Source of the DNA: Trypanosoma brucei
Taxonomy: Eukaryota
Length of the DNA stretch: 64,000 nt
Direction: 5' to 3'
Assembly (NCBI GenBank): GCA_000002445.1
Contig: CP000067.1
Span: forward strand, 32,001-96,000
Of this stretch, positions 1 to 64,000 are shown piece after piece; positions within the stretch are counted from its first letter, which is position 1, and every line of letters starts with the position of its first letter. The translations under genes were made by a program, and so were the position numbers. A model generated the notes under the pieces. That model did no database searches and was not told the DNA's origin. It saw only the letters and a program-made list of their open reading frames with translations.

Positions 1-425
1 TTCCTCCATCACAAAGAATAGCACATAACCCATCCTGTCGTATGTCTCTCTGAAACTGTGCTAATGATACGCGGCTGCTTAATTATTTGGGCATCCTTTT
101 CTACAATGGGCAATTCAGATTTCCCTGTTTGATACTTTCTTTCTTTCCACATCATCTGTGCTATTCATGATGCTCCAAAACCTCATCAAATCGTTTACTC
201 ACTGCTTACATCATCCTCTGTCGTATCCACGAAAAGGAAATTATTCCCACATTCATTTCCTATTGGAAAGGTGAAGTCTTTTTTCCTCCACTTTCCGTGA
301 GGTCACCTTTATTTCCCCTTGTGAGTGTCAAGGAATGCTGTGCAATCGATAATTTGGGAAGATATTCCCTGTTATAAGTCCCGGCTTCCCTCACACTGAG
401 TCCGCCCATTCCTTCAAATTGTATC

Positions 426-902
426 TTACATCAAAAACATTAAAAGAATCGACTTGCTGACGGCAGCTGTCACATATCTGAGATACCACACTGTGCTTCG
501 TTGGAGTTCTATTGTGTAGATGTGCTTTCCCAATTGTATTAATAATATGTTGTCAATGTCGTGTTCCATTGCAACTACTTCCGCTGCGCGTGTCAGCAGT
601 GCTCTTCTCTTTATGGGATGTTCTATCATTACGTATGGTCTTTTCAGTATGGTGTCATTTTCCGCTTTGTGGTAATGGCTATGAACTTCTTCCCCTTTCC
701 TCCAGAGGTTCCTCCCTATGACTTTTCTCACACTGGCAATATCCTTTTCCCAGTTGATAATTACGCATCGTGCGATTCTTTGGGTATCGCTTTTGAATTT
801 CTTTGAAAGTTTCCCTCCAAACCCACTATTGAGGCTTGCTTTTCGTATGAGTGTGGTATAACATTTTCCTTTTTGGGGAGCTGTATAATTTCTTTTTGCC
901 AT
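426..902 (-). CDS. Unassigned 158-aa ORF with a true ATG start, basic and His-rich. Function unknown; possibly a gene or retroelement remnant in the 3' flank of the RHS cluster.
   Basis: ATG-initiated ORF on the same strand as all other genes. Coding-like composition versus the AT-rich surroundings. No recognisable motifs. Confidence 0.15.
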   Translation of the reverse strand: MAKRNYTAPQKGKCYTTLIRKASLNSGFGGKLSKKFKSDTQRIARCVIINWEKDIASVRKVIGRNLWRKGEEVHSHYHKAENDTILKRPYVMIEHPIKRRALLTRAAEVVAMEHDIDNILLIQLGKHIYTIELQRSTVWYLRYVTAAVSKSILLMFLM

Positions 903-2906
903 CGCATGGCTGGGTGTAATTCAGGTCACTACTCATATTGCAACTGGATACCACTCTGGACGGAACTTCCTGCAAGATATTATCGAATCCCCATTACAAC
1001 ATGTGTTGTGTTTGTTTGATGGGTTCACCTGTTACCGTATTGTAAAGACGGACCCAAAAACAACATCCGCGTCGGTGTGTCCAATAGAAATGATGGAAGA
1101 ACTCTCCTGTACTGAAATGGCAATGCTCTTTGCTAGTCGTAAACTTACAACAACAAATAGAAGTGTAGTTGCATCCTATGCTGGCATGCGGTAATGATTT
1201 TCTGCCAATGCATAAAAACTCCACATGATGAATTCCCTATCGCTCACATGTTTTAGTCCTCAGCCACACTCACTTTGCTATTCTGTGGGCTCCTGAAACC
1301 AATGCCATGATGTACAGACAGCTTTGTATTTGGGAACTGCAATAAAAATAAGAATAATAATAATAACTCCTTTCACCAATGAGTTTACTATTGGTTGTAA
1401 AAGTGCTCTTGGTGTCACCCCATTATTCTTTTTTGAGTCCCCACCTGTTGAGAGCCGCTGTATTTTTTAAAAAGAGTGATGCACCGTTTTATTCCCCACC
1501 CCTTTCAGGCGACTTTCTCCCGCACAGTTGATACTTTCCCATTGTAGAATGTTTCTCAATGTGTTTCCTTTGTGAAGCTTTGGTTATGCTATAATTAAAG
1601 ACCACTCAACTCCCTGCTTCCGGGACCTGTTGTTGCATTTATTCCCCTTTAGTTGCTGCAAATTTGTTTACTTGACAAGTTGTACTGCAATACTTCACTT
1701 GACCATATGTGTAACATCGTGTCTCGTTGCTTTATTTAAAATTCAAAAAGAACACATCAGGTGATATTCTTCTGTTCTTACTTCGTACATTCACGCCTCT
1801 TCCCGTCAGTTCGGAAACTCCCACTCAAACTCACCACTCTGTGAAGATTTGTAGTTTCCGTTAGTGATGGGTGTACTGAAGTGGACATGTTTGGCACTTC
1901 AAAACTAAGTTTTTTAAACTTACACCTTCCTTCCTGCATACAGCTTCAGTGCGAGAGTAAAAGAATAGTTGAGCACCATGAGAAAACATAAGCCCAAAAC
2001 ATTCTCAACGCAAGCTTTCAATAAAAACAAACACATTAAGATGGTTTCGTGAACACATGCAGTATAGTCCCTAGCAAAGGTATTATTCACACCCAATAAA
2101 CAACTCAAACAAATAACACCACCATACATATCGCAGACATATAAGTTGCACCTGCACAAATAAATAAAGGCTGCTGTAACTCATCATGTGTAAAATATTA
2201 TGAGCACAAAAACACAAATGTCCTTGATCTTCCATAAATGTATAGCACAATATTATTTTGCATTATCATCGGAAAAAAAATGTATATTGATATATATATT
2301 CAGCCAAAAGTCAAGGGCGTGGTCTGGCCTATTATAACTGTAAATGCGTGCATGTTCTGTTATTATTGTTTCCCATTGTAAAATGAAGATACCTGAAGAT
2401 GTGAGGAAACGTCTCCATAAATGCTTATGATGCATCAAATAATTCTCTCGTAAAGAAAGGAGCGAGCAAATGCTCAGTACACGTGTCCCTATTTGTGTCT
2501 GTCAATGAAGGTCCTCTTGAGTGGAGTAAAGAAAAAACAAAGAAAAATCAAGAAGCATATGATGTAATTGGTGAGACATAATGAAATGACCCAACAAGAG
2601 GGAAAGGAAGTTACATGCCTTCACTACAGTCATACAAATAAAGCCAGACCCTTCACACTCGTTTCACAATGTTCTGTCGTATCGCTCTGTATAAACAAAA
2701 TACTAGTAGGAAAGGGAAATGTAAGAAGAGAGCAAAAAAGTATCAAATAGTTCGAGGGTTATCGACACTCAGCTACGTGGAATGATACGTATCGTCAATG
2801 TGTGTTTGAAATGCTCACCATCCTAATGAACTTACTCGTGTGTTACTTAATCCTGGGAAATACTTCTCTGTTCGCTCAAGTTACCTGACAACTCTCCTTC
2901 CGCACC

Positions 2907-4946
2907 CTATGCATTGTTACCACCTCTATTGTTAACTCCATTGTTATTGTTACCTCTTACTTGCAATTCAACGTATAGTGCAGTAATGTGGTTACTAAGA
3001 GAAACTGAGAATTGACGCACTTTCTCTCTCCAAAATCTTTCCTCAACCTTATTATTTTGTCCTTCACCTTCGATTGTCCCCTCACAACATTGTGGCTTCG
3101 TAATTTTTTCACTGTCAACCCTTTGGACATATATTATTTCCCATACCATATCATTGGAAAAATTGTCCCAATGTTTGAAGTAACTTCGCAAATACTTCTT
3201 CATCTTAAATAACCCACTGGTGCTGCAGTATTGTTTATCGGAAATTGTGAATTGTAGTCCCACAAAAGTCTTCTGGTTCTCAACAAAAAAAAACGCATCA
3301 ACAACTGGGAAATTTCCTGATTGCGGCTTGCACAAAATCATGTATTGAATTTCAGTTCCAGCTACAATTGGAACATCCTCAGGAACCACAATCGAAGGAC
3401 CAATGAGTCTTGGTTCTTGCAGCACCTGCAGCACACTTTGTGGAATTTGATCCTCAGAAAGTGAGAGGCCCCGTAACTCCTTTGCCAGCTCAATTAGTGC
3501 ATCCTCATGTGACAATACTTCAATGCCACTCTGCTTGAAACGATAAGCAGCAAGGGTACGGTTAGACAGCAGTTCAGATACTAAAGCAGACTTTTCCTGT
3601 ATAAAAGGTTTCAGTCGATCTGAAATAGCTTCCCCCGTGCAAGATGAAAGTGGCTTGCAGCGATACGTATCACACAGGAGAAAATCCTCTTCCTTCACTC
3701 GAACAACCATCACCAACTTGTGTGATGCTTCATGTGTTTCCCAAAAGGCTCGGTTTCGAATAACGGAACGAAAATACTCAGTATCTCCACGTTCAAGTTT
3801 CAAAATAGTATTTTGCATTGCTTGAGCACGCTTTTCGTACGAACGTAAATCAACAATGTGACAAAGCAGTGGACCAACGATACGAATGCGAGCTTGAATT
3901 TCTTGCCATTCTCTTTCAATTTTCTCTTTCGCATCTGAAGGACTCCACTTGTAAGCAGGAGCAATTTTCCCCCACCTCGATATGTGTATGGCTTCCAAAT
4001 CCTTCAATGTGTCACAGTTTATGTAAATATGTGTGGCGCCGTTTTGCTTGGACCATTCATGGAATTGTCTGGCGTCTGGAAAACTCAAAGCAATACCGGA
4101 AAAATCAACAGGTGGTTTCACTGGAGCATGATGGTCCTTGTCCACGACGAATATAAGGTATCCCTTGATATCCTCTGCGCCACATGAATCTCTGACTATA
4201 TGGTCAATATATGTTGAAGCTTGCTCATAATTACTGTAAAACGTAACATATCCTGCTCGACCGCCTTTGGGTTTATGAAACACATACGCCTTACCCCTCA
4301 CAACGTATATGATAATCTGAAGTTGACTCGATTCATAATGCAGTAGTTTGTATAACAGAAAGGGTGCTGTGGAAAACGATTTACCAATACCAGGTGTACC
4401 AATAAGAACATGAAACATCGGGTTGACAGTCACTTCACCCATAAGCCACTTGTTAAGCCGTTCCTCAACCTTATGCCACACCCTCAGTGTTTCCCTGCGG
4501 ATATAAACATCACTTTTAAAAACATACTCCACACCCTTCTTGTGATTGATATCATAATCTTTTTCTTGTGGTTGGAAAGACGTGTATGGCCAACCCACTT
4601 GAGATGTGAGCACAGCAATCTCCAAGTTACCGTGACGAGGAAGAGGTTCGTTCATAGTTTCCAGAGTGTGACTGACATCAACCTCCTCCTTCGTCCACAT
4701 GCGCGGTGGCCTTCCATCGAACACTTTCATTCCAAGTGGCTCTTCATTATAACCCGACATTACATAGCTCCACGTCGCATTATAAATGTAATCGTATAAT
4801 TTCTCTTCGAGAGACTTGCCCTTTCCGGTTTCTGATGGGTTCTCGTTTTCTCGGCTGGCTTGTCTCTTCATTGGGCGGTACGCACCATTCAACCATCCAT
4901 TTAAAATATTCCGAGTATCTCCTACACTACCGCCGTTCTGATTCAT
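2907..4946 (-). CDS. RHS: Retrotransposon hot spot (RHS) family protein, 679 aa. This form lacks the N-terminal RHS domain and has a P-loop NTPase motif.
   Basis: True ATG start at 4944-4946. Walker-A-like GTPGIGKSF. Strong similarity to the other RHS members in the window (SYVMSGY..EPLGMKVFDGRP..WPY..YIRRE..RVW, C-terminal GNFPVVDAFFFV..WE(I/M)IYxQ). The first ~50 codons are identical to gene 17436-19463. Confidence 0.85.
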   Translation of the reverse strand: MNQNGGSVGDTRNILNGWLNGAYRPMKRQASRENENPSETGKGKSLEEKLYDYIYNATWSYVMSGYNEEPLGMKVFDGRPPRMWTKEEVDVSHTLETMNEPLPRHGNLEIAVLTSQVGWPYTSFQPQEKDYDINHKKGVEYVFKSDVYIRRETLRVWHKVEERLNKWLMGEVTVNPMFHVLIGTPGIGKSFSTAPFLLYKLLHYESSQLQIIIYVVRGKAYVFHKPKGGRAGYVTFYSNYEQASTYIDHIVRDSCGAEDIKGYLIFVVDKDHHAPVKPPVDFSGIALSFPDARQFHEWSKQNGATHIYINCDTLKDLEAIHISRWGKIAPAYKWSPSDAKEKIEREWQEIQARIRIVGPLLCHIVDLRSYEKRAQAMQNTILKLERGDTEYFRSVIRNRAFWETHEASHKLVMVVRVKEEDFLLCDTYRCKPLSSCTGEAISDRLKPFIQEKSALVSELLSNRTLAAYRFKQSGIEVLSHEDALIELAKELRGLSLSEDQIPQSVLQVLQEPRLIGPSIVVPEDVPIVAGTEIQYMILCKPQSGNFPVVDAFFFVENQKTFVGLQFTISDKQYCSTSGLFKMKKYLRSYFKHWDNFSNDMVWEIIYVQRVDSEKITKPQCCEGTIEGEGQNNKVEERFWREKVRQFSVSLSNHITALYVELQVRGNNNNGVNNRGGNNA

Positions 4947-5390
4947 TTCACTGTCCGAATAATAGCCTTAATTGAGTGTGTTGTGTTATTTCCTTTCTTT
5001 GTAACATAAATTAAAAAAAGAGATTAAAAATAGGGGAATATAAAAAGATACACTTCTAAACCAAATTACAATCAATGAATATTAGGAATTAATATGGAAG
5101 ATGAAAACTATTTATTGAAATTAGGATTCAATACAAATCTTATCATGTGTTGGGGTGTCACAGCAACTTAAGCACAAATAAGGTATGACAGTATGAATAA
5201 ACATTTCTGTTGGGAGTAAAACTCAAACAACAATTCCCAGTTACTGCACACAATCATTTCAGAAAAAATAATATACTTACATATATATGGGTATGGAAAA
5301 GCAAAAAAAATAAATAAATGTGGCATTGCCATGAAAAACAGCATATAATAGCTTTACTGATAAGCTATGCAAAACGTAGAATACTCGGTT
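4947..5390 (-). repeat. Conserved ~440 bp RHS 5' flank module, copy A (5'UTR plus a polypyrimidine/AG splice-acceptor region).
   Basis: Almost identical to 19464-19907 and ~90% identical to 10103-10490. Each copy sits directly upstream of an RHS start codon. Confidence 0.75.
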
Positions 5391-6290
5391 GCATACAAAA
5401 TAGTAAGTGCCTTACTTACCTTACAAAATTAAAAAAATACTAAAAGTAACGATAAATATAAAACATTATCTTCACAATTCAAAACAGACGCGTATTAAGC
5501 AAGAGAAAATAATGCATATAATCTCATACATATGTGACGATGAGTTTTACATATGATAATACAAATGTGTCACATCATATGGGTATTGCATGCAGTACAA
5601 TTTAAAGGAAGTGTAACTCATATAACATTTTCAAAAAAAAAGGTATTGAATGGTTGTTTGCTACCATCAATTACATTTCCAACGCCTGATTACACTTTTA
5701 TATGCATGAAGGAAGTTACTGATCATAACTTTGACATGCTCGAGAATTCATAACACAAAGCGACTGCTGCATGCAATAAAAAATAAAAATAAAAATAACA
5801 TCCGAATTAATTTACTGACAGATGAGTGCAATTCATTCATCCAAACTTCATAGCTGTAAACATAAACTCGCTGTTGCCAATAGGAAATAATCCCGCATAA
5901 ATATTGAGTATCTGAAAATGATAGCAACGGGTTTCCATTTTTGAAATATATGCATAAAATACATGAGGTATATGAAGCCATATTGGTAAAGTGTCACTAC
6001 ACATGTTGCAATTTACTATCAGAAGTGTCTGCCTTATTTTATTTCTTGTGTTACTGTAACTCATGAGTATTATTCATTATTCTGTACAATACAACTGTAA
6101 GTCATTTTGCATTTTTACATATTTTATTATTCTCTCATACTGGAAGTGTTCCACATATAAGATTCCTCAATATCGTTCACAAAATAAAAATAATTTCATT
6201 TCCTTCTGCATTCAGTTTCTCGTGTAGCAGTGTGTACAGTAATCATCCATAAAGTCTTTAATTTGCCAAATACATCATTACGAAACTATT

Positions 6291-6330
6291 TTCATACACA
6301 AACACAAACACAAACAAATAAACAACCAAA
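6291..6330. repeat. CA/CAAA-rich microsatellite-like tract (acacaaacacaaacacaaacaaataaacaaccaaac).
   Basis: Read directly from the sequence. Confidence 0.8.
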
Positions 6331-7135
6331 CATTTTTAAATGTTGCTGTGAAACGGAAATTTAATCACGGAAAATTGTGGGGCGCACACGTAATGGGCAC
6401 CATGAATGCCTCTTTGAATATTCCTCAATGGATTTTCACCAGCATCATCAACTTACTTTTTGTGTAAAAAAATAATAGAAACAAGACAGAACAGAAAAAA
6501 GAAATAAAGGTACAAATGCATTAATAAACCCAACTCCTCAGCAGGAAATCAAGAACAGGAAGTCACGAAAAGCGTATGGCACATATGATTTTCACCTCTC
6601 AGTTACTTAAGGTGGATCGCATGATTTACCCACCTTCTAAGAACACACCCTCCGAGAGGCCCGATTAAAAGAAAAAAAAACGCTATGACGGTTGAAAAGA
6701 CGTTTTTCATAAACCTTCACTTTATACGTGAGGATGCATAAATAAACAGTGATAACGATGAGAATGCTAACGGAAACAATGACGAACCGTGAGGATTCTA
6801 GAAAAAAAACACATACTTTTACATTAAGGAAACTTAATAAACAACAAAATATAAATATTCCCTACACAGAGGTATAGGGGGTGTTCGCCAACTTTGCAAC
6901 GTTGGCCAAAAAGTATTTAAATGTATCGATCATTCGTGTAGTCAATCAAATAAGAAGTAACATGTACTACACGCACAAAAGCACACTTATAAAGCCTACA
7001 AACCCACTTGCCCCCTTTTAGAGAATACCACTCTCTCGTCAGTGATAAGAGAGGTGATATTAAAAGTATTCCCTTTATAATTATTTCTGGTTCCTCAATT
7101 CGTTGCAACATAACATAACATGCAAAGATGTCGCA

Positions 7136-10102
7136 TCAGGCAGCGGGGCCACCAGCAATAGCGTTTGGTTCATCCTGGGTGATCTCCTTAACAATATCCT
7201 TTTCCATCTTCACTTGAAACTGGTTGATTCTATTCCACAACTCTGTAGTATAATCGCCTCTGCCCCCAACTGGTTCGCACTTCTGCCTCTCCTCGATTGG
7301 CTTGCTGTCACTGTACTGTATGTAAATCAGCTCCCATTTCAAGTTTATTGCGAGCTCATCCCATTCACCAAACAATTGTTTCATTGCCTTGATAAACTTA
7401 TCTACCTTCGTTCGTGTCGTGTGATGCGTTGGTGCCACTGTCGTCTGGAGCAGAACAATTGTTGTTGTAATGATCGCTCTTCCTTCTGTATCAACAGCTG
7501 GCTCAGTTACAAAGAAAAAGGCGTCCACAACGGGGAAATTTCCCTGTGCAGGTCGGTAGAAGCACCCGACCTCGATGTCTTGGCCTGTCGTTTCGGGGTA
7601 AATATGACGAAGTGAAGTTGGAACACGTCCCACGGCATTACCACTTGCCAGAACGGATACATTTGAATCCATTTCTTCTCCAACGCGAGGGAGATACCGC
7701 AGGTGCGTCACAATCGTCTGCACAACATTTCCCATCGTGAAGGCATATACGCCCACATTTTCAAATTCATCAGCGGCCTGCTCTTTTTTCCCACGAAAAC
7801 CCTTTCGAAGGTAATTGTCTCGCATACATGCTGTGTCCGCCCACACTCTCAATTTCTGCTCAATATCAATGGAAACAGCTCTGTTTCTGCATTCTTCTCC
7901 ATTCTCAGTTACAACCCGGACCAATTTAGCCAACCTGTATGTAGTCCCGTCCTCGCGCCATTCAACTTGACCATTCAGCACCTGCATATAGTAACCATCA
8001 TCGCCTCTACTGATTTCTGCCAGTGCCTCATTTATTTCTCTAACGCGGCCCTTGTAGCGTTCGTCACCTTCCAGTACGTGGCGGGCAGTGGGCCCACCTT
8101 CTTAATCCATCCTTATATTTTCTGCCATTCATTCTCAAGGTTTATGATGTGAGCTTCGGTGATTTTACTTTCCTCCAACTTCGACAGCCGCCTCCACGCA
8201 ACCGCAGCCTTCAGTTCCACCTCTTCATAGCAATTGATGCAAAGGAACTCGCAACCCCGTGGTTCCTTCCACTCTTTGTAGTTATTTGGATCTGGAGATG
8301 TCAACACAATTACGGGCCACGTTTCCGGCAAGTCTGCGGGTATGGGTTGGTGCCTGTCTTTCGAAAAGTCGTATATAATATAACCAAGAAGCCATTCGTC
8401 AGCCAAGGCATTGACAGCATCCACTCCATCATTTTCTTTTTCATAGAATACAACCCTTCCCGGATGATCGTTTGTCGCCATGAAGAAAATATATGCCCTA
8501 CCCTTCACAAAATAAGCGATAATCCGCAACAGCTCCGAATCGTAATGCAGCAACCCTTGGAGCAGGATTTTTTTTTAGAATTTTCTTCGTGCCTTCGTGA
8601 GAGTTTCCCCCCACTGGCGCGGCCATCAGCCATCACCGTAGAGCCCTGAGATGCTATCGGTCTGGCGACTGTGGCAGAGTCTCCCTTTTTTATTCATCCT
8701 AACACACCCTCTATAATTTTTGTTGTATTTCCGCATATGAACGGAATACAGCAGATGGGGCGAGAAGCCTCCCACCCTGGACTCTCCCAAAGATGCCAAT
8801 TGGCAATCCTTTTTTGGAGGTCCACATCACCGGACAGCAGCATCTTAGTGCGGATGATACTGCTGATGGCACGCTGGCACGTGCCCAGGGACCGACAAAT
8901 GAAAAACGGTGTCCCAGCAAGACGCTGCTGATCCCTGTGCTGTATGATGCCGTAGCCGGAGCACAGCAGTGTTCCCCATGAAAGGAACGCTGCTGGCTCT
9001 TGGCTTCCCCCGATGATACGGGGTACTGGACCCTGGCACCACGTTGAGGTGGCCGGCATCGCCAGGGTTGGAGCAGGAACGAGCCAACACCAACTGATTT
9101 CCCAATACCTGCAGTGCCGACGAGGACGCAAGGAATCTGTTTTTCGATCAGCCCTGACTCCAGCCACAAATCCAGCCTCTGCTTCACAAGATACCACACT
9201 CTCATTACCTCTCGACGAATGTACACATCCAGGTCAAACACGTAGTCTCCTGGTTTTTCCGCATCCTCTTGAATTACACTTCGCGGAATGCGGAAACGAT
9301 GATATGGCCAACCCTTCTGTGAGGTGAGCACAGCAATCTCTAAATTACCACGTCAAGGCAGTGGGTCGCACAAATCGTAAGGCGTTTTACTGACATTCAC
9401 CTCCTCTTCTGTCCACAGCTCAGGCTCGCCGTCACAATTACCCACCACCTTCAGGCCAAGAGGTAAATCATTGTGACCCGACTCCACATAACCCCACGTC
9501 GCGCTATAAATGGAGTCGTATACTCCTTTCAGTTCGGCACCACCAGCTGTTTGAGCAGCTCCTCCCAATGCTTCATCGAGTGCATTATTCAACATGTTAG
9601 TGACAATAATTCAAGTCTGCTCTCCATTTCTCAGTCCACGAATATTCACCTGTAACCTGGCCTTTACTTCCTCATTTGCTTGTTTCCAGCGCACGAGATT
9701 CAATATTCCCTCATTCTCATAAAAACCATAGACGCTGACAAAACGTTTGTACACTTGATACTCTGTTGTCGCGAATATTCGATTGAGCGCATTAACGTCA
9801 TTAATATACTCTTCACATCGTTGTACAAACACAGATATTGATACATTATTTTCTTCTTTCACATTGTATCTTGTGCCAAAATTACTTCTCAAAAAATCAT
9901 TCAACATCACATTTCCAGGATGTGGCAGACCATTCAGCAAAACTGCTTCAATGCAGCTGAAAAGTCTCCATTGTGGTTGGTTGTTATTCTCCACTCGTTG
10001 CTGCACTGCTGGAGGTTCCGCATCGTTACGCGCAGCCTCCTCACGCTCTCGTCTCCTTCCCTCAATGTCACCCCTTCCTTCAATAGGAACCTGTTGATTC
10101 AT
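7136..10102 (-). pseudogene. RHS: Degenerate RHS pseudogene. The N-terminal, P-loop, middle and C-terminal RHS regions are split across at least five reading-frame pieces, and it is interrupted by a RIME element.
   Basis: Track ORFs 9611-10102 (N-terminal domain, ATG start), 9353-9595, 8711-9331 (GTAGIGKS P-loop), 8113-8553 and 7136-7987 (C-terminal GNFPVVDAFFFV) are co-linear with intact RHS genes but lie in different frames. Confidence 0.8.
8565..9067 (-). mobile_element. RIME-type (ingi-derived) non-LTR retroposon, ~503 bp including poly(A), inserted in frame into the RHS pseudogene just downstream of the P-loop.
   Basis: Minus-strand 5' end reads CCCTGGCGATGCCGGCCACCTCAACGTGGTGCCAGGGTCCAGTACCCC, which matches the conserved trypanosomatid retroposon 5' signature as I recall it. 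The 3' end is an A9 tail (T9 at 8565-8573 on the plus strand). An 11 bp target-site duplication ttggagcagga lies at 8554-8564 and 9068-9078. The insert is a GC-rich ~500 bp block where intact RHS genes have only ~15 codons. Confidence 0.85.
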
Positions 10103-10490
10103 TTCACTCTCTGAATAATAATCTTAACTGAGTGCGTTGTGTTATTTCCTTTCTTTGTAATATAAATAAAGAATTAAGATGAGGGAATTTAAAATGGACA
10201 CACTTCTAAACCAAATCAAATATACAATCAATGAATATTAGGAATTAATATGGCAGGTGGAAACTATTTATTGAAATTAGGATTCAATACAAATCTTATC
10301 ATGTGTTGGGGCGCCACAGCAACTTAAGCACAGATAAGGTATGACAGTATGAATAAACATTTCTGTTGAGAGGAAAACTCAAACAACAATTCCCAGTTAC
10401 TTCACACCATCATTCCAAAAAAAATAATATACTTATATATATGTATGTATGGAAAAGCAAAAAATAAATAAATGTGGCATTGCCATGAAA
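10103..10490 (-). repeat. Conserved RHS 5' flank module, copy B (~90% identical to copies A and C), upstream of the degenerate pseudogene.
   Basis: Aligned by eye with 4947-5390 and 19464-19907. Confidence 0.7.
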
Positions 10491-11158
10491 AAAAAACAGT
10501 TTCACACGTGTGGTCCAAAAGCTGCATCAGCCAATACGATATCTTGACAGCTTGTCATGCAGTCTTGTCTCAAGAAGAAAATAAAACATTCATCTCTGCT
10601 TTCCGTTAATTGATAAATGAGATCCCATGCTGTGTTAACTCACGTCTCCATTCAAATAGTTGACTCAACGTTGTGACGAAGCAGTGACCAAAAACAATCC
10701 AAATGCAATTCCAAATTTCTTCATATTACGCTTTCAGTTTTATTACACATTTCCCCAACCATTCCGAGTACTAACAGGAATAATTTGGTTCTATCCTAAT
10801 GCATGTGCTTTCTACAGCTCTTTCATTTTGTTATGATCCGCACAAAAATTATATATGTGGTTGTTGATTCGTCCTGTCAATCAAAGTAACAATCATAATA
10901 ATTAATTTTCCCCTTTTCTTCATTTTTTCTATTAGCACATGTGCACCTTGGTGAGATCACTTTCACTCATTTGCACTGATTGGTCAACACCATTTAGTTC
11001 GTCATTCAACACACTCCCTTACATGTCCTCTTCTCACCATTTATAACCCACACGAGCAGCATCAAATATAAATTGTGAAGAGGTATGAGATCACAAGAAC
11101 TCGCTCTCATTGAGAAGGTTGGATGCGTCATATATATATATAATCATGTAATCCCTTT

Positions 11159-12933
11159 TCATTTCAACAATACGCAAACCTCAACTGCGGAATCGACTTT
11201 GAATGAGTTGACCTCGTCAGCATGAAACGGAGTCCGCCCAGTGGCATGAACATTAATCTTATCAGTAAACATGTGTTTGAGGTGTTGGTAATAAATGGGG
11301 TCAAAGAAAACATAAGTGCGTATCATCTTCCCCGTTATGCCCGAGTGGAAAATATGCATCATCTCCTTGAAGATAATTGTATCCATGTTGTATCAATTCC
11401 TCATCCAGCTCCTCATCCTTATCGGTACCCAAAGGCATTGCCATCGCCGACTTTTTTCATGAATGCACTCACGCCTTTGAGCTAACAAGTTCCAGCAACT
11501 TTCCATCTGTCATACGGCTCGGGAATCCATGAGAATTTATGATCATATCTGTGCAAATGCCTTTACTCATTGAAGGGCATGTTAATACACCATCAATCAT
11601 GAGACCCACTACTCCCTCAAGCCAGTGCCGTGAGGAAAACTTATTTCAGAGCTCGTGATCGCGAACTTCTCTCGTAGAAACTTTAACTTTATTGTTCTAC
11701 ATTCATTGATATATCCGAGTCACTGGAAGGTGAGAGATGACCACATTTGGTCCACAACAGCAGGCTGAGGGTATTTATTATATTCAAGAAAATTAGGTAT
11801 TGGTTCCTTGAAAGGCACGGGAGTTTATTTGTTTACAAAAATATCAAACTGACGAATAACCGCACCTTTACTACTGGCAATACCATCACTATTAAAGGCA
11901 CTGTGTCTCGCAACATTTCAATCTGTTGGAAGAATTATATCATACTCACCGTTGGGAAGTCTTTCCAGTTCCATCTCATGCTTACAAAAAACAACACACC
12001 ACCCATAGCCACAATTGAGCGAACTGCGGTTGTGTACACCTTTGAGTCTTCAATATTGTAACCTCTATAGCTCATAACGCATACCATCGTATTAATTCCT
12101 GCACCTGATATTTCGTAGTTGCTTAGGTTCATAGCCTTCGTCCAGCAAAGGGATCGTTGAGAGTAAGCACTCAACATAAGTACTGTGTCCATTTCTAATG
12201 TACTGAATATACGCAATGGTTCCAACAGCTTGCTTGCCCATGGCTGACTGTAATGTGTTTTGTGCAAATTGATTGTGATGTGTAAAGGAGAATAATGCTA
12301 GCGACAACTCCAAGTGAGTCTCGTGTACTGCTCAATGTCTCTATGGTGAACTGCTAAAAGATAGTCATTCGCTTCGTCATATAAGTCAATGAATTCCACA
12401 ACAAACCTTCAGCTAAAATATCGTTAATCGATCACTTGCTTGAACTCAAGTTATCCAGATGTTAAGAAATTACAGCGTGTTTCCCATCGCCAACGACAAC
12501 ATACAATCTCACGATCCTTCCGCCAACACAAACAATTTGAACACTATTCTGACGGTCATTTATCACAATAGAAACATGTGGATGCAAGTGGCCTGACCTC
12601 CTCAGGGTTCGTAATACATCCCGACACAAACGGCTCATGTACCGGTAAACGCACATCAGCACTTCATTGGGGAAAACTGTGTAGTATTTAAGAAATTCGT
12701 TGTGGCTGATATAATCTATTTCCTCCACTTCAATATTGTACGCATCCGCGTGTAAAAAAAAACGAATTATCCATGTCGAGTGTTACCTGACTAAGAATAG
12801 CAAAATTATTAACCAAACAGCAACAACTTTCACCCTCTGGGGTATCGCAAGGAGGGACATACACCATTCCCCCATTGACTTGAATAGAGAAATAAGTTCG
12901 CACATGTGGGTCAATACACGAGGTCATGACCAC
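11159..12933 (-). pseudogene. Possible calcineurin-like metallophosphoesterase gene remnant, broken across several frames.
   Basis: Co-linear minus-strand ORF pieces carry motifs in the canonical order: IDPH, LDMDNS, ISHNE (GNHE-like) and SGHLHPH (GHxH-like). One frameshift falls inside an A9 homopolymer at 12763-12771. Further frame breaks follow downstream. Weak, motif-level evidence only. Confidence 0.25.
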
Positions 12934-14047
12934 TCCACTGCTGCCGTTACATATGATTACTGCATGGTTTTCGTATCAATGTTGATGATGATATGGGATT
13001 TGCTGCTGGAGGCAACCAACAACATAAGTTTAAGGTTCCCACGTGTGGAGAGAGGCCCAACTGCCAACCCTCAACCAGGAGAACAGAAGTGATTATAAGG
13101 AAAGAGAAGACAACATATCATAGCATGTTTACCCACCGACAAATAATTGAAGAAAGAAAGAGAGAGGAAAATGGACACAATCAGGTCACCAGCTGCGTGT
13201 CTGCGAAGAACACCATCAAGAGCTGCTCCATAACTCTAATCATAACTAACATGTATAATATAATTATAACAGCTCGTATATAAAAGAGCACATCCAGTAA
13301 CTGCTTCTAATGTTTGCATATTTCACTCCGTCACAATTTTTCTCCCATGACACCTACTGGAAATACAACTCAGAGGAGTTATAGTTGAGGCATGTTTCCA
13401 ATGCGCCCTCTCTACCACGGATGGCGAAGAAGCAAAAAGTACTATTACATTTTTGTTCCTTTTATCATTGGCCTATAGATTCCTATCTCTACACGGATGT
13501 AAAATTTAAATTGTATAAATGAAAAGAAGATGTGAAGAGTTAGTTTAGTATAATCCAATTCTTTAGTTAGTAACAGCACAAATGAAAACAAAACGTTACA
13601 ATGTTTTCTTACGCCCGTTGATAACATTATATCTGTCTTTCTTTGTGCCCCTTAAGATTACGATGTGGCTTAACTCCAGTTATGCGTTAGCCTATAAAAT
13701 ACTGCACTCCTTCTACTTCCTTCACTACGTTGTCGTCTCGCCACGTTTCCTTGGAACCTTCATTACATTCATACCATGGCGTCCTTGCTGCACCCGAAAA
13801 AAAAAAGCAGCCACACCTCCTTGCCCGCTGTGAGGTTACTGAATATACTTCGGACGTCACTGATTATGTGCACCTCTGTGCTACTCTTGTTTTGACAGCA
13901 GTCCGCTGAACTTGGTTTCCTTTCAGACTGCCGCACCCCAAGCGCTGCCCACTGCTGAGGAAATTGAACCGCATGTATTCACCGTGGTCGTACCTGCATT
14001 TGTTGCGTGTCAAACAACAGCGACTGGCCTTACTCCAGCTATTGGGT

Positions 14048-16410
14048 TCACCTTCGCTTTGCTTTCATCGCTCGCCTCCCCTGTGCCTTTTCTGCCTCCT
14101 GAAGATCTACCATCAGATGAGCATTCATTTCGTCCCCAAACGTTACTTGGAATTGTTCAATCATTTCCCAAAATGTTTGAAGTTGTTTCGCCTTCCTGGC
14201 AGGGATAACTTTGTCGTCGTTCGCCTCACATTTTTGCCAATTGGTAATCACACCGCCATTAACTCCATTCATGTATATCATCTCCCAAGCCATGTTACCC
14301 GAAAACGTGTTCCAGTCCGAAAAATATCCTTTAATTCTCTCCGTGAACGCATTCAACTTTGTCGCAGTGGTGGAGTGACAGTCCGACTTGGTCACGTGTA
14401 AAAGGACAAGTGTCTTTGGTTTTGGCGTTTTTTTCGCTTGCCTTCCAGGTGACATCGTGAAGCGCCCCTCAACGAAAAAAAAGCCATCCACCAAGGGTTC
14501 ATAGGCTGTGGCGGGAGTGTAGAGCACCATGTATTCGCAGCGTTCAATTGGGTTCTGCCTGGCTGCTGGTAAGACTTCCCATCCAGTGAGGCACAACTGC
14601 TGAGGAGTCATGCTACTCAGTATACTTTGTGTTCCCCTCAGCTTCTCAGGCGGATGGAGGTGTCTCAAGTTCTTTGCCATCATCTCGAGAACTCGAGGAT
14701 TGAGCACCGCAAACAACGCATGGCTTTCAAATGAAATGAAAGCGGCACTTCTGTTTCTCATCATGAGCTGGGACTCTGCTACTTTTCGCGCAGTAAAGCC
14801 AAGCACCGCCCAAAGTAGCAAGGTCCTTATGTGCCCGGAAAGCTCTTTGCTGCGATATGAATCTCCGGAAACTCCATTTCCACGCGAACGGACTATCTGT
14901 ACCATCTGGTACGACACCTTTTCAGTTTGCCAGTTCATTGATGACCTAAAAAGATCCTCGCAGCCATTTTTATCATTAGCATCGAGGCCTCTTATTTTTT
15001 TTGCCACCGCCTCCATTCGCCCTCCGTGCCCCACAGCGTCGTAAACGGCACGAGGCACCGGGCCGGCCACTGCAATACGCTGCTTTACAGTTTCCCATTC
15101 GTCCTCAAGATCTCCTTTTAACTTTTCTTTTGCTGTGTTGGATACCTTTTTACCTAATGCTACTGATAAATTCTTCCATGCCACAAATGCCTTCATGTCA
15201 CCCACATCATCGTAGTTTATAATAATATGGCGGCTTCCCATGTCCTTTTCCCACTCCTCATAATGTGCCGTATCCGGGGAAGTGAGGACAGTTATACCCC
15301 AACCCAAATGGCACAGCTCATCAGGCGGTATAAGTAGTTCGTTACCGATGTCGACAATGATGTGACCTCTTTTTTTTCTTATTGTTTTTATGAAGGTAAC
15401 GGCGGAATCGGTGCTTCTGTCTTCCTCAACCCTCCCCTCTTCTCCGGGTTTCTTGTTATGTATTAGGTAAGCGATTTTTCCCACGAAATATGCAACAACA
15501 TCAAGCATTCCTTCATTGAAGTGAAGCAGTGAATGAAGCAAAAATGATCCAAGGCCACATGTTTTACCAATACCAGGTGTACCAATAACAATATGTATCG
15601 GTGGTCTCTGTGCTTTTTCCACCCACCTTCCTTGCAGCCCTCGTTGAATTATATACCACACGCGCATAATTTCACGACGGATGTATACATGTTTAAGTTT
15701 TTCCCCGCACCTCTCAGTGTGGCCCAATGCAAACCTGTTGTATGGCCAACCTTTCTCCGAAGTGAGAACAAAAATCTCCAAACCATCAGGCCTCTCCTCA
15801 ATATCTGCATCGACATTCGTAGGATCAGGAGTTACATCCACCTCCTCCTTCGTCCACATGCGCGGTGGTCTTCCATCAAACACTTTCATTCCAAGTGGCT
15901 CCGCATCATAACCCGACATCACATAACTCCATTTTGCATTATAAATGGAATCGTATAATTTCTCTTTGAGAGACTTGCCCTCTCCGGTTTCTGATGGGTT
16001 CTCGTTTTTCCGCTCTCTTGGCGGCTATCACTGCAGCATCCAACATTCCCCTCGCCACGGGACCAACAAATTCCCTTATTTGCGCTGTTGCCCTCTCTTC
16101 CCATTGCTGTATGTCGCTAATCTCATTACGAGGCAGATAAATAACTGCCCTCAGTAATTGAAACTCCTCAAGCCGCTGTATTCTTCCTAGAATCCTGGCA
16201 TCTAAAATAAATCTTTTGTGATTCTTAACAAGCAAAAACATGGCTACATTCTGTGTGTCATACGTGTTTGAGAAGTATTGATCCAAAAAGTCATGCAGTT
16301 TTATTTCATCCAAACTCGCATAATCTTCCAGCAGCACATTCGCAATAGAGCTGTTAATTGACCAAGTTGACCCTTTTTCGCCTCCACGCAGTCAATTCAA
16401 AAAATATATT
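14048..16410 (-). pseudogene. RHS: Near full-length RHS pseudogene of the same subfamily as the tandem-array genes. It has N-terminal, P-loop and C-terminal domains, one frameshift, and no initiation codon.
   Basis: ORF 15939-16337 (N-terminal domain, GTG-'started' in the track) and ORF 14048-15922 (VIGTPGIGKTCG through the C-terminal FFFV..WEMIY) are separated by a single -1/+1 shift at the T5 run 16005-16009. The codon at the Met position is ATT (16356-16358), and there is a TGA just upstream. Confidence 0.8.
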
Positions 16411-17435
16411 GCCGCATGCAACCTATTACTATGGAAACGCCTTATTGAATTCCACACTTCTGAAAACTTGCCCCCTGATTCTTCACAAGCTTGCGATAAA
16501 AGCATAAACAAAAATAGAATCAGAAACAGAGACAGAGACAGTTTACACTGTAGGAAAGGACATCACAGTGAGTCACTCATTCTAGGAAGATAATCACAAA
16601 AGCGAACACCAACAAAAAGACAGCTCAGCGCCATAAAGCAGAACCTACTTACTACTAATAAGGAGTTGTGCCCCTTCCCTGCCAGTAAAGACACAACATT
16701 CCCCAACAAACACAGTGGAAGATCACAAGACTTATGACCCCTCCATACTAACCTAAACAAGACATCGTGAATCACAATTGCATGCAATGCGCTAAGAACC
16801 CAAAACGGTTCCACACATTTGCCTCTGAAGATCCCTACTCAATCGCACCCCTACGCGGGAATCAATATTCTGCCTGTCACAAAATAACACAGCGGACGGC
16901 AGAGGGAAAGGGGGAAAATAAAGAAAGCCACCACAACACATAAGGATTTTAATGGGAACTTAAAGGAAACCTTCTAGATGAGAATGCTAACACCCATACC
17001 ACAACAGTGCTCACAATCCTCTTGTATATCAGTGTTTAATTAGTTTTTCACAAAATGATTTGATAATCGTAACGATTCAAGGAATAAAAAAATGTAAATG
17101 ATAAGACACGACGCAACAAGCTGCCACATTGCCATTAATGGATGTATGTAATACCATTGTTACTATCCATTTCATTGTGACAACACACGCAAAATACAAT
17201 CGATACCACGGATTTCGTACGCCTTCCGTCGTGCGGTGAATCGCAGAGTGGATGTAAACAGTTGCGAAAGGATTACACCAACGCAACCGTAAGTTCGTTA
17301 CGCTACCAGGAGCCTGTCCAGGATATACGATGAGTGAACTTCATTACTCCAACACAAAATGTGACGCCTCCTCTTGCCCTTTCATTCGTTCTTCACAGTG
17401 CTTACTTAATTGTTGGCTTGCTCGAGGTTCGCCAA

Positions 17436-19463
17436 TTACCTTCGGCCCGCAGCAGCCACCGCAAGCATTTTGATAACTATGTTATCCTCATACTGCACAT
17501 GGTACTGCTGCACATTGTTCTTCCAGAATCCCTTCACAAACTGGTGACTGCGGTGCTTTGCCTTACCCTGTGTAATTTCACACTTCTGCTCAGACCTCAT
17601 CGCTGTGGATTCGAAGTGCTGAACGTAAATGATTTCCCAGTGAAACATCTCAGTAATTTCCTCCAACTGCTCAACGGTAGCCTCATTCTGGTGACCCCCT
17701 CCCTCCGCACTTGGCAAGAGGGATTGTAACAAATGAATGAATTCGTCGGTTTTTGTGTCATGTCTGCTGGCAACAGTAAACTGCAACAACACAATAGTTT
17801 TCTTTCCTGTGGTTCCTGAAGCCTGTGCAGCCTCCTTGTCATCAACAATAAAGAATGCATCCGCTACGGGGTAGTTGGGAATGCACGGCACATATAATTC
17901 CACCGGAGCCCCCTCCGACTCAGCCCAGTTGATGTCACCTGGCACTGTGTTTGTTCGACCAACTTTGAGGAGGTCATCCCTTACGTGTTGCAAAATGCTT
18001 TTGCGTGTCCTCATGCGTCTGGCCCTTTCATTTGCTGGAAGTTTCGTTATTAAACTTACGAAGCAAGTTAACACTCTGGGGGAACACAAATATTTAATTG
18101 CATTCTCCTCAAAATAAAGCCCGATGGCAGATGCATTCCGCATCATACCAGTTGTCAGTGCCCACTCCTCAGCAATGCCGGAAAACACTACATTCAAAAT
18201 TCTTTTCTTTATAGATTCAGAATGCGCCACGCAGACATACGTGTCAAAGGAGTTTCCTTCTCGAGCTTTGATACGAACGATCTTCACGAGCTTATGTGAT
18301 GCATCATTGTCCCTCCATTCCCCACAGTTGTCCAGTACCTTAGTATATATTCCGTACTTGTTACCTGCTACGATACTCCCCAATTCCCCGTCCACTGCAG
18401 TAAGCTCCTGTCCATACATTACTTCGTCAAACACATAACGAAGTGAAGGTCCGACACGCTCCACACGGTTCTCATACATGTTCCACTTTTCCCTCAACTC
18501 AACATGCGTGGCTTGAGGAAACAGCTTGAGTCCCATACGTGAGAAGAAAGCCCGCATTTCACTCATTTCCCAGCAGTTAACAACAATAAAAGCGCCTTTA
18601 CGTTGCTTTTGCCAGCTGTCAAAATTTCTCAAATTGGGTGAACTGATCAAAATGCTTCCCCATTTTGGAGCCACATCTGCCGGTGGCTGCTCGCCTTTGT
18701 TGACGAAGTCATAAATAATATAACCACGTGTATTAGATGATATAACCTTCATAAACGTTATAGCCGCTTCTTTACTGTACTCCCTAACTCTGCCAACGCC
18801 ACCATTATCCGATTTTTCAAATATATATGCGGCTACACCACGGAAATACGCAACAACAGGCAACTCTTCCGCATCATAATGCAATAACTTGTAGAGGATA
18901 AAAGAACCCAAATTCTGAGATTTGCCAATCCCAGGATTACCAATGGCAACGTATGATCGTGGTAAATAAAGACATCCCGGTATAACACGCTGGGTACGCC
19001 ATAATTCAATTCCACTCCTTACAACATTCCATACGCGGAGCTCCTCTCTGCGAATGAATATGTCACTGTTACTTCCCCGGGCAAAGCCTGTATATGGCCA
19101 ACCCATTTCTGAGGTAAGAACCAACAGCTCAACTCCTTCCGTGCGTTCCGGCTTCTGTTCAAGAGTTTCCTCAATTTTGGGGACAACATTAAGTTCCTCA
19201 TCTTTCCACATCAAACCTTCATTGGGCATTCCATCAACCAACGTCATTCCCAATGGTTGAGTTCCATCGTCGATAATAATATAACTCCATTTCGCATTAT
19301 AGGTGGAATCGTATAATTTCTCTTCGAGAGACTTGCCCTCTCCGGTTTCTGATGGGTTCTCGTTTTCTCGGCTGGCTTGTCTCTTCATTGGGCGGTACGC
19401 ACCATTCAACCATCCATTTAAAACATTCCGAGTATCTCCCACACTACCGCCGTTCTGATTCAT
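17436..19463 (-). CDS. RHS: RHS family protein, 675 aa. N-terminal-domain-less form with P-loop NPGIGKS.
   Basis: ATG at 19461-19463. The first ~50 codons and the upstream 440 bp are identical to gene 2907-4946, while the body is diverged. The C-terminal motif PVADAFFIVD..WEIIYVQ is present. Confidence 0.85.
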   Translation of the reverse strand: MNQNGGSVGDTRNVLNGWLNGAYRPMKRQASRENENPSETGEGKSLEEKLYDSTYNAKWSYIIIDDGTQPLGMTLVDGMPNEGLMWKDEELNVVPKIEETLEQKPERTEGVELLVLTSEMGWPYTGFARGSNSDIFIRREELRVWNVVRSGIELWRTQRVIPGCLYLPRSYVAIGNPGIGKSQNLGSFILYKLLHYDAEELPVVAYFRGVAAYIFEKSDNGGVGRVREYSKEAAITFMKVISSNTRGYIIYDFVNKGEQPPADVAPKWGSILISSPNLRNFDSWQKQRKGAFIVVNCWEMSEMRAFFSRMGLKLFPQATHVELREKWNMYENRVERVGPSLRYVFDEVMYGQELTAVDGELGSIVAGNKYGIYTKVLDNCGEWRDNDASHKLVKIVRIKAREGNSFDTYVCVAHSESIKKRILNVVFSGIAEEWALTTGMMRNASAIGLYFEENAIKYLCSPRVLTCFVSLITKLPANERARRMRTRKSILQHVRDDLLKVGRTNTVPGDINWAESEGAPVELYVPCIPNYPVADAFFIVDDKEAAQASGTTGKKTIVLLQFTVASRHDTKTDEFIHLLQSLLPSAEGGGHQNEATVEQLEEITEMFHWEIIYVQHFESTAMRSEQKCEITQGKAKHRSHQFVKGFWKNNVQQYHVQYEDNIVIKMLAVAAAGRR

Positions 19464-19907
19464 TTCACTGTCCGAATAATAATCTTAATTGAGTGTGTTG
19501 TGTTATTTCCTTTCTTTGTAACATAAATTAAAAAAGAGATTAAAAATAGGGGAATATAAAAAGATACACTTCTAAACCAAATTACAATCAATGAATATTA
19601 GGAATTAATATGGAAGATGAAAACTATTTATTGAAATTAGGATTCAATACAAATCTTATCATGTGTTGGGGTGTCACAGCAACTTAAGCACAAATAAGGT
19701 ATGACAGTATGAATAAACATTTCTGTTGGGAGTAAAACTCAAACAACAATTCCCAGTTACTGCACACAATCATTTCAGAAAAAATAATATACTTACATAT
19801 ATATGGGTATGGAAAAGCAAAAAAAATAAATAAATGTGGCATTGCCATGAAAAACAGCATATAATAGCTTTACTGATAAGCTATGCAAAACGTAGAATAC
19901 TCGGTTA
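19464..19907 (-). repeat. Conserved RHS 5' flank module, copy C (~99% identical to copy A).
   Basis: Direct comparison with 4947-5390. Confidence 0.8.
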
Positions 19908-22844
19908 AAGGTATTCATGCGCATGGTGAAGGATCTTTACATTAAGAAATAATACAAACAACTATCAGAACTTGCGCATAATCTCACATGAGCCGTCACT
20001 CGGAATGACGTTTCCATTACTTATTAACTTTGCAACAACAATTTTAATACATACTCTCACACTCCTAATCAGTACACAGTGTGCAAATGAAAGTACGAGA
20101 TATCAAAACATATACAATAATAATCGCCGTAAAAAGTAAAACCAATGAAAATAAAATCTTATACATCAAAGAGGAACCTCTCTCACCTGACGAACAAATG
20201 CTGCTCACTTTCTTTATTCTTTAAGTGATCCTGTGTTTTTTTTCTTGCGGCCATGGAACCATGAATACAAAGAACATATGAAGGCATGAAAGGTATTTGT
20301 TTTTGTTTTGGTATTGGAGCACCTTGCCATGCGTCTGATCTTGTGCCTTGGTGAAACTCAAAAGAAACGAAAGGCTCACGGAAGGGAACAAATATATTTG
20401 TGGGAATAACAATCCAATATTAGGCCTCTTTTAAGGAGTGTGCTGAGTGGAATAATGGTGAAAAAGAAGTATTGAAAATGTATGCTATATGGACAAATGC
20501 CTTACAATGTTTTCTCTCTATCTGAAACATATGGAATATATGGAATATATAAGGAACAAGAAACATAGGGAATATATGAAGAATAAGGAAATATATGATA
20601 TATTCTGAAGTGCCGGATGTGCTTGTGCGTGTCTTCGTATGTGTTCTCTGCTTTATATATCACTAAATATTTTACACATTTCATTTTACTTTGCGTATGC
20701 TAATAGCTTGTTTTTCCTTGCATCAATTCATGGAAATATCTATTAGAGAAATAATAATTTACTTTTTCTCTTCCTTTCCCGCTAATGTTTCACCGCCTAT
20801 TTTCATTCCTTATAAATACTGTAAATTTCTTTTGTTACTGTAACTATTTCCAAAAAAAATGTAATGGAGACACTTTAAGCATTACATATCATAATATCTC
20901 TAAACTCCTTCTATGTTATGTTAAGTTACAAATATTTTCATTCCCATTAATTTTATTCAGCAGAACATACAAAACACCCTCAAAAGTCCTTCCTTCCTTT
21001 CTTTTTCTTCAACATCATAATATACCTTGTGGAATATACAAATATATAATAACCATAAATGTGTTATATATCTTCACAACATCAGAAGCTATACAACAGA
21101 ATTGTGTTCCTCAAGAAGCAGTGGTTGTGTTTCCTTTTACTTTCTCTCAGAGTCAAACTAATTAATTAATTACTAATAACATCCTCCAAAGATATTGCTT
21201 CTATTTTCTTGGATCACTCAGCAGCGTAACACCGGAGTATTGAAATAAAGAGTCACAGTTCAAAGAAAATAAAACAGTAAAAAAAATAAACAGAGGCTCG
21301 CACCTTCACAATTGGTTGCATTTGGATATATCAAACGCATTTATACACTTGCATTCCTTGTGTTTCTTTTTTGGGGGAGGGTAAATGCAAAATGCAAAAT
21401 GTATCAAGTTGACGAGTAGAAGAAATACAACACTTGATATAATTTCACTTACATATAAGCTTTCGTTTCCCACTTTATTCTAATTCATAATATTTAGATA
21501 GCAATGTAATGGAGCATTCAGCCATAAACATTTTAACCATAAATATAGTAACTAATGTGTGAATGGTAACCCATGGTGATACATTCCATATGGAACAATA
21601 CCACATTGTTAAATATACGCATGGAATTAAAACTATAGCACTAAATTGAAAATGAAAAATTAGAAGAGAGAAAGATATGAATTATCAAAAGAGGCATATT
21701 CTTCACTAACATGCACTTGTTTCAATACAATCATAATTTCAAATTACTTTAAATGATAAGTGGCCCAATGTCCTGAAACGACACAATAACAATGATTTCA
21801 TTATAACAACTGTAAAATAATGATATGCAATAAAGTAAATAATATAAATAAATAAAAATACAGCAAGCACTGCAGAATATATTTTACTGCTATAACCATT
21901 TGCAAACAAATGAATAGCTTTGCTCATTGGAAGAAAATAATTAAATTCAAACTTCCTATGATTCTGCCAGTGTTGGTGAGCTACGTGTGGGACTCAAAAA
22001 AAACAAAAGTTTATTTTAAATAAATATAAAGAAAAGAAAAACTTCTCATGAAACCATAAGGGTACCCCTGTGAGTTATGTGCTGCTGTAAAACATAGTTA
22101 ACTTCACAACCCTCAAGAAAGAAAGAAATAATAAAAGTAAAATGTAAACAAAAATAAAGTTAAGATATATAATACACTTATGCTTAACTAAATGTAACGT
22201 GTCATACGTAAAGGTGATAAAATAATAATCACAATGTAATGTTATCAATGCTTTCCTTCGCAAACGAAAACTGTCACATCTCAATGTGTTCTTCCAAATT
22301 AATATAAAGGAACCAGCTGTGTTTGTATAATATTCTACAATGTCATTTGGCATTGTCCAATGCTCACTCAAAAAACTCCTTCGTTTTGTTGCGATGTAGC
22401 TGTTGACAGTGTTGTGCTCTTTTTCTTTTTTATTTTTTAACATACAACTATGGGTTTCCGTAATCCTCTCAATATTGCTGCAGTTCCCATCATTAAAAAA
22501 AAAACAAAAGAAATCCATCAAAATAGCGTAACTGGAGTATAAGATGTTGTAGAGAACAATGTATTTATTTTGAGTAATGGAACTCTGTGAGGTCGAAGAC
22601 AATAATCCGAAACGATTGAACCGAAACTTTCATTGCCCCATGCCTGTAAAATAATAATTTAATTGCTCAACGCATATTCTCATCCTGCAGTAAGTAGTTC
22701 AAACAATTTCGTACACACATGAAACACTGGAAGGAAAAGAAAACATATACATTGCATAAACCTTTACTAAATGAAAATACTATTTTTGGTATCGAGTTCA
22801 CCATGTGTTACAGAGCCACATTTCACTAACATGCTAAAGCATAA

Positions 22845-24542
22845 TTAATTCATCATCATATTTCTGATCATCAGCGATAGGGCTTGACATTTGTATGATT
22901 CGACTCCTCCAACATTTCCTTTTACTCTTACAATCTTCACCAACTTGTTCATAACTTCATCGTTCCGCCAGTCAGCCGTGTGTTCAATAATATCATTATA
23001 GCAATATTTATCAGATTTCTTCATAGCTCTCAACGCATCATACACACTTTTCAGATGCCACTCATAACAACCTAAACCAAATATATAACGAGGCAGCGGT
23101 CCAATTAAATTAATGCGTTCCTCCACTATTTTCCACTCATCTTCAATTTCTCTCTTCAATTCGTATCTTCTTCTGTTGGACACCTTTTCTCCTGTATGTA
23201 TTGACAGCTTTTTCCATGCCATAAATGCCTTCATGTCACGCACATCATCGCAGTTCATAATAATTTGGTGGCCTCCCTTATTTGCACTCCACTCATCAAA
23301 ATGGTCACTTTTAGGGAAAGTGAGGAAAGTTACACTCCAAACATCAGAGGGAAGTTGAGTGTATAGTTGCTCCATTGCATACCTTGTGTCCATAACAATG
23401 TGCCCTTTGCTTTCAGATTTCATTTTATTTATGGCAGCAACGGCAGACTCCCAGCGTTCGTATTCATCAACAGTCCCTCTTTCCTCACCCTCTCGGTTGT
23501 ATATCAGGAAGGCAGAATCCTCCAAGAAATATGCAACAACATCAAGCATTCCTTCATTGAAGTGAAGCAGTGAATAAAATAAAAATGATCCAAGGCCACA
23601 TGTTTTACCAATTCCAGACGTGCCAATAATAATATGTATTGGTGGACCCTCAGCTGTTGCTTCCATCCACCATGCTTTCAGACCTCGTTGGATTATATAC
23701 CACACGCGCATAATTTCACGACGGATATATACATGCTTGCAAATTGTCTTGCATCTCTCAGTGTAACCCAATACAAACCTGTTGTATGGCCAACCCTTCT
23801 CCGACGTAAGAACAAAAATCTCCAAACCATTGGATCCTTCCTTTACTCTTGCATCAACATCGGCAGTTTTAGGAGTTATATTCAATTCTGCCTCCGTCCA
23901 TATGCGCTGCGGCCTTCCATCGAATACCTTCATTCCAAGTGGCTCCGCATCATAACCCGACATCACATAACTCCATTTCGCATTGTAAAAAGAATCGTAA
24001 ACATCTCGACAACTTTTGACAGAAACACGCGGCAGAAACCATACTTCTGATTCCGTGACAGCATATTGTACTGCATTCAACCTTCCCCTTGCTACAGGGC
24101 TAATGGAGTTTTTCACCTCTGGAGTTGCACCGTTCACCCAATCGCTGATGGTATAAATTTTTTCCTCTTTAAGGTAGTTTATCCACATTTCTGTTTCAGG
24201 CAGTTTCTCAACAATCCTTTTGTACTCCCTGAACTCATAAAGCCCCTGTATATCCTCAAGAATCTCGGCATCCTTAATATAATCTTCAGGATTCTTAACA
24301 AACGTTTCCATTGACACATTCACTGTGTTATACGTGTTTGAGAAGCATTGATTCAAAAAGTCATGCAGATTCATTTTGGGCAATGTCGCATATTCTTCCA
24401 GCAAAAAATCCCTCACTGTACTGTTCATTTTACAATCAGAAAATCTTTTATATCTCTGCGGCATCTGTGGAGGCTGAGCAGGAGGAGGTGCTACATGTTC
24501 ATCCCGTGGCCTCCTCATGGCTCCTTCAATGTTATTTGGCAC
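22845..24542 (-). CDS. RHS: RHS-like protein, array copy 1. It has the N-terminal RHS domain and P-loop core but lacks the C-terminal RHS domain. The canonical ATG is replaced by ATA, and the first ATG is 8 codons into the track ORF.
   Basis: IIGTSGIGKTCG P-loop. Co-linear with the RHS pseudogene 14048-16410 up to ...YKCQALS, then stop. The track start is GTG; the ATA is at 24592-24594. Confidence 0.65.
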   Translation of the reverse strand: MPNNIEGAMRRPRDEHVAPPPAQPPQMPQRYKRFSDCKMNSTVRDFLLEEYATLPKMNLHDFLNQCFSNTYNTVNVSMETFVKNPEDYIKDAEILEDIQGLYEFREYKRIVEKLPETEMWINYLKEEKIYTISDWVNGATPEVKNSISPVARGRLNAVQYAVTESEVWFLPRVSVKSCRDVYDSFYNAKWSYVMSGYDAEPLGMKVFDGRPQRIWTEAELNITPKTADVDARVKEGSNGLEIFVLTSEKGWPYNRFVLGYTERCKTICKHVYIRREIMRVWYIIQRGLKAWWMEATAEGPPIHIIIGTSGIGKTCGLGSFLFYSLLHFNEGMLDVVAYFLEDSAFLIYNREGEERGTVDEYERWESAVAAINKMKSESKGHIVMDTRYAMEQLYTQLPSDVWSVTFLTFPKSDHFDEWSANKGGHQIIMNCDDVRDMKAFMAWKKLSIHTGEKVSNRRRYELKREIEDEWKIVEERINLIGPLPRYIFGLGCYEWHLKSVYDALRAMKKSDKYCYNDIIEHTADWRNDEVMNKLVKIVRVKGNVGGVESYKCQALSLMIRNMMMN

Positions 24543-24653
24543 TTGTGGGTTTGCGTTATTTCCTTGTGGAGCTGCGGGGCTATTGGCTCTTGATATAACT
24601 ATTTTAACAACCGTTATTAACTTAACTATCTTTTCTTAACTTTACTTTTTTAA

Positions 24654-24710
24654 CTGAAATTATAAATAGCTGAAGTAAAGCAGCCGATGAGGAAAACAAA
24701 AGTGTGTGAA
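24654..24710 (-). promoter_or_regulatory. Putative polypyrimidine tract plus AG trans-splice acceptor region for array copy 1. Equivalent sites exist in the other units.
   Basis: The sense strand reads cacacttttgttttcctcatcggctgctttacttcag, with AG about 110 nt upstream of the coding start. Inferred from sequence context only. Confidence 0.3.
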
Positions 24711-27700
24711 TTGTGTAACATAATATCAAATGTGATAGAGCAAGATAATATTTATTTACCGCTGTTTGCATAATATGATATCATAATGTATTTGATATTA
24801 AGGAAAACAATTTCAAAATATAGTAGCTGTTAATAAATTATTTCCCTTGCTTCATCATTATGTGCCAAATATAATTAATTTCCTGTATCATTCTTTTTAA
24901 ACCATATATAATATGGAAACAAAAAATATTACTGCCTCATACACCTGAATAAACACTTTGTATAGAGTTGACAGTTGTGAAAGGTCAAATTCTATTAATT
25001 AAAATCATTTTTTAAAAATAAACAATAAGCAGAAATATATATGGATATTAATGAAAGGGGAAAAGAATATCGGCACGAGGTATGGATATACACACATTAG
25101 TACAGACACATGAATACACAACTGTTTTCCTGCTATTTCCTCCTTTCTGCCAATACGAGGCATTCAGTTGTATTGAAGGAACTCGTTGAAATATAAATCA
25201 TTTTTCTAACCCATATACTTACCACCGGAATAACGTATTGAATAATCTCTGTATGATATTTATGGAATTGATAATTCTTTTTTCCCCTTTTATAACGTGG
25301 AATGCTGATGCAGCTCTTGGTAGTGTTTCACCAGCAGTCTTCATTGAGATTCCATGCGGTGTCGTAGCATTGTGAGGAGAGTTCTGGGCAGAGGAGACCC
25401 GGGTTCCGCAATGTTGGATTCAGTGTGGGGCCGACATTGGCTCACGATAGGACTCATGAAGGAGCTTGTGAGAGTTCTCTTTTCATGCGCAATCCGAAAG
25501 AGTAGAGGACAATGAATTTATGTCTCCGGTAAAAGAGAGGTTCATCACGTTGTTCACTATATTTGCTTCCGCCTCGTTCATTTAGTGGTTGTTGTGACCC
25601 TTTTTTCTGGGGTGGGGGATTTCTGTCCCTCTTTTCCTCAATGCTACCGCTTTGTCTCGAGTTTTGTGTGTCTGCTTTTGTGCCTTGGTGAAACTCAAAA
25701 GAAACGCTAGCGAAAGGCTCACAGAAGTTAATAAATATATTTGTAGAAATAATCCAATAATGGACCTCTTTTGAGGAATGGTGAGTGAAAAAAATGGTGC
25801 AAAAAAACATTGAAAATTTATGCCACATGGACAAGTGCTTTATAATGTTCCCACTGTGTGGAAATATGGAATATATAAGGAACATATGAGAGGCAGTGAA
25901 TAGTTATAGAACAAACGGAATATATGGAGAACAAGAAACGTAGGGAATATATCAAATGTATGGTATATATGGAATGTATGAGAGGCAAAAAGTATGGAAA
26001 AACTTTGTTAATTGAATATACATTCATGTATTCTCAGGTGCTGGATGTGTTTGTGCGTGTATTTATATGTATGTGTTCTCTGCTTTATATATCACTAAAT
26101 ATTTTACACATTTCATTTTACTTTGCGTATGCTAATAGCTTGTTTTTCCTTGCATCAATTCATGGAAATATCTATTAGAGAAATAATAATTTACTTTTTC
26201 TCTTCCTTTCCCGCTAATGTTTCACCGCCTATTTCCATTCCTTATAAATACTGTAAATTTCTTTTGTTACTGTAACTATTTCCAAAAAAAATGTAAGTAA
26301 GACAGTTTAAGCATTACACATCATAATATCTCCAAACTCCTTCTATGTTATGTTAAGCTACAAATATTTTCATTCCCATTAATTTTATTCAGCAGAACAT
26401 ACAAAACACCCTCAAAAGTCCTTCCTTCCTTTCTTTATTTTTTTTTTTGAAATCATAATATATCTTGTGGAATATACAAATATATAATAACCATAAATGT
26501 GTTATATATCATCAAAACATCAGCAGCTTCACGACATAATTGTGTCCTTCAATAAGCAGTGGTTGTGTTTCCTTTTATTTTATCTCAGAGTCAAACTAAT
26601 TAATTAATTACTAACAGCATCCTCCAAAAATGTTTCTTCTATTTTCTTGGATCACTCAGCAGCGTAACACCGGAGTATTGAAATAAAGAGTCACAGTTCA
26701 AAGAATACAAAACAGTAAAAAAAATAAACAGAGGCTCGCACCTTCACAATTGGTTGCATTTGGATATATCAAACGCATTTATACACTTGCATTCCTTGTG
26801 TTTCTTTTTTGGGGGAGGGTAAATGCAAAATGTATCAAGTTGACGAGTAGAAGAAATACAGCACTTGATATAATTTCACTTACATATAAGCTTTCGTTTC
26901 CCACTTTATTCTAATTCATAATATTTAGATAGCAATGTAATGCAGTATTCAGCAATAAACATTTTAACCATAAATATAGTAACTAATGTGTGAATGGTAG
27001 CCCATGGCGATACATTCCATATGGAACAATACCACATTGTTAAATATATACATCGAATTAAAACTATAGCACTAAATTGAAAATGAAAAATTAGAAGAGA
27101 GAAAGATATGAATTATCAAAAGAGGCATATTCTTCACTAACATGCACTTGTTTCAATACAATCATAATTTCAAATTACTTTAAATGATAAGTGGCCCAAT
27201 GTCCTGAAATGACACAATAACAATGATTTCATTATAGCACCTGTAAAATAATGATATGAAATAAAATAAATAATAAAAATAAATAAAAATACAGCAAGCA
27301 CTGCAGAATATATTTTACTGCTATAACCATTTGCCAACAGATGAATAGCTTTGCTCATTGGAAGAAAATAATTAAATTCAAACTTCCTATGACTATGCCA
27401 GTGTTAATGAGCTACGTGTGGGACTCAAAAAAAAAAACAAAAAGTTTATTTTAAATAAACATGAAGAAAAGAAAAACTTCTCATGAAACCATAAGGGTAT
27501 CCGTGTGAGTTATGTGCTGCTGTCAAACATAGTTAACTTCACAACCCTTAAGAAAGAGAGAAATAATAAAAGTAAAATGTAAACAAAAATAAAGGTAAGA
27601 TATATAATACACTTATGCTTAACTAAATGTAACATGTCATACGTAAAGGTGATAAAATAATAATCACAATGTAATGTTATCAATGCTTTCCTTCGCAAAC

Positions 27701-28276
27701 GAAAACTGTCACATCTCAATGTGTTCTTTCAAATTAATATAAAGGAACCAGCTGTGTTTGTATAATATTCTACAATGTCATTTGGCATTGTCCAATGCTC
27801 ACTCAAAAAACTCCTTCGTTTTGTTGCGATGTAGCTGTTGTCAGTTGTGCTCTTTTTTTATTTTATTTTTTAACATACAACTATGGGTTTCCGTAATCCT
27901 CTCAATATTGCTGCAGTTCCCATCATTAAAAAAAAACAAAAGAAATCCATCAAAATAGCGTAACTGGAGTATAAGATGTTGTAGAGAACAATGTATTTAT
28001 TTTGAGTAATGGAACTCTGTGAGGTCGAAGACAATAATCCTAAACGATTGAACCGAAACTTTCATTGCCCCATGCCTGTAAAATAATAATTTAATTGCTC
28101 AACGCATATTCTCATCCTGCAGTAAGTAGTTCAAACAATTTCGTACACACATGAAACACTGGAAGGAAAAGAAAACATATACATTGCATAAACCTTTACT
28201 AAATGAAAATACTATTTTTGGTATCGAGTTCACCATGTGTTACAGAGCCACATTTCACTAACATGCTAAAGCATAA

Positions 28277-29974
28277 TTAATTCATCATCATATTTCTGAT
28301 CATCAGCGATAGGGCTTGACATTTGTATGATTCGACTCCTCCAACATTTCCTTTTACTCTTACAATCTTCACCAACTTGTTCATAACTTCATCGTTCCGC
28401 CAGTCAGCCGTGTGTTCAATAATATCATTATAGCAATATTTATCAGATTTCTTCATAGCTCTCAACGCATCATACACACTTTTCAGATGCCACTCATAAC
28501 AACCTAAACCAAATATATAACGAGGCAGCGGTCCAATTAAATTAATGCGTCCCTCCACTATTTTCCACTCATCTTCAATTTCTCTCTTCAATTCGTATCT
28601 TCTTCTGTTGGACACCTTTTCTCCTGTATGTATTGACAGCTTTTTCCATGCCATAAATGCCTTCATGTCACGCACATCATCGCAGTTTATAATAATATGG
28701 TGGCCTCCCTTATTTGCACTCCACTCATCAAAATGGGCACTTTTAGGGAAAGTGAGGAAAGTTACACTCCAAACATCAGAGGGAAGTTGAGTGTATAGTT
28801 CCTCCATTGCATACCTTGTGTCCATAACAATGTGCCCTTTGCTTTCAGATTTCATTTTATTTATGGCAGAAACGGCAGACTCCCAGCGTTTGTATTCATC
28901 AACAGTCCCTCTTCCCTCACCCTCTCGGTTGTATATCAGGAAGGCAGCATCCTCCAAGAAATATGCAACAACATCAAGCATTCCTTCATTGAAGTGAAGC
29001 AGTGAATAAAATAAAAATGATCCAAGGCCACATGTTTTACCAATTCCAGACGTGCCAATAATAATATGTATTGGTGGACCCTCAGCTGTTGCTTCCATCC
29101 ACCATGCTTTCAGACCTCGTTGGATTATATACCACACGCGCATAATTTCACGACGGATATATACATGCTTGCAAATTGTCTTGCATCTCTCAGTGTAACC
29201 CAATACAAACCTGTTGTATGGCCAACCCTTCTCCGACGTAAGAACAAAAATCTCCAAACCATTGGATCCTTCCTTTACTCTTGCATCAACATCGGCAGTT
29301 TTAGGAGTTATATTCAATTCTGCCTCCGTCCATATGCGCTGCGGCCTTCCATCGAATACCTTCATTCCAAGTGGCTCCGCATCATAACCCGACATCACAT
29401 AACTCCATTTCGCATTGTAAAAAGAATCGTAAACATCTCGACAACTTTTGACAGAAACACGCGGCAGAAACCATACTTCTGATTCCGTGACAGCATGTTG
29501 TACTGCATTCAACCTTCCCCTTGCTACGGGGCTAATGGAGTTTTTCACCTCTGGAGTTGCACCGTTCACCCAATCGCTGATGGTAAAAATTTTTTCCTCT
29601 TTTAGGTAGTTTATCCACATTTCTGTTTCAGGCAGTTTCTCAACAATCCTTTTGTACTCCCTGAACTCATAAAGCCCCTGTATATCCTCAAGAATCTCGG
29701 CATCCTTAATATAATCTTCAGGATTCTTAACAAACGTTTCCATTGACACATTCACTGTGTTATACGTGTTTGAGAAGCATTGATTCAAAAAGTCATGCAG
29801 ATTCATTTTGGGCAATGTCGCATATCTTTCCAGCAAAAAATCCCTCACTGTACTGTTCATTTTCCAATCAGAAAATCTTTTATATCTCTGCGGCATCTGT
29901 GGAGGCTGAGCAGGAGGAGGTGCTACATGTTCATCCCGTGGCCTCCTCATGGGCCCTTCAATGTTATTTGGCAC
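28277..29974 (-). CDS. RHS: RHS-like protein, array copy 2 (C-terminal domain absent, ATA at the canonical start position).
   Basis: About 98% identical to copies 3 and 4. The ATA is at 30026-30028. Confidence 0.65.
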   Translation of the reverse strand: MPNNIEGPMRRPRDEHVAPPPAQPPQMPQRYKRFSDWKMNSTVRDFLLERYATLPKMNLHDFLNQCFSNTYNTVNVSMETFVKNPEDYIKDAEILEDIQGLYEFREYKRIVEKLPETEMWINYLKEEKIFTISDWVNGATPEVKNSISPVARGRLNAVQHAVTESEVWFLPRVSVKSCRDVYDSFYNAKWSYVMSGYDAEPLGMKVFDGRPQRIWTEAELNITPKTADVDARVKEGSNGLEIFVLTSEKGWPYNRFVLGYTERCKTICKHVYIRREIMRVWYIIQRGLKAWWMEATAEGPPIHIIIGTSGIGKTCGLGSFLFYSLLHFNEGMLDVVAYFLEDAAFLIYNREGEGRGTVDEYKRWESAVSAINKMKSESKGHIVMDTRYAMEELYTQLPSDVWSVTFLTFPKSAHFDEWSANKGGHHIIINCDDVRDMKAFMAWKKLSIHTGEKVSNRRRYELKREIEDEWKIVEGRINLIGPLPRYIFGLGCYEWHLKSVYDALRAMKKSDKYCYNDIIEHTADWRNDEVMNKLVKIVRVKGNVGGVESYKCQALSLMIRNMMMN

Positions 29975-32900
29975 TTGTGGGTTTGCGTTATTTCCTTGTG
30001 GAGCTGCGGGGCTATTGGCTTTTGATATTACAATTATAATAATAATTATTATCTTAACTATCTTTTCTTAACTTTACTTTTTTAACTGAAATTATAAATA
30101 GCTGAAGTAAAGCAGCCGATGAGGAAAACAAAAGTGTGTGAATTGTGTAACATAATATCAAAAGTAATAGAGCAAGATAATATTTATTTACCGCTGTTTG
30201 CATAATATGATATCATAATGTATTTGATATTAAGGAAAACAATTTCAAAATATAGTAGCTGTTAATAAATATTTCCCTTACTTCATTATCATGTGCCAAA
30301 TATAATTAATTTCATGTATCATTTCTTTTTAAACAACGAATAATATGGAAACAAAAAATATTACTGCCTCATACACCTGAATAAACACTTTGTATAGAGT
30401 TGACAGTTGTGAAAGGTCAAATTCTATTAATTAAAATCATTTTTTAAAAATAAACAATAAGCAGAAAAATATATGGATATTAATGAAAGGGGAAAAGAAT
30501 ATCGGCACGAGGTATGGATATACACACATTAGTACAGACACATGAATACACAACTGTTTTCCTGCTATTTCCTCCTTTCTGCCAATACGAGGCATTCAGT
30601 TGTATTGAAGGAACTCGTTGAAATATAAATCATTTTTCTAACCCATATACTTACCACCGGAATAACGTATTGAATAATCTCTGTATGATATTTATGGAAT
30701 TGATAATTCTTTTTTCCCCTTTTATAACGTGGAATGCTGATGCAGCTCTTGGTAGTGTTTCACCAGCAGTCTTCATTGAGATTCCATGCGGTGTCGTAGC
30801 ATTGTGAGGAGAGTTCTGGGCAGAGGAGACCCGGGTTCCGCAATGTTGGATTCAGTGTGGGGCCGACATTGGCTCACGATAGGACTCATGAAGGAGCTTG
30901 TGAGAGTTCTCTTTTCATGCGCAATCCGAAAGAGTAGAGGACAATGAAGTTATGTCTCCGGTAAAAGAGAGGTTCATCACGTTGTTCACTATATTTGCTT
31001 CCGCCTCGTTCATTTAGTGGTTGTTGTGACCTTTTTTTTTTCTGGGGTGGGGGATTTCTGTCCCTCTTTTCCTCAATGCTACCGCTTTGTCTCGAGTTTT
31101 GTGTGTCTGCGTTTGTGCCTTGGTGAAACTCAAAAGAAACGCTAGCGAAAGGCTCACAGAAGGTAATAAATATATTTGTAGAAATAATCCAATAATGGAC
31201 CTCTTTTGAGGAATGGTGAGTGAAAAAAATGGTGCAAAAAAACATTGAAAATTTATGCCACATGGACAAGTGCTTTATAATGTTCCCACTGTATAGAAAT
31301 ATGGAATATATAAGGAACATATGGGAGGCAGTGAATATTTATAGAACAAACGGAATATATGGAGAACAAGAAACGTAGGGAATATATCAAATGTATGGTA
31401 TATATGGAATGTATGAGAGGCAAAAAGTATGGAAAAACTTTGTTAATTGAATATACATTCATGTATTCTCAGGTGCTGGATGTGTTTGTGCGTGTATTTG
31501 TATGTATGTGTTCTCTGCTTTATATATCACTAAATATTTTACACATTTCATTTTACTTTGCGTATGCTAATAGCTTGTTTTTCCTTGCATCAATTCATGG
31601 AAATATCTATTAGAGAAATAATAATTTACTTTTTCTCTTTCTTTCCCGCTAATGTTTCACCGCCTATTTTCATTCCTTATAAATACTGTAAATTTCTTTT
31701 TGTTACTGTAACTATTTCCAAAAAAAATGTAATGGAGACACTTTAAGCATTACATATCATAATATCTCTAAACTCCTTCTATGTTATGTTAAGTTACTAA
31801 TATTTTCATTCCCATTAATTTTATTCAGCAGAACATACAAAACACCCTCAAAAGTCCTTCCTTCCTTTCTTTATTTTTTTTTTGAAATCATAATATATCT
31901 TGTGGAATATACAAATATATAATAACCATAAATGTGTTATATATCTTCACAACATCAGAAGCTTCACGACATAATTGTGTTCCTCAAGAAGCAGTGGTTG
32001 TGTTTCCTTTTACTTTCTCTCAGAGTCAAACTAATTAATTAATTACTAATAACTTCCTCCAAAGATATTGCTTCTATTTTCTTGGATCAACGAGCAGCGT
32101 AACACCGGAGTATTGAAATGAAGAGTCACAGTTCAAAGAATATAAAACACAGAATAAATAGACAGAGACTCGCACCTTCACAATTGGTTGCATTTGGATA
32201 CATCAAACATATTTTTTCGCCTCCTTGTGTTTTTTTGGACGTGGGAGGGGTAAATGCAAAATGCAAAATGTATCAAGTTGACGAGTAGCAGAAATACAAC
32301 ACTTGATATAATTTCACTTACATATAAGCTTTCGTTTCCCACTTTATTCTAATTCATAATATTTTGATAGCAATGTAATGCAGTATTCAGCCATAAACAT
32401 TTTAGCCATAAATATAGTAACTAATGTGTGAATGGTAGCCCATGGCGATACATTCCATATGAAACAATACCACATTGTTAAATATATACATGGAATTAAA
32501 ACTATAGCACTAAATTGAAAATGAAAAATTAAAAGAGAAAAAGATATGAATTATCAAAAGAGGCATATTCTTCACTAACATGCATTTGTTTCAATACAAT
32601 CATAATTTGAAATTACTTTAAATGATAAGTGGCCCAATGTCCTGAAATGACACAATAACAATGATTTCATTATAGCACCTGTAAAATAATGATATGCAAT
32701 AAAGTAAATAATAAAAATAAATAAAAATACAGCAAGCACTGCAGAATATATTTTACTGCTATAACCATTTGCCAACAGATGAATAGCTTTGCTCATTGGA
32801 AGAAAATAATTAAATTCAAACTTCCTATGATTCTGCCAGTGTTAGTGAGCTACGTGTGGGACTCAAAAAACACAAAAGTTTATTTTAAATAAACATGAAG

Positions 32901-33710
32901 AAAAGAAAAACTTCTCATGAAACCATAAGGGTACCCCTGTGAGTTATGTGCTGCTGTAAAACATAGTTAACTTCACAACCCTTAAGAAAGAGAGAAATAA
33001 TAAAAGTAAAATGTAAACAAAAATAAAGGTAAGATATATAATACACTTATGCTTAACTAAATGTAACATGTCATACGTAAAGGTGATAAAATAATAATCA
33101 CAATGTAATGTTATCAATGCTTTCCTTCACAAACAAAAACTGTCACATCTCAATGTGTTCTTCCAAATTAATATAAAGGAACCAGCTGTGTTTGTATAAT
33201 ATTCTACAATGTCATTTGGCATTGTCCAATGCTCACTCAAAAAACTCCTTCGTTTTGTTGCGATGTAGCTGTTTTCAGTTGTGCTCTTTTTTTATTTTAT
33301 TTTTTAACATACAACTATGGGTTTCCGTAATCCTCTCAATATTGCTGCAGTTCCCATCATTAAAAAAAAACAAAAGAAATCCATCAAAATAGCGTAACTG
33401 GAGTATAAGATGTTGTAGAGAACAATGTATTTATTTTGAGTAATGGAACTCTGTGAGGTCGAAGACAATAATCCGAAACGATTGAACCGAAACTTTCATT
33501 GCCCCATGCCTGTAAAATAATAATTTAATTGCTCAACGCATATTCTCATCCTGCAGTAAGTAGTTCAAACAATTTCGTACACACATGAAACACTGGAAGG
33601 AAAAGAAAACATATACATTGCATAAACCTTTACTAAATGAAAATACTATTTTTGGTATCGAGTTCACCAAGTGTTGCAGAGCCACATTTCACTAACATGC
33701 TAAAGCATAA

Positions 33711-35408
33711 TTAATTCATCATCATATTTCTGATCATAAGCGATAGGGCTTGACATTTGTATGATTCGACTCCTCCAACATTTCCTTTTACTCTTACAAT
33801 CTTCACCAACTTGTTCATAACTTCATCGTTCCGCCAGTCAGCCGTGTGTTCAATAATATCATTATAGCAATATTTATCAGATTTCTTCATAGCTCTCAAC
33901 GCATCATACACACTTTTCAGATGCCACTCATAACAACCTAAACCAAATATATAACGAGGCAGCGGTCCAATTAAATTAATGCGTCCCTCCACTATTTTCC
34001 ACTCATCTTCAATTTCTCTCTTCAATTCGTATCTTCTTCTGTTGGACACCTTTTCTCCTGTATGTATTGACAGCTTTTTCCATGCCATAAATGCCTTCAT
34101 GTCACGCACATCATCGCAGTTTATAATAATATGGTGGCCTCCCTTATTTGCACTCCACTCATCAAAATGGGCACTTTTAGGGAAAGTGAGGAAAGTTACA
34201 CTCCAAACATCAGAGGGAAGTTGAGTGTATAGTTCCTCCATTGCATACCTTGTGTCCATAACAATGTGCCCTTTGCTTTCAGATTTCATTTTATTTATGG
34301 CAGCAACGGCAGACTCCCAGCGTTTGTATTCATCAACAGTCCCTCTTCCCTCACCCTCTCGGTTGTATATCAGGAAGGCAGCATCCTCCAAGAAATATGC
34401 AACAACATCAAGCATTCCTTCATTGAAGTGAAGCAGTGAATAAAATAAAAATGATCCAAGGCCACATGTTTTACCAATTCCAGACGTGCCAATAATAATA
34501 TGTATTGGTGGACCCTCAGCTGTTGCTTCCATCCACCATGCTTTCAGACCTCGTTGGATTATATACCACACGCGCATAATTTCACGACGGATATATACAT
34601 GCTTGCAAATTGTCTTGCATCTCTCAGTGTAACCCAATACAAACCTGTTGTATGGCCAACCCTTCTCCGACGTAAGAACAAAAATCTCCAAACCATTGGA
34701 TCCTTCCTTTACTCTTGCATCAAAATCGGCAGTTTTAGGAGTTATATTCAATTCTGCCTCCGTCCATATGCGCTGCGGCCTTCCATCGAATACCTTCATT
34801 CCAAGTGGCTCCGCATCATAACCCGACATCACATAACTCCATTTCGCATTGTAAAAAGAATCGTAAACATCTCGACAACTTTTGACAGAAACACGCGGCA
34901 GAAACCATACTTCTGATTCCGTGACAGCATGTTGTACTGCATTCAACCTTCCCCTTGCTACGGGGCTAATGGAGTTTTTCACCTCTGGAGTTGCACCGTT
35001 CACCCAATCGCTGATGGTAAAAATTTTTTCCTCTTTAAGGTAGTTTATCCACATTTCTGTTTCAGGCAGTTTCTCAACAATCCTTTTGTACTCCCTGAAC
35101 TCATAAAGCCCCTGTATATCCTCAAGAATCTCGGCATCCTTAATATAATCTTCAGGATTCTTAACAAACGTTTCCATTGACACATTCACTGTGTTATACG
35201 TGTTTGAGAAGCATTGATTCAAAAAGTCATGCAGATTCATTTTGGGCAATGTCGCATATTCTTCCAGCAAAAAATCCCTCACTGTACTGTTCATTTTCCA
35301 ATCAGAAAATCTTTTATATCTCTGCGGCATCTGTGGAGGCTGAGCAGGAGGAGGTGCTACATGTTCATCCCGTGGCCTCCTCATGGGCCCTTCAATGTTA
35401 TTTGGCAC
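33711..35408 (-). CDS. RHS: RHS-like protein, array copy 3 (C-terminal domain absent, GTA at the canonical start position).
   Basis: Near-identical to copies 2 and 4. Confidence 0.65.
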   Translation of the reverse strand: MPNNIEGPMRRPRDEHVAPPPAQPPQMPQRYKRFSDWKMNSTVRDFLLEEYATLPKMNLHDFLNQCFSNTYNTVNVSMETFVKNPEDYIKDAEILEDIQGLYEFREYKRIVEKLPETEMWINYLKEEKIFTISDWVNGATPEVKNSISPVARGRLNAVQHAVTESEVWFLPRVSVKSCRDVYDSFYNAKWSYVMSGYDAEPLGMKVFDGRPQRIWTEAELNITPKTADFDARVKEGSNGLEIFVLTSEKGWPYNRFVLGYTERCKTICKHVYIRREIMRVWYIIQRGLKAWWMEATAEGPPIHIIIGTSGIGKTCGLGSFLFYSLLHFNEGMLDVVAYFLEDAAFLIYNREGEGRGTVDEYKRWESAVAAINKMKSESKGHIVMDTRYAMEELYTQLPSDVWSVTFLTFPKSAHFDEWSANKGGHHIIINCDDVRDMKAFMAWKKLSIHTGEKVSNRRRYELKREIEDEWKIVEGRINLIGPLPRYIFGLGCYEWHLKSVYDALRAMKKSDKYCYNDIIEHTADWRNDEVMNKLVKIVRVKGNVGGVESYKCQALSLMIRNMMMN

Positions 35409-38400
35409 TTGTGGGTTTGCGTTATTTCCTTGTGGAGCTGCGTGGCTATTGGCTCTTGATACAACTATTTTAACAACCGTTATTAACTTAACTATCTTTT
35501 CTTAACTTTACTTTTTTAACTGAAATTATAAATAGCTGAAGTAAAGCAGCCGATGAGGAAACAAAAGTGTGTGAATTGTGTAACATAATATCAAAAGTAA
35601 TATAGCAAGATAATATTTATTTACCGCTGTTTGCATAATATGATATCATAATGTATTTGATATTAAGGAAAACAATTTCAAAATATAGTAGCTGTTAATA
35701 AATATTTCCCTTACTTCATTATCATGTGCCAAATATAATTAATTTCATGTATCATTTCTTTTTAAACAACGAATAATATGGAAACAAAAAATATTACTGC
35801 CTCATACACCTGAATAAACACTTTGTATAGAGTTGACAGTTATGAAAGGTCAAATTCTATTAATTAAAATCATTTTTTAAAAATAAACAATAAGCAGAAA
35901 TATATATGGATATTAATGAAAGGGGAAAAGAATATCGGCACGAGGTATGGATATACACACATTAGTACAGACACATGAATACACAACTGTTTTCCTGCTA
36001 TTTCCTCCTTTCTGCCAATACGGGGCATTCAGTTGTATTGAAGGAACTCGTTGAAATATAAATCATTTTTCTAACCCATATACTTACCACCGGAATAACG
36101 TATTGAATAATCTCTGTAGAATATTTATGGAATTGATTATTCTTTTTTCCCCTTTTATAACGTGGAATGCTGATGCAGCTCTTGGTAGTGTTTCACCAGC
36201 AGTCTTCATTGAGATTCCATGCGGTGTCGTAGCATTGTGAGGAGAGTTCTGGGCAGAGGAGACCCGGGTTCCTCAATGTTGGATTCAGTGTGGGGCCGAC
36301 ATTGGCTCACGATAGGACTCATGAAGGAGCTTGTGAGAGTTCTCTTTTCATGCGCAATCCGAAAGAGTAGAGGACAATGAATTTATGTCTCCGGTAAAAG
36401 AGAGGTTCATCACGTTGTTCACTATATTTGCTTCCGCCTCGTTCATTTAGTGGTTGTTGTGACCCTTTTTTCTGGGGTGGGGGATTTCTGTCCCTCTTTT
36501 CCTCAATGCTACCGCTTTGTCTCGAGTTTTGTGTGTCTGCTTTTGTGCCTTGGTGAAACTCAAAAGAAACGCTAGCGAAAGGCTCACAGAAGGTAATAAA
36601 TATATTTGTAGAAATAATCCAATAATGGACCTCTTTTGAGGAATGGTGAGTGAGAAAAATGGTGCAAAAAAACATTGAAAATTTATGCCACATGGACAAG
36701 TGCTTTATAATGTTCCCACTGTGTGGAAATATGGAATATATAAGGAACATATGAGAGGCAGTGAATATTTATAGAACAAACGGAATATATGGAGAACAAG
36801 AAACGTAGGGAATATATCAAATGTATGGTATATATGGAATGTATGAGAGGCAAAAAGTATGGAAAAACTTTGTTAATTGAATATACATTCATGTATTCTC
36901 AGGTGCTGGATGTGTTTGTGCGTGTATTTGTATGTATGTGTTCTCTGCTTTATATATCACTAAATATTTTACACATTTCATTTTACTTTGCGTATGCTAA
37001 TAGCTTGTTTTTCCTTGCATCAATTCATGGAAATATCTATTAGAGAAATAATAATTTACTTTTTCTCTTTCTTTCCCGCTAATGTTTCACCGCCTATTTT
37101 CATTCCTTATAAATACTGTAAATTTCTTTTGTTACTGTAACTATTTCCAAAAAAAATGTAAGGGAGACACTTTAAGGATTACATATCATAATATCTCTAA
37201 ACTCCTTCTATGTTATGTTAAGTTACTAATATTTTCATTCCCATTAATTTTATTCAGCAGAACATACAAAACACCCTCAAAAGTCCTTCCTTCCTTTCTT
37301 TATTTTTTTTTTGAAATCATAATATATCTTGTGGAATATACAAATATATAATAACCATAAATGTGTTATATATCATCAAAACATCAGCAGCTTCACGACA
37401 TAATTGTGTCCTTCAATAAGCAGTGGCTGTGTTTTCTTTTATTTTATCTCAGAGTCAAACTAATTAATTAATTACTAACAGCATCCTCCAAAAATGTTTC
37501 TTCTATTTTCTTGGATCACTCAGCAGCGTAACACCGGAGTATTGAAATAAAGAGTCACAGTTCAAAGAATATAAAACAGTAAAAAAATAAACAGAGGCTC
37601 GCACCTTCACAATTGGTTGCATTTGGATATATCAAACATATTTTTTCGCCTCCTTGTGTTTTTTTGGACGTGGGAGGGGTAAATGCAAAATGCAAAATGT
37701 ATCAAGTTGACGAGTAGCAGAAATACACCACATGATATAATTTCACTTACATGCAAGCTTTCTTTTACAACTTTATTCCAATTCATAATATTTAGATAGC
37801 AATGTAATGGAGCATTCAGCCATAAACATTTTAACCATAAATATAGTAACTAATGTGTGAATGGTAACCCATGGTGATACATTCCATATGGAACAATACC
37901 ACATTGTTAAATATACGCATGGAATTAAAACTATAGCACTAAATTGAAAATGAAAAATTAGAAGAGAGAAAGTTATGAATTATCAAAAGAGGCATATTCT
38001 TCACTAACATGCATTTGTTTCAATACAATCATAATTTGAAATTACTTTAAATGATAAGTGGCCCAATGTCCTGAAATGACACAATAACAATGATTTCATT
38101 ATAGCACCTGTAAAATAATGATATGCAATAAAGTAAATAATATAAATAAATAAAAATACAGCAAGCACTGCAGAATATATTTTACTGCTATAACCATTTG
38201 CCAACAGATGAATAGCTTTGCTCATTGGAAGAAAATAATTAAATTCAAACTTCCTATGACTATGCCAGTGTTAATGAGCTACGTGTGGGACTCAAAAAAA
38301 AAACAAAAAGTTTATTTTAAATAAACATGAAGAAAAGAAAAACTTCTCATGAAACCATAAGGGTATCCGTGTGAGTTATGTGCTGCTGTCAAACATAGTT

Positions 38401-39145
38401 AACTTCACAACCCTTAAGAAAGAGAGAAATAATAAAAGTAAAATGTAAACAAAAATAAAGGTAAGATATATAATACACTTATGCTTAACTAAATGTAACA
38501 TGTCATACGTAAAGGTGATAAAATAATAATCACAATGTAATGTTATCAATGCTTTCCTTCGCAAACGAAAACTGTCACATCTCAATGTGTTCTTTCAAAT
38601 TAATATAAAGGAACCAGCTGTGTTTGTATAATATTCTACAATGTCATTTGGTGTTGTCCAATGCTCACTCAAAAAACTCCTTCGTTTTGTTGCGATGTAG
38701 CTGTTGACAGTGTTGTGCTCTTTTTCTTTTTTATTTTTTAACATACAACTATGGGTTTCCGTAATCCTCTCAATATTGTTGCAGTTCCCATCATTAAAAA
38801 AAAAACAAAAGAAATCCATCAAAATAGCGTAACTGGAGTATAAGATGTTGTAGAGCACAATGTATTTATTTTGAGTAATGGAACTCTGTGAGGTCGAAGA
38901 CAATAATCCTAAACGATTGAACCGAAACTTTCATTGCCCCATGCCTGTAAAATAATAATTTAATTGCTCAACGCATATTCTCATCCTGCAGTAAGTAGTT
39001 CAAACAATTTCGTACACACATGAAACACTGGAAGGAAAAGAAAACATATACATTGCATAAACCTTTACTAAATGAAAATACTATTTTTGGTATCGAGTTC
39101 ACCAAGTGTTGCAGAGCCACATTTCACTAACATGCTAAAGCATAA

Positions 39146-40843
39146 TTAATTCATCATCATATTTCTGATCATCAGTGATAGGGCTTGACATTTGTATGAT
39201 TCGACTCCTCCAACATTTCCTTTTACTCTTACAATCTTCACCAACTTGTTCATAACTTCATCGTTCCGCCAGTCAGCCGTGTGTTCAATAATATCATTAT
39301 AGCAATATTTATCAGATTTCTTCATAGCTCTCAACGCATCATACACACTTTTCAGATGCCACTCATAACAACCTAAACCAAATATATAACGAGGCAGCGG
39401 TCCAATTAAATTAATGCGTCCCTCCACTATTTTCCACTCATCTTCAATTTCTCTCTTCAATTCGTATCTTCTTCTGTTGGACACCTTTTCTCCTGTATGT
39501 ATTGACAGCTTTTTCCATGCCATAAATGCCTTCATGTCACGCACATCATCGCAGTTTATAATAATATGGTGGCCTCCCTTATTTGCACTCCACTCATCAA
39601 AATGGGCACTTTTAGGGAAAGTGAGGAAAGTTACACTCCAAACATCAGAGGGAAGTTGAGTGTATAGTTCCTCCATTGCATACCTTGTGTCCATAACAAT
39701 GTGCCCTTTGCTTTCAGATTTCATTTTATTTATGGCAGCAACGGCAGACTCCCAGCGTTTGTATTCATCAACAGTCCCTCTTCCCTCACCCTCTCGGTTG
39801 TATATCAGGAAGGCAGCATCCTCCAAGAAATATGCAACAACATCAAGCATTCCTTCATTGAAGTGAAGCAGTGAATAAAATAAAAATGATCCAAGGCCAC
39901 ATGTTTTACCAATTCCAGACGTGCCAATAATAATATGTATTGGTGGACCCTCAGCTGTTGCTTCCATCCACCATGCTTTCAGACCTCGTTGGATTATATA
40001 CCACACGCGCATAATTTCACGACGGATATATACATGCTTGCAAATTGTCTTGCATCTCTCAGTGTAACCCAATACAAACCTGTTGTATGGCCAACCCTTC
40101 TCCGACGTAAGAACAAAAATCTCCAAACCATTGGATCCTTCCTTTACTCTTGCATCAACATCGGCAGTTTTAGGAGTTATATTCAATTCTGCCTCCGTCC
40201 ATATGCGCTGCGGCCTTCCATCGAATACCTTCATTCCAAGTGGCTCCGCATCATAACCCGACATCACATAACTCCATTTCGCATTGTAAAAAGAATCGTA
40301 AACATCTCGACAACTTTTGACAGAAACACGCGGCAGAAACCATACTTCTGATTCCGTGACAGCATGTTGTACTGCATTCAACCTTCCCCTTGCTACGGGG
40401 CTAATGGAGTTTTTCACCTCTGGAGTTGCACCGTTCACCCAATCGCTGATGGTAAAAATTTTTTCCTCTTTAAGGTAGTTTATCCACATTTCTGTTTCAG
40501 GCAGTTTCTCAACAATCCTTTTGTACTCCCTGAACTCATAAAGCCCCTGTATATCCTCAAGAATCTCGGCATCCTTAATATAATCTTCAGGATTCTTAAC
40601 AAACGTTTCCATTGACACATTCACTGTGTTATACGTGTTTGAGAAGCATTGATTCAAAAAGTCATGCAGATTCATTTTGGGCAATGTCGCATATTCTTCC
40701 AGCAAAAAATCCCTCACTGTACTGTTCATTTTCCAATCAGAAAATCTTTTATATCTCTGCGGCATCTGTGGAGGCTGAGCAGGAGGAGGTGCTACATGTT
40801 CATCCCGTGGCCTCCTCATGGGCCCTTCAATGTTATTTGGCAC
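39146..40843 (-). CDS. RHS: RHS-like protein, array copy 4 (C-terminal domain absent, GTA at the canonical start position).
   Basis: Near-identical to copies 2 and 3. Confidence 0.65.
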   Translation of the reverse strand: MPNNIEGPMRRPRDEHVAPPPAQPPQMPQRYKRFSDWKMNSTVRDFLLEEYATLPKMNLHDFLNQCFSNTYNTVNVSMETFVKNPEDYIKDAEILEDIQGLYEFREYKRIVEKLPETEMWINYLKEEKIFTISDWVNGATPEVKNSISPVARGRLNAVQHAVTESEVWFLPRVSVKSCRDVYDSFYNAKWSYVMSGYDAEPLGMKVFDGRPQRIWTEAELNITPKTADVDARVKEGSNGLEIFVLTSEKGWPYNRFVLGYTERCKTICKHVYIRREIMRVWYIIQRGLKAWWMEATAEGPPIHIIIGTSGIGKTCGLGSFLFYSLLHFNEGMLDVVAYFLEDAAFLIYNREGEGRGTVDEYKRWESAVAAINKMKSESKGHIVMDTRYAMEELYTQLPSDVWSVTFLTFPKSAHFDEWSANKGGHHIIINCDDVRDMKAFMAWKKLSIHTGEKVSNRRRYELKREIEDEWKIVEGRINLIGPLPRYIFGLGCYEWHLKSVYDALRAMKKSDKYCYNDIIEHTADWRNDEVMNKLVKIVRVKGNVGGVESYKCQALSLMIRNMMMN

Positions 40844-43800
40844 TTGTGGGTTTGCGTTATTTCCTTGTGGAGCTGCGTGGCTATTGGCTCTTGATACAAC
40901 TATTTTAACAACCGTTATTAACTTAACTATCTTTTCTTAACTTTACTTTTTTAACTGAAATTATAAATAGCTGAAGTAAAGCAGCCGATGAGGAAAACAA
41001 AAGTGTGTGAATTGTGTAACATAATATCAAAAGTAATATAGCAAGATAATATTTATTTACCGCTGTTTGCATAATATGATATCATAATGTATTTGATATT
41101 AAGGAAAACAATTTCAAAATATAGTAGCTGTTAATAAATATTTCCCTTACTTCATTATCATGTGCCAAATATAATTAATTTCATGTATCATTTCTTTTTA
41201 AACAACGAATAATATGGAAACAAAAAATATTACTGCCTCATACACCTGAATAAACACTTTGTATAGAGTTGACAGTTATGAAAGGTCAAATTCTATTAAT
41301 TAAAATCATTTTTTAAAAATAAACAATAAGCAGAAATATATATGGATATTAATGAAAGGGGAAAAGAATATCGGCACGAGGTATGGATATACACACATTA
41401 GTACAGACACATGAATACACAACTGTTTTCCTGCTATTTCCTCCTTTCTGCCAATACGGGGCATTCAGTTGTATTGAAGGAACTCGTTGAAATATAAATC
41501 ATTTTTCTAACCCATATACTTACCACCGGAATAACGTATTGAATAATCTCTGTAGAATATTTATGGAATTGATTATTCTTTTTTCCCCTTTTATAACGTG
41601 GAATGCTGATGCAGCTCTTGGTAGTGTTTCACCAGCAGTCTTCATTGAGATTCCATGCGGTGTCGTAGCATTGTGAGGAGAGTTCTGGGCAGAGGAGACC
41701 CGGGTTCCTCAATGTTGGATTCAGTGTGGGGCCGACATTGGCTCACGATAGGACTCATGAAGGAGCTTGTGAGAGTTCTCTTTTCATGCGCAATCCGAAA
41801 GAGTAGAGGACAATGAATTTATGTCTCCGGTAAAAGAGAGGTTCATCACGTTGCTCACTATATTTGCTTCCGCCTCGCTCATTTAGTGGTTGTTGTGACC
41901 CTTTTTTCTGGGGTGGGGGATTTCTGTCCCTCTTTTCCTCAATGCTACCGCTTTGTCTCGAGTTTTGTGTGTCTGCTTTTGTGCCTTGGTGAAACTCAAA
42001 AGAAACGCTAGCGAAAGGCTCACAGAAGTTAATAAATATATTTGTAGAAATAATCCAATAATGGACCTCTTTTGAGGAATGGTGAGTGAAAAAAATGGTG
42101 CAAAAAAACATTGAAAATTTATGCCACATGGACAAGTGCTTTATAATGTTCCCACTGTGTGGAAATATGGAATATATAAGGAACATATGAGAGGCAGTGA
42201 ATATTTATAGAACAAACGGAATATATGGAGAACAAGAAACGTAGGGAATATATCAAATGTATGGTATATATGGAATGTATGAGAGGCAAAAAGTATGGAA
42301 AAACTTTGTTAATTGAATATACATTCATGTATTCTCAGGTGCTGGATGTGTTTGTGCGTGTATTTATATGTATGTGTTCTCTGCTTTATATATCACTAAA
42401 TATTTTACACATTTCATTTTACTTTGCGTATGCTAATAGCTTGTTTTTCCTTGCATCAATTCATGGAAATATCTATTAGAGAAATAATAATTTACTTTTT
42501 CTCTTCCTTTCCCGCTAATGTTTCACCGCCTATTTTCATTCCTTATAAATACTGTAAATTTCTTTTGTTACTGTAACTATTTCCAAAAAAAATGTAAGGG
42601 AGACACTTTAAGGATTACATATCATAATATCTCTAAACTCCTTCTATGTTATGTTAAGTTACTAATATTTTTATTTCCCATTCATTTTATTCAGCAGAAC
42701 ATACAAAACACCCTCAAAAGTCCTTCCTTCCTTTCTTTATTTTTTTTTGAAATCATAATATATCTTGTGGAATATACAAATATATAATAACCATAAATGT
42801 GTTATATATCATCAAAACATCAGAAGCTTCACGACATAATTGTGTCCTTCAATAAGCAGTGGCTGTGTTTTCTTTTATTTTATCTCAGAGTCAAACTAAT
42901 TAATTAATTACTAACAGCATCCTCCAAAGATGTTTCTTCTATTTTCTTGGATCACTCAGCAGCGTAACACCGGAGTATTGAAATAAAGAGTCACAGTTCA
43001 AAGAAAATAAAACAGTAAAAAAAATAAACAGAGGCTCGCACCTTCACAATTGGTTGCATTTGGATATATCAAACGCATTTATACACTTGCATTCCTTGTG
43101 TTTCTTTTTTGGGGGGGAGGGTAAATGCAAAATGTATCAAGTTGACGAGTAGAAGAAATACACCACATGATATAATTTCACTTACATACAAGCTTTCTTT
43201 TCCCACTTTATTCTAATTCATAATATTTAGATAGCAATGTAATGGAGCATTCAGCCATAAACATTTTAACCATAAATATAGTAACTAATGTGTGAATGGT
43301 AACCCATTGCGATACATTCCATATGGAACAATACCACATTGTTAAATATACGCATGGAATTAAAACTATAGCACTAAATTGAAAATGAAAAATTAGAAGA
43401 GAGAAAGTTATGAATTATCAAGAGAGGCATATTCTTCACTAACATGCACTTGTTTCAATACAATCATAATTTAAAATTAAGTTAAATGATAAGTGGCCCA
43501 ATATCCTGAAACGACACAATAACAATGATTTCATTATAACAACTGTAAAATAATGATATGAAATAAAATAAATAATAAAAATAAATAAAAATACAGCAAG
43601 CACTGCAGAATATATTCTACTGCTATAACCATTTGCCAACAGATGAATAGCTTTGCTCATTGGAAGAAAATAATTAAATTCAAACTTCCTATGATTCTGC
43701 CAGTGTTTGTCGGCTACATGTGGGACTCAAAAAAAACAAAAGTTTATTTTAAATAAACATGAAGAAAAGAAAAACTTCGCATGAAACCATAAGGGTATCC

Positions 43801-44575
43801 GTGTGAGTTATGTGCTGCTGTCAAACATAGTTAACTTCACAACCCTCAAGAAAGAGAGAAATAATAAAAGTAAAATGTAAACAAAAATAAAGTTAAGATA
43901 TATAATACACTTATGCTTAACTAAATGTAACATGTCATACGTAAAGGTGATAAAATAATAATCACAATGTAATGTTATCAATGCTTTCCTTCACAAACGA
44001 AAACTGTCACATCTCAATGTGTTCTTTCAAATTAATATAAAGGAACCAGCTGTGTTTGTATAATATTCTACAATGTCATTTGGTGTTGTCCAATGCTCAC
44101 TCAAAAAACTCCTTCGTTTTGTTGCGATGTAGCTGTTGTCAGTTGTGCTCTTTTTTTATTTTATTTTTTAACATACAACTATGGGTTTCCGTAATCCTCT
44201 CAATATTGCTGCAGTTCCCATCATTAAAAAAAAACAAAAGAAATCCATCAAAATAGCGTAACTGGAGTATAAGATGTTGTAGAGCACAATGTATTTATTT
44301 TGAGTAATGGAACTCTGTGAGGTCGAAGACAATAATCCTAAACGATTGAACCGAAACTTTCATTGCCCCATGCCTGTAAAATAATAATTTAATTGCTCAA
44401 CGCATATTCTCATCCTGCAGTAAGTAGTTCAAACAATTTCGTACACACATGAAACACTCGAAGGAAAAGAAAACATATACATTGCATAAACCTTTACTAA
44501 ATGAAAATACTATTTTTTGGTATCGAGTTCACCATGTGTTACAGAGCCACATTTCACTAACATGCTAAAGCATAA

Positions 44576-46294
44576 TTAATTCATCATCATATTTCTGATC
44601 ATCAGCGATAGGGCTTGACATTTGTATGATTCGACTCCTCCAACATTTCCTTTTACTCTTACAATCTTCACCAACTTGTTCATAACTTCATCGTTCCGCC
44701 AGTCAGCCGTGTGTTCAATAATATCATTATAGCAATATTTATCAGATTTCTTCATAGCTCTCAACGCATCATACACTCTTTTCAGATGCCACTCATAACA
44801 ACCTAAACCAAATATATAACGAGGCAGCGGTCCAATTAAATTAATGCGTCCCTCCACTATTTTCCACTCATCTTCAATTTCTCTCTTCAATTCGTATCTT
44901 CTTCTGTTGGACACCTTTTCTCCTGTATGTATTGACAGCTTTTTCCATGCCATAAATGCCTTCATGTCACGCACATCATCGCAGTTCATAATAATTTGGT
45001 GGCCTCCCTTATTTGCACTCCACTCATCAAAATGGGCACTTTTAGGGAAAGTGAGGAAAGTTACACTCCAAACATCAGAGGGAAGTTGAGTGTATAGTTT
45101 CTCCATTGCATACCTTGTGTCCATAATAATGTGTCCTCTGTTTTCAAATTTCATTTTATTTATGGCAGCAACGGCAGACTCCCAGCGTTCGTATTCATCA
45201 ACAGTCCCTCTTTCCTCACCCTCTCGGTTGTATATCAGGAAGGCAGCATCCTCCAAGAAATATGCAACAACATCAAGCATTCCTTCATTGAAGTGAAGCA
45301 GTGAATAAAATAAAAATGATCCAAGGCCACATGTTTTACCAATTCCAGACGTGCCAATAATAATATGTATTGGTGGACCCTCAGCTGTTGCTTCCATCCA
45401 CCATGCTTTCAGACCTCGTTGGATTATATACCACACGCGCATAATTTCACGACGGATATATACATGCTTGCAAATTGTCTTGCATCTCTCAGTGTAACCC
45501 AATACAAACCTGTTGTATGGCCAACCCTTCTCCGACGTAAGAACAAAAATCTCCAAACCATTGGATCCTTCCTTTACTCTTGCATCAAAATCGGCAGTTT
45601 TAGGAGTTATATTCAATTCTGCCTCCGTCCATATGCGCTGCGGCCTTCCATCGAATACCTTCATTCCAAGTGGCTCCGCATCATAACCCGACATCACATA
45701 ACTCCATTTCGCATTGTAAAAAGAATCGTAAACATCTCGACAACTTTTGACAGAAACACGCGGCAGAAACCATACTTCTGATTCCGTGACAGCATGTTGT
45801 ACTGCATTCAACCTTCCCCTTGCTACGGGGCTAATGGAGTTTTTCACTTCTGGAGTTGCACCGTTCACCCAATCGCTGATGGTAAAAATTTTTTCCTCAG
45901 AGAGATAAATATCTGCCCTCAGTAATTGAAACTCATCCGTATCCTGTATATCCTCAAGAATCTCGGCATCCTTAATATAATCTTCAGGATTCTTAACAAA
46001 CGTTTCCATTGACACATTCACTGTGTTATACGTGTTTGAGAAGCATTGATTCAAAAAGTCATGCAGATTCATTTTGGGCAATGTCGCATATTCTTCCAGC
46101 AAAAAATCCCTCACTGTACTGTTCATTTTCCAATCAGAAAATCTTTTATATCTCTGCGGCATCTGTGGAGGCTGAGCAGGAGGAGGTGCTACATTTTCAT
46201 CCCGTGGCCTCCTCATGGGCCCTTCAATGTTATTTGGCACTTGTGGGTTTGCGTTATTTCCTTGTGGAGCTGCGGGGCTATTGGCTCTTGACAT
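44576..46294 (-). CDS. RHS: RHS-like protein, array copy 5, 572 aa. It is the first copy in transcription order. It keeps a true ATG, has an 18-aa N-terminal extension relative to the other copies, and carries a short mosaic segment.
   Basis: ATG at 46292-46294 (MSRANSPAAPQGNNANPQVPNNIEG...). The internal segment DTDEFQLLRADIYLSEE replaces GLYEFREYKRIVEKLPETEMWINYLKEE found in the other copies. Confidence 0.7.
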   Translation of the reverse strand: MSRANSPAAPQGNNANPQVPNNIEGPMRRPRDENVAPPPAQPPQMPQRYKRFSDWKMNSTVRDFLLEEYATLPKMNLHDFLNQCFSNTYNTVNVSMETFVKNPEDYIKDAEILEDIQDTDEFQLLRADIYLSEEKIFTISDWVNGATPEVKNSISPVARGRLNAVQHAVTESEVWFLPRVSVKSCRDVYDSFYNAKWSYVMSGYDAEPLGMKVFDGRPQRIWTEAELNITPKTADFDARVKEGSNGLEIFVLTSEKGWPYNRFVLGYTERCKTICKHVYIRREIMRVWYIIQRGLKAWWMEATAEGPPIHIIIGTSGIGKTCGLGSFLFYSLLHFNEGMLDVVAYFLEDAAFLIYNREGEERGTVDEYERWESAVAAINKMKFENRGHIIMDTRYAMEKLYTQLPSDVWSVTFLTFPKSAHFDEWSANKGGHQIIMNCDDVRDMKAFMAWKKLSIHTGEKVSNRRRYELKREIEDEWKIVEGRINLIGPLPRYIFGLGCYEWHLKRVYDALRAMKKSDKYCYNDIIEHTADWRNDEVMNKLVKIVRVKGNVGGVESYKCQALSLMIRNMMMN

Positions 46295-48501
46295 GTCTCT
46301 TATTATAACAATAATAATAATTATTATTAACTTAACTTAACTTCTATTACTTTCCTGATAATAAAAATAACTAACTAACGTAATGCATATTGTTGCGGTG
46401 GTTGATAAAGAATAGGAGGAGGTGGTAAAATAGAAAAGTAAAAGGGGATGAATAGCACTCACGTACGCAACACCGGTTATGTTGTGTCTCCCTCTTCGTC
46501 CTCTCAATTCAAGTTAGCAAAACAGAAACACGCACAAACACACACACATATATATATGTGAAACCTTACATTCAAATATAAGAAATTATAATATGGAATG
46601 TTATGCATCATTAGTTGTCACTACTTATTGCATAAAATAATAGAAAAATTAATTGCATCACGTGTATGTTTCTTTAGTGCCTCCTCTAAGAGGGAAAACT
46701 AAAGTGGTAACATTTGTCTGTTTAGTTTGTGTAAACTTCATATAAACTAACATACGGAAATAAAAAAATTAATAATAGACAGCTAATTAAGAAACGCGTC
46801 ATCGCATCACATTCCTTTAATAACTAACGAGAGAAAAAAAAATAGTAGGGTTTTCACAATAATGGATGTTAAAAGATTATGTGTAACAAAATTAAATGAT
46901 ACCCTATTTACTTTTTCGATAATATTCACTGGTAATATAAATCATACAATTTCAAGCACTGAAGGCAAAAGGTCCACAGGCTACATATTCATCATGTCAC
47001 ATGTGTCCGTATACCCTGTTAAACAACTTTCGTTCACTCACTCAATCATAGTCAATGCTTCATAAACAAAGTACGTCTTTTATTATGATCTGAAGGGAAA
47101 CTTATTATTATTATTTTTATTAAATTGTCTCGTTCACAATTCATATCCATTTCCCTCCATTCCACAACTTATACATGGACGTTTTTGAGAATGCTACCTG
47201 GAGTGCAGTGTGCAATTTATTAACAGTGAAAACAAAAAAAAAACATTTAGAAACTAGCGGTTCTCACTGCGGAAGAGCAACTGCAACAACAACAAAACAT
47301 CTTCCGCCTTTGGGTTTTGACAAATCAAAAGTGTATATTAGGACTGAATTAATAAAATACCTCATATTCCCTTTGTATGTTCTCATTTGGTTGTCATTTA
47401 AACTACGGGTTCCGTTGTAGCATATACATCGCTGAATTTTAAAATATATATATTTCGCTTCAACAAATAGTAACAACTATCGTGCTGGAAGGGACAATAA
47501 GTTAATGTATTTTTTTTTTGTTTTCCACATTCGTGGTACAGTGTTTGACCTCATCTCCTCTCTTCCTCGTGGAGCTGAGTTCACCAGATGCCGTGGCATT
47601 CACAATATTTTGTACGCACGAACTTTACCTGAAAATAATAAAGGAATGAAAATGATAATTCGCCGCTTCAAGATAATGCGAGTGCAGACACGACAAAAAC
47701 TACCGCTGCGCCTCAAAAAGGCACATCACGGCGTGGAGCCTTTAATGCAGTTTCTGTCAAATTTATCGTTAACGTTATTTCTTTCTTTCCATGGGGGTGG
47801 CGTGGCGATGCCGGATGTCGCTATCGTATGCATCATGGGGCAGCAGCTGCTGAGGGAGATAGAGAGGAAAAAAACGTATTTTTTTTTGTTCATTGCATTG
47901 AGCTTTACTGCCATTCGCTGACGATCCATTTCGATCATTCCAAATCGTGTGTTGCAGTAAATCTTAAGCGATTATAATAATATCGCATCCACGGTATGTT
48001 TTACACTGAAAAGAATAAACCACACCTGCGCTTAACATGCTCGCGGCTCCCTCCCCTCCATCATCCATGTTTACTACATTGTATTTCAACTGCAAACTAA
48101 TTGCCTAACTACTGAAGTGTTTGAGCAATGCGCCACCACACAAAAACAGAAAAGTGCTATGGAGGCGCTTGCATTTTAGTTGGACACAAATTGTCTCACT
48201 TTCAAATTCTGCAAGCGCACACACACGCAGATACACATAAAACATACGTATTCTTTCCAACACTTTTTGGAGGCACCTAAAGAAAAGTTATGATACAAAG
48301 GAATTACCGGGTCACATGAAAGAGTGCATAAATTGAAGTGCAAACAATGTTTCAACAGTAGAAATCGATACTTTTTTTTTTGCTGCTATCGTTAAAGGTG
48401 AAGTCGAACAAGATAACGACACGCAACCCATCGTGATACTGCGGCCCTTTGTTATTATTTATTATGTACCGGTGTCCTTACGTTGACAAGAGAAAGCGTT
48501 T

Positions 48502-48525
48502 CCCCCCCCTTTTTTTTGGGGGGGG
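48502..48525. repeat. C8-T8-G8 homopolymer triad (a perfect 8 bp G:C stem with an 8-nt loop) in the 3' flank of the HECT gene.
   Basis: Plus strand reads cccccccc tttttttt gggggggg, about 355 nt downstream of the HECT stop codon on the transcribed strand. Confidence 0.9.
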
Positions 48526-48880
48526 AGAGGAGTTAATGGGGGACTCCACAAGACTCAGTAGCTTTAATGGCGCAACTATAATCTTACATTCCAACAACCG
48601 CCGCCGTGAGGGCGGAGTCACTGACAAAAAAGCATGATTTGCACATGAATGGCAGTTGAGGTCTTTGCCACGACTCTTTACCTTGCACATACGCTCCAAA
48701 CAAAAAAAAAAATCACCACCCCCTTAGCTATTGCAACACTCGCTAAAGTCGTTAAACCATACAAAGATGTATAGAAGGCACATATTGCCATACAGATGTG
48801 GTTTCATGCTTTAATCGAATGAAATTCACGCTCTTCATATAATGATGAAAAGGCGCTCTCCCCCGTTTACTGCGATGCAA

Positions 48881-50080
48881 TTAGGCGTCCAAAACAATGT
48901 GCTCTTGTGCTAGCCCGTCAGTATCGATGGCTTCACAGTGCCGGATGGCATACAAAATCCGGTCACGCATAACATCAATTGAACTGTAGGCGGGTATACG
49001 GAGTGTAAAGAAACAAGTATTACTGGTTGGAAGGGAGTCACGGGTCCCTCCCCTTTTAACTTTGATGTTTTCCTTGAGCGGCAGCCTTGTTTGTCCCGTT
49101 GTAAAGCGGAGAAGCAGCATCCGGTCTTTATCACACATAGTTTCAATAACTTCGTCAAACATTTGTGAATCGTTTGAGGGGAGAGAGACCTCACAAACGT
49201 CACGCAGTGCTTGACAAGATAACTTAGGCGTCCCACAAATGATCAACTCCACTTGCTGCCAGCGGAAGGCATTGAGTGTGTACAAGGGGATTACTTGACC
49301 GAACCCATGCCGAATATGGCTGATCACCACATCATACTTGTGAACTTCGATGGAGGCAATATGTTCTGCGAGTATTCCCGCAGTACGAAGATCCACAGGC
49401 GGCAATTCCTCCCGCATTCTAAGGTGAGAATTTTCACTACAGAATCTCAACCAACTCTCCTGTAGGCCTGGAAATCTCTCCTCCAGCTCCTCAGCCGTCC
49501 GCTCTGCTAACGCCTCCGGTGTTAATTGCCTCATTATGTCACGATCCATGGCCCTCAGGTCACGCAGTGATGTTTCCTCGCTAAGTAAGAGTTTCCAAAA
49601 CAGTGGTGGAAACTCCACGGCGAGGAGATCTTTGGTAATAAAACACGCTGCGAGAAACTTCCCGAAAAACTCGAACATGGGAAACAGCTGAAATTCAAGA
49701 GCCATTGTTGCATTTGGCATCACGGCCAACTGCCCATCACAACCGCAGTCCTTAAAGAGGGGATTCTGTTGGAATTTCCCGCTTGGGTGTGTTGACATAA
49801 TCTCTGTCGCAAGCTGTGATAGAATATCGCGGTAAGGTCCCCCCACGTCCGTAGATCCAAAACCGGCAAGCTTTACGGTGAACATGGGCGAGACATAGAA
49901 GATAGAAATCGGACTTCGCTGAAGCTGCGCGAACAACTGTCCGAACACGGAACGCATTAGCGTTGGGTAAAAACCGTAGCGCACAGAGGCCCGGGCGTGC
50001 ATTGTATGAATGGTAACTTTCCCTTTGTGCCCCGTGCGATTTCTGAAAGGCCGCATTGTCTCATTTTGGATTTTTTTTGA
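48881..50080 (-). other. HECT catalytic domain (N- and C-lobes) of the giant ligase.
   Basis: Motifs as listed for the parent gene. Confidence 0.8.
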
Positions 50081-53000
50081 AGACTCTGCAGAGCAAAGGC
50101 TCTTAAGCTTCTTCCACATTTCAAAAAGTTCTGTGCTGCGCCGAATGTCAACTACCACAGAAAAAACAGCCGTCAGTGTATCAAATATTTGTAGACGCTT
50201 AACATATGGTACGAGCCGCTCAATCGGAACATCGTTCCCCAGGACGTCAGCACCAAGGAAGGACAACAAGTGAGTATATTCCACTAAATCATGGGAAGGA
50301 ACAGTCAACGACGCATCACCGTTAGGGGAAACAAGCAACTTCTCTGATATCGAAAAGGTTTGACAAAACAGGGACAATTCAGCATAAAATTCGAACGATT
50401 GCGCGACAACCTCCGTGTCGAGGCGATGGGGATGTTCCTGGAACCTGCTGTAGAGTTGGGACACGTCCATACCAGTAGATGCTTCAGTGAGAAGTTGCTC
50501 ACCATGAAACGTTGCGTCTTCCCTTCTTTCCGCGAAGAACACCGGAAGTGCCAACATTTCGTTAGGAAATGTCTCAAATCGAGTAGTTGTTTCATTTTTC
50601 GACTCCCTCTGGAGATTAAATATAACGGCTTGCTCATGATATAAACACGTTACCAGAACAATGTCGCCACCTTTTGCTCTCACTTGCAATGGCTGCGATT
50701 CTTTTTTACGGCTTAGACAAAGATGTATCTTTCCATTTGGCTTTATGAGGTAACCACATGACGGTAACAAAGTGCTGGCCGACGACTGATCCTTATCTGA
50801 CGTACCTGCTGCTAGGGAACCCGGTAGTGAAGCATCCATGTTCCATCCAACGACAACATTTCCACATCGTGCAGAGTTCAAAACTACTTCGAATTTTTTC
50901 GAACCGAATGTACATCGAAACGTTTGGGAGAAGACACCGTAACAGCTACAGTACCCCTCGGGTGATGTTGGGCCGGTCAGTAGCTCAAAGCTGATACGGT
51001 GTGACTCCTGTTGCCCTCGCGTGAAAGCCTCGGGTAAAGGCCGTGGTGGTTTGGATGTAACCGCTTCGATGGCCAACTTCGTGCAAATGACAATGGCATA
51101 CGGTACACAACTCTGCCTCCCAGGAGCTGGTAAACTGGGTCGCTCCAGTTGATAACGCTGCAGAAGCTCACTCACCAGCAATATACCCAACTGTACAAAC
51201 GTACAGGACATCTTCCCCCTCTGACACATGCTACTTATCACAGCTAGAAGTGGAGCAAGTGATGCGCAAAGGGCTTCATGTGATGGCAGCGGGCAATTGC
51301 TCATTTTAAGCAACTGAAGCACGCATCGCAGAGCAACATTTCTTACCGCACGTACATGTGCCGTTGCGGTGCGAAGCAATAAAAGCATCAATGTTGATCC
51401 GAATGATGTCGACAGAAGATGGATGACGCCATCAAGGCTGAGCGACACATAAATGAGGTTGACGCTAACTTCCACGTTTTCTGCACTTTGCGCAGCGAAT
51501 GGCGCCGCAAGGCATGCGTAAGCGGCCGCAAGCAGAAAAAATGAGGATCTGCGGACCTCCGCCCGAACCAAAGCAGTGAGGGAGGACAAATCATTCCGCA
51601 GTGTAGTGTACGGAAGCAGATGTTGTAGTGTCTTGAGTGTATCCGATGAATTGCAACTCATGATGACGGTACCAATCAGTTTCTTCGCATACGACACCAT
51701 GGCCTCTTCAACTTGTGGTATAAGACTCGACTCACCACCACTTTGAATTCCTATAGCTGGTGTATTCCATGAGTGCTGACCGAGAGACCCCATCCCCTGC
51801 GAAACATTGGGTGAGATGCGGTCAATCATCAGTTGGGTCCATATTGTATCCATTGCACTGCGTTGAACGGGTGAATCTTCCTTGTGCAACACACGCCAAT
51901 GCACGACTTTGACGGAAGTACCGGGAGCAGAGAGCGTAAATGAAAGCTGCATATCTGCCGGGCAGTCCCTCCCTTGTAACACTTCGTATACCGTCTCCCC
52001 GTTCACCACCACAAGAGCGCGTTTCGCCCAGGGTATAACGCGAATGTAAAGTCGAACACATTTGACGGAAGATGTCGGCAATATGAGCGATTCACCATGA
52101 ACAGGAATTATCGGGATGGGTACGTCCACAAACCAAGCTGTTGGGGGATGTTGAAAAGTAACCCGCGCGGGAAACTGCACGGAGGTACACACCAGGAGCT
52201 CTATCTCATGTAACTTGAGTCCCTCGATCACTGGTTTTGTCACGGTGCACGATTGTGGGCCAATACTTGAGACGTGTTGAACACAACCGTTTGAAATCGT
52301 GACGTGTTGTGGAGAAGCTGAGAATGTCACCTCTTCCTCTACCCACGGTTGTTGTCGCTGAAACTTCAGCAGCAAACGGCGTCGGTGGTTTTGCCTTTCC
52401 AAGATTGGTGACAAGTCACGTTCGGCATCCTCCTTTGTCTGGGGTACATCACAAAAAGGTAAAGATACTGCGGAGACATCGCTACGGTAAGTGACGCAAG
52501 AAGCAACTGAAAACTTTGGTGTTTCATGGGGTACCGCGCAGCACTTGAGAGCGAATCCGTTAAAGAGAAGGTTGTGCTCAAGCGGCACACTTGTATCATA
52601 GGAGAAAACGGCAGTGTCATCCTCAAACTGAGTAAAATCGCAGTTGTAGCTCCTCGCGTTTACGAAGACACTAAGGGGGAAAATATCTTCGCAAGTTGGA
52701 ACAGGGCCGTAAACCAAAAATAGCGCCGCCTGCGAGAGATCGTCCTGTAATTTTTTAACTATCCGGTATCCACCGTCCTCTAATGAAGTTACACAACGTC
52801 CCAACTCATCCACATAAATAAAGATGTGCTTCTTTCCGTCTAATGACTCGACCTTAGAAAGGTCCTCTCCGTCAGTGCCCTCCGACGAACTCACAAAAAG
52901 CGAGGAGCCCTGTACACTGCTTATCTCCTTTACGGAAACTATGCATGACGTCCGAATCGGATCTGACACCCACCAAAAAAAATCACCTTCAGTGGTGAGA

Positions 53001-56000
53001 CGATCCGTGACTGCACACTGGTTACAGATCCGTCTGTTGAACTGAAGTTTGCTGCTTTGCATGTGCGGGGGGTTTAAGCTTCCTAAAGACAGGTAACGGC
53101 CGCAGATAACTCCGCGGAGATCATCCTCCAGTTGCCTCCAGGCAGGCGAGTCATCGAATGATACTCTAGAAACAGTCTCCCACTGCACCCATTCCATTCT
53201 GGTTCCTCCGAGAAAAATAAGCCGTTGTTCGCCGCTTTCACAAAGGATTAAACCACGCCCTAACGATTCGACCGTTACGGGCCCTCCGACAGGTCGATTA
53301 AATTGGAGATCTCTCGCGTTTACGCGTTGGCATAGGTAACTCCGATAACCGCATGACTGCGATGGAATCGTGTACGTAATTCCTCCATGAAGAAGCTGCT
53401 TCTCCTTCTGAATGCTTGAAAATGGTAGCGTACATGTAGTTACCCTCCCCGCCGTAATTCCAATATATTTATCCTCCAAAGCAACATTTGACAACCCTGG
53501 TCTTCCGTCCTCCGACACTGTGTAGAACATGATACTACTGTGGTTTGTGGTATGAAGAAAGAAAGCCACATGCTCCCCTGGAGAGATGGTTATAGACTCA
53601 AACCCCTCTACTTTCGCTTCAACGCCTCGTGCAAGCTCCATATCCCTTCGCATGACAACTTGCCACTCACCGCCTTGCTCTTCAACTCCTCTGAAAGTCC
53701 CATTACGCATAAAGAGAGTTACGGTCGCGGTAGATGTTGTGTCAGAGACAAAATACACCTTTACAATGTTCACCTTATTTCGTTTCGCAATAACATCAAA
53801 CATAATCCCGCTGCACGAGTTACCAGGAATGCACGCTTGGCGGCCCGTTTGAAGAAATATTGTCTCCTCTCCGGCACTCTTTTTGGCATCGTCTGCAAAC
53901 TCCCTTAGTTGATCAAGAATGTATGAAATTGTCATATTACCCTTTTCCAGCATGCCTGCAGCGGACCGGAAACCTTCCTCACATATTAGAAAGGTGCTGA
54001 ACATACGAAGGAGTTGGGCACAGCTCCACAAATCACCCTTCATATCACGTGTTCCTTGTCGCTGAAGCTGTGGGGAGGCGAAATGATCGTATCGACGTAA
54101 GGTATAAACATTCCAAACTGCGCATGTGACCGTGGCTCCTCGGCCAGTTTTCACATACACATTTTTCGGGTGGATGTTGCCGTGGATTAGAGAATGCAGG
54201 TGCCAGTGCTCCAACGCGGCAAGGAGGGACATAACAATGGATTTCTGTTGTTGTTTGGAGAATCTTTCCATGTCTAAGGAGTTAAGAGTGCCGTCAAACC
54301 AGCCATGCGTAATAACACCAAAACTTTTTGAGGAGTCCAATGACTGCATTATGTCCTCTTGGTACATTACACACGGATGCTTTGTTACTACGTTAAAGGA
54401 CGTAACAGTTATTTCGGGGTCATCATGGCTAAATATGTGCAGTGTTCGCTTGCTTGTTGTGTTGTCGTCAAAATATAGTAAACGAACCATAGAGCTTCCA
54501 CCGACCCTACCAATAACCTCGTATGCGCTAGGCAACCGTATAAAAGTGTCCCCTTCATCTGCGGTTCCAGGAATGAAAACGTGCGGTTTATCCAGCGGTG
54601 ACGACAAAGCATCCACTACCCTCCGAACCGCAGTTTGACCGCAAAATTCCTCAAGCTTTTTGTCCTCAACTCGAATCATCTCACGCGAAAAAGCACCCAC
54701 CTCCGCGAGTTGCTTAAGAGCATTTGACAATCTGTAAGCAAGTTTCGAGTTCCCGCAATGGTCACACCAAATGAGTTCAATGGCAGTCACACGATCTGAA
54801 GGTAGACTGTAGAGTACATGTCGAAGTACGGTGTACGTTGAAACCACTACGCGGAACGGTATTCGGCGAAGAATAGTCGGTGTTATTGGGTGTGATGCCA
54901 GCACCACGGAAGGTGGTGCTCTAAACTTTCCGGCTCCCAATGCACCACCGTAAAAGGTAGCAAGCGTGGCGGACGCATTAGCATGGTCCAAACGAACAAA
55001 GGGAGACACGCTCAGATTGGAAGGTATATTGTGAAAGACAACCCTTGGGGACTCATTGTTACGTGCTAAAGAAAGGGTTCCATTGTCACGATCAAGAAGA
55101 AAATGCAACTTTGTTCCCGCAAGAAACATCGTGTTGCCTGACGAGTCAATAGGGGGAATTCGTTCCTGTGTGGGTAAAGAGTCGCCGTCGAGAACATCTT
55201 GCACTATCCAAACCTGGTCAACTTGCTCACGAAGTTTCACGAAGTGCGGCTCCAGCTGGTCGAAGGTCGATACCACAATTCCAGCAAAGTGCCCAGAACC
55301 AAGTGAATCACCTCCGGCACGGTCACTGCGGGTTATTTGCACAACAAATCCCGACAAACCAACTGTTGGAAGTGGGGACCCAATCACTGCTTGCCCGGAT
55401 GCATCATTACAGCTTGCCGTGCGACCTTTGTTCGAAATGACTACTTTGGACGGATTACACAAAGTCCACACGGGGGTGTATTCCACAACACCCTCAGACC
55501 AGCTCCTTGATCTTGTGGATATGCCTCTGTCGATCACCTCTCGTGGTGAATGGAGGTAGAGGCTAGTAGGATGAGGCCCTACGTTCATAACTGCTATCTT
55601 CGGTGAAATCCCCTTCAACGACGAGCCAACGTGCTCCCTGTATGAGACATGGCAGCGAACGTTGTCATCCTCATCGTACACGACAAAATCGTTATCAGCT
55701 GTGAATGCGAGAGTAAGTTCTTCGTCACGTGCGAGGCTGAAGCTGCGGTGAATCACACTGTTTCGACTCCCTTCCCAGTTTATCTTAAAAATAGGTCTAA
55801 ACAGTTGGACGAGCACTTCCAAAAAGAAAACATTGGCACTTGTCGCAGACACTGCCCCCAGCTTCCAGAAGCGTGGCTTATTCACTGGCCAGGCACCTGT
55901 GCTGAACACTCCCTCAAGCTCGCATGCTTCGCTTGGTTTCAATTCTACTGTGTCATACCCCCCTGCCCAGCGCCACGGATGTGACACCGAACTCATGAAA

Positions 56001-59000
56001 GGCGTAGGTGGTGGGAACGTCATCTCACAAATTGAGAGACGCAAACAGTCACAACCCCTTCTCTTAACGAAGAAGCAATACTGCGAGGGAGCAAACACTC
56101 CTAACTGCTCGTGAAGCGGTCCTCCGTGAGCTGCGTAATATGTTGCAGGTTCGTAGAGGATATCCTGCTCGATATCATCACCAAAAACAATGTGCAAAGA
56201 GACTTGCAACAGTTTGGGGCGTGATTTGCTGCTTAAACGTAGTGGAAGATCGGTGACGAACGCAACTCCCCAGGAGTCCCCGAGGGGAGTAAACAAAAGG
56301 GAGACAAACGCAGCCAGATTTTCATTATATACAAAGGGACAGGCAAAGCTGCAGCACTTTTCGTTCCATCCGTCTTCGTGAAGAAGCTCCGGTGATAACA
56401 TGTATTCTACGCTACCTGAATCCAGCGCTCTACCCGAAATCGAGTCGTGCCTCCTTGCTTTGATAATTCTATCAGCGGCAAAATTTGTCGACCTTGTGTG
56501 GCGCACCAAAGACGATGCACACGCGCTGCCAGCATCAAAGGACAAGTTCCACCGTTGAGCAATGTACCGTGCTAATATGCTAATCAGATGTTCTTCCTCC
56601 CTTAAAGCAGGAAAATGGACAGTTCCTGTCGCCTGGCATACGCTTTCGACAGCAAAGGGTTGGTGGCACCAGCCACACTCAATAACAGGAACTAAACAAT
56701 CTACTGGTACCGTGACACAGACGGGAGTACCACCCCTACCAACCTCTACCGCGACTTGGGATTTAATATCGGGATCACTGACTAGACGCACCAGCTCCCC
56801 GGCGGAAAACTCCCCTGACCCCAGTGCGATGACAGCAAGATCTCCCTTGCACAGCGAATTGAAGTATGCCACACCATTCACACCAAACGGTAGTGTCACA
56901 ACACCATCACCCAAGGCGTCTGTAAGATTCCCGTTTACCACACCACTCAACAGATCTTCAGATATTTCTTGCCTACCAACGTTTCCCGGTCGCGCCTTCA
57001 CAAGCTTTCCAAGGGATTCAATCACACCAGTATCTTCAAAGGGTTGCGTAACCGAAAACGGCCCGCTGGCAAAAGCCACTAGCGCTGTCAGAAGGCGCGT
57101 AATGACAAACCCCTGTACTGCGGGGAAAACAGCCATGTTACGTCCCAGTAAGCGCCGTTGAACAATAAGACGGTAGGTGACACGCCCACGAAAGGCACGA
57201 GGTTCTGATGGTATCTCCAAGAAAGGTACAATCCCCTCGCTTTTCTTTCCAACATAAATTGTCAAAACCCCGTCGCTCTCGAATTCGTCGCCCACATCGC
57301 CAACGTGCCCATCGCTGCTGTTATAAAACCGGACTCCACAGCTGGATGTTGTGTTGACATACAAAGCGTACATCTGATTCGCCCGCAGTTGAAGATTGAG
57401 TGGACCCGGAGAAAAGGTCTGCTTATCTGCCAGGTAAAGGTACCGAGTTGCGACCTCTTTCCATTTTGAAGGGACCTTTTCAGCGCCCTTCATACTTCCC
57501 TCCTTCCAGAAAACTCTGACATTTATGTTATCCGCTGTTGTTTGAGAAATGCAGAATATTTCTTCCAACAACACATCCTGCTTGCTGCGGATGTCGAACA
57601 TGATGCCGTTGTATGATGCTGAATTGTTTTGGCTGAGATGCCCACCCGTCGATATAGCGGAAAGAACCTCTGACACGCTCATGGGGTTTGCAGGTACGGC
57701 AAGAATATTACCCACAAGTCCTCGGACAGAGAAAAAGGTATTGCTTACACAGTGACCCTGCTCGCTGCAGGTAAAAAAACATCGTATCCGCTCCCTTCCT
57801 CTTTCCCTTACCATGCCCATAGTTCGTTCACAGACAGCACTGAAGACATAAGTCCCCCTTTTCATTTTAAGTTGGAGTTTATTCATTACGATTCTGTGTG
57901 AGCACTCTTTCGGGAGCAATACCTCATGATGTACCCAGACCCAATTCCTCTCTCTCGATGTCACACCCTCGGTAGAGTCGTTCACGTCAGCGCAATACAG
58001 AGAAACATGAAAGCTCATCGGACCTATAGTGTGCCCCACGTAGGGTTGAACAAAAACGGGTAGTAGAAGCTCTCGCAGCACAACCGGACCATCAAAAACA
58101 GTAACAACAAATTCAGCTCTTTCCGAAAGAGTAGACATTTGGGGGCGACTGACCAGTGGCAGATGATCGCTGCACCCATCATTATTCCTTTCATCCCACT
58201 CTCGCCACACAACAGAATCAGTTTCCTCCACTGCGAGAGCCTGTGCCTCTTCACTACGCACGTACACTATGGAACCGCAAAACCCGCAAGAGTTGGAACT
58301 AACATCAGTAAAGGGGGTGCTACTCTCGCTGGTGCGCCCCATCAAAACTGTGAGGGTACCGTCGGAGTCCATTTCCGATGAAACGGCCCCCGAGCAACCT
58401 CCCTCCTTCGCGTAATGGCCGACTCCAAAGTTGTGCGTAGCGTTGATGTATAAAGCGAAAGTTGAGCCGCCTTCAATACGGATTCCGTGAAACGTAACGG
58501 AGAACTGACGACCCGCGCGCATCTTAACAAAGTTAGAGAATATCTTCGTCCACGAGCCGCTAGTCCGTTCATGCATCTGGTGAGAACCCTTCTTGAAAAA
58601 TACTTCCACCCGATGGCGTCCCGAAGCGTGGGTGAGAACGGTCAAACCGGTCAGCACAACCGAATCCTCAGCTCGAACATCAAACATAATACCATTGTAG
58701 GACTCGTTGCGTAAAAGCCTGAATTTTGTGCTCCCCACAACAAACACACGCGTGACGCTGCCATCGGGGGCTTTCAGAGCGGGATATGGGGGTTGTAAAA
58801 CTTTGTGTGGTCCCTCGTTGTCCAGCACATAGATGCTGTTTTTATCCAGGGAGAAGCAGACACGCTTATCCGTTTCGTCGCATACGTTGACTGTATTGCC
58901 CCCTATTGACGTGACAAGCCCACGTTTGGGCTGAACGAGGCTTCCGGCTTTGAAGGCCACCTTAGCACCCACTACAATAGCGGCCGCATCAGCGGAAAGC

Positions 59001-62000
59001 GCACAGTGGCGAACATCGCGTTTCCGCACAACGTACTCTCGCTTTCCTTGGCACGGGCACAAACACTTCACAACCCCAACTCCAGAACCACATGTGCGGA
59101 CGACCCTCCCCAGATGAGCCTTTCCAAATAGTGGCGGCACCACCGTTGCAGTCATTCCACGCGTCGAAAGGTAAGCAACAAGCCGAGGCCGATGCAATAG
59201 AGTCTCCGGAGGGATCGTATATGTCGCTATCAGCAGACCGTTGCGGTACGCGGCCACTTCCCTGTCCACTCGCTCGACCGTTATTGTGTCGCCAATAGAA
59301 AAGAGTATCCCAGTACCCTCCTCTGCTATACGCGGCGCAACCTTCCAAGCGGTTCCGCATTGAGCCATGGTGTAGCTAAGAGTGTCGAAGAGAAGATTGT
59401 TGCAGCCCATAATGCCAATGTCAGGACCTATACAGTTACTTGGAATGAGTCCAACGGCCACTGAAGAGGAATTTATATCCAAAGCATCATCATTGACGGA
59501 AACCCATCCACCTGTAGAAGTAACCTGGCATGGTGTGCGCGTGAACACAATCACACGCAAATTCGTGTCTTCTTCAATGGGGCAGTTGCACGTCGCCACG
59601 GTCGGGTGAAGATGAAGACCGCGAAGGGAGGAACTCAGCATAATGGATCCCTTTGTCATATCAACTGAGAGATATACACTGCGAGGCGTAGCCGCTTTAG
59701 TTTTGGAGTCACTCCATGTGCCCCAGATGTTACCGTGTGCTATGCGGCGCTCAAACTCCGCGGAAGTCATGACGCGGTAATCACACTCTTCGCTCGTTAC
59801 ACCCACAAAAATCGCAGAGGCATCAACTGGCGACGGCTCAATATCCTCATCAAGAAAAAGCATACTAACCACAACTTTTGAGCTGTTAGGAATCACAGTC
59901 GGGCTGATCAAGATCATGTTACTCTTAATTGATACACTTGTTTGCAGAAGGTTATTTACACACCACAGCAAATCGAAGGAGTGTAAACCTCCAAATGAAA
60001 AGCCGTCAACACCAGCAACGTGGCTAACGGTCACATCAACACGGGAGTCTCCATAGGTGGAAAAGTCATCTAGCACAGCAAAGGCAGCGCCATCAGTCGC
60101 TATACAGGTACTTCCATCGATTTGGACATTAACACTTTTATCACGCATCCATGCAAACGCTGCGGTTTCCATAAAACCAACAATGCTGCCAACGACCAAC
60201 TCCTTCGGGCTGTGCTGCGACAAAAGATAATCCGTAAGGTTATCGTTGTGATCGGTGAAGTGAAACATACATTTTGGGTAACGCCAACTATTGAAACACT
60301 CAGAGCACAGACAAATTCCACCTTCCCCCTCGTACCACGCCTCCAACATCTCCGAACCGCACGATGCGCACAGCACCGGAGGAGTGCTACGTGTCAGGGC
60401 ACTAATGTTGCTGGGGGGGTATGTGTTTCGCGCAGGGAATGTGTGGCAGTCAAGAAATGAGAAGACAACAACCGAATCCGGTCCAGTAAGCACGAAGGGC
60501 CTCAGCTTTTTCTCTTCAGGTATCTTCTCAAACAAAACACCAAAATCAACGCACTTACCACCACGAACACGAGAAAATGAAGCTGTTCCTTCCTGCCTAT
60601 TCACTTTGATAATTACTACATCATCCGAGTCAAACAACAATTGCCCGGCACTGTATATCATACCAGGCTCCACGAAACAGTTCGTGTTATTAGTTCCCTC
60701 TGAATCACGGTTACATAAGGCCCAAATATTTTCGCACCGTACTATCGCCTGGGGTTCTGCCGGCTCCTCTGTTTCTGCCGTTACGCCGATGTACATAAGC
60801 GTCCCTTTACTCTCTGCAATTGTGATACTTACGGCAAAGGAGAATACGTCCTCAAGCACAACGTTGCCTCGCACCGCTGAGTAGTGCGCAGCCGAGGTTA
60901 CACCGATCGACGGGCTTGGTGTGAACAGACTTTTCGTGGAGAAACGTCGGTCGATAACAACAGGTGTCCTCGACATGGGTTGTTGGCCGTTAACCATGCG
61001 GAACGAAGAAGATGTTGATTGAGTCGCTGAGACGGGAGCATTGCGCCTCAGTAAGGTCACAGAGCCTTTTTGGTTAGTTGTTTCATGACGTATTATTTGA
61101 AGAGCAGTATATTCCATATTCATTGCATCAGTAATTGTTTTAACAAAATTTTCCGCGATGTCCATTCTCTGCTCCTTTTCATCGTTCATTAGCGGCACGA
61201 CCGCAGATGCTTCAAACAAAATTCTTCTTAACCCGCTGGTTAACCAGCCACAACACCTCAAACTCTCTCCCTCCGAAACCGAAAAAAGCGCAGGCATTAC
61301 GAAGGAGGGCTTCAGGTCTGCAACATCTGTAGAGAATTGCCTCCCATCCGGATCGGCCTCAAGGTAAACCACAGCTCTTGATGCAGATTCGGATATGGAA
61401 TCTACAACGACGGGACCGTGCGTTTTATGTTGGCAGAAGAGTCCACTTCTTTCACCACCCAATATGGCTAGTGCGACTATACATTTTTCGAGGTCATAAC
61501 TAGACCGAACAAAGAAGGAATATATCCAATCCGATATCGCTGGGCCGAAGTATGGAGTGACGTGGAGTTGTTGAAGGACACTAACCGCCACACCCCGTCG
61601 CAAACTGGAAAGCAATAATTCACATGATTCCTTTACCTGTGAGGGGTCAGCGATAATATCACAAACCGCGTCTTCGTTGAAGTGGAACACAAATGGATAT
61701 AAATCATCGACACGGTGAATGTTTGCGAAGGCCAATCCGATGCGCACCATGTTTTCTCTGTAGTATGTTATCTCCCCTACATCAGCGTTTAGTTCAACCC
61801 ACACAACTTCATCACATCCGTAAACCCTCCGCTGACTGTTACGGGGAATGGTTTGGCGGCGCAGAAGGAGGTGTGGCACCTGATCACCGTCGTCAGCGTC
61901 TTGCAAAATGTAAACGTCATCCCTAGAAATTAAACTTGCCATAGTGGTAACAGGTGTATGCCCATGTGAGAGACCGATGTAATAGCAACCCCCCAGCGAT

Positions 62001-63979
62001 GCACCAACTCCATGGCCCATTTGCATTTGGCGGCGGATGCGGAAACCAACTTTATGAGTCCCTCTTGCAGGTAGTGGCTTCTCCCCATAAAAAGCACCCC
62101 CACCGGTGACTCGGGTCCGACCACCCGTCCACCGTGGAATGAAGGCGCGTTGCGAACACTCGGGATAGATTTTTGCGCGTGCAAGCTCCGTAAGAGAATT
62201 CACAATGACATCGGGGGACATGGAACCTCGTAATGCCTCGACAGCCTCTGCAAAACAGTCCTGCCGTAGTGTACGTGCCATGTGGCCAAGGGAGCGAGCC
62301 GCACGTGCTTTCACCCAGTGATCATGAGCCTCGCTTAATGTAATCGAACAAATTCGTAATATTTCGAGGTGGGCCGAGCGACTAACTAGACTGCAACGAA
62401 AACTATCAATAACGACGTTAACTATGCGAAAAAGTCTCGTTAGTAAAACACCACCAATATGGAGTCTTTGCCTCTTGAGTAAGTGAGTGCTTTCATCACT
62501 GTATAGGTGTTTGAGACTCGTGACAAGTTCAACAACAACATCTCTAAGAAATACGGAGGCTTCCTCAAGCAGCGCACAAATAGAATCCCCATTCGCATTG
62601 AAGCCGGGTTGGCCAAGCCGTTGTAGATTCTTCAAGCATACGGTTACGAGATAATGCACGGCAATAAACGAAGCATCACTAATCATAACAGGCGAAACGG
62701 TTTGAGTCCGACAAGAGCTGTGCAGAGAAGCCATATCAAATTCGAACGGAGCGTTTTCTCCGAAGTTCACTATCAGTTTGACGAGCATTCCATCCGTCTG
62801 CACGGCAACAAATGGTATAATGGTGGAAAAGGTACATTCGGTAGCAATTCCTAGAAATTCCCCGTTGCGAGTAAAGAATAAACTGGAAGATGGGGCCATA
62901 ATGCCGCAGCCAATGACGTCTCCGACCGACCAAGGAGTCGAAAATTCCACATTAGCGTTGGAATACCTTACAGTTCCATCTGAACAAAAAGCTGCTGAAC
63001 AATCCTTTCCGACTGACTCACACGACGAAATGGAGGAACTTGTAACACCAATGCAAACAAAAACCTCCTCATTGAGAGCAAGTTCGAGAGTTATTTCAAA
63101 GTACAAAACCTCCGCCATATCAGCCAACACACACCCACCAGCGAGAGCTGCATAGCAATCCCGTTGAGCTGGTGACATATCAAATGCCTCCTCTGCTTTA
63201 AAGGCTCTCCACTGATTACGTGCTAAGAAACATATGTCGGCACCTTCAACATGTACGCCCAGTGTATCACCCTCCACTACTGTAGCACCATCCGCTGCAG
63301 GCTGTAATGAATTTGGTACAATGACGCTACGATAAAGCAAATTAAATAAGCCACGATCCTGTAAGAAACGGTGCCACGCAATATCAGTGCTGCTTCCATT
63401 AAGTGGAGTGACTACCGTATCTGCAATCGGTGCGAGAATATAGGTTTTAAGAACGCGGAAAACTTTCGACGGATTTATTGCGGAAAGGTCCACACTGTCC
63501 CATGGGTGGCAAAGAACGGCACACAGAGAAAGCGCCTCCATACCCCTTGACGCCTCGCATTGCAGCTTGGCCTCAACTATTCGCGAAAAATTGCGGTGAA
63601 TAACACAGTGAAAAAAGCTACAGGTTGCCCTCTGGAGCTCCAGTTCCCGCTGGAACCCACAACCAATAATTGGCTCAATGTAGTGAACCTCCGTCAGATC
63701 CTCTAAAGTAGCCTCGCTATAACCAGAGTTAGTACGGACATTATTGGAGGCTTCGTTGCTGTATTCACGGCGCCTCGATCGTATAAACTCCCTGTAGAAA
63801 AGGTGTGAGTTCACGATTAACCACGACATATCCTCATCTAGTTGGTGAGAAGACAACAGTTTTTCCTGAAGCCTGAGTACGGCCTTGTTATTGCTGGCGT
63901 ACCTTGCTTTTTCAACAAGTGCCCTTACCAAATCCTCGTTCGTAACACCGTTACACCCATTAAGAAGAAATTTGAACAC
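48881..63979 (-). CDS. Giant HECT-domain E3 ubiquitin-protein ligase (partial). At least 5032 codons fall inside the window, and the N-terminus extends past the window end.
   Basis: The C-terminal ~400 aa form a canonical HECT domain (AGFGSTDVGGPYRDILSQLATE ... FEFFGKFLAACFITKDLLAVEFPPLFWKLLL ... TCFFTLRIPAYSS with the catalytic Cys). The reading frame stays open through position 64000, since the codon at 63977-63979 is GTG and not a real start. Confidence 0.9.
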   Translation of the reverse strand: MFKFLLNGCNGVTNEDLVRALVEKARYASNNKAVLRLQEKLLSSHQLDEDMSWLIVNSHLFYREFIRSRRREYSNEASNNVRTNSGYSEATLEDLTEVHYIEPIIGCGFQRELELQRATCSFFHCVIHRNFSRIVEAKLQCEASRGMEALSLCAVLCHPWDSVDLSAINPSKVFRVLKTYILAPIADTVVTPLNGSSTDIAWHRFLQDRGLFNLLYRSVIVPNSLQPAADGATVVEGDTLGVHVEGADICFLARNQWRAFKAEEAFDMSPAQRDCYAALAGGCVLADMAEVLYFEITLELALNEEVFVCIGVTSSSISSCESVGKDCSAAFCSDGTVRYSNANVEFSTPWSVGDVIGCGIMAPSSSLFFTRNGEFLGIATECTFSTIIPFVAVQTDGMLVKLIVNFGENAPFEFDMASLHSSCRTQTVSPVMISDASFIAVHYLVTVCLKNLQRLGQPGFNANGDSICALLEEASVFLRDVVVELVTSLKHLYSDESTHLLKRQRLHIGGVLLTRLFRIVNVVIDSFRCSLVSRSAHLEILRICSITLSEAHDHWVKARAARSLGHMARTLRQDCFAEAVEALRGSMSPDVIVNSLTELARAKIYPECSQRAFIPRWTGGRTRVTGGGAFYGEKPLPARGTHKVGFRIRRQMQMGHGVGASLGGCYYIGLSHGHTPVTTMASLISRDDVYILQDADDGDQVPHLLLRRQTIPRNSQRRVYGCDEVVWVELNADVGEITYYRENMVRIGLAFANIHRVDDLYPFVFHFNEDAVCDIIADPSQVKESCELLLSSLRRGVAVSVLQQLHVTPYFGPAISDWIYSFFVRSSYDLEKCIVALAILGGERSGLFCQHKTHGPVVVDSISESASRAVVYLEADPDGRQFSTDVADLKPSFVMPALFSVSEGESLRCCGWLTSGLRRILFEASAVVPLMNDEKEQRMDIAENFVKTITDAMNMEYTALQIIRHETTNQKGSVTLLRRNAPVSATQSTSSSFRMVNGQQPMSRTPVVIDRRFSTKSLFTPSPSIGVTSAAHYSAVRGNVVLEDVFSFAVSITIAESKGTLMYIGVTAETEEPAEPQAIVRCENIWALCNRDSEGTNNTNCFVEPGMIYSAGQLLFDSDDVVIIKVNRQEGTASFSRVRGGKCVDFGVLFEKIPEEKKLRPFVLTGPDSVVVFSFLDCHTFPARNTYPPSNISALTRSTPPVLCASCGSEMLEAWYEGEGGICLCSECFNSWRYPKCMFHFTDHNDNLTDYLLSQHSPKELVVGSIVGFMETAAFAWMRDKSVNVQIDGSTCIATDGAAFAVLDDFSTYGDSRVDVTVSHVAGVDGFSFGGLHSFDLLWCVNNLLQTSVSIKSNMILISPTVIPNSSKVVVSMLFLDEDIEPSPVDASAIFVGVTSEECDYRVMTSAEFERRIAHGNIWGTWSDSKTKAATPRSVYLSVDMTKGSIMLSSSLRGLHLHPTVATCNCPIEEDTNLRVIVFTRTPCQVTSTGGWVSVNDDALDINSSSVAVGLIPSNCIGPDIGIMGCNNLLFDTLSYTMAQCGTAWKVAPRIAEEGTGILFSIGDTITVERVDREVAAYRNGLLIATYTIPPETLLHRPRLVAYLSTRGMTATVVPPLFGKAHLGRVVRTCGSGVGVVKCLCPCQGKREYVVRKRDVRHCALSADAAAIVVGAKVAFKAGSLVQPKRGLVTSIGGNTVNVCDETDKRVCFSLDKNSIYVLDNEGPHKVLQPPYPALKAPDGSVTRVFVVGSTKFRLLRNESYNGIMFDVRAEDSVVLTGLTVLTHASGRHRVEVFFKKGSHQMHERTSGSWTKIFSNFVKMRAGRQFSVTFHGIRIEGGSTFALYINATHNFGVGHYAKEGGCSGAVSSEMDSDGTLTVLMGRTSESSTPFTDVSSNSCGFCGSIVYVRSEEAQALAVEETDSVVWREWDERNNDGCSDHLPLVSRPQMSTLSERAEFVVTVFDGPVVLRELLLPVFVQPYVGHTIGPMSFHVSLYCADVNDSTEGVTSRERNWVWVHHEVLLPKECSHRIVMNKLQLKMKRGTYVFSAVCERTMGMVRERGRERIRCFFTCSEQGHCVSNTFFSVRGLVGNILAVPANPMSVSEVLSAISTGGHLSQNNSASYNGIMFDIRSKQDVLLEEIFCISQTTADNINVRVFWKEGSMKGAEKVPSKWKEVATRYLYLADKQTFSPGPLNLQLRANQMYALYVNTTSSCGVRFYNSSDGHVGDVGDEFESDGVLTIYVGKKSEGIVPFLEIPSEPRAFRGRVTYRLIVQRRLLGRNMAVFPAVQGFVITRLLTALVAFASGPFSVTQPFEDTGVIESLGKLVKARPGNVGRQEISEDLLSGVVNGNLTDALGDGVVTLPFGVNGVAYFNSLCKGDLAVIALGSGEFSAGELVRLVSDPDIKSQVAVEVGRGGTPVCVTVPVDCLVPVIECGWCHQPFAVESVCQATGTVHFPALREEEHLISILARYIAQRWNLSFDAGSACASSLVRHTRSTNFAADRIIKARRHDSISGRALDSGSVEYMLSPELLHEDGWNEKCCSFACPFVYNENLAAFVSLLFTPLGDSWGVAFVTDLPLRLSSKSRPKLLQVSLHIVFGDDIEQDILYEPATYYAAHGGPLHEQLGVFAPSQYCFFVKRRGCDCLRLSICEMTFPPPTPFMSSVSHPWRWAGGYDTVELKPSEACELEGVFSTGAWPVNKPRFWKLGAVSATSANVFFLEVLVQLFRPIFKINWEGSRNSVIHRSFSLARDEELTLAFTADNDFVVYDEDDNVRCHVSYREHVGSSLKGISPKIAVMNVGPHPTSLYLHSPREVIDRGISTRSRSWSEGVVEYTPVWTLCNPSKVVISNKGRTASCNDASGQAVIGSPLPTVGLSGFVVQITRSDRAGGDSLGSGHFAGIVVSTFDQLEPHFVKLREQVDQVWIVQDVLDGDSLPTQERIPPIDSSGNTMFLAGTKLHFLLDRDNGTLSLARNNESPRVVFHNIPSNLSVSPFVRLDHANASATLATFYGGALGAGKFRAPPSVVLASHPITPTILRRIPFRVVVSTYTVLRHVLYSLPSDRVTAIELIWCDHCGNSKLAYRLSNALKQLAEVGAFSREMIRVEDKKLEEFCGQTAVRRVVDALSSPLDKPHVFIPGTADEGDTFIRLPSAYEVIGRVGGSSMVRLLYFDDNTTSKRTLHIFSHDDPEITVTSFNVVTKHPCVMYQEDIMQSLDSSKSFGVITHGWFDGTLNSLDMERFSKQQQKSIVMSLLAALEHWHLHSLIHGNIHPKNVYVKTGRGATVTCAVWNVYTLRRYDHFASPQLQRQGTRDMKGDLWSCAQLLRMFSTFLICEEGFRSAAGMLEKGNMTISYILDQLREFADDAKKSAGEETIFLQTGRQACIPGNSCSGIMFDVIAKRNKVNIVKVYFVSDTTSTATVTLFMRNGTFRGVEEQGGEWQVVMRRDMELARGVEAKVEGFESITISPGEHVAFFLHTTNHSSIMFYTVSEDGRPGLSNVALEDKYIGITAGRVTTCTLPFSSIQKEKQLLHGGITYTIPSQSCGYRSYLCQRVNARDLQFNRPVGGPVTVESLGRGLILCESGEQRLIFLGGTRMEWVQWETVSRVSFDDSPAWRQLEDDLRGVICGRYLSLGSLNPPHMQSSKLQFNRRICNQCAVTDRLTTEGDFFWWVSDPIRTSCIVSVKEISSVQGSSLFVSSSEGTDGEDLSKVESLDGKKHIFIYVDELGRCVTSLEDGGYRIVKKLQDDLSQAALFLVYGPVPTCEDIFPLSVFVNARSYNCDFTQFEDDTAVFSYDTSVPLEHNLLFNGFALKCCAVPHETPKFSVASCVTYRSDVSAVSLPFCDVPQTKEDAERDLSPILERQNHRRRLLLKFQRQQPWVEEEVTFSASPQHVTISNGCVQHVSSIGPQSCTVTKPVIEGLKLHEIELLVCTSVQFPARVTFQHPPTAWFVDVPIPIIPVHGESLILPTSSVKCVRLYIRVIPWAKRALVVVNGETVYEVLQGRDCPADMQLSFTLSAPGTSVKVVHWRVLHKEDSPVQRSAMDTIWTQLMIDRISPNVSQGMGSLGQHSWNTPAIGIQSGGESSLIPQVEEAMVSYAKKLIGTVIMSCNSSDTLKTLQHLLPYTTLRNDLSSLTALVRAEVRRSSFFLLAAAYACLAAPFAAQSAENVEVSVNLIYVSLSLDGVIHLLSTSFGSTLMLLLLRTATAHVRAVRNVALRCVLQLLKMSNCPLPSHEALCASLAPLLAVISSMCQRGKMSCTFVQLGILLVSELLQRYQLERPSLPAPGRQSCVPYAIVICTKLAIEAVTSKPPRPLPEAFTRGQQESHRISFELLTGPTSPEGYCSCYGVFSQTFRCTFGSKKFEVVLNSARCGNVVVGWNMDASLPGSLAAGTSDKDQSSASTLLPSCGYLIKPNGKIHLCLSRKKESQPLQVRAKGGDIVLVTCLYHEQAVIFNLQRESKNETTTRFETFPNEMLALPVFFAERREDATFHGEQLLTEASTGMDVSQLYSRFQEHPHRLDTEVVAQSFEFYAELSLFCQTFSISEKLLVSPNGDASLTVPSHDLVEYTHLLSFLGADVLGNDVPIERLVPYVKRLQIFDTLTAVFSVVVDIRRSTELFEMWKKLKSLCSAESSKKIQNETMRPFRNRTGHKGKVTIHTMHARASVRYGFYPTLMRSVFGQLFAQLQRSPISIFYVSPMFTVKLAGFGSTDVGGPYRDILSQLATEIMSTHPSGKFQQNPLFKDCGCDGQLAVMPNATMALEFQLFPMFEFFGKFLAACFITKDLLAVEFPPLFWKLLLSEETSLRDLRAMDRDIMRQLTPEALAERTAEELEERFPGLQESWLRFCSENSHLRMREELPPVDLRTAGILAEHIASIEVHKYDVVISHIRHGFGQVIPLYTLNAFRWQQVELIICGTPKLSCQALRDVCEVSLPSNDSQMFDEVIETMCDKDRMLLLRFTTGQTRLPLKENIKVKRGGTRDSLPTSNTCFFTLRIPAYSSIDVMRDRILYAIRHCEAIDTDGLAQEHIVLDA
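53340..53790 (-). other. Repeat module R3 (~150 aa beta-sandwich-like module beginning CSGIMFDV...).
   Basis: Homologous to R1 and R2: a (Y/S)xGIMFD(V/I) opening, then a hydrophobic-alternating strand pattern, with the S/T-rich middle most evident in R3. Confidence 0.5.
54000..54600 (-). other. Protein-kinase-like (probable pseudokinase) domain embedded in the HECT giant.
   Basis: Gly-rich loop-like IGRVGGSSMV. Catalytic-loop-like LIHGNIHPKNV, with HGN where active kinases have HRD. Subdomain IX-like DLWSCAQLL. No clear DFG motif. Confidence 0.5.
57170..57625 (-). other. Repeat module R2 (SYNGIMFDIRSKQDV...).
   Basis: Same module as R1 and R3. Confidence 0.5.
58250..58715 (-). other. Repeat module R1 (SYNGIMFDVRAEDSV...).
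   Basis: Same module as R2 and R3. Confidence 0.5.
62735..63292 (-). other. SPRY/B30.2-like domain near the N-terminal end of the visible part of the HECT giant.
   Basis: WSVGDVIGCGI ... LFFTRNGEFLG, a characteristic SPRY signature. Confidence 0.5.
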
Positions 63980-64000
63980 TAAGGTTGAAATACTCTCCGT

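What the first reader, a model, noticed from the sequence alone, without database searches (positions are those of the whole stretch)
2907..5390. Two intact RHS genes have precisely lost the N-terminal RHS domain and share an identical 5' end plus a 440 bp upstream module despite diverged bodies
Genes 2907-4946 and 17436-19463 both start MNQNGGSVGDTRN(I/V)LNGWLNGAYRPMKRQASRENENPSETG.... Their MNQ start and upstream 440 bp match the start of the degenerate pseudogene (MNQQVPIEG...). Residues DTRNILNGWLNG correspond to the last residues (VNIRGLRNGEQT) of that pseudogene's N-terminal domain. So about 150 codons of N-terminal domain are cleanly absent. The two genes are near-identical for the first ~50 codons and in the 440 bp flank (99%), but are heavily diverged (roughly half identical) afterwards. 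This implies a 5' module spread by conversion or duplication onto different RHS bodies. Together with the array genes, which lack the C-domain, this locus shows RHS domains being shuffled modularly.
Basis: seen in the sequence. Interest (0 to 1): 0.6.

Follow-up and report, generated by a model that had tools for sequence, protein, structure and literature searches.

The report
Shared 5' cassette on trypanosome RHS genes
Two neighbouring Trypanosoma brucei "retrotransposon hot spot" (RHS) genes carry a nearly identical 600-base start region because such genes swap pieces by recombination; this is real but ordinary for a gene family long known to be mosaic.

Summary
The window is a subtelomeric RHS (retrotransposon hot spot) gene cluster of Trypanosoma brucei brucei TREU927, not bacterial Rhs. 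The core observation holds. Gene A (2907-4946, RHS1 body) and gene B (17436-19463, RHS5) share a 600-nt block, 444 nt upstream plus 52 codons. It has 6 differences (99.0%), while the flanks are 36% and 43% identical.

The interpretation needs correction.
- Both genes keep Pfam RHS_N. What is absent is the helical N-terminal module that contains DUF7578.
- This is not a local clean deletion. The 50-residue "MNQNGGSVGDTRN" leader is the standard N-terminus of every RHS5 protein retrieved. It also occurs on RHS1 and RHS4 proteins whose database records are named RHS1, RHS4 and RHS5a. A diverged version heads a separate, probably RHS7, group.
- The leader-specific DNA shows no significant match to long-form genes.
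- The array genes are RHS3, a naturally short subfamily.

Comparison with T. equiperdum and T. b. gambiense loci shows four-segment incongruence. This indicates a recent conversion tract of about 600 bp between A and B. It is bounded upstream by the RHS repeat-unit edge and downstream by the start of RHS_N. Mosaicism by recombination is already documented for this family. Low interest, already known.

The parts
4791..5390 (-). Short-type 5' cassette of gene A: 444 nt of upstream sequence plus the first 52 codons (50-residue leader MNQNGG...EEKL, then YD).
   Evidence: 99.0% identical to B 19308-19906 (6 differences, 372-nt perfect run). 86.5% (upstream part) and 94.2% (leader) identical to the T. 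equiperdum short RHS1 locus L004.
19308..19906 (-). Short-type 5' cassette of gene B.
2907..4946 (-). Gene A: intact short-N-terminus RHS1 gene (679 aa). It has RHS_N and the RHSP P-loop domain but no DUF7578.
   Evidence: Pfam. 100% match to P0001/XP_844174; 89% to P0002, whose cluster holds 'RHS1' AAL14360; 70-76% to long RHS1 proteins. The C-terminus ...GNNNNGVNNRGGNNA matches long RHS1.
17436..19463 (-). Gene B: intact RHS5 gene (675 aa). The short N-terminus is the canonical architecture of this subfamily.
   Evidence: Falls in the same 90%-identity cluster as RHS5a (AAL14356/CAB95337). The only close relatives are short RHS5 proteins and the long RHS6a at 59%.
4997..5038 (-). 31-nt polypyrimidine tract (5038-5008) with the first downstream AG at 4997-4998 (G at 4997, about 51 nt before the ATG): predicted trans-splice acceptor inside the cassette.
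   Evidence: Sequence scan. The function is inferred from the general rule of trypanosome trans-splicing and was not tested.
10095..10492 (-). Upstream part of the long MNQQ-type 5' cassette in front of the RHS2 pseudogene. It is homologous to the short cassette's upstream part up to ATGAATCA.
   Evidence: About 89% identical to A 4939-5338 and B 19456-19854; alignment.
7139..10102 (-). It has the long MNQQ N-module and is interrupted by a RIME element at the family's hot spot.
   Evidence: tblastn to P0023: aa 1-345 at 96%, aa 341-503 at 94%, aa 500-818 at 90%. The RIME-derived tail of P0030 matches 9067-8714 at 100%. RIME spans 9067-8568, flanked by the direct repeat TCCTGCTCCAA.
15956..16020 (-). 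Patch of the 3' part of the short leader (...RKNENPSETGEGKSLKEKLYD) inside the chimeric RHS4 pseudogene C (about 14075-16457). A long 'MWNS'-type N-module is joined to it at GAAAA(A)CGAG with a +1 frameshift.
   Evidence: The body is 80% identical to long RHS4 P0010. 'RKNENP' matches the short RHS4 protein P0008.
5579..7300 (-). Far-upstream flank of A ('X' type). It is the 3' flank that follows RHS2 genes.
   Evidence: 92-93% identical to sequence downstream of RHS genes in L002 and L004. The L004 neighbour is RHS2 (P0071); the subfamily of the L002 neighbour was not checked.
19907..22900 (-). Far-upstream flank of B ('Y' type). It is the spacer that follows RHS3 array genes.
   Evidence: 88% identical over 3.5 kb to the region upstream of the T. 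equiperdum short RHS1 gene (L004 6512-10000).
20598..46300 (-). Tandem array of five RHS3 genes with a period of about 5434 bp.
   Evidence: Self-BLAST, 97-98% identity between units. Proteins P0039 and P0077-P0081 are 557-572 aa and end ...RNMMMN like RHS3 P0035.

Best explanation
The shared block is the standard 5' cassette of the short-N-terminus class of Trypanosoma brucei RHS genes. It holds 444 nt of upstream sequence, including a predicted trans-splice acceptor, then the start codon and a 50-residue leader. The leader replaces the ~130-residue helical module (DUF7578 plus linker) and the disordered tail of long RHS proteins.

The cassette is old and belongs to the family. It is canonical for RHS5, occurs as a minority form on RHS1 and RHS4 bodies, and is present in diverged form on a separate, probably RHS7, group.

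In this window, the copies in front of the short RHS1 gene A and the RHS5 gene B, 14.5 kb apart, were recently homogenised by ectopic homologous recombination, most simply a gene conversion of about 600 bp. The tract ends where pre-existing homology ends.
- Upstream it stops at the edge of the RHS repeat unit (-444), where the 3' flank of whichever gene lies upstream begins.
- Downstream it stops at codon ~52, the start of the RHS_N domain. After this conserved block the RHS1 and RHS5 bodies are too diverged to pair.

Shown: the identity block, its boundaries, the incongruent relationships of the four segments, and the occurrence of the leader on several subfamilies.
Inferred: the mechanism (conversion rather than double crossover), the splice site, and any functional consequence of lacking the helical module.
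For: - Block and sharp edges: (6 differences in 600 nt; 372 nt perfect).
- Incongruence between segments. Far upstream: A-B 36%, B-Teq 77.5%, A-Tbg_MNQQ 71%. Cassette upstream part: A-B 99.1% against A-Teq 86.5% and B-Teq 86.9%. Leader: A-B 98.1%. Body: A-B 42.7% against A-Teq 93.5%.
- Other copies of the cassette differ by 13-20% in the non-coding part, so 99% identity is not explained by constraint alone.
- A and B alone share Ser31 among 13 MNQNGG-type leader sequences, which include redundant near-identical cluster members.
- The 5' edge is a unit boundary. A's flank matches the 3' flank of RHS2 genes and B's flank matches the RHS3 spacer, in other genomes too.
- The cassette is family-wide: RHS5a, RHS1 (673 aa) and RHS4 (685 aa) are all short with this leader. 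All RHS5 retrieved are short. RHS6a has a long MNQQ module on an RHS5-like central body. A diverged leader heads the probably-RHS7 genes.
- The long MNQQ module has the same breakpoint.
- A fossil junction inside the leader survives in pseudogene C.
- The AF2 model places a low-confidence loop (aa 166-173) between the helical N-module and RHS_N, so the module junction is a domain boundary.
- Literature: RHS subfamilies are defined by their C-termini; 78 of 118 genes are pseudogenes (PMC6393297). Mosaic RHS genes arising by gene conversion and ectopic recombination are described in T. cruzi, and crossing-over between variants is cited for T. brucei (PMC7563717).
Against: - The direction of transfer (B to A or A to B) cannot be determined. 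No DNA of another RHS5 locus was available; TREU927 loci are not in the contig index.
- Only one outside short-cassette locus (T. equiperdum L004) calibrates 'normal' cassette divergence.
- Conversion and two independent crossovers give the same end product and cannot be told apart from one haplotype.
- The origin of the leader-specific 140 nt is unresolved.
Confidence: 0.78

Rival explanations
1. Each gene independently, or a recent common ancestor at this locus, underwent a clean in-frame deletion of about 145-150 codons from a long MNQQ-type RHS gene. MNQ and the last residues of the N-domain were kept.
For: - The upstream ~400 bp and ATGAATCA are shared with MNQQ-type genes at 80-89%.
- The leader, from about residue 10, has the same length (about 42 residues) as the last stretch of long N-modules before YDS.
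- The best profile-profile alignment is colinear: leader 13-35 against PVARGRLDAAVIAAKRAEKRAVL, P=0.027.
- The pseudogene C junction is roughly in register.
Against: - The leader-specific 140 nt have no significant DNA match to any long N-module, in local alignment against shuffles or in sensitive blastn and tblastn, although the adjacent non-coding DNA is 80-89% identical.
- hhalign probability is only 1.8%.
- The short leader exists in a version diverged to 65% nt and about 44% aa on a separate gene group shared by T. b. brucei and T. b. gambiense. The architecture is therefore old.
- The same leader sits on three body types on at least four chromosomes.
Confidence: 0.06
2. There was no recent exchange. 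The cassette is simply under very strong purifying selection (splice signals, 5' UTR, leader peptide), so all copies stay nearly identical.
For: Leader peptides of 13 short RHS proteins are 88-96% identical. The cassette contains a plausible splice acceptor.
Against: - The non-coding part is only 86.5% identical between A and the T. equiperdum short RHS1 gene, although their bodies are 93.5% identical. It is 80-83% identical to MNQQ-type cassettes. Typical divergence is therefore more than ten times the A-B value.
- A 372-nt perfect run in AT-rich non-coding DNA is not expected from constraint.
- The identity ends abruptly at both edges.
Confidence: 0.07
3. Gene A was newly created at this locus by duplicating B's 5' cassette and joining it to a long RHS1 gene. 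This would be the birth of a short RHS1 gene, rather than the overwriting of an existing short RHS1 cassette.
For: A's cassette is almost identical to B's, and A's far-upstream flank is of the type that precedes an MNQQ-type long gene in T. b. gambiense.
Against: - Short RHS1 genes with this leader exist elsewhere: P0002 on another chromosome, its T. equiperdum counterpart P0060, and AAL14360.
- A's body is closer to these (89% aa, 93.5% nt) than to long RHS1 proteins (70-76% aa). A therefore descends from an already short RHS1 lineage.
Confidence: 0.07
4. Assembly artefact: a repeat was collapsed or copied during assembly of a repetitive subtelomere.
For: The region is highly repetitive (five-copy array and several RHS paralogues).
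Against: The two copies differ at 6 positions, have different unique flanks on both sides, and each continues into an intact ORF of a different subfamily. Equivalent chimeric arrangements occur in independent genomes.
Confidence: 0.02

Closest known systems
Trypanosoma brucei RHS (retrotransposon hot spot) multigene family, subfamilies RHS1-RHS7 (Bringaud et al. 2002, as summarised in PMC6393297 and PMC7563717)
   Same: - Both genes carry RHS_N and the RHSP P-loop domain and match proteins named RHS at 100%.
- They lie in a subtelomeric cluster that also holds a RIME-disrupted pseudogene.
- Subfamilies are defined by C-termini, because the N-terminal parts are shared between subfamilies.
   Different: Nothing essential differs. 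I could not read the 2002 paper, so I cannot say whether the 444-nt-plus-50-codon short cassette was described there as a unit.
RHS5 subfamily (RHS5a, AAL14356/CAB95337)
   Same: Gene B is in the same 90%-identity cluster. All five RHS5 sequences retrieved are 674-675 aa and start with the MNQNGG leader.
   Different: Gene A carries the same cassette on an RHS1 body. Short RHS1 proteins (AAL14360, XP_845147) and short RHS4 proteins (CAD21767, XP_846380) are also already in the databases.
Mosaic RHS genes generated by gene conversion and ectopic recombination in Trypanosoma cruzi (PMC7563717)
   Same: Short tracts are exchanged between paralogues of different groups, including the region coding for the amino-terminal part. 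The loci are subtelomeric.
   Different: That study is in T. cruzi and used RDP-type statistics on coding sequences. Here the tract includes 444 nt of non-coding upstream sequence, and its ends coincide with a repeat-unit edge and a domain boundary.
Segmental gene conversion in other trypanosome subtelomeric families (mosaic VSG genes)
   Same: Homology-bounded patches are copied between diverged paralogues.
   Different: There is no evidence that RHS exchange is programmed or selected for antigenic diversity. RHS proteins are reported as mainly nuclear, with RHS2 perinuclear or cytoplasmic.

Membership tests
Trypanosome RHS protein family | RHSP P-loop domain (PF07999) with a GxxGxGKS motif | tested here: met
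   A: aa 180-494, E=6.8e-102. B: aa 172-469, E=1.7e-57. GTPGIGKS and GNPGIGKS are present in the translations.
Trypanosome RHS protein family | RHS_N domain (PF20445) preceding the P-loop domain | tested here: met
   A: aa 51-173, E=3.8e-57. B: aa 51-159, E=1.1e-20. This contradicts the claim that the 'N-terminal RHS domain' is lost.
Long-form RHS architecture | DUF7578 (PF24466) helical module upstream of RHS_N | tested here: not met
   No DUF7578 hit in A or B. It is present in the array gene (aa 55-113) and in the pseudogene ORF (aa 63-123). tblastn with long forms finds nothing upstream of A or B.
RHS5 subfamily (gene B) | C-terminal domain of RHS5 type, with 90% or more identity to RHS5a | tested here: met
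   P0009 shares a 90%-identity cluster with RHS5a, AAL14356/CAB95337. The C-terminal ends are nearly identical.
RHS1 subfamily (gene A) | C-terminal domain of RHS1 type | tested here: met
   70-76% identity to proteins named RHS1, and 89% to P0002, whose cluster contains 'RHS1' AAL14360. The shared ending is ...VRGNNNNGVNNRGGNNA.
Gene conversion tract between paralogues | A segment whose closest relative differs from that of both flanking segments (phylogenetic incongruence) | tested here: met
   Four-segment identity table using L004 and L002 as outside references.
Gene conversion tract between paralogues | Identity in the tract far above that of other copies of the same segment | tested here: met
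   99.1% for A-B against 79-87% among the other cassette copies. Only four outside copies were available.
Gene conversion tract between paralogues | Non-reciprocal transfer with an identifiable donor | not testable with these tools
   DNA of other TREU927 RHS5 and RHS1 short loci is not in the accessible collections.
Recent in-frame deletion derivative of a long MNQQ-type gene | Sequence on both sides of the deletion point matches the parent at similar identity | tested here: not met
   The upstream side is 80-89% identical, but the leader-specific 140 nt are at chance level (38% in global alignment; local scores within the shuffle distribution).
Bacterial Rhs/YD-repeat toxins (the other meaning of 'RHS') | YD repeats, an Rhs core, and a bacterial context | tested here: not met
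   The only Pfam hits are trypanosome RHS domains. The organism is T. brucei.

The most novel reading that the evidence does not exclude
The short 5' cassette is a selected 'N-terminal switch'. It is repeatedly grafted by recombination onto different RHS bodies, and kept uniform by conversion, to make paralogues that lack the helical DUF7578 module. These paralogues would then have a distinct role or distinct partners within the RNA polymerase II-associated RHS complexes.
Probability: 0.15. Interest if true: 0.4.

Novelty: already known. Interest (0 to 1): 0.15.

Why it matters
The finding matters little beyond this locus. It gives a clean, well-bounded example of how RHS genes are assembled from three kinds of exchangeable pieces: a 5' cassette with an N-module, a central body, and a C-terminal domain. 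It also shows that conversion tracts stop at repeat-unit and domain boundaries. A specialist might use the cassette definition (-444 to codon 52) to catalogue short and long RHS isoforms, and to ask whether the DUF7578 module matters for the reported roles of RHS proteins in transcription and mRNA export. The genes, their subfamilies and the mosaic nature of the family are already documented.

Tried and rejected
- Bacterial Rhs reading: rejected at once by Pfam and homology.
- Origin of the leader-specific 140 nt. Local alignment against long N-modules of four genes with shuffles gave no signal. Sensitive blastn and tblastn against the window and four outside loci found only other short leaders and the patch in pseudogene C. 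Profile-profile comparison was weak (P=0.027, probability 1.8%).
- Word-indexed protein search with the 52-residue leader: no candidates, a limitation of the tool.
- Exhaustive HMMER search of 1.84 billion cluster representatives with the 50-residue leader: only the RHS5 and short RHS4 representatives were found. The leader was therefore not detected outside the T. brucei group.
- DNA of the other TREU927 short RHS loci (P0001, P0002, P0008, P0018): not on record. T. b. gambiense and T. equiperdum loci were used instead.
- Bringaud et al. 2002 could not be opened by DOI or PMC id. Its content is cited only through PMC6393297 and PMC7563717.
- Link between the retroelement hot spot and the module boundary: rejected. 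The hot spot lies after the P-loop, where the RIME sits at 9067-8568, not at the leader junction.
- Fold search of the AF2 model against the PDB: only weak AAA+/STAND-like P-loop similarity (best E=3.7e-3) and nothing informative for the N-module. No sequence relative has a solved structure.
Full report
WHAT THE WINDOW IS

The two ORFs are not bacterial Rhs genes. They are members of the trypanosome "retrotransposon hot spot" (RHS) family. Pfam finds RHS_N (PF20445) and the RHSP P-loop domain (PF07999) in both. Both match proteins of Trypanosoma brucei brucei TREU927 at 100%, on a 1,590,432-bp chromosome.

All genes are on the minus strand. In the direction of transcription the window holds:
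- a giant HECT/SPRY ORF (63979-48881);
- five tandem RHS3 genes (46300-20598, period about 5434 bp);
- RHS5 gene B (19463-17436);
- a chimeric RHS4 pseudogene C (about 16457-14075);
- RPB2-derived fragments (about 12728-11935);
- an RHS2 pseudogene with a RIME element in the hot spot (10102-7139);
- short RHS1 gene A (4946-2907).

CHECK OF THE OBSERVATION

The shared block is real and sharply bounded. Self-BLAST gives A 4764-5390 = B 19281-19906 at 98.1% over 627 bp. A sliding comparison shows identity of 95% or more from 5390 to about 4791, against 20-60% on either side. Within A 5390-4791 (600 nt) there are 6 differences, one of them a 1-nt indel, and a perfect run of 372 nt. The block covers 444 nt upstream of the ATG plus 52 codons. 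The upstream ~400 nt and the first 8 coding nucleotides (ATGAATCA) also match the region in front of the RHS2 pseudogene at about 89%.

Three details of the finding are wrong.
- Both genes retain Pfam RHS_N (aa 51-173 and 51-159). What they lack is the module containing DUF7578.
- The bodies are 34% identical in protein and about 43% in DNA, not about half.
- The proposed residue correspondence with the end of the pseudogene ORF is not statistically supported. That ORF ends at a premature stop, not at a domain end.

WHAT IS MISSING IN THE SHORT FORMS

An AlphaFold2 model of the RHS3 array protein (mean pLDDT 76) shows four regions: a disordered tail (aa 1-32), an all-helical module (about aa 35-168, DUF7578 plus linker helices), a low-confidence loop (aa 166-173), and then RHS_N. 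The short forms replace everything before RHS_N with a 50-residue leader. The junction is therefore a domain boundary. Weak fold matches are only to AAA+/STAND-type P-loop proteins.

THE SHORT LEADER IS A KNOWN, FAMILY-WIDE ARCHITECTURE

- The same leader, always exactly 50 residues before Y(D/E), heads RHS5a (AAL14356), four further RHS5 proteins, 'RHS1' AAL14360 (673 aa) with XP_845147 and a T. equiperdum counterpart, and 'RHS4' CAD21767 and XP_846380 (685 aa).
- A search with gene B finds only short RHS5 proteins as close relatives. The next relative is RHS6a at 59%.
- RHS6a combines a long MNQQ module with an RHS5-like central body that is visibly far more conserved over roughly aa 48-346 than the 59% overall.
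- A diverged leader (MIQNNGNMRNTQN...; about 44% aa, 65% nt) heads a cluster of short RHS genes on the 2.2-Mb chromosome in both T. b. brucei and T. b. gambiense. These are probably RHS7; that label is my inference.
- An exhaustive search of 1.84 billion cluster representatives finds the leader only in the RHS5 and short RHS4 representatives.

In the same way, the array genes that 'lack the C-domain' are RHS3, whose members are naturally 557-590 aa and end ...RNMMM(N/S).

N-modules and bodies combine freely across the retrieved proteins:
- RHS1 occurs with the MSRANS module or the short leader.
- RHS2 occurs with the MNQQ or MWNS module.
- RHS3 occurs with the MSRANS or MNQQ module.
- RHS4 occurs with the MSRANS module or the short leader.
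- RHS6 occurs with the MNQQ module.

This agrees with the published practice of defining subfamilies by their C-termini (PMC6393297).

NOT A SIMPLE DELETION

If the short form were a recent in-frame deletion of an MNQQ-type gene, the ~140 leader-specific nucleotides should match the parent about as well as the adjacent non-coding DNA does (80-89%). They do not.
- Local alignments against four long N-modules score within the shuffle distribution.
- Sensitive blastn and tblastn find only other short leaders.
- Global identity is about 38%.
- The best profile-profile alignment (leader 13-35 against PVARGRLDAAVIAAKRAEKRAVL, the last helix of the long module) is colinear but weak: P=0.027, probability 1.8%.

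An ancient relationship to that helix remains possible. A clean recent loss is not supported. The shared upstream region and 'MNQ' are better explained by later exchange of the homologous upstream part between cassette types, ending where homology ends.

RECENT EXCHANGE BETWEEN A AND B

I compared A and B with outside loci: T. equiperdum short RHS1 (L004), T. b. gambiense long MNQQ gene (L002), and the T. b. gambiense gene with the diverged short leader (L001). The four segments have different nearest relatives.
- Far upstream: B is closest to Teq (77.5%) and A to Tbg-MNQQ (71%). A-B is 36%.
- Cassette upstream part: A-B is 99.1%, against 86.5% and 86.9% to Teq and 80-83% to MNQQ-type cassettes.
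- Leader: A-B is 98.1%.
- Body: A-Teq is 93.5%, against A-B at 42.7%.

A and B alone share Ser31 among the 13 MNQNGG-type leader sequences retrieved, which include redundant near-identical cluster members. Other copies of the non-coding cassette differ by 13-20%, so constraint cannot explain 99% identity with a 372-nt perfect run. The simplest reading is a conversion tract of about 600 bp between two genes 14.5 kb apart. The direction of transfer could not be resolved.

WHY THE EDGES ARE SHARP

- Upstream edge. A's flank (7300-5579) is 92-93% identical to sequence downstream of RHS genes in two other genomes. The neighbour in L004 is RHS2; the subfamily of the L002 neighbour was not checked. 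B's flank (22900-19464) is 88% identical over 3.5 kb to the RHS3-type spacer that precedes the T. equiperdum short RHS1 gene. Position -444 is therefore the edge of the RHS repeat unit. Upstream of it lies the 3' flank of whatever gene comes before.
- Downstream edge. The tract ends at codon ~52, the start of RHS_N. The following conserved block (YDSIYNAKWSY...) is shared by all subfamilies at the DNA level, but beyond it RHS1 and RHS5 are too diverged to pair.
- The long MNQQ module shows the same behaviour. It has patchy 90-100% identity between genes with different bodies, from -400 to about +590, and then 40-60%.
- Pseudogene C preserves a junction inside the leader. A long MWNS-type module is joined at GAAAA(A)CGAG to ...RKNENPSETGEGKSLKEKLYD, with a +1 frameshift.

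FUNCTION (INFERRED)

The cassette carries a 31-nt polypyrimidine tract with the first AG about 51 nt before the ATG. That is the expected layout of a trans-splice acceptor. The cassette therefore supplies the processing signal, the 5' UTR, the start codon and the leader. RHS5, which is always short, was detected by mass spectrometry in RHS6 pull-downs and is counted among the nuclear RHS proteins (PMC6393297). The helical module is thus not needed for expression or for association with that complex. Any specific role for its absence is untested.

COMPARISON WITH WHAT IS KNOWN, AND VERDICT

Several things are already documented:
- the genes carry RHS annotations;
- short RHS1, RHS4 and RHS5 proteins are in the databases under those subfamily names;
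- the family is classified by C-termini because the N-terminal parts are shared;
- recombination, gene conversion and mosaic RHS genes have been described (PMC7563717).

I could not open the 2002 paper. I therefore cannot say whether the cassette as defined here was described explicitly.

Verdict: the finding is a correct observation of an ordinary, already-known property of this family, with a mislabelled domain and an unsupported 'precise loss' reading. Interest is low.

Noticed in passing
window 8568-9067 (within the RHS2 pseudogene, 7139-10102, minus strand): A ~500-bp RIME retroelement sits at the canonical RHS hot spot just after the P-loop. It ends in poly(A) and is flanked by the direct repeat TCCTGCTCCAA. 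The pseudogene also has a premature stop after codon 163.
   Followed up: partly
window about 14075-16457 (minus strand), junction near 15956-16020: An RHS4 pseudogene that is a three-part chimera. A long MWNS-type N-module, with an internal stop, is joined out of frame at GAAAA(A)CGAG to the 3' third of the short leader, followed by an RHS4 body. It is a fossil recombination junction inside the leader.
   Followed up: partly
window 11008-13703 (minus strand); ORFs 12462-12728 and 11935-12267: Fragments derived from the RNA polymerase II second-largest subunit (Pfam Rpb2 domains 4 and 6) lie between RHS pseudogenes. The whole 2.7-kb stretch is 94% identical to sequence next to an RHS gene on a different chromosome of T. 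b. gambiense (L002 5861-8574). An RPB2 pseudogene fragment therefore travels with RHS units.
   Followed up: partly
window 20598-46300: A tandem array of five RHS3 genes (557-572 aa) with a period of about 5434 bp and 97-98% identity between units. About 3.7 kb of AT-rich spacer in each unit has no Pfam hit in the two ORFs tested.
   Followed up: partly
window 48881-63979 (minus strand): A single 5032-codon ORF with SPRY and C-terminal HECT ubiquitin-ligase domains and a higher GC content (about 0.48-0.51). It presumably marks the start of the conserved chromosome core next to the RHS cluster.
   Followed up: no
window 9500-10500 compared with L002 2600-3600: The long MNQQ N-module is itself a patchwork. 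Stretches of 98-100% identity to a T. b. gambiense gene with a different body alternate with stretches of 48-70%. Identity drops at the start of RHS_N, the same breakpoint as for the short cassette.
   Followed up: partly
window 426-902 (minus strand): A 158-aa ORF downstream of gene A has no Pfam hit. It was not examined further.
   Followed up: no

What the first reader, a model, noticed from the sequence alone, without database searches (positions are those of the whole stretch)
8554..9078. RIME-type retroposon caught in frame inside an RHS pseudogene at the P-loop region, with intact target-site duplication and poly(A)
A ~503 bp element sits between the GIGKS P-loop and the following LLHY motif of the degenerate RHS pseudogene. 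Its 5' end, CCCTGGCGATGCCGGCCACCTCAACGTGGTGCCAGGGTCCAGTACCCC, resembles the conserved 5' signature of trypanosomatid ingi/L1Tc-type retroposons. It ends in A9 and is flanked by the 11 bp duplication ttggagcagga. The insertion preserves the RHS reading frame and creates the chimeric track ORF 8711-9331. This is the textbook behaviour that gives the RHS family its name, which makes the organism and element assignment very solid. The preserved TSD and poly(A) suggest a relatively recent insertion, even though the host pseudogene is old.
Basis: partly seen in the sequence, partly recalled or inferred. Interest (0 to 1): 0.55.

Follow-up and report, generated by a model that had tools for sequence, protein, structure and literature searches.

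The report
RIME retroposon in RHS pseudogene
A 500-bp RIME retroposon of the Trypanosoma brucei group sits at the known retroelement hot spot just after the P-loop of a decayed RHS gene, which is the textbook situation that gave the RHS family its name, so the finding is correct but ordinary.

Summary
A 500-bp element lies on the minus strand at 8568-9067. It starts CCCTGGCGATGCC..., ends in A9, and is flanked by the exact 11-bp repeat TTGGAGCAGGA (8557-8567 and 9068-9078).

The element aligns end to end (94-97 %) with two RIME copies from T. b. gambiense. Its nt 1-247 match the 5' end, and nt 255-500 the 3' end, of 5.25-kb ingi elements from T. b. equiperdum (93-98 %). It shares the RIME-specific internal junction.

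The host is an RHS gene by Pfam (RHS_N, RHSP, DUF7578). Removing the element and one repeat copy restores ...GIGKSVGVGSFLLQGLLHY.... Eight other RHS genes in the window are uninterrupted at this site. One ingi and one RIME from T. b. equiperdum, each with a 12-bp duplication, sit at the homologous position.

- The element is 500 bp, not 503.
- The duplication is 11 bp, not the usual 12. The RHS frame therefore enters RIME one base off the ingi/RIME coding frame.
- The 511-bp insertion shifts the downstream RHS frame, so the frame is not preserved.
- "Recent" is only weakly supported.
- The proposed refutation test is inverted.

The phenomenon is already known and interest is low.

The parts
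8568..9067 (-). RIME, a non-autonomous ingi-derived retroposon, 500 bp, complete
   Evidence: Aligns over nt 1-500 to RIME copies in T. b. gambiense (L004 96.6 %, L003 94.4 %). It is the only ingi-clade sequence in the window.
8989..9067 (-). Element nt 1-79: the 79-bp signature / Pr77 hallmark of trypanosomatid retroposons. CGTG lies at element nt 25-28 (window 9040-9043). The ingi-ORF ATG lies at nt 9-11 (window 9057-9059).
   Evidence: These 79 nt are identical to those of the L004 RIME, and differ at 3 positions from the L001 ingi and at 3 from the L002 ingi. The 79-bp signature and the Pr77 downstream promoter element are described in PMC2323293 and PMC4748587.
8821..9067 (-). RIME 5' half, equal to the 5' end of ingi
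   Evidence: 98.0 % identical to L001 4815-5061 and 98.3 % to L002 4778-5019, which are the starts of 5.25-kb ingi elements. The first 78 residues of the ingi ORF match at 94.9 %.
8814..8820 (-). RIME-specific internal junction (element nt 248-254, CCTCCAA), where the 4.7-kb ingi core is missing
   Evidence: The junction is shared with the two T. b. gambiense RIMEs. At this point both ingi 5' and 3' sequences diverge.
8568..8813 (-). RIME 3' half, equal to the 3' end of ingi, ending in A9 (8568-8576)
   Evidence: 96.3 % identical to L001 9822-10066 and 92.7 % to L002 9785-10031, which are ingi 3' ends. It is 99.2 % identical to the L005 RIME.
9068..9078 (-). Target-site duplication, upstream copy (TCCTGCTCCAA on the minus strand; encodes part of FLLQ)
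   Evidence: Exact 11-bp repeat, found only twice in the window.
8557..8567 (-). Target-site duplication, downstream copy
   Evidence: Removing 8568-9078 restores an uninterrupted ...GSFLLQGLLHY....
9079..10102 (-). RHS pseudogene, 5' part (DUF7578, RHS_N, P-loop GTAGIGKS), with in-frame stops at 9611-9613 and 9353-9355
   Evidence: Pfam DUF7578 6e-21 and RHS_N 4e-29. Frame map.
7136..8556 (-). RHS pseudogene, 3' part (rest of the RHSP P-loop domain and the C-terminal region), with a stop at 8113-8115 and a frameshift near 8080
   Evidence: Pfam RHSP 8e-73 and 5e-34. Frame map.
8711..9331 (-). Chimeric open frame: 88 RHS codons run into 118 RIME codons (PWRCRPPQ...), ending at a TAG inside RIME. 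It is a by-product of the insertion, not a gene.
   Evidence: No Pfam family matches the RIME-encoded part.

Best explanation
This is a complete 500-bp RIME, the short non-autonomous partner of the T. brucei LINE ingi. It was inserted by target-primed reverse transcription into the retroelement hot spot of an RHS (retrotransposon hot spot) gene, and that gene is now a multiply disabled pseudogene.

Shown here:
- The element is a canonical RIME: ingi 5' end plus ingi 3' end, the family-specific junction, the 79-bp signature, and an A tail.
- It is flanked by an 11-bp duplication of RHS coding sequence.
- Excising it restores the RHS sequence.
- The duplication begins five codons after the last P-loop residue, and the element sits ten codons after that residue. 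Other RIME and ingi copies occupy the homologous position in other RHS pseudogenes.

Inferred from the anatomy and from the established model for ingi/L1Tc elements:
- The ingi-encoded endonuclease nicked the window + strand at TTGGAGCAGGA^ACGAGCC.
- The freed 3'-OH primed reverse transcription of a RIME RNA from its A tail.
- A second nick 11 nt away on the other strand (CAA^GGG) produced the duplication.
- RIME encodes none of this machinery and was mobilised in trans by ingi.

Consequence: the RHS frame runs into RIME, stops after 118 codons, and the downstream half is shifted by +1.
For: Element identity:
- End-to-end alignment to two RIMEs at non-RHS loci of T. b. gambiense DAL972 (94.4 % and 96.6 %), each with a 12-bp duplication.
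- The two halves match the two ends of 5.25-kb ingi elements that carry endonuclease, reverse transcriptase and RNase H domains.
- The CCTCCAA junction is shared with other RIMEs and absent from ingi.
- 54 % G+C, against a published 53.8 % for RIMEs (PMC2323293).

Host identity:
- Pfam RHS_N, RHSP and DUF7578.

Insertion:
- Exact 11-bp flanking repeat.
- Excision restores GIGKSVGVGSFLLQGLLHY.
- Eight RHS paralogues in the window, and homologues from T. theileri and T. cruzi, have the motif once and uninterrupted.

Hot spot:
- The L002 ingi has the duplication tcctgctccaaa. The L005 RIME has ttttgcttcatt, in a different RHS subfamily. Both duplications start at the same codon position as here.
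- The literature places the ingi/RIME hot spot five codons from the P-loop motif (PMC7563717).
- The literature gives 12 bp as the usual duplication length (PMC2323293).
Against: Nothing contradicts the identification. Several minor points do not fit the textbook picture.
- The duplication is 11 bp rather than 12. As a result the RHS frame is not fused to the ingi/RIME coding frame, unlike L002 and L005.
- No curated RIME or ingi consensus was available. The comparison rests on five copies that I fetched myself.
- Rfam has no family for the 5' hallmark, so the ribozyme/promoter element could not be scored.
- The nick positions and the trans-mobilisation by ingi are inferred, not observed.
Confidence: 0.95

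Rival explanations
1. The identity is the same (RIME in an RHS pseudogene), but the insertion is not recent or local. It happened in an ancestral pseudogene, and the occupied copy was later spread by segmental duplication within RHS clusters.
For: - Every protein-level relative of this RHS lineage found is a fragment that begins right after an ingi/RIME 3' end (P0001, P0002, P0012).
- The closest flank (L005, 95.4 % over 1.56 kb) also has a retroelement abutting the same ...CTGCTCCAAGGG site.
- The host carries three stops and a frameshift besides the insertion.
- An intact 11-bp duplication is expected by chance in about a third of cases even at 5 % divergence (0.95^22, arithmetic).
Against: - Those relatives carry ingi, not RIME.
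- The window copy has only 2 private differences in 500 nt, the fewest of the five copies compared.
- Against L002 the element ends are 93-98 % identical while the RHS flanks are only 81-85 %.
- The L005 RIME is an independent hit at the same position, with a different duplication sequence. This shows the site is reused.
Confidence: 0.3
2. A resident full-length ingi at this site was converted to a RIME in place. This could have happened by internal deletion, or by gene conversion or ectopic recombination with a RIME elsewhere.
For: - Paralogous pseudogenes carry ingi at the same site.
- Recombinant junctions without a duplication exist in L001 and L005. This shows that recombination between elements occurs in these clusters.
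Against: - A fresh internal deletion would not reproduce the family-specific junction CCTCCAA that the T. b. gambiense RIMEs at unrelated loci share.
- Gene conversion cannot be excluded. It needs an extra event and leaves no trace here.
Confidence: 0.07
3. The resemblance is a chance or low-complexity artefact, and the flanking 11-mers are an internal repeat of the RHS gene.
For: None found.
Against: - 500/500 nt align to RIMEs from other genomes at 94-97 %.
- The 11-mer occurs only at these two places.
- Intact paralogues have the motif once.
Confidence: 0.01

Closest known systems
RIME (ribosomal mobile element) of Trypanosoma brucei, the non-autonomous partner of ingi
   Same: 500 bp long. 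The 5' half equals the ingi 5' end, with the 79-bp signature. The 3' half equals the ingi 3' end. Same internal junction, same A9 tail, 54 % G+C, no endonuclease or reverse transcriptase coding capacity. 94-99 % identical to RIMEs of T. b. gambiense and T. b. equiperdum.
   Different: Nothing of substance. The duplication is 11 bp instead of the usual 12.
RHS pseudogenes carrying RIME/ingi at the hot spot (Bringaud et al. 2002, as summarised in PMC7563717)
   Same: The host has RHS_N and RHSP domains. The duplication begins five codons after the P-loop motif and the element sits ten codons after it. The gene is split into two halves around the element. It lies in an RHS cluster.
   Different: The 5' duplication copy is one base shorter than in the other two cases examined. 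The RHS frame is therefore not fused to the ingi/RIME ORF frame, whereas it is fused in L002 and L005. I could not read the 2002 paper, so I cannot say how often this occurs among the pseudogenes described there.
ingi (5.25-kb LINE of T. brucei) in RHS pseudogenes, e.g. L002 of T. b. equiperdum
   Same: Same insertion site, same duplicated sequence (tcctgctccaa[a]), same element termini.
   Different: ingi carries the 4.7-kb core that encodes endonuclease, reverse transcriptase and RNase H. The window element lacks it.
NARTc/L1Tc of T. cruzi
   Same: The same kind of pairing, a truncated non-autonomous element with its LINE. They share the Pr77/79-bp hallmark; the L1Tc 5' primer CCCTGGCTCAGCCGG compares with CCCTGGCGATGCCGG here.
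   Different: A different species and family. NARTc is a 3'-deleted 0.25-kb element, not a fusion of 5' and 3' ends (PMC2323293).

Membership tests
RIME | Length about 0.5 kb | tested here: met
   500 bp between the flanking repeats. The definition is in PMC2323293.
RIME | 5' half equals the 5' end of ingi and 3' half equals the 3' end of ingi, with the central 4.7 kb absent | tested here: met
   Element nt 1-247 and 255-500 match the two ends of 5.25-kb ingi elements in L001 and L002 at 93-98 %.
RIME | Same internal deletion junction as other family members, i.e. descent from the RIME lineage rather than a private deletion | tested here: met
   The CCTCCAA junction is shared with the L003 and L004 RIMEs, and the alignment is colinear end to end.
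RIME | 79-bp signature / Pr77 hallmark at the 5' end | tested here: met
   The first 79 nt are identical to those of the L004 RIME and differ at 3 positions from each of the L001 and L002 ingi copies. CGTG lies at nt 25-28, where PMC4748587 places the downstream promoter element. Promoter or ribozyme activity was not tested.
RIME | A-rich 3' end and a target-site duplication of about 12 bp | tested here: met
   A9 tail and an exact 11-bp duplication. The other copies have 12 bp.
RIME | Non-autonomous: no endonuclease or reverse transcriptase | tested here: met
   No Pfam family matches the element's open frame. Only the first 78 residues of the ingi ORF are present.
RIME | Mobilised in trans by ingi protein | not testable with these tools
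   This rests on the established model (PMC2323293). No ingi lies in the window.
RHS (retrotransposon hot spot) gene family | RHS_N and RHSP P-loop domains | tested here: met
   PF20445 4e-29, PF07999 8e-73 and 5e-34, PF24466 6e-21.
RHS (retrotransposon hot spot) gene family | Retroelement at the conserved hot spot just downstream of the ATP/GTP-binding motif | tested here: met
   GIGKS-VGVGS-[FLLQ duplication]-element. The position is homologous in L002 and L005. PMC7563717 describes the hot spot.
RHS (retrotransposon hot spot) gene family | Pseudogene status beyond the insertion | tested here: met
   Three in-frame stops (9611-9613, 9353-9355, 8113-8115) and one frameshift near 8080.

The most novel reading that the evidence does not exclude
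The RHS lineage that hosts this element (...GSFLLQ[G/R]LLHYDSELL...) may survive only as retroelement-occupied pseudogenes that are hit repeatedly. Here it carries a RIME; in T. b. equiperdum paralogues it carries ingi. On this reading it acts as a dedicated landing pad, or as a source of small RNAs, rather than as a decaying gene. In addition, the 11-bp duplication variant puts the RHS frame into a second 118-codon open frame of RIME. T. b. gambiense annotation lists that frame as a 'T. brucei spp.-specific protein'. Nothing here shows that either point has functional meaning.
Probability: 0.07. Interest if true: 0.35.

Novelty: already known. Interest (0 to 1): 0.08.

Why it matters
It matters little beyond annotation. 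It confirms that the window comes from a T. brucei-group genome and that this part of it is an RHS cluster. It gives one cleanly bounded example of hot-spot insertion, with the nick positions inferable to the base. Comparison with two other insertions suggests that the first nick is fixed and the second varies by one base. This decides whether the RHS frame is fused to the element's coding frame. Retroelement insertion at this site is the founding observation of the RHS family, so a specialist would not be surprised.

Tried and rejected
- Rfam scans of the element (E-value mode) and of the whole window (gathering mode) gave only chance-level hits. No HDV-like ribozyme or other family matched.
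- I looked for other RIME, ingi or degenerate copies in the window by BLASTN, short-word BLASTN and TBLASTN with ingi proteins. None were found.
- I tried to identify the source record by exact-protein look-up of three window ORFs. None is on record.
- I tried to read Bringaud et al. 2002 by DOI and by two PMC ids. It is not held. Statements about that paper are taken second-hand from PMC7563717.
- Protein searches for an intact member of the host RHS lineage returned only post-insertion fragments. The word-index search clearly misses relatives: it did not return the 33-37 % identical RHS paralogues that TBLASTN finds in the window. Absence of an intact member is therefore not established.
- In-situ deletion of a resident ingi was considered and rejected because the junction is shared with other RIMEs.

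Full report
**1. Observation**

The sequence is as described, with small corrections to the coordinates.
- TTGGAGCAGGA occurs exactly twice in the window, at 8557-8567 and 9068-9078. The match extends no further on either side.
- Exactly 500 bp lie between the two copies (8568-9067).
- On the minus strand these 500 bp start CCCTGGCGATGCCGGCCACCTCAACGTGG... and end ...GAAGAAAATTCTAAAAAAAAA.
- The element is 54 % G+C, in a neighbourhood of about 38-40 %.
- An exact 11-mer at one fixed pair of positions has a chance expectation of about 2e-7. Among all exact 11-mer pairs at spacings of 300-799 nt in the window, only this one has spacing 511.
- The pair abuts element ends that are defined independently by alignment to copies from other genomes.

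**2. The host gene**

Pfam scans of the minus-strand open frames give:
- DUF7578 (6e-21) in 9611-10102.
- RHS_N (4e-29) in 9079-9331.
- RHSP (8e-73) in 8113-8556.
- RHSP (5e-34) in 7136-7987.

Deleting 8568-9078, which is the element plus one repeat copy, gives one continuous sequence...VLVGTAGIGKSVGVGSFLLQGLLHYDSELLRIIAYF.... The 11-mer encodes part of FLLQ.

Eight further RHS ORFs lie on the same strand of the window. All have the homologous motif once and uninterrupted, for example GIGKTCGLGSFLFYSLLHF and GIGKSFSTAPFLLYKLLHY. RHS proteins of T. theileri and T. cruzi do too.

Apart from the insertion, the host has in-frame stops at 9611-9613, 9353-9355 and 8113-8115, and a frameshift near 8080.

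**3. The element**

No reference library of eukaryotic repeats was available, so I fetched related loci through proteins.

*Full-length ingi copies.* Two T. b. equiperdum protein fragments (P0001, P0002) begin with a translated RIME/ingi 3' end followed by ...LQRLLHYDSELL. Their loci (L001, L002) carry 5.25-kb elements encoding endonuclease, reverse transcriptase and RNase H domains. These are full-length ingi, and they lie directly upstream of the RHS 3' half.
- Window element nt 1-247 match the ingi 5' ends at 98 %.
- Window element nt 255-500 match the ingi 3' ends, 4.76 kb further on, at 93-96 %.
- This is the published definition of RIME: ingi with the central 4.7 kb deleted (PMC2323293; PMC3447711).

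*Independent RIME copies.* Two short ORFs annotated in T. b. gambiense DAL972 (P0009, P0010) led to RIME copies at non-RHS loci, next to a protein kinase gene and an adenylate kinase gene.
- They align to the window element over all 500 nt at 94.4 % and 96.6 %.
- Each is flanked by a 12-bp duplication.

*Junction.* The three RIMEs share the junction ...GATGTGGA(C/G)CTCCAAAAAAGGATTGC.... The ingi 5' and 3' sequences diverge from it at exactly that point. The window element therefore belongs to the RIME lineage and is not a private deletion of a resident ingi.

*Other checks.*
- CGTG lies at element nt 25-28, where the Pr77 downstream promoter element is placed (PMC4748587).
- Rfam has no matching family.
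- The element is the only ingi-clade sequence in the window.

**4. The hot spot**

Three insertions with intact duplications can be compared:

| Insertion | Duplication | Length |
|---|---|---|
| Window RIME | tcctgctccaa | 11 bp |
| L002 ingi, same RHS lineage | tcctgctccaaa | 12 bp |
| L005 RIME, another RHS subfamily (GIGKSYGVGSFLLH\|...) | ttttgcttcatt | 12 bp |

- All three duplications begin at the second base of the Phe codon of SFLL. The downstream boundary differs by one base.
- The L005 duplication has a different sequence, so at least that event is independent. The site is genuinely reused.
- PMC7563717, citing Bringaud et al. 2002, describes the hot spot as lying five codons from the ATP/GTP-binding motif. 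Here five codons (VGVGS) separate GKS from the start of the duplication.
- L001 and the L005 ingi have the RHS 3' half but an unrelated 5' flank and no duplication. They look like products of recombination between elements.

**5. Mechanism**

The anatomy is shown; the steps below are inferred from the established model for ingi/L1Tc elements (PMC2323293).
- The window + strand reads ...CCCTTGGAGCAGGA|TTTTTTTTT.... The first nick was therefore at TTGGAGCAGGA^ACGAGCC on that strand.
- The 3'-OH primed reverse transcription from the A tail of a RIME RNA.
- The second nick, on the other strand at CAA^GGG, was 11 nt away.
- RIME has no enzymatic coding capacity, so it must have used ingi protein in trans.
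- The element has the same orientation as the RHS genes, so it lies inside the same transcription unit.

**6. The "in frame" claim**

- The RHS frame does run into the element for 118 codons (PWRCRPPQRGARVQY...) to a TAG at 8711-8713. This gives the listed ORF 8711-9331.
- The insertion adds 511 nt (3n+1), so the downstream RHS half is shifted. The start coordinates 9331 and 8553 differ by 778, which is 1 mod 3.
- In L002 and L005, which have 12-bp duplications, the RHS frame is fused to the ingi/RIME coding frame (...LAMPATSTWCQGPVPR..., ATG at element nt 9). In the window, with one base fewer, the RHS frame enters at element nt 1 and reads a different frame.
- The window copy is thus an off-by-one variant of the canonical in-frame fusion.
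- Both frames happen to be open in RIME, for 123 and 118 codons.

**7. Age**

- The A9 tail is uninformative. Four of the five other copies examined have the same A9; the fifth, the L005 RIME, ends in A6.
- An intact 2 x 11-nt duplication is only weak evidence of youth.
- Better evidence: in five-way alignments of each half, the window copy has 0 + 2 private differences, against 8-13 for the others. It is 98-99 % identical to the L005 RIME.
- Against L002, the element ends are 93-98 % identical but the RHS flanks only 81-85 %.
- Against the closest flank (L005, 95.4 %), the abutting ingi ends are only 91-93 % identical to the RIME halves.
- Together these favour an insertion younger than the divergence of the host paralogues.
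- With five copies and no orthologous empty site, I cannot exclude an older insertion carried along by segmental duplication, or gene conversion. I put these at about 0.3 and 0.07.

**8. Comparison with what is known, and verdict**

Every defining feature of RIME and of an RHS hot-spot pseudogene that could be tested was met (see the membership table). Only trans-mobilisation and Pr77 activity were untestable.

The phenomenon is the founding observation of the RHS family and is long established. RIME and ingi are annotated genome-wide in T. brucei (PMC2323293). The novelty rating is "already known" and interest is low.

The only small addition is this: across three insertions the first nick position is constant and the second varies by one base. 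That one base decides whether the RHS frame is fused to the element's coding frame.

Noticed in passing
window 20598-46343: A head-to-tail array of about 4.7 copies of a 5.43-kb unit, 97-98 % identical to each other. Each unit carries a 565-572-codon RHS ORF (DUF7578 + RHS_N + RHSP) on the minus strand, uninterrupted at the hot spot.
   Followed up: partly
window 48881-63979 (minus strand): A single 5032-codon open frame that reaches to within 21 nt of the window end. It has a HECT ubiquitin-ligase domain at the C-terminus and a SPRY domain further up. G+C rises from about 0.35 to about 0.48 at roughly 48 kb, which marks the edge of the RHS cluster.
   Followed up: partly
window 8694-9067 (minus strand): RIME has two overlapping long open frames on its sense strand. 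One is the ingi-ORF frame from the ATG at element nt 9 (123 codons). The other starts at nt 1 (118 codons), and T. b. gambiense annotation lists it as 'T. brucei spp.-specific protein' / 'hypothetical protein, unlikely' (P0009, P0010).
   Followed up: partly
window 7136-10102; P0001, P0002, P0012: For this RHS lineage the protein searches returned only fragments that begin just after an ingi/RIME 3' end, and no intact member. The word-index search is not exhaustive, so absence is not established.
   Followed up: partly
L001 4815-10066; L005 4167-9420: These ingi elements abut an RHS 3' half at the hot spot but have unrelated 5' flanks and no target-site duplication. In L005 the ingi A tail is also missing at the junction (...GAAGAAAATT|TCTGCTCCAAGGG). 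They look like recombinant or deleted junctions.
   Followed up: no
L005 14021-14519: A RIME 98-99 % identical to the window copy, inserted at the homologous codon position of a different RHS subfamily. It has the 12-bp duplication ttttgcttcatt and a shorter A6 tail.
   Followed up: yes
window 2907-4946, 14048-15922, 17436-19463 (minus strand): Three further long RHS ORFs of other subfamilies, 33-37 % identical to the host over the P-loop region. They lie on either side of the pseudogene. All nine RHS copies in the window are on the same strand.
   Followed up: no

Follow-up and report, generated by a model that had tools for sequence, protein, structure and literature searches.

A tandem array of five short RHS3-type genes on chromosome 4 of Trypanosoma brucei

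The chromosome 4 locus

Five short RHS (retrotransposon hot spot) genes lie head-to-tail on the minus strand of the 64,000-nt stretch of DNA analysed here (the window), which belongs to chromosome 4 of Trypanosoma brucei brucei TREU927. The five ORFs are exactly those of XP_844176-XP_844180, located on a chromosome of 1,590,432 bp, and are most likely Tb927.4.260-.300. In a published GTF (PMC8483307 supplements), the latter are five consecutive minus-strand genes spaced by about 5.4 kb and adjoining Tb927.4.310. Their TriTrypDB product name is "RHS3, putative" (given in the PMC8483307 supplements as well as Table 3 of PMC7952579), and curated annotation treats the array genes as protein-coding RHS3. 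The array sits at the border between the subtelomeric RHS cluster and the core of the chromosome, and is transcribed from right to left, away from a HECT ligase gene and towards the subtelomeric cluster. This HECT ligase ORF is the first core gene beside the array, and the gene order is the same in T. b. equiperdum. A co-linear RHS pseudogene, recognised at position 14048 by the first-pass annotation, is real and frameshifted, and TriTrypDB lists "RHS4, degenerate" (Tb927.4.240) at a matching position.

14048..16337, minus strand: frameshifted near-full-length RHS paralogue that keeps the C-terminal domain (ORFs, Pfam)
20341..46343, minus strand: whole tandem array, head-to-tail, about 4.8 units of 5430-5435 bp (BLASTN of unit against window, unit alignment)
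20341..20598, minus strand: distal array edge; the flank downstream of copy 1 is about 79% identical to interior spacers, then homology ends
22845..24518, minus strand: copy 1, 557 aa, XP_844176, most likely Tb927.4.260; last in the transcription direction
28277..29950, minus strand: copy 2, 557 aa, XP_844177 (protein identity)
33711..35384, minus strand: copy 3, 557 aa, XP_844178 (protein identity); source of the structure model
39146..40819, minus strand: copy 4, 557 aa, XP_844179 (protein identity)
44576..46294, minus strand: copy 5, 572 aa, XP_844180, most likely Tb927.4.300; first in the transcription direction
45898..45943, minus strand: in-frame replacement within copy 5 that shortens this segment by 33 nt relative to copies 1-4 (unit and CDS alignments)
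48881..63979, minus strand: upstream neighbour, giant SPRY + HECT ubiquitin ligase ORF, most likely Tb927.4.310 (ORF list, Pfam, GTF)

The array had been proposed to consist of five RHS-like genes recurring every 5430-5435 bp between 20346 and 46360. The genes are confirmed, direct repeats in the window bear out the period (spacings of 5432, 5434, 5435, and 5430 bp), and the extent is corrected to 20341-46343. When one unit was compared with the window by BLASTN, four full units were recovered (22845-28276, 28277-33710, 33711-39145, and 39146-44575) with 97.3-97.9% identity to unit 2, together with partial units at both array ends (20341-22844 and 44576-46343). Approximately 1.1-1.2 kb of every inter-gene spacer is missing from both outer flanks of the array. 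Our literature search found no published analysis of the chromosome 4 array.

Coding sequences, domains, and predicted structure

All five minus-strand ORFs are uninterrupted (557, 557, 557, 557, and 572 aa counted from ATG) and terminate in ...ALSLMIRNMMMN (NMMMN). RHS genes are characterised by a site for RIME/ingi retroelement insertion in their 5' part, and no interruption is seen in any of the five array ORFs. The ancestral RHS3-type start MSRANSPAAPQGNNANPQ is retained in copy 5. The corresponding ATG is lost in copies 1-4, and their start must lie 26 codons further in. Copy 5 also carries DTDEFQLLRADI-YLSEEK in its replaced segment, versus GLYEFREYKRIVEKLPETEMWINYLKEEK in the other copies. 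The same N-terminal variant segment is found in the second copy in T. b. equiperdum, and in the first-transcribed copy (copy 5) in TREU927.

Pfam detects the RHS_N domain (PF20445, E = 1.8e-31, profile positions 1-119 of 127) followed by the RHSP P-loop domain (PF07999, E = 6.8e-55), the latter covering profile positions 1-248 of 312 only; in copy 5, DUF7578 is detected along with RHS_N and these same 248 positions of RHSP. Walker A (GTSGIGKT) and Walker B (HIVMD) both fall in family-invariant columns. When invariant and near-invariant RHS residues were defined without the array proteins, the latter were found to keep 30-32 of 33 and 29 of 31 of them, respectively. An identity as bacterial Rhs (rearrangement hot spot) toxins was rejected, the domains being trypanosome RHS domains according to Pfam.

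The AlphaFold2 model of copy 3 (mean pLDDT 74.5) has an alpha/beta NTPase core plus a helical lid of the AAA+/STAND-like type, its nearest known counterparts being AAA+/STAND/ORC-Cdc6/TnsC-like P-loop NTPases. Directly after the lid the chain finishes with a pair of helices, a beta-hairpin, and one last helix. We read this modelled terminal element as resembling a winged helix. Because the model ends just past it, the stop of the array proteins seems to coincide with a domain boundary.

The short form is shared with other RHS3 genes

The C-terminal domain, the region used to split RHS1-RHS7, is absent from the array ORFs, as it is from RHS3 proteins. No remnant of it was detected by TBLASTN in any frame of positions 19500-48800 using 29 full-length RHS proteins as queries (best E-value 1.5), and the strong HSPs end at the equivalent of the array stop codon. 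The initial observations that all copies end at the same point and that the spacers hold no C-terminal RHS domain are thus upheld, and no in-frame segment of that domain was detected downstream of the genes. Searches aimed at the identity of the domain that the short proteins lack returned only the RHSP tail or noise in Pfam at E-values up to 10. Likewise, the one match that a nine-sequence profile found among PDB sequences, to 27 residues of ASF1 (E = 0.05), was spurious, and Foldseek with the full-length model of P0007 (pLDDT 66.5) retrieved AAA+ ATPases only. Support for reading the C-terminal domain of long RHS proteins as a restriction endonuclease therefore comes from the literature and from a conserved D...QxT motif. 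In the summary that PMC5289972 gives of Zhang et al. (2016), such a domain follows the NTPase in Crinkler-RHS proteins. Compared with this "NTPase + HTH + REase" architecture, the array proteins terminate short of the place taken by the nuclease-like domain.

The stop had been described as premature and the genes as truncated, which is not borne out. The array proteins stop in the same alignment column (717 of A1) as P0002 (the RHS3 reference, Q8WPQ6 / CAD21755) and as three dispersed RHS3 proteins, P0003, P0004, and P0006, and all share the C-terminal peptide ...ALS[LV]M[IT]RNMMM[NS]. The RHS3-type proteins, Q8WPQ6 and the products of the dispersed genes, are the closest relatives of the array proteins, with 58-66% identity. 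The dispersed short RHS3 genes have intact frames of about 576-590 aa. Since this stop and peptide are common to proteins as far apart as 58-66% identity, the short form predates the array. Judged from these alignments, the short end is normal for the RHS3 subfamily and does not mark a new truncation. A subfamily without the C-terminal domain thus exists elsewhere in the genome, in the form of RHS3; it was reportedly first defined by Bringaud et al. in 2002, and the short form is the defining architecture of a subfamily recognised since then. Array and RHS3 proteins are alike in domain order (DUF7578, RHS_N, P-loop), length class (557-590 aa), stop, and C-terminal peptide. They differ in that the array genes are in tandem whereas the other RHS3 genes are dispersed, in the internal start codon of four array copies, and in the modest identity given above. 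One RHS3-type locus of T. b. equiperdum, L002, is interrupted some 90 nt short of the array stop, and its homology to the array is limited to coding sequence plus roughly 190 nt of 5' flank.

Short RHS gene models ending about 4-30 residues from the array stop also occur in other species: T. vivax has four members of 558 aa in two assemblies, T. cruzi has four of 579-580 aa, and T. conorhini also has this form. RHS proteins devoid of the C-terminal domain and ending at the same modelled boundary hence recur in three or four Trypanosoma species. This recurrence suggests that the NTPase module has a role of its own.

Expression of the array genes

Published RNA-seq data (PMC8483307 S5 Table) report a rise in RPM from proventriculus to salivary-gland forms for Tb927.4.270 (3.7 to 26.6), Tb927.4.280 (0 to 23.3), Tb927.4.290 (3.65 to 26.2), and Tb927.4.300 (3.7 to 39.5), with adjusted p values of 2e-4 to 8e-3. 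Expression remains low, not exceeding about 40 RPM even in the salivary glands (PMC8483307), and these values are uncertain owing to multi-mapping among RHS genes. The RHS4 gene Tb927.1.70, the RHS5 gene Tb927.4.250, and Tb927.4.240 also rise in the same comparison (PMC8483307), so the salivary-gland pattern is not unique to the array. In addition, Tb927.4.300 appears alongside RHS7 and GCS1 in Table 3 of a study of RBP6-induced development (PMC7952579), a table that we read from the surrounding text as listing transcripts whose normal rise is unaffected by the knock-downs. At the protein level, none of the five UniProt accessions was found in the tsetse salivary-gland proteome supplement that was searched.

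These data bear on the possibility that the array represents a distinct, unnamed short-RHS subfamily mislabelled as RHS3, with a putative role specific to the salivary glands, such as modulating full-length RHS complexes through an NTPase module that has no C-terminal domain. Every RHS3-type protein shares 58-66% identity with the array proteins, while among the five RHS3-type proteins compared P0003-P0005 are mutually 82-85% identical and the remaining pairs 60-73%. Their N-terminal 170 residues share 43-48% identity with RHS3-type proteins and 29% with P0006, and only 29-48% with other RHS. Moreover, the transcripts rise in salivary glands as do those of RHS7, and the authors call other RHS subfamilies broadly expressed. 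Nevertheless, the concurrent rise of the RHS4 and RHS5 genes and of Tb927.4.240, and the blurring of expression values by multi-mapping, speak against a specialised group, which we regard as possible though unlikely.

Variation among copies and probable concerted evolution

The first-pass annotation described homogenised interior copies and diverged edge copies, which holds for the coding sequences and fails for the spacers. In the coding sequence, copies 2-4 differ at about seven sites, whereas private sites number about 15 in copy 1 and about 30 in copy 5, plus its replaced segment. Alignment of the units located these differences and recovered the examples originally given for the edge copies: copies 1 and 5 agree with each other and differ from the interior copies in four states, which are precisely the EERG/EGRG and HQIIM/HHIII examples. 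No such contrast is seen in the spacers: divergence is 1-10% for every unit, and private variants number 21 in interior unit 3 and 22 in edge unit 1. Variable sites amount to 11.4 per kb in coding sequence versus 58 per kb in spacers. The site partitions of the spacers are mutually incompatible, shared variants supporting every pairing of units; the spacers are a recombinant mosaic. The different position of the variable N-terminal segment in T. b. equiperdum is further evidence of exchange between units. Within the array, paralogues are 95-98% identical, versus at most 66% to any homologue elsewhere. The coding sequences follow the pattern of concerted evolution that had been proposed, as expected for unequal crossing-over or gene conversion. 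The sole orthologous array compared, that of T. b. equiperdum, is partial (about 2.7 units) and very closely related.

The T. brucei tandem arrays under concerted evolution described by Jackson (2007) likewise consist of head-to-tail units with mosaics and diverged edge copies, and the chromosome 4 array shows no difference in kind from them, its single oddity being the spacer portion that is missing from both outer flanks. Among these is another tandem RHS array of the same genome, the RHS7 array of chromosome 7 (Tb927.7.1980-2040, array Tb55 of Jackson, 2007; PMC1855330), in which, as in the chromosome 4 array, coding sequences and UTRs differ in phylogeny, and whose transcripts are also up-regulated in salivary glands. 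Unlike the array proteins, to which they are about 46% identical, the probable RHS7 proteins of chromosome 7 (688-690 aa) keep the C-terminal domain and are without DUF7578.

Constraint on the coding sequences

Whether the array consists of functional genes or of a propagated pseudogene had been left as an open question, a framing that does not hold in view of the shared short form, the annotation, the intact frames, and the regulated transcripts. In the pseudogene scenario, a non-functional truncated RHS gene was amplified passively by unequal crossing-over, and its frames are open because the copies are young and homogenised. A pN/pS ratio of about 1 among copies (e.g., 12 nonsynonymous versus 3 synonymous differences) makes the recent divergence look unconstrained. 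The loss of the ancestral start codon in four copies, the low transcript levels in most stages, the lack of array accessions in the searched salivary-gland proteome supplement, and the classification of 78 among 118 annotated RHS genes as pseudogenes (PMC6393297) point the same way. However, not a single frameshifting indel was found in the five coding sequences (5 x 1.67 kb), whereas the spacers contain 31 indel events, 25 of which are not multiples of three. At the spacer density of 5.8-10.4 indel events per kb, the probability of observing none in the coding sequences is 6e-5 to 3e-8. That none of the 49 variable coding columns holds a stop codon is only mildly unexpected under neutrality (P = 0.08), and the lower coding diversity could reflect conversion tracts rather than selection. 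Passive amplification also fits poorly with the occurrence of the same short form, with intact frames, in dispersed genes 34-42% divergent in protein, with the retention of nearly all family-invariant residues, Walker A and B included, with the stage-specific up-regulation of four copies, and with a cut that seems to fall at a modelled domain boundary. We consider it unlikely.

It is highly improbable that the five-copy count is an assembly artefact in which the repeat was expanded or collapsed in the reference: although units of 5.4 kb that are 97-98% identical are of a size at which assemblies can err, and T. b. equiperdum CM010675.1 gives no copy number because it stops about 2.7 units into the array, no two units are identical (6-30 private variants each plus unit-specific indels), both array edges are unique, and the same HECT ligase neighbour and 5.43 kb period are found in this independent long-contig assembly of another subspecies.

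Proposed origin and role of the array

RHS proteins are abundant and trypanosome-specific, and three of their subfamilies have been linked to RNA polymerase II transcription and to mRNA export. The short RHS3-type genes have been neglected owing to the repetitiveness of the family. The locus is probably an annotated array of five naturally short RHS3-type genes, whose short form is older than the array and which underwent tandem growth followed by concerted evolution. The protein comprises an N-terminal DUF7578 region, RHS_N, then a P-loop NTPase with intact Walker motifs, a helical lid, and what we read as a winged-helix-like element, without the C-terminal domain. Prior to array formation, an ancestral RHS gene would have had its 3' part replaced by unrelated AT-rich sequence, a change common to the dispersed RHS3 genes. 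The array would then have grown by tandem duplication of a 5.43 kb unit putatively made of about 1.2 kb of 5' UTR, the coding sequence, and about 2.5 kb of 3' UTR or intergenic sequence. Unequal crossing-over and gene conversion would have kept the interior coding sequences nearly identical, left the edge copies behind, and made the spacers mosaic. In a genome without gene-specific promoters, additional copies may raise the dosage of a transcript that is low in most stages and up in salivary-gland forms. By extension from other RHS subfamilies, to which a nuclear role is ascribed (PMC6393297), the product would most likely have such a role as well, minus the C-terminal module.

A bolder proposal, which we deem rather doubtful, is that the chromosome 4 genes are no ordinary RHS3 genes and form a separate salivary-gland-stage lineage of short RHS proteins (NTPase plus winged helix, no C-terminal domain). 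Comparable forms would have been retained more than once, in T. brucei, T. vivax, and T. cruzi, and during development in the tsetse fly the proteins would assist or oppose full-length RHS proteins in RNA polymerase II transcription in a stage-specific way. In the reading that we favour, naturally short RHS3-type genes shaped by concerted evolution, the outcome is mainly negative. The observation is real but largely ordinary because the genes are already annotated and the short end is normal for RHS3, and the pattern of concerted evolution was already described for T. brucei arrays. The rise of four of the five copies together with RHS7 in salivary-gland forms may interest specialists, as may the recurrence of RHS forms devoid of the C-terminal domain in several Trypanosoma species.

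Spacer and transcript signals

29951..33710, minus strand: representative inter-gene spacer, 3.76 kb (composition, ORF, Pfam, RNA-family, and TBLASTN scans)
25707..25720, minus strand: candidate trans-splice acceptor ...GAGCCTTTCGCTAG preceded by a pyrimidine-rich tract; lies 1188 nt 5' of the copy 1 ATG
31142-31155, 36572-36585, and 42008-42021, minus strand: identical candidate acceptors upstream of copies 2-4

The representative spacer has 24-35% G+C, except for one 200-nt block (0.51) at 30785-30984. Variation within the unit peaks over the 2.2 kb that follow the stop, with 58-64 variable sites per kb. No spacer ORF is conserved between units, and the two longest have no Pfam match. Tandem Repeats Finder detected only short AT-rich microsatellite-like repeats in the spacers, and neither RNA families (Rfam, gathering thresholds) nor tRNA genes (tRNA search) were found in the window.

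The last 1.2 kb or so of each spacer is probably the 5' UTR of the next copy. The acceptor sites, proposed from sequence, are candidates, and none of the type seen for copies 1-4 was found upstream of copy 5. If the window is taken to start at chromosome position 32001, the candidate acceptor of copy 1 coincides with the 5' end (57706) of the StringTie transcript of Tb927.4.260.

Organization and Identity of the Array

The five tandem RHS genes described in the first-pass annotation form a genuine array, as a BLASTN search of the window with a single unit delineated about 4.8 units over 20341-46343, and ORF calling recovered five minus-strand ORFs, all of which end in NMMMN*. The direct repeats are spaced by 5432, 5434, 5435, and 5430 bp.

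Features of the array and its upstream neighbor (units from the BLASTN search)
20341-22844, partial unit at one end of the array
22845-28276, complete unit
28277-33710, complete unit
33711-39145, complete unit
39146-44575, complete unit (the four complete units show 97.3-97.9% identity to unit 2)
44576-46343, partial unit at the other end
22845-24518, minus strand, ORF of copy 1, 557 aa from ATG
28277-29950, minus strand, ORF of copy 2, 557 aa from ATG
33711-35384, minus strand, ORF of copy 3, 557 aa from ATG
39146-40819, minus strand, ORF of copy 4, 557 aa from ATG
44576-46294, minus strand, ORF of copy 5, 572 aa from ATG
48881-63979, minus strand, SPRY and HECT ORF of 5032 codons, open to the window edge

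The array ORFs carry the C-terminal stretch QALSLMIRNMMMN, and the interior copies a specific stretch, EGRGTVDEYKRW. Their Pfam domains are DUF7578, RHS_N, and the RHS P-loop domain, the latter matched only over profile positions 1-248 of 312, thereby identifying "RHS" here as the trypanosome retrotransposon hot spot family. A protein search returned XP_844176-XP_844180 of T. brucei brucei TREU927, which match the five ORFs at every residue. In the published GTF, Tb927.4.260,.270,.280,.290, and.300 succeed one another on the minus strand at ~5.4 kb spacing (54.7-80.0 kb of chromosome 4) and are followed by Tb927.4.310. With an offset of 32,000, each array coding sequence falls within its published transcript, and the XP accessions very likely correspond to Tb927.4.260-.300. 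The array is an annotated RHS3-type array of a reference genome and as such is already known; a literature search found no published analysis of this chromosome 4 array.

The SPRY and HECT gene is the first non-RHS gene beside the array, a position kept in T. b. equiperdum. Elsewhere in the window, two short minus-strand ORFs hit domains of RNA polymerase Rpb2, namely domain 6 for 11935-12267 (E = 5e-11) and domain 4 for 12462-12728 (E = 1e-12); together they look like a degenerate fragment of a gene for the RNA polymerase second-largest subunit amid subtelomeric RHS (pseudo)genes.

The Short C-Terminus

As initially proposed, the array spacers are devoid of a C-terminal RHS domain: TBLASTN with 29 full-length RHS proteins detected none in 19500-48800 (best E-value 1.5). 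The view that the genes end prematurely stands when they are compared to long RHS proteins, but not within their own subfamily. The RHS3 reference Q8WPQ6 (576 aa) terminates in ...ALSLMTRNMMMS, three further T. brucei RHS3-type proteins (579-590 aa) terminate in ...ALS[LV]MIRNMMM[NS], and the final alignment column of all four is that of the array proteins. Since these four proteins share just 58-66% identity with the array copies, the short form is older than the array and survived substantial divergence with its frames open. On the basis of these alignments, the array stop is the usual end of the RHS3 subfamily.

Short RHS forms were also surveyed more widely, in a set of 1.84 billion representative proteins whose hits were then identified by name and aligned. 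Other short forms, all automated gene models, end 4-30 residues from the RHS3 stop.

Short RHS forms outside T. brucei (automated gene models)
T. vivax, 558 aa, four members in two assemblies
T. cruzi, 579-580 aa, four members
T. conorhini

Within this set, six models of 558-591 aa aligned together (P0075, P0195, P0060, P0191, P0077, and P0111; alignment A4) finish just past the same predicted beta-hairpin, and the T. vivax and T. cruzi groups are constant in length across strains or assemblies.

An AlphaFold2 model of copy 3 built on 32 homologs (mean pLDDT 74.5) comprises an alpha/beta P-loop core (residues ~294-420) and a helical lid, then two short helices, a beta-hairpin (KLVKIVRV / ESYKCQAL), and a final helix with which the protein ends. 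From the order of its secondary structures, this terminal element may be read as winged-helix-like. In the model of P0007, the closest long relative (837 aa, pLDDT 66.5), this hairpin precedes a long helix, beyond which lies an alpha/beta domain bearing the invariant D...QxT and WExIY motifs, which suggests that the short proteins end at a domain boundary. The summary of Zhang et al. (2016) contained in PMC5289972 gives the Crinkler-RHS architecture as an NTPase, an HTH, and a restriction-endonuclease-like domain. A nuclease fold in the C-terminal domain of long RHS proteins was not confirmed by Pfam, by a PDB-sequence profile search, or by Foldseek on the P0007 model.

A long RHS pseudogene occupies 7136-10102 on the minus strand, broken into at least four ORFs (7136-7987, 8113-8553, 8711-9331, and 9611-10102). 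Its N-terminus, MNQQVPIEGRGDIEGRRRE..., nearly matches that of the short RHS3-type T. brucei protein P0006, yet its C-terminal domain is kept.

Anatomy of the Repeat Unit

The RHS3-type start, MSRANSPAAPQGNNANPQ, is intact in copy 5 (46241-46294). Upstream of their annotated starts, copies 1-4 retain codons for SRANSPAAPQGNNANPQVPNNIEGP, but compared to copy 5 the ancestral ATG is lost in a gap of 12 nt and the annotated start consequently lies 26 codons further in. The full RHS3-type N-terminus can thus be produced from copy 5 only. Each of copies 1-4 has a single upstream GAGCCTTTCGCTAG, which follows a pyrimidine-rich stretch and lies 1188 nt from the ATG; that of copy 1 matches the 5' end of the published Tb927.4.260 transcript, given the 32,000 offset, making these sites candidate trans-splice acceptors.

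Elements upstream of copies 1-4 (retained codons; candidate acceptor; putative 5' UTR)
Copy 1: 24519-24600; 25707; 24519-25706
Copy 2: 29951-30030; 31142; 29951-31141
Copy 3: 35385-35470; 36572; 35385-36571
Copy 4: 40820-40900; 42008; 40820-42007

The putative 5' UTR (1.1-1.2 kb) is confined to the spacers between copies. Absent upstream of copy 5 and downstream of copy 1, it has no outer-flank counterpart, a distribution not expected from a simple tandem duplication. Its last ~190 nt share 85% identity with the 5' flank of a dispersed RHS3-type gene of T. b. equiperdum (locus L002, 7762-7949), and the interior spacers thus keep an ancestral 5' flank lost by the first copy in the direction of transcription (copy 5). 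Downstream of copy 1, homology declines to 79% at 20341-20598, then stops.

Maintained Genes or a Propagated Pseudogene?

The array copies are probably maintained, expressed genes. None of the five coding sequences contains a frameshifting indel and their sole indel is in frame, whereas indel events in the spacers reach 5.8-10.4 per kb, the lengths of 25 of the 31 not being divisible by three; at spacer rates, the probability of zero indel events in 1674 nt is 6e-5 to 3e-8. The density of variable sites is 11.4 per kb in the coding sequence of units 1-4, as opposed to 58 per kb over the initial 2.2 kb of the spacer. Moreover, the copies retain 30-32 of 33 invariant and 29 of 31 nearly invariant residues, as defined from 29 non-array RHS proteins, and changes at family-conserved residues are mostly conservative (e.g., Walker A GKS to GKT). 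Transcripts of four of the five copies increase between proventricular forms (0-3.7 RPM) and salivary-gland forms (23-40 RPM; adjusted p 2e-4 to 8e-3). Finally, a study of RBP6-induced development (PMC7952579) tabulates transcripts unaffected in every knock-down line, and its Table 3 contains Tb927.4.300 beside RHS7 and GCS1; from the surrounding text, we read these transcripts as rising normally.

Against this evidence, propagation of a pseudogene seems rather unlikely, even if several observations fit it. Between array copies pN/pS is ~1, an edge copy typically differing from an interior one by 10-15 nonsynonymous and 1-3 synonymous changes, and under neutrality, 49 variable coding columns free of stop codons would be no more than slightly improbable (P = 0.08). 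Furthermore, copies 1-4 are devoid of the ancestral ATG, and none of the array accessions appeared in the one salivary-gland proteome supplement searched.

Evolution of the Array

The reported pattern of a homogenized interior with diverged edges holds for the coding sequences but not for the spacers. Interior copies carry 1-4 private coding sites each, copy 1 ~9-15, and copy 5 ~30; four coding states are common to copies 1 and 5 against the interior. In the aligned spacers, each possible pairing of units finds support at some variable sites, including u4+u3 (15 sites in one 500-column stretch) and u3+u1 (12 in another), as well as u5+u4, u4+u2, u3+u2, and u5+u1, and private variants are as numerous in interior unit 3 as in edge unit 1. 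The spacers thus form a recombinant mosaic. Copy 5 also differs from the other copies by one replaced segment:

45898-45943, minus strand, in-frame replaced segment of copy 5

The copy 5 version is similar to the RHS3 reference and to the neighboring frameshifted, near-full-length RHS pseudogene, and the interior version to another RHS3 protein, which suggests exchange with other RHS genes. The discordance between coding sequence and UTR parallels that of the RHS7 array of chromosome 7 (Jackson, 2007; PMC1855330), and tandem arrays in T. brucei are already known to evolve in this way.

The HECT gene also precedes the array in T. b. equiperdum (CM010675.1), where at least 2.7 units keep the period unchanged and the copy-5-type segment occupies the second copy. 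A copy number created by misassembly is unlikely given this recurrence in an independent assembly and the private substitutions and indels of each unit, no two units being identical. The orthologous array (locus L001, record positions 1-14803) starts at the very beginning of this chromosome-scale record. Its first copy contains three single-base gaps compared to TREU927, possibly long-read errors, and was called at just 447 aa.

What the first reader, a model, noticed from the sequence alone, without database searches (positions are those of the whole stretch)
24592..24594. Canonical start codon lost (ATG to ATA or GTA) in four of five array copies, with only the array-leading copy keeping ATG
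Copy 5 starts ATG TCA AGA GCC (MSRANSPAAPQGNNANPQVPNNIEG...). The homologous positions read ATA in copies 1 and 2 (24592-24594, 30026-30028) and GTA in copies 3 and 4 (about 35458-35460 and 40893-40895), and an in-frame TAA lies 11 codons upstream. Translation of copies 1-4 would therefore have to start at Met9 of the track ORF (MRRPRDEH...). The ORF track hides this by calling a GTG start. Either copies 1-4 are N-terminally shortened isoforms, or they are pseudogenes and only copy 5 is functional.
Basis: seen in the sequence. Interest (0 to 1): 0.5.

Follow-up and report, generated by a model that had tools for sequence, protein, structure and literature searches.

The report
Start codon lost in trypanosome RHS3 array
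Four of five tandem copies of a Trypanosoma brucei RHS3 gene carry one inherited start-codon mutation and probably start translation 26 codons downstream; this is real but ordinary, and the reference annotation already records it.

Summary
The window is Trypanosoma brucei brucei TREU927 chromosome 4. It holds a minus-strand array of five 5.43-kb units, each with an RHS3-type retrotransposon hot spot gene. The ancestral initiator codon reads ATA in copies 1 and 2, GTA in copies 3 and 4, and ATG only in copy 5, the first copy in the direction of transcription.

ATG is the ancestral state. Eleven other T. brucei RHS proteins begin at the homologous Met. A T. equiperdum RHS3 gene with the same type of 5' flank as the internal copies still has ATG there. 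The syntenic T. equiperdum array shows the same pattern: ATG in the leading copy, ATA in the next. The loss is therefore one G>A event in the internal repeat unit that spread as the array grew, followed by one A>G change in the copy 3/4 lineage.

In copies 1-4, a polypyrimidine tract and AG acceptors are followed by no ATG before Met27. Scanning should therefore start at Met27 and give a 557-aa protein with all recognised domains. The lost residues lie in a tail predicted to be disordered. GenBank already annotates four 557-aa proteins and one 572-aa protein.

Whether copies 1-4 are functional or decaying is not settled. Low interest.

The parts
20598..46294 (-). Tandem array of five ~5.43-kb units (copy 5 is first in the direction of transcription, copy 1 last). 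Each unit holds one RHS3-type gene and about 3.7 kb of AT-rich spacer. Homology downstream of copy 1 ends near 20598.
   Evidence: Start-to-start spacings of 5432, 5434, 5435 and 5430 at 93-100% identity. Unit alignment and sliding-window diversity. Blastn breakpoints against the T. equiperdum locus.
24594..24596 (-). Copy 1: former initiator codon, now ATA.
30026..30028 (-). Copy 2: former initiator codon, now ATA.
35460..35462 (-). Copy 3: former initiator codon, now GTA.
40895..40897 (-). Copy 4: former initiator codon, now GTA.
46292..46294 (-). Copy 5 (array-leading): ancestral ATG retained.
   Evidence: Same state in the T. equiperdum leading copy, L001:4486.
22845..24518 (-). Copy 1: predicted 557-aa ORF from Met27 (MRRPRDEH...). 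Its sequence is identical to GenBank XP_844176 / AAZ10617.
   Evidence: Exact-sequence look-up. Pfam DUF7578, RHS_N and RHSP all lie downstream of Met27.
28277..29950 (-). Copy 2: predicted 557-aa ORF from Met27.
33711..35384 (-). Copy 3: predicted 557-aa ORF from Met27.
39146..40819 (-). Copy 4: predicted 557-aa ORF from Met27.
44576..46294 (-). Copy 5: 572-aa ORF from the ancestral ATG. Its sequence is identical to XP_844180 / AAZ10621.
24519..24593 (-). Copy 1: the 25 former codons 2-26 (SRANSPAAPQGNNANPQVPNNIEGA), now predicted to be 5' UTR. The equivalent stretches are 29951-30025, 35385-35459 and 40820-40894.
   Evidence: Among copies 1-4, 5 of these 78 nt vary against 19 of 1671 in the body (Fisher p = 0.003).
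24645..24710 (-). Copy 1: polypyrimidine tract (24710-24677) followed by candidate trans-splice acceptor AGs (G at 24670, 24654 and 24645). There is no ATG between these AGs and Met27. The layout is the same in copies 2-4.
   Evidence: prediction from sequence only
46355..46457 (-). Copy 5: its own, different polypyrimidine tract (46457-46400) and candidate acceptor AGs (G at 46375, 46371 and 46355). The first ATG after them is the ancestral start.
   Evidence: The copy-5 flank is unrelated to the internal flank beyond about 100 nt upstream.
45899..45942 (-). Copy 5: variant coding segment, 33 nt shorter than in copies 1-4 (...QDTDEFQLLRADIYLSEEK... instead of ...QGLYEFREYKRIVEKLPETEMWINYLKEEK...).

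Best explanation
The window is a subtelomere-proximal RHS (retrotransposon hot spot) gene cluster on T. brucei TREU927 chromosome 4. Five RHS3-type genes lie in a head-to-tail array downstream of a giant HECT ubiquitin-ligase gene, all on the same strand.

Shown: the family's ancestral initiator ATG took a single G>A transition (ATG>ATA) in the repeat unit that forms the internal copies. Amplification and homogenisation of that unit put the change in four copies. A later A>G change gave GTA in the copy 3/4 lineage. The leading copy keeps ATG because its 5' side is a different sequence. Identity between copy 5 and the internal copies drops from 97-99% to about 63% at the start codon, so the codon lies at the edge of the homogenised tract.

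Inferred: each internal copy is trans-spliced at an AG 48-73 nt upstream of the dead codon. The scanning ribosome meets no AUG until Met27, which is conserved in 9 of 11 paralogues. It then makes a 557-aa RHS3 protein that lacks 26 residues of a disordered N-terminal tail and keeps every recognised domain. Copies 1-4 are therefore most likely N-terminally shortened paralogues, as the reference annotation already has them, and not dead genes.
For: Identity of the locus:
- Exact matches to XP_844176-XP_844180 on a 1,590,432-bp T. b. brucei TREU927 contig: four proteins of 557 aa and one of 572 aa.
- Pfam RHSP, RHS_N and DUF7578 all match.
- The closest paralogue outside the array is RHS3 Q8WPQ6, at 65% identity, full coverage and the same length class.

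ATG is ancestral:
- Eleven RHS proteins start at the homologous Met.
- L002 (a T. equiperdum RHS3 gene) has the internal-type flank and reads ...AGTT ATG TCAAGAGC... where copy 1 reads ...AGTT ATA TCAAGAGC....

One event, not an error:
- The syntenic T. equiperdum array (98.9% identical flank) has ATG in its leading copy and ATA in its second copy.

Homology break at the codon:
- Copy 5 against copy 1 is 97.4% identical at +4..+81 and 63% at -1..-50.

Usable downstream start:
- A polypyrimidine tract and AGs lie at -73, -57 and -48, and no ATG occurs before Met27 in any internal copy.

Little is lost:
- The Pfam domains begin at residue 73.
- AlphaFold gives pLDDT below 50 and no secondary structure for residues 1-53.

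Hints of maintenance:
- All four ORFs, and the T. equiperdum internal copy, are intact.
- In T. equiperdum the ATG-bearing copy is the one with a frameshift.
- The coding region has no frame-breaking indel, against 18 indel runs not divisible by three in about 3.7 kb of spacer.
- Coding diversity is several-fold lower than spacer diversity.
- The former leader is about 5 times more polymorphic than the body, as expected if it is no longer translated.
Against: - No expression, trans-splice-site or translation data for these genes could be retrieved. The Met27 start rests on sequence inference and on annotators' choice.
- Differences among copies 1-4 in the ORF body are 14 nonsynonymous to 5 synonymous, about the neutral ratio. 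Pairwise dN/dS scatters around 1. There is no positive sign of purifying selection.
- Most spacer indels sit in homopolymer runs, which are rarer in the coding region. The indel contrast is therefore only suggestive: P is roughly 0.02-0.17 depending on the correction.
- About two thirds of annotated T. brucei RHS genes are considered pseudogenes (78 of 118; PMC6393297).
- The Met27 context (GCC or CCC, then ATG AGG) lacks the -3A and +5C that mark efficient T. brucei starts (PMC13069569).
- The T. equiperdum frameshift could be a long-read assembly error.
Confidence: 0.6

Rival explanations
1. Copies 1-4 are young pseudogenes. Loss of the initiator inactivated the internal unit, only the leading copy makes RHS3 protein from this locus, and the ORFs are still open only because the copies are very recent and keep being homogenised.
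For: - The nonsynonymous to synonymous ratio among copies is about neutral, 14:5, and dN/dS is about 1.
- With only about 19 substitutions in the body, the absence of a stop codon is not surprising. This is my own estimate: about one would be expected.
- Pseudogenes are common in the RHS family, 78 of 118 (PMC6393297).
- RHS3 is reported as a major siRNA target (PMC3683921).
- The Kozak context at Met27 is weak (PMC13069569).
Against: - An in-frame AUG that is the first AUG of the predicted mRNA lies only 78 nt downstream. It is a conserved Met in paralogues, so the mutation does not abolish an ORF.
- There are no frame-breaking indels in 4 x 1.75 kb of coding sequence, while the spacers have many.
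- The ATA state is kept with an intact ORF in T. equiperdum, whereas the ATG copy there is frameshifted.
- The lost residues are in a tail predicted to be disordered.
Confidence: 0.3
2. The downstream Met is the original start, and copy 5 acquired a 26-codon N-terminal extension when it gained a new 5' flank.
For: Copy 5 has a unique upstream flank.
Against: - The 78-nt leader is present and 97-100% identical in all copies.
- The same leader with ATG opens eleven other RHS proteins of the RHS1, RHS3 and other types.
- L002 carries ATG on the internal-type flank.
Confidence: 0.02
3. The ATA and GTA readings are sequencing or assembly errors in a collapsed or mis-assembled repeat.
For: Tandem repeats of 5.4 kb are hard to assemble. 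GTA has no independent confirmation here.
Against: - ATA is found independently at the same site in the T. equiperdum assembly.
- GTA occurs in two copies together with a linked second change at codon 7.
- The copies differ at many other sites in a consistent haplotype-like way.
Confidence: 0.03
4. Full-length protein is still made from copies 1 and 2 by near-cognate initiation at AUA.
For: AUA differs from AUG by one base. Near-cognate initiation exists in eukaryotes (general knowledge).
Against: - GUA in copies 3 and 4 differs at two positions and cannot serve.
- The leader is accumulating nonsynonymous changes (R>K, P>H, P>A).
- No evidence for such initiation in T. brucei was found in the papers read.
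Confidence: 0.05

Closest known systems
The annotated genes themselves: T. b. brucei TREU927 chromosome 4 'retrotransposon hot spot (RHS) protein, putative' XP_844176-XP_844180 (AAZ10617-AAZ10621)
   Same: Exact sequence identity. Copies 1-4 read from Met27 give the deposited 557-aa products, and copy 5 gives the deposited 572-aa product. A paper lists Tb927.4.300 as 'RHS3, putative' (PMC7952579). I did not verify that this locus tag maps to a copy in the window.
   Different: The deposited annotation records only the different lengths. None of the papers I could search describes the ATG>ATA/GTA change or its history.
RHS3 subfamily of T. brucei RHS proteins (for example UniProt Q8WPQ6, 576 aa)
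   Same: Same domain order (DUF7578, RHS_N, RHSP P-loop). Same short length class. Same C-terminal ending (...ALSLMIRNMMMN against ...ALSLMTRNMMMS). Same N-terminal leader MSRANSPAAPQGNNANPQV... in copy 5.
   Different: Only 65% identical, so this is a distinct chromosome-4 lineage. Four of its five members lack the initiator ATG.
Concerted evolution of tandem gene arrays in T. brucei (Jackson 2007, PMC1855330)
   Same: Array members are homogenised, and conversion tracts can start or end at start and stop codons. The terminal copy has its own flank. Mosaic segments are exchanged between copies.
   Different: That study does not treat this array in the text I could read. It lists an RHS7 array.

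Membership tests
RHS (retrotransposon hot spot) protein family | RHS N-terminal domain (PF20445) followed by the RHS P-loop domain (PF07999) | tested here: met
   Copy 1: RHS_N E = 1.9e-31, RHSP E = 7.3e-55. Copy 5: 2.9e-31 and 6.3e-55. DUF7578 also matches.
RHS (retrotransposon hot spot) protein family | ATP/GTP-binding P-loop motif (described as the only recognisable feature in PMC6393297) | tested here: met
   GTSGIGKT in all five copies, aligned with GTPGIGKS of paralogues. G, GIGK and neighbouring residues are invariant columns in alignment A1.
RHS (retrotransposon hot spot) protein family | Conserved RIME/ingi retroelement insertion site in the 5' part of the coding region | not tested
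   The paper that defines the site (Bringaud 2002) was not available. No retroelement insertion interrupts any of the five ORFs.
RHS3 subfamily | Subfamily-specific C-terminus (subfamilies are defined by C-terminal similarity, PMC6393297) | tested here: met
   The best non-array hit is RHS3 Q8WPQ6, at 65% identity over 100% of the query. Both are short (572-576 aa) and end ...SLM(I/T)RNMMM(N/S). No remnant of the long C-terminal domain of other subfamilies lies downstream.
Pseudogene (for copies 1-4) | Reading frame disrupted by a stop, frameshift or insertion | tested here: not met
   Four uninterrupted 557-codon ORFs from Met27.
Pseudogene (for copies 1-4) | No usable initiation codon | tested here: not met
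   The ancestral ATG is lost. Met27 is in frame and is the first ATG after the predicted splice acceptors.
Pseudogene (for copies 1-4) | Neutral pattern of substitution | tested here: inconclusive
   14 nonsynonymous to 5 synonymous differences and dN/dS near 1, based on only 19 sites. Coding diversity is lower than spacer diversity.
Pseudogene (for copies 1-4) | No mRNA or protein product | not testable with these tools
   No data specific to these copies were found in the literature searched.

The most novel reading that the evidence does not exclude
The split between ATG in the leading copy and ATA/GTA in the internal copies is conserved in T. equiperdum and coupled to two unrelated 5' flanks. 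It could be a maintained division of labour. The leading copy would supply an N-terminally extended RHS3 isoform under its own 5' UTR and trans-splice control. The internal copies would supply bulk amounts of a shorter isoform with different translation efficiency or localisation. A paper lists Tb927.4.300 (RHS3) among transcripts up-regulated normally during metacyclogenesis, but I did not confirm that this tag is the leading copy.
Probability: 0.08. Interest if true: 0.35.

Novelty: already known. Interest (0 to 1): 0.12.

Why it matters
It matters little beyond annotation hygiene.

It shows that a bacterial-style ORF call (GTG start) misrepresents these trypanosome genes. The 557-aa models in the reference genome rest on a real start-codon mutation, not on an arbitrary choice. 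'Four of five copies' reflects one mutation spread by array amplification.

For RHS biology, it gives a natural experiment suggesting that the first 26 residues of RHS1/RHS3-type proteins may be dispensable. It also supplies copy-specific peptides and SNPs that could be used to ask whether the internal array copies are expressed.

Tried and rejected
- Copy 5 gained an extension: rejected, because the leader with ATG is family-wide.
- Sequencing error: rejected for ATA by the independent T. equiperdum assembly.
- The 565-aa ORF is a truncated RHS with a decayed C-terminal half downstream: rejected. tblastn with long RHS proteins finds nothing between the stop codon and the next unit, and RHS3 proteins are naturally about 576-590 aa.
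- dN/dS among copies as a test of function: too few differences, with ratios scattered around 1.
- Indel contrast between coding and spacer sequence: suggestive, but confounded by homopolymer content.
- More strains: exact-protein look-ups for the TREU927 products and for other TREU927 RHS proteins returned nothing. Only the T. equiperdum assembly was reachable.
- Literature: Bringaud 2002 was not held. The ribosome-profiling papers and their supplements had no entry for these genes. A search for the locus tags found one incidental mention.
- The 175-aa ORF in the spacer (22075-22602) has no Pfam match.

Full report
**What the window is.** All long ORFs lie on the minus strand. The composition alternates between blocks of about 48% GC and stretches of 30-38% GC. 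Pfam assigns the repeated 565-aa ORFs and three further ORFs (2907-4946, 14048-15922, 17436-19463) to the retrotransposon hot spot (RHS) family (RHS_N and RHSP). The 5,032-codon ORF at 48881-63979 ends in a HECT ubiquitin-ligase domain. Exact-sequence look-up places the array proteins on a 1,590,432-bp contig of Trypanosoma brucei brucei TREU927 as XP_844176-XP_844180. By its size I take that contig to be chromosome 4. The genome is eukaryotic and kinetoplastid, so the GTG start in the ORF track is an artefact of bacterial rules.

**The array.** Five units are spaced 5432, 5434, 5435 and 5430 nt apart and are 93-100% identical. Copy 1 is at the low-coordinate end. Copy 5 is next to the HECT gene and is first in the direction of transcription. 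Aligning whole units shows that homology downstream of copy 1 stops about 4.0 kb after its start (window ~20598). The 1.4 kb that precedes each internal gene is absent upstream of copy 5. The coding region is the most uniform part. Mean pairwise difference there is 0-0.02 outside one mosaic segment, against 0.02-0.12 in the spacer.

**Checking the observation.** On the reverse complement, the codon homologous to the copy-5 ATG (46294-46292) reads as follows:

| Copy | Codon | Window coordinates |
|---|---|---|
| 1 | ATA | 24596-24594 |
| 2 | ATA | 30028-30026 |
| 3 | GTA | 35462-35460 |
| 4 | GTA | 40897-40895 |

The in-frame TAA is 14 codons upstream, not 11. The next in-frame ATG is codon 9 of the GTG-called ORF, which is Met27 of the ancestral frame.

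**Which state is ancestral.**
- A protein search returned 45 RHS proteins. Eleven T. brucei members from RHS1, RHS3 and other long forms begin MSRANSPAAPQGNN... or close variants at the homologous Met. Nine of the eleven also have Met at position 27, and two have Val.
- At the DNA level, a T. equiperdum RHS3 gene (L002) has a 5' flank that aligns with the flank of the internal copies at 84.7% identity over 189 columns. At the critical site it reads ...AGTT ATG TCAAGAGC... where copy 1 reads ...AGTT ATA TCAAGAGC....
- The upstream ATG is therefore ancestral. The internal copies carry a G>A transition at its third base, and copies 3 and 4 carry an additional A>G at the first base.

**One event, and conserved across subspecies.**
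- The T. equiperdum OVI assembly holds the syntenic locus (L001). It is 98.9% identical to window 50773-45943 across the HECT 3' end and the copy-5 flank.
- Its leading copy has ATG (L001:4486) and its second copy has ATA (L001:9923). The ATA is therefore neither a TREU927 sequencing error nor a strain-private change.
- Copy 5 and copy 1 are 97.4% identical at +4..+81 and 99.2% at +82..+330, but only 63% at -1..-50 and about 50% (unrelated) further upstream. The start codon sits on the boundary between the homogenised gene body and two different 5' flanks.
- The codon state travels with the flank, not with the body. A 33-nt-shorter variant segment (window 45899-45942) accompanies ATG in TREU927 copy 5, but accompanies ATA in the T. 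equiperdum second copy.

**How the internal copies would be expressed (inference).**
- In trypanosomes, mRNAs are cut out of polycistronic transcripts by trans-splicing at an AG after a polypyrimidine tract. Ribosomes then scan from the capped spliced leader (established knowledge; scanning is summarised in PMC13069569).
- Each internal copy has a pyrimidine-rich tract (copy 1: 24710-24677) followed by AGs 73, 57 and 48 nt before the dead codon. No ATG in any frame lies between those AGs and Met27. The first AUG of the predicted mRNA is therefore Met27, giving a 557-aa product.
- Copy 5 has its own longer tract (46457-46400) and AGs 80, 76 and 60 nt before its ATG.
- The Met27 context (GCC or CCC, then ATG AGG) lacks the -3A and +5C associated with efficient T. 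brucei starts. The copy-5 ATG has +5C (PMC13069569; sequence). Internal copies may therefore be translated less efficiently.

**What is lost.** The Pfam domains begin at residue 73 of the ancestral frame. An AlphaFold model of copy 5 was built on a 19-sequence alignment (mean pLDDT 65). It gives pLDDT below 50 and no secondary structure for residues 1-53. The 26 missing residues are half of a tail predicted to be disordered.

**Functional or decaying?**

For maintenance:
- The four ORFs and the T. equiperdum internal copy are intact.
- In T. equiperdum the frameshifted copy is the one with ATG. A long-read indel error cannot be excluded there.
- The coding region has no frame-breaking indel, against 18 indel runs not divisible by three in the spacers.
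- The former leader is about five times richer in variable sites than the ORF body among copies 1-4: 5 of 78 against 19 of 1671, Fisher p = 0.003. This fits a stretch that has left the reading frame while the body has not.

Against maintenance:
- The body differences are 14 nonsynonymous to 5 synonymous, about the neutral expectation. Pairwise dN/dS scatters around 1.
- Most spacer indels lie in homopolymer runs, which are rarer in coding DNA.
- Two thirds of annotated RHS genes are regarded as pseudogenes (PMC6393297).

I found no copy-resolved expression, splice-site or footprint data. I put about 0.6 on shortened but translated paralogues and about 0.3 on young pseudogenes.

**Comparison with what is known.** The genes are members of the RHS family and, by C-terminus and length, of the RHS3 subfamily. 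They are 65% identical to Q8WPQ6, so they form a separate chromosome-4 lineage. GenBank already models four 557-aa proteins starting MRRPRDEH and one 572-aa protein starting MSRANS. The T. equiperdum annotators did the same, with a 546-aa product. Homogenised arrays with a divergent terminal flank, and conversion tracts that end at start codons, are described for T. brucei arrays in general (PMC1855330). Nothing here departs from known kinds.

**Verdict.** The finding is real and correctly interpreted, but it is ordinary and already embedded in the reference annotation. The work here adds four things: the polarity of the change, its single origin, its conservation in a second subspecies, and a concrete way to test expression with copy-specific peptides.

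Noticed in passing
window 45899-45942 (copy 5); L001:~4834-4914 and L001:~10270-10320: A mosaic coding segment exists in two forms: a short form (...QDTDEFQLLRADIYLSEEK...) and a form 33 nt longer. In TREU927 the short form is in the ATG-bearing leading copy. In T. equiperdum it is in the ATA-bearing second copy, and the leading copy has the long form. Segments are therefore exchanged between array positions independently of the start-codon state.
   Followed up: partly
L001:4486-6236 (T. equiperdum leading copy): The only ATG-bearing copy in the T. equiperdum assembly has a 1-nt deletion about 348 nt into the ORF. It is annotated as a 447-aa product from an internal Met. This may be a real frameshift or a long-read assembly error.
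   Followed up: partly
window 30029-30065 (just upstream of the copy 2 ATA): The 35 nt before the dead codon of copy 2 differ from copies 1, 3 and 4 (84% identity over -1..-50). They contain a TAATAATTATTATTAT patch like the copy-5 flank. This may be a short conversion tract or parallel AT-repeat slippage. Copy 2 also has AGA>AAA at codon 3.
   Followed up: no
window 7136-10102 (-): A fragmented RHS pseudogene with an RHS2-type N-terminus (MNQQVPIEGRGDIEG...). It is split over at least three frames (9071-10021, 8050-8568, 7190-8029).
   Followed up: partly
window 14048-16379 (-): An RHS4-like gene, 93% identical to an RHS4 protein over residues 32-685, with no ATG at its N-terminus. It is preceded in another frame by a piece of a DUF7578-type RHS N-terminal region (16002-16379). 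It is probably a chimeric pseudogene.
   Followed up: no
window 48881-63979 (-): A giant uninterrupted ORF of 5,032 codons with a C-terminal HECT domain lies directly upstream of the array. The ORF lister gives it a GTG start at 63979, and I did not determine its true start. The same neighbour is present in T. equiperdum.
   Followed up: partly
window 25936-25980, 31371-31415, 36801-36845, 42237-42281; also 27246-27288 and 43548-43590: Short tandem repeats (18-nt unit, 2.5 copies; 22-nt unit, 2 copies) recur in the array spacers. The 175-aa spacer ORF at 22075-22602 has no Pfam match.
   Followed up: no
window 22845-24518 and equivalents: Differences among copies 1-4 within the ORF are mostly nonsynonymous (14 of 19). 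Several copy-1 variants match copy 5 (for example GEERG, YERW, HQIIMN). This points to patchy gene conversion rather than independent point mutation.
   Followed up: partly

What the first reader, a model, noticed from the sequence alone, without database searches (positions are those of the whole stretch)
45899..45950. Short gene-conversion patch in array copy 5, borrowed from the dispersed RHS pseudogene type
In copy 5 an ~80 nt segment present in copies 1-4 (encoding GLYEFREYKRIVEKLPETEMWINYLKEE) is replaced by ~46 nt encoding DTDEFQLLRADIYLSEE. Thirty nucleotides of the replacement (gataaatatctgccctcagtaattgaaactc) are identical, bar one base, to 16138-16167 in the RHS pseudogene at 14048-16410 (…RLEEFQLLRAVIYLP…). 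This is direct evidence of segmental sequence exchange between a dispersed pseudogene and an array member. It suggests RHS pseudogenes act as donors for mosaic diversification.
Basis: seen in the sequence. Interest (0 to 1): 0.55.

Follow-up and report, generated by a model that had tools for sequence, protein, structure and literature searches.

The report
Short swapped segment in RHS gene
One gene in a five-copy trypanosome RHS array carries a real 44-base segment copied in from a different branch of the same family, an ordinary example of the paralogue-to-paralogue copying already known to make RHS genes mosaic.

Summary
In array copy 5 (Trypanosoma brucei TREU927 chromosome 4, minus strand), 44 nt at 45899-45942 replace the 77 nt found in copies 1-4. 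The flanks are about 99% identical. The change is in frame, 11 codons shorter.

The core of the patch matches the window's RHS pseudogene at 31 of 32 nt (16135-16166). That pseudogene is neither the unique nor the best match:
- A T. b. gambiense RHS pseudogene matches 40/42.
- RHS3-like genes match the 5' edge 36/36.
- No sampled sequence covers the whole patch.

The same patch is present in an independent T. b. equiperdum assembly, in a different array slot. It is therefore real and older than the strain split.

The patch is 94-97% identical to other RHS genes, while the sequence just downstream of it is only about 50-56% identical to them. The 77-nt version has no close relative outside the array. 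This favours import of the short version into the array, though direction is not proven.

Across 23 T. brucei RHS proteins, this position has three alternative forms. Together with an upstream module that also has three forms, 8 of the 9 possible combinations occur, so the N-terminus is pervasively mosaic. RHS mosaicism by gene conversion is already described. This is a new instance of a known process, of low to moderate interest.

The parts
45899..45942 (-). The patch: 44 nt in array copy 5 encoding (D)TDEFQLLRADIYLS. It replaces the 77-nt long cassette of copies 1-4.
   Evidence: The same patch is at L001 10275-10318 in T. b. equiperdum.
40469..40545 (-). Long cassette, 77 nt, in copy 4, encoding GLYEFREYKRIVEKLPETEMWINYLK. 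Equivalent segments lie at 35034-35110 (copy 3), 29600-29676 (copy 2) and 24168-24244 (copy 1).
   Evidence: No match outside the array in about 177 kb sampled.
44576..46294 (-). Array copy 5, the first copy in the direction of transcription. It is a 572-aa RHS3-like protein (XP_844180.1) and the only copy with the MSRANSP... start codon and the native upstream flank.
22845..40819 (-). Array copies 1-4, with CDS at 22845-24518, 28277-29950, 33711-35384 and 39146-40819. Each encodes 557 aa and the repeat period is about 5.43 kb. All four carry the long cassette. The original ATG is replaced by ATA or GTA.
16135..16166 (-). Core match to the patch (31/32 nt) inside the dispersed RHS pseudogene, encoding ...EFQLLRAVIYL...
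14048..16370 (-). Dispersed RHS pseudogene. It is 5'-truncated and has a frameshift between about 16008 and 15958. A 624-aa ORF remains downstream.
45943..45964 (-). 5' junction homology. GAGATTCTTGAGGATATACAGG is identical in all array copies and in RHS3-like genes L003 and L005. It gives a possible 22-nt perfect homology for the exchange, and the true tract may extend into it.
   Evidence: 36/36 identity across GAGATTCTTGAGGATATACAGGATACGGATGAGTTT.
45886..45898 (-). 3' junction. GAGGAAAAAATTT in the array and GAGAAAGAAATTT in the donor type share 11/13 nt. The switch back to array sequence falls within or after GAG.

Best explanation
The patch is the footprint of a short ectopic (non-allelic) gene-conversion tract between diverged RHS paralogues.

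The array lineage is RHS3-like genes on T. brucei chromosome 4. It originally carried a diverged long form of a length-variable helix at the end of the DUF7578 domain. In one array copy, a tract of at least 44 nt and at most about 70 nt was copied from a dispersed RHS gene or pseudogene of the short QLLRAVIYL type. On the 5' side the exchange was anchored in a 22-nt stretch identical between the array and some RHS genes. On the 3' side it resolved in an 11/13-nt imperfect match (GAGRAARAAATTT).

The product stays in frame. The predicted helix is shortened from about 25 to about 14 residues. The converted version has since been moved or retained differently within the array by intra-array conversion or unequal crossing-over. 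It sits in the first copy in TREU927 and in the second copy in T. b. equiperdum.

**Shown:** the replacement, its sharp borders, its excess similarity to other RHS lineages, its presence in two assemblies, and family-wide reassortment of this cassette.

**Inferred:** the direction of transfer, the tract limits, the recombination pathway, and the identity of the donor, which was not sampled.
For: **Discontinuity.** Inside the segment 21/44 bases match and there is a 33-nt indel. Copy 5 and copy 4 differ at 2/349 nt upstream and 14/1326 nt downstream.

**The patch is much closer to other RHS lineages than the sequence downstream of it.**
- Best 35-nt windows are 34/35 to L002 (permutation p = 5e-5) and 33/35 to L004. 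The match to the window pseudogene is 31/32.
- The 5' part is 36/36 to L003 and L005.
- Overall N-terminal DNA identity of copy 5 to these copies is 61-64%. Identity downstream of the patch is 50-56%.
- In a 14-codon comparison with L002 (42 nt, taking in 3 nt on either side of the 44-nt patch), the codons match at third positions except one (sequences). This argues for recent common descent rather than protein-level constraint.

**The long cassette looks native to the array.** It has no DNA match outside the array in the window plus six loci. By eye from the alignment, it is only about a third to two-fifths identical in amino acids to the long cassettes of RHS1 and RHS4. That is the same order of divergence as the array-specific sequence just downstream.

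**Independent assembly.** T. b. equiperdum carries the patch (2 nt different) in the second copy and the long form in the HECT-adjacent first copy.

**Family context.** There are three cassette forms (S, M, L) and three upstream module forms. Eight of the nine combinations occur among 23 T. brucei RHS proteins, including within single C-terminal subfamilies and within single 90%-identity clusters.

**Literature.**
- Mosaic RHS genes formed by gene conversion are described in T. cruzi (PMC7563717).

**Structure.** AF2 models place the cassette in a single helix, residues 120-133 in copy 5 and 94-118 in copy 4, with pLDDT about 77-89.
Against: - No sampled sequence matches the whole 44 nt. The best fit is a composite of two RHS types, so the donor is hypothetical.
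- The genome could not be searched as DNA. TREU927 loci are not retrievable with these tools, so an unsampled close relative of the 77-nt long segment cannot be excluded.
- Other short windows of the array's 5' region also reach 33/35 identity to other RHS copies in all five copies. High local similarity is therefore not unique to the patch. The 5' region as a whole may be in continuing exchange, which weakens the argument about direction.
- The minority state (1 of 5 copies in TREU927) does not show it is derived, because concerted evolution can spread either form.
- The T. b. equiperdum array abuts a contig end and may be collapsed.
Confidence: 0.65

Rival explanations
1. Reverse direction. 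The founder of the array was already a chimera whose family-common 5' part ended with the short cassette, so copy 5 and Teq2 keep the ancestral state. The long cassette was later copied into one duplicate from a diverged RHS copy and spread to most array members by concerted evolution.
For: - Copy 5 is the copy with the native upstream flank and start codon, so it is plausibly the founder position.
- In copy 5 the border between family-common and array-specific sequence coincides with the 3' end of the patch.
- Copy 5 carries the family-common state at several other sites where copies 1-4 share a different base.
- The short motif is widespread in the family.
Against: - It needs a donor for the long cassette that is as diverged as the array itself. 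None was seen in about 177 kb of DNA or among the 23 T. brucei RHS proteins examined.
- The patch is 94-97% identical to other RHS copies. The rest of the array's 5' region is only about 63-71% identical to them, so the patch looks younger than its upstream neighbourhood.
- In T. b. equiperdum the founder-position copy has the long form.
Confidence: 0.2
2. The change arose by reciprocal crossover or unequal recombination at the array edge, not by a short non-crossover tract. On this view copy 5 is a hybrid gene whose 5' part comes from another RHS locus.
For: - Copy 5 is the edge copy, and array homology ends at its start codon.
- Crossing-over in the 5' region is the mechanism attributed to Bringaud 2002 for chimeric RHS pseudogenes (PMC7563717).
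Against: - The 349 nt upstream of the patch are 99.4% identical to copies 1-4. They are only 63-71% identical to other RHS copies. The foreign sequence is therefore bounded on both sides, within about 70 nt.
- In T. b. equiperdum the patch sits in an internal copy that has the array spacer upstream.
Confidence: 0.05
3. Assembly or consensus artefact, or local mutation (a deletion plus point changes), with no exchange between paralogues.
For: Repeated arrays are prone to misassembly, and only one of the five copies differs.
Against: - Two independent assemblies of different subspecies carry the patch.
- There are 23 mismatches and a 33-nt length change within 77 nt, against 16 differences in 1675 flanking nt.
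- The replacement matches other RHS genes codon for codon.
Confidence: 0.02

Closest known systems
Mosaic RHS genes formed by segmental and interlocus gene conversion in Trypanosoma cruzi (Bernardo et al. 2020, PMC7563717)
   Same: - Same protein family.
- Short fragments of one RHS are inserted into another. Some inserted fragments are only about 4% of the gene; here the patch is 44 nt of 1719 nt, or 2.6%.
- Events are frequent in the region coding for the amino terminus.
- Pseudogenes and unclassified copies are proposed as sequence reservoirs.
   Different: - Different species.
- Here the recipient is a member of a near-identical tandem array, so the borders can be read to the base.
- The donor is not identified.
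- No formal RDP or GENECONV analysis of the whole family was possible.
Chimeric RHS (pseudo)genes of T. brucei formed by recombination in the conserved 5' region (Bringaud et al. 2002, as cited in PMC7563717; the original paper is not held)
   Same: - Same species and family.
[quoted passage not shown]
- It explains why N-terminal modules are uncoupled from C-terminal subfamilies.
   Different: That model is crossing-over producing hybrid genes. Here the foreign tract is bounded on both sides within about 70 nt, which is a conversion patch rather than a crossover.
Ectopic gene conversion into T. brucei tandem arrays (Jackson 2007, PMC1855330: arrays Tb105a and Tb32)
   Same: A short region (about 30-200 bp) of one array member resembles a distant paralogue while the rest of the gene stays array-like.
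   Different: - That survey judged ectopic conversion to be very rare among arrays.
- The only RHS array it lists is RHS7.
- The chromosome 4 array was not seen in its main text.
Segmental gene conversion that builds mosaic VSG genes from silent genes and pseudogenes in T. brucei (references 57 and 58 of PMC7563717; otherwise from general knowledge)
   Same: Short templated patches are copied between diverged family members, using short stretches of homology at the junctions. Pseudogenes can act as donors.
   Different: - VSG mosaics arise somatically under immune selection at an expression site.
- The RHS patch is a germline-like, fixed feature shared by two subspecies.
- There is no evidence of selection or of a pseudogene donor.

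Membership tests
RHS (retrotransposon hot spot) protein family | Pfam RHSP P-loop domain (PF07999) together with the RHS_N domain (PF20445) | tested here: met
   Copy 5 scores RHSP 6e-55 and RHS_N 3e-31. Copy 4 scores 1e-54 and 2e-31. The P-loop GTSGIGKT is visible.
RHS (retrotransposon hot spot) protein family | N-terminal DUF7578 domain (PF24466), as in the full-length T. brucei RHS1-, RHS3- and RHS4-labelled proteins examined | tested here: met
   Copy 5 residues 73-128 score 1e-17 and copy 4 scores 7e-19. The patch lies at the C-terminal end of this domain.
RHS (retrotransposon hot spot) protein family | Retroelement (RIME/ingi) insertion hot spot just after the P-loop | tested here: met
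   The array copies are intact at this site. The neighbouring RHS pseudogene has a 500-bp RIME at 8568-9067, directly after ...GSFLLQ, with an 11-bp target duplication.
RHS3 subfamily | C-terminus of RHS3 type (...ALSLM.RNMMM[NS]) and about 570-590 aa in length | tested here: met
   Copy 5 is 65% identical over its full length to RHS3 Q8WPQ6 (P0002) and has the same C-terminal end. Whether it corresponds to Tb927.4.300 'RHS3' (PMC7952579) was not verified.
Ectopic (interlocus) gene-conversion tract | A sharp local break in similarity between paralogues that are otherwise nearly identical | tested here: met
   Identity is 21/44 with a 33-nt indel inside, against 16 differences in 1675 nt outside (p = 7e-30).
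Ectopic (interlocus) gene-conversion tract | The tract is significantly more similar to a non-array paralogue than its flanks are | tested here: met
   The tract is 34/35 identical to L002 (permutation p = 5e-5) against an overall identity of 61%. A caveat is that another window shared by all array copies reaches 33/35 to the window pseudogene.
Ectopic (interlocus) gene-conversion tract | An identified donor that matches the entire tract, edges included | tested here: not met
   The window pseudogene matches only the 32-nt core. L002 matches 40/42 but lacks the 5' edge. L003 and L005 match the 5' edge 36/36 but lack the core. Only about 177 kb of T. brucei DNA could be searched.
Ectopic (interlocus) gene-conversion tract | Direction of transfer established by an outgroup or by dated orthologous arrays | tested here: inconclusive
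   T. b. equiperdum has both forms, in different slots. The asymmetry in divergence favours import of the short form. No array from an outgroup strain was retrievable.
Pseudogene-templated mosaic formation (VSG-like) | The donor is a pseudogene | tested here: inconclusive
   Short-type cassettes occur in pseudogenes (the window copy at 16 kb, and L002/P0026) and in the intact RHS3 protein P0002.

The most novel reading that the evidence does not exclude
The DUF7578 end of T. brucei RHS proteins may be a combinatorial cassette region. A small set of discrete alternative modules would be repeatedly reassorted by very short conversion tracts that begin and end at conserved junction motifs (...EDIQ/DEF... 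and ...YL.E.K.I...). The modules include a helix of 14, 21 or 25 residues. On this reading the diversity is maintained by selection, for example to tune partner binding of these nuclear, transcription-associated proteins, rather than being neutral churn. The copy 5 patch would then be one caught-in-the-act event in a tandem array, a setting where ectopic conversion was thought to be very rare.
Probability: 0.15. Interest if true: 0.45.

Novelty: new member of a known kind. Interest (0 to 1): 0.25.

Why it matters
The near-identical array copies act as an internal control. They let a single ectopic conversion tract in a trypanosome multigene family be delimited to within a few bases: 44-70 nt, with 22 nt of perfect homology on one side and an 11/13-nt match on the other. 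That gives a concrete minimum substrate for homeologous exchange in T. brucei.

It also adds a case to a class that a genome-wide survey called very rare in tandem arrays. It shows, too, that RHS N-termini are assembled from interchangeable modules.

It does not change what is known about how RHS genes diversify, and it says nothing yet about function.

Tried and rejected
- **Exact-protein look-ups.** Look-ups of copy 5 and of P0001 to retrieve TREU927 loci found no record. The rest of the TREU927 genome, including every long-type RHS gene, could therefore not be examined as DNA.
- **Short peptide search.** A homologue search with a 99-aa peptide spanning the patch returned nothing because of the word-index limit.
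- **Bringaud et al. 2002** (PMC118050) is not held. It is cited only through PMC7563717.
- **Source for the long segment.** The 77-nt long segment was searched against the window and six loci. Only chance matches of 13 nt or less were found, apart from two short matches at homologous positions.
- **MNQQ-type cassette.** I considered whether the long cassette comes from the MNQQ-type RHS N-terminus at 9.6-10.1 kb, which shares the YKR[IF]V motif. There is no DNA-level similarity, so this was rejected.
- **Plus-strand ORFs.** I considered an overlapping plus-strand ORF or another feature at the patch. Only short mechanical ORFs of up to 138 aa are present, and they were not examined further.
- **Collections not scanned.** The bacterial/archaeal, viral and metagenome collections were not scanned because they cannot contain T. 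brucei chromosomes.

Full report
**What the window is.** All genes of interest lie on the minus strand. A giant HECT-domain ORF (48881-63979) is followed by five tandem RHS genes about 5.43 kb apart. Further downstream are several dispersed RHS genes and pseudogenes.

The five array proteins are identical to XP_844176-XP_844180 of Trypanosoma brucei brucei TREU927, on a 1,590,432-bp chromosome. They carry the DUF7578, RHS_N and RHSP P-loop domains. Their closest named relative is RHS3 (65% identity, same C-terminal end).

**Checking the observation.** Copy 5 (44576-46294) is collinear with copies 1-4 except for one segment. The 44 nt at 45899-45942 replace 77 nt in the others, for example 40469-40545 in copy 4.

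- Inside the segment, 21 of 44 alignable bases match and 33 columns are gaps.
- Outside it, copy 5 and copy 4 differ at 2 of 349 nt upstream and 14 of 1326 nt downstream (p = 7e-30).
- The change removes exactly 11 codons, turning GLYEFREYKRIVEKLPETEMWINYLKEE into DTDEFQLLRADIYLSEE.
- The patch core matches the RHS pseudogene at 16135-16166 at 31 of 32 nt, at the homologous codons.
- That pseudogene is 5'-truncated and frameshifted.

**The patch is not an artefact and not private to copy 5.** The 90%-identity protein cluster of the array contains a 546-aa T. b. equiperdum protein with the same peptide. Its locus (L001, GCA_003543875.1) runs as follows:

- the HECT gene;
- a first RHS copy with the native upstream flank and ATG, which carries the long segment;
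- a second copy with the patch, 2 nt different from copy 5;
- the contig end.

The patch therefore predates the separation of these two lineages and occupies a different array slot in each. Flanking single-base variants are not linked to it. This implies shuffling within the array. The caveat is that the T. b. equiperdum array abuts a contig end.

**Where the patch came from.** I retrieved DNA for five further RHS loci from T. b. gambiense and T. b. equiperdum.

| Comparator | Match to the patch |
|---|---|
| L002/L006 (T. b. gambiense pseudogene P0026) | best 35-nt window 34/35; 40/42 over GATGAG...TCTGAG; 41/42 to the ancestral patch inferred from copy 5 and the T. b. equiperdum copy |
| L004 | best 35-nt window 33/35 |
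| Window pseudogene | 31/32 |
| L003/L005 (RHS3-like genes) | 5' edge 36/36 over GAGATTCTTGAGGATATACAGGATACGGATGAGTTT |

No sampled sequence covers both edges. The window pseudogene differs at both edges, so it is not the donor in any demonstrable sense. An intact RHS3 protein has the same motif, so a pseudogene donor is not required.

**Direction of transfer.** Overall DNA identity of the copy 5 N-terminal region to these comparators is 61-64%. It is 63-71% upstream of the patch and 50-56% downstream. A sliding-window profile shows 26-29 of 30 identical bases across the patch and the 30 nt before it. This falls to 10-20 of 30 just downstream.

The excess similarity is significant against L002 (permutation p = 5e-5). 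It includes synonymous third positions (sequences).

The 77-nt long segment has no match outside the array in about 177 kb. At the protein level it is a same-length but highly diverged version of the long cassette of RHS1 and RHS4. That fits the divergence of the array-specific sequence that follows it.

This asymmetry favours the long form as native to the array and the short form as the import. The conclusion is not secure, for three reasons:

- Another 35-nt window shared by all array copies is 33/35 identical to the window pseudogene. The whole 5' region may therefore be in ongoing exchange.
- Copy 5 sits in the founder position and carries the family-common base at several other sites.

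**Tract and junctions.** The visible tract is 44 nt. If the donor resembled L003 at its 5' end, the tract could extend up to 22 nt further into sequence identical in array and donor (45943-45964). On the 3' side the switch back to array sequence occurs at GAG, within an 11/13-nt match (GAGGAAAAAATTT against GAGAAAGAAATTT). A short non-crossover conversion, roughly 44-70 nt, between homeologous sequences is the simplest reading. The pathway itself is inferred, not shown; it could be strand invasion with patchy mismatch repair or a microhomology-assisted route.

**Family context.** An alignment of 27 trypanosome RHS N-termini, 23 of them from T. brucei and its subspecies, shows that this position has three discrete forms:

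- short: QLLRAVI-YL;
- medium: KTVKTAIDLSEKVD-YL;
- long: EEYKELYNQFSEMKRKAR-YL.

An upstream module about 30 codons away also has three forms. Eight of the nine combinations occur, including within one C-terminal subfamily and within single 90%-identity clusters. Cassette exchange in this region is therefore pervasive, and the copy 5 patch is one example.

AF2 models (mean pLDDT 65-68; 77-89 locally) place the cassette in a single helix, residues 120-133 in copy 5 and 94-118 in copy 4. The neighbouring helices are unchanged. The swap thus shortens one helix by about three turns.

**Comparison with what is known.**
- Mosaic RHS genes produced by segmental and interlocus gene conversion are documented in T. 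cruzi. Some inserted fragments are only about 4% of the gene, events are frequent in the N-terminal coding region, and pseudogenes are proposed as reservoirs (PMC7563717).
- The same paper attributes to Bringaud et al. 2002 the idea that T. brucei RHS pseudogenes arise by recombination in the 5' region.
- A survey of T. brucei tandem arrays found ectopic conversion in only two arrays and called it very rare (PMC1855330). The only RHS array in its table is RHS7.

The present case is a new, unusually well-delimited instance of a known process. It is not a new kind of feature.

**Verdict.**
- Exchange between RHS lineages is supported.
- The named pseudogene as donor, and the general role of pseudogenes as donors, are not shown.

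Interest is low to moderate.

Noticed in passing
window 46292-46294, compared with 40895-40897, 35460-35462, 30026-30028 and 24594-24596: Only copy 5 has the family's normal start codon (ATG TCA AGA GCC = MSRA...). Copies 1-4 read GTA or ATA there, and array homology ends at this codon. The tandem-duplication junction therefore lies at the start codon, and the four downstream copies must start at Met27. They are annotated as 557 aa against 572 aa for copy 5.
   Followed up: partly
window 45127-45147 (copy 5 nt 1148-1168, possibly extending to 1195): Copy 5 has a second cluster of five changes within 21 nt (KMKFENRGHII against KMKSESKGHIV in copies 1-4 and in both T. b. equiperdum copies). Most of the copy 5 states are shared with other RHS genes. 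This could be a second micro-conversion or a retained ancestral state.
   Followed up: partly
L001 about 4727-4740 (first array copy in T. b. equiperdum): A separate 13-nt replaced tract turns FLNQCFSN into FLMKKFSN. It resembles the HDFLLKKF module of other RHS genes. A 1-nt frameshift lies just before the long cassette. No DNA donor was found in the sampled loci.
   Followed up: partly
window 8568-9067 (minus strand), with flanking repeats at 9068-9078 and 8557-8567: A 500-bp RIME element (starting CCCTGGCGATGCCGGCC and ending in poly(A)) is inserted at the classic RHS hot spot, right after the P-loop region (...GSFLLQ). It has an 11-bp target-site duplication, TCCTGCTCCAA. It splits an MNQQ-type RHS pseudogene into two parts, 9071-10102 and 7136-8568.
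   Followed up: partly
RHS protein set P0002-P0056 (alignment): T. brucei RHS N-termini are built from discrete alternative modules. One module has the forms LHDFLNQ, LHDFLLKKF and VNDFIQKF, and the cassette has short, medium and long forms. Eight of the nine combinations occur, even within single 90%-identity clusters (for example P0020 against P0054, and P0008 against P0052).
   Followed up: yes
window 45886-45964 region; models m4d637d796e61 and m124d8eb9470e: AF2 predicts that the swapped cassette is a single alpha-helix whose length changes from about 25 to about 14 residues, while the neighbouring helices of the DUF7578 region stay in place.
   Followed up: partly
window 48881-63979 (minus strand): An ORF of more than 5000 codons with a C-terminal HECT ubiquitin-ligase domain lies immediately upstream of the RHS array. 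The same gene precedes the array in T. b. equiperdum.
   Followed up: partly
window 2907-4946 and 17436-19463 (minus strand): Two further intact RHS ORFs (679 and 675 aa) have the RHS_N and RHSP domains but no DUF7578 domain. They belong to other subfamilies, so the region is a mixed RHS cluster.
   Followed up: no
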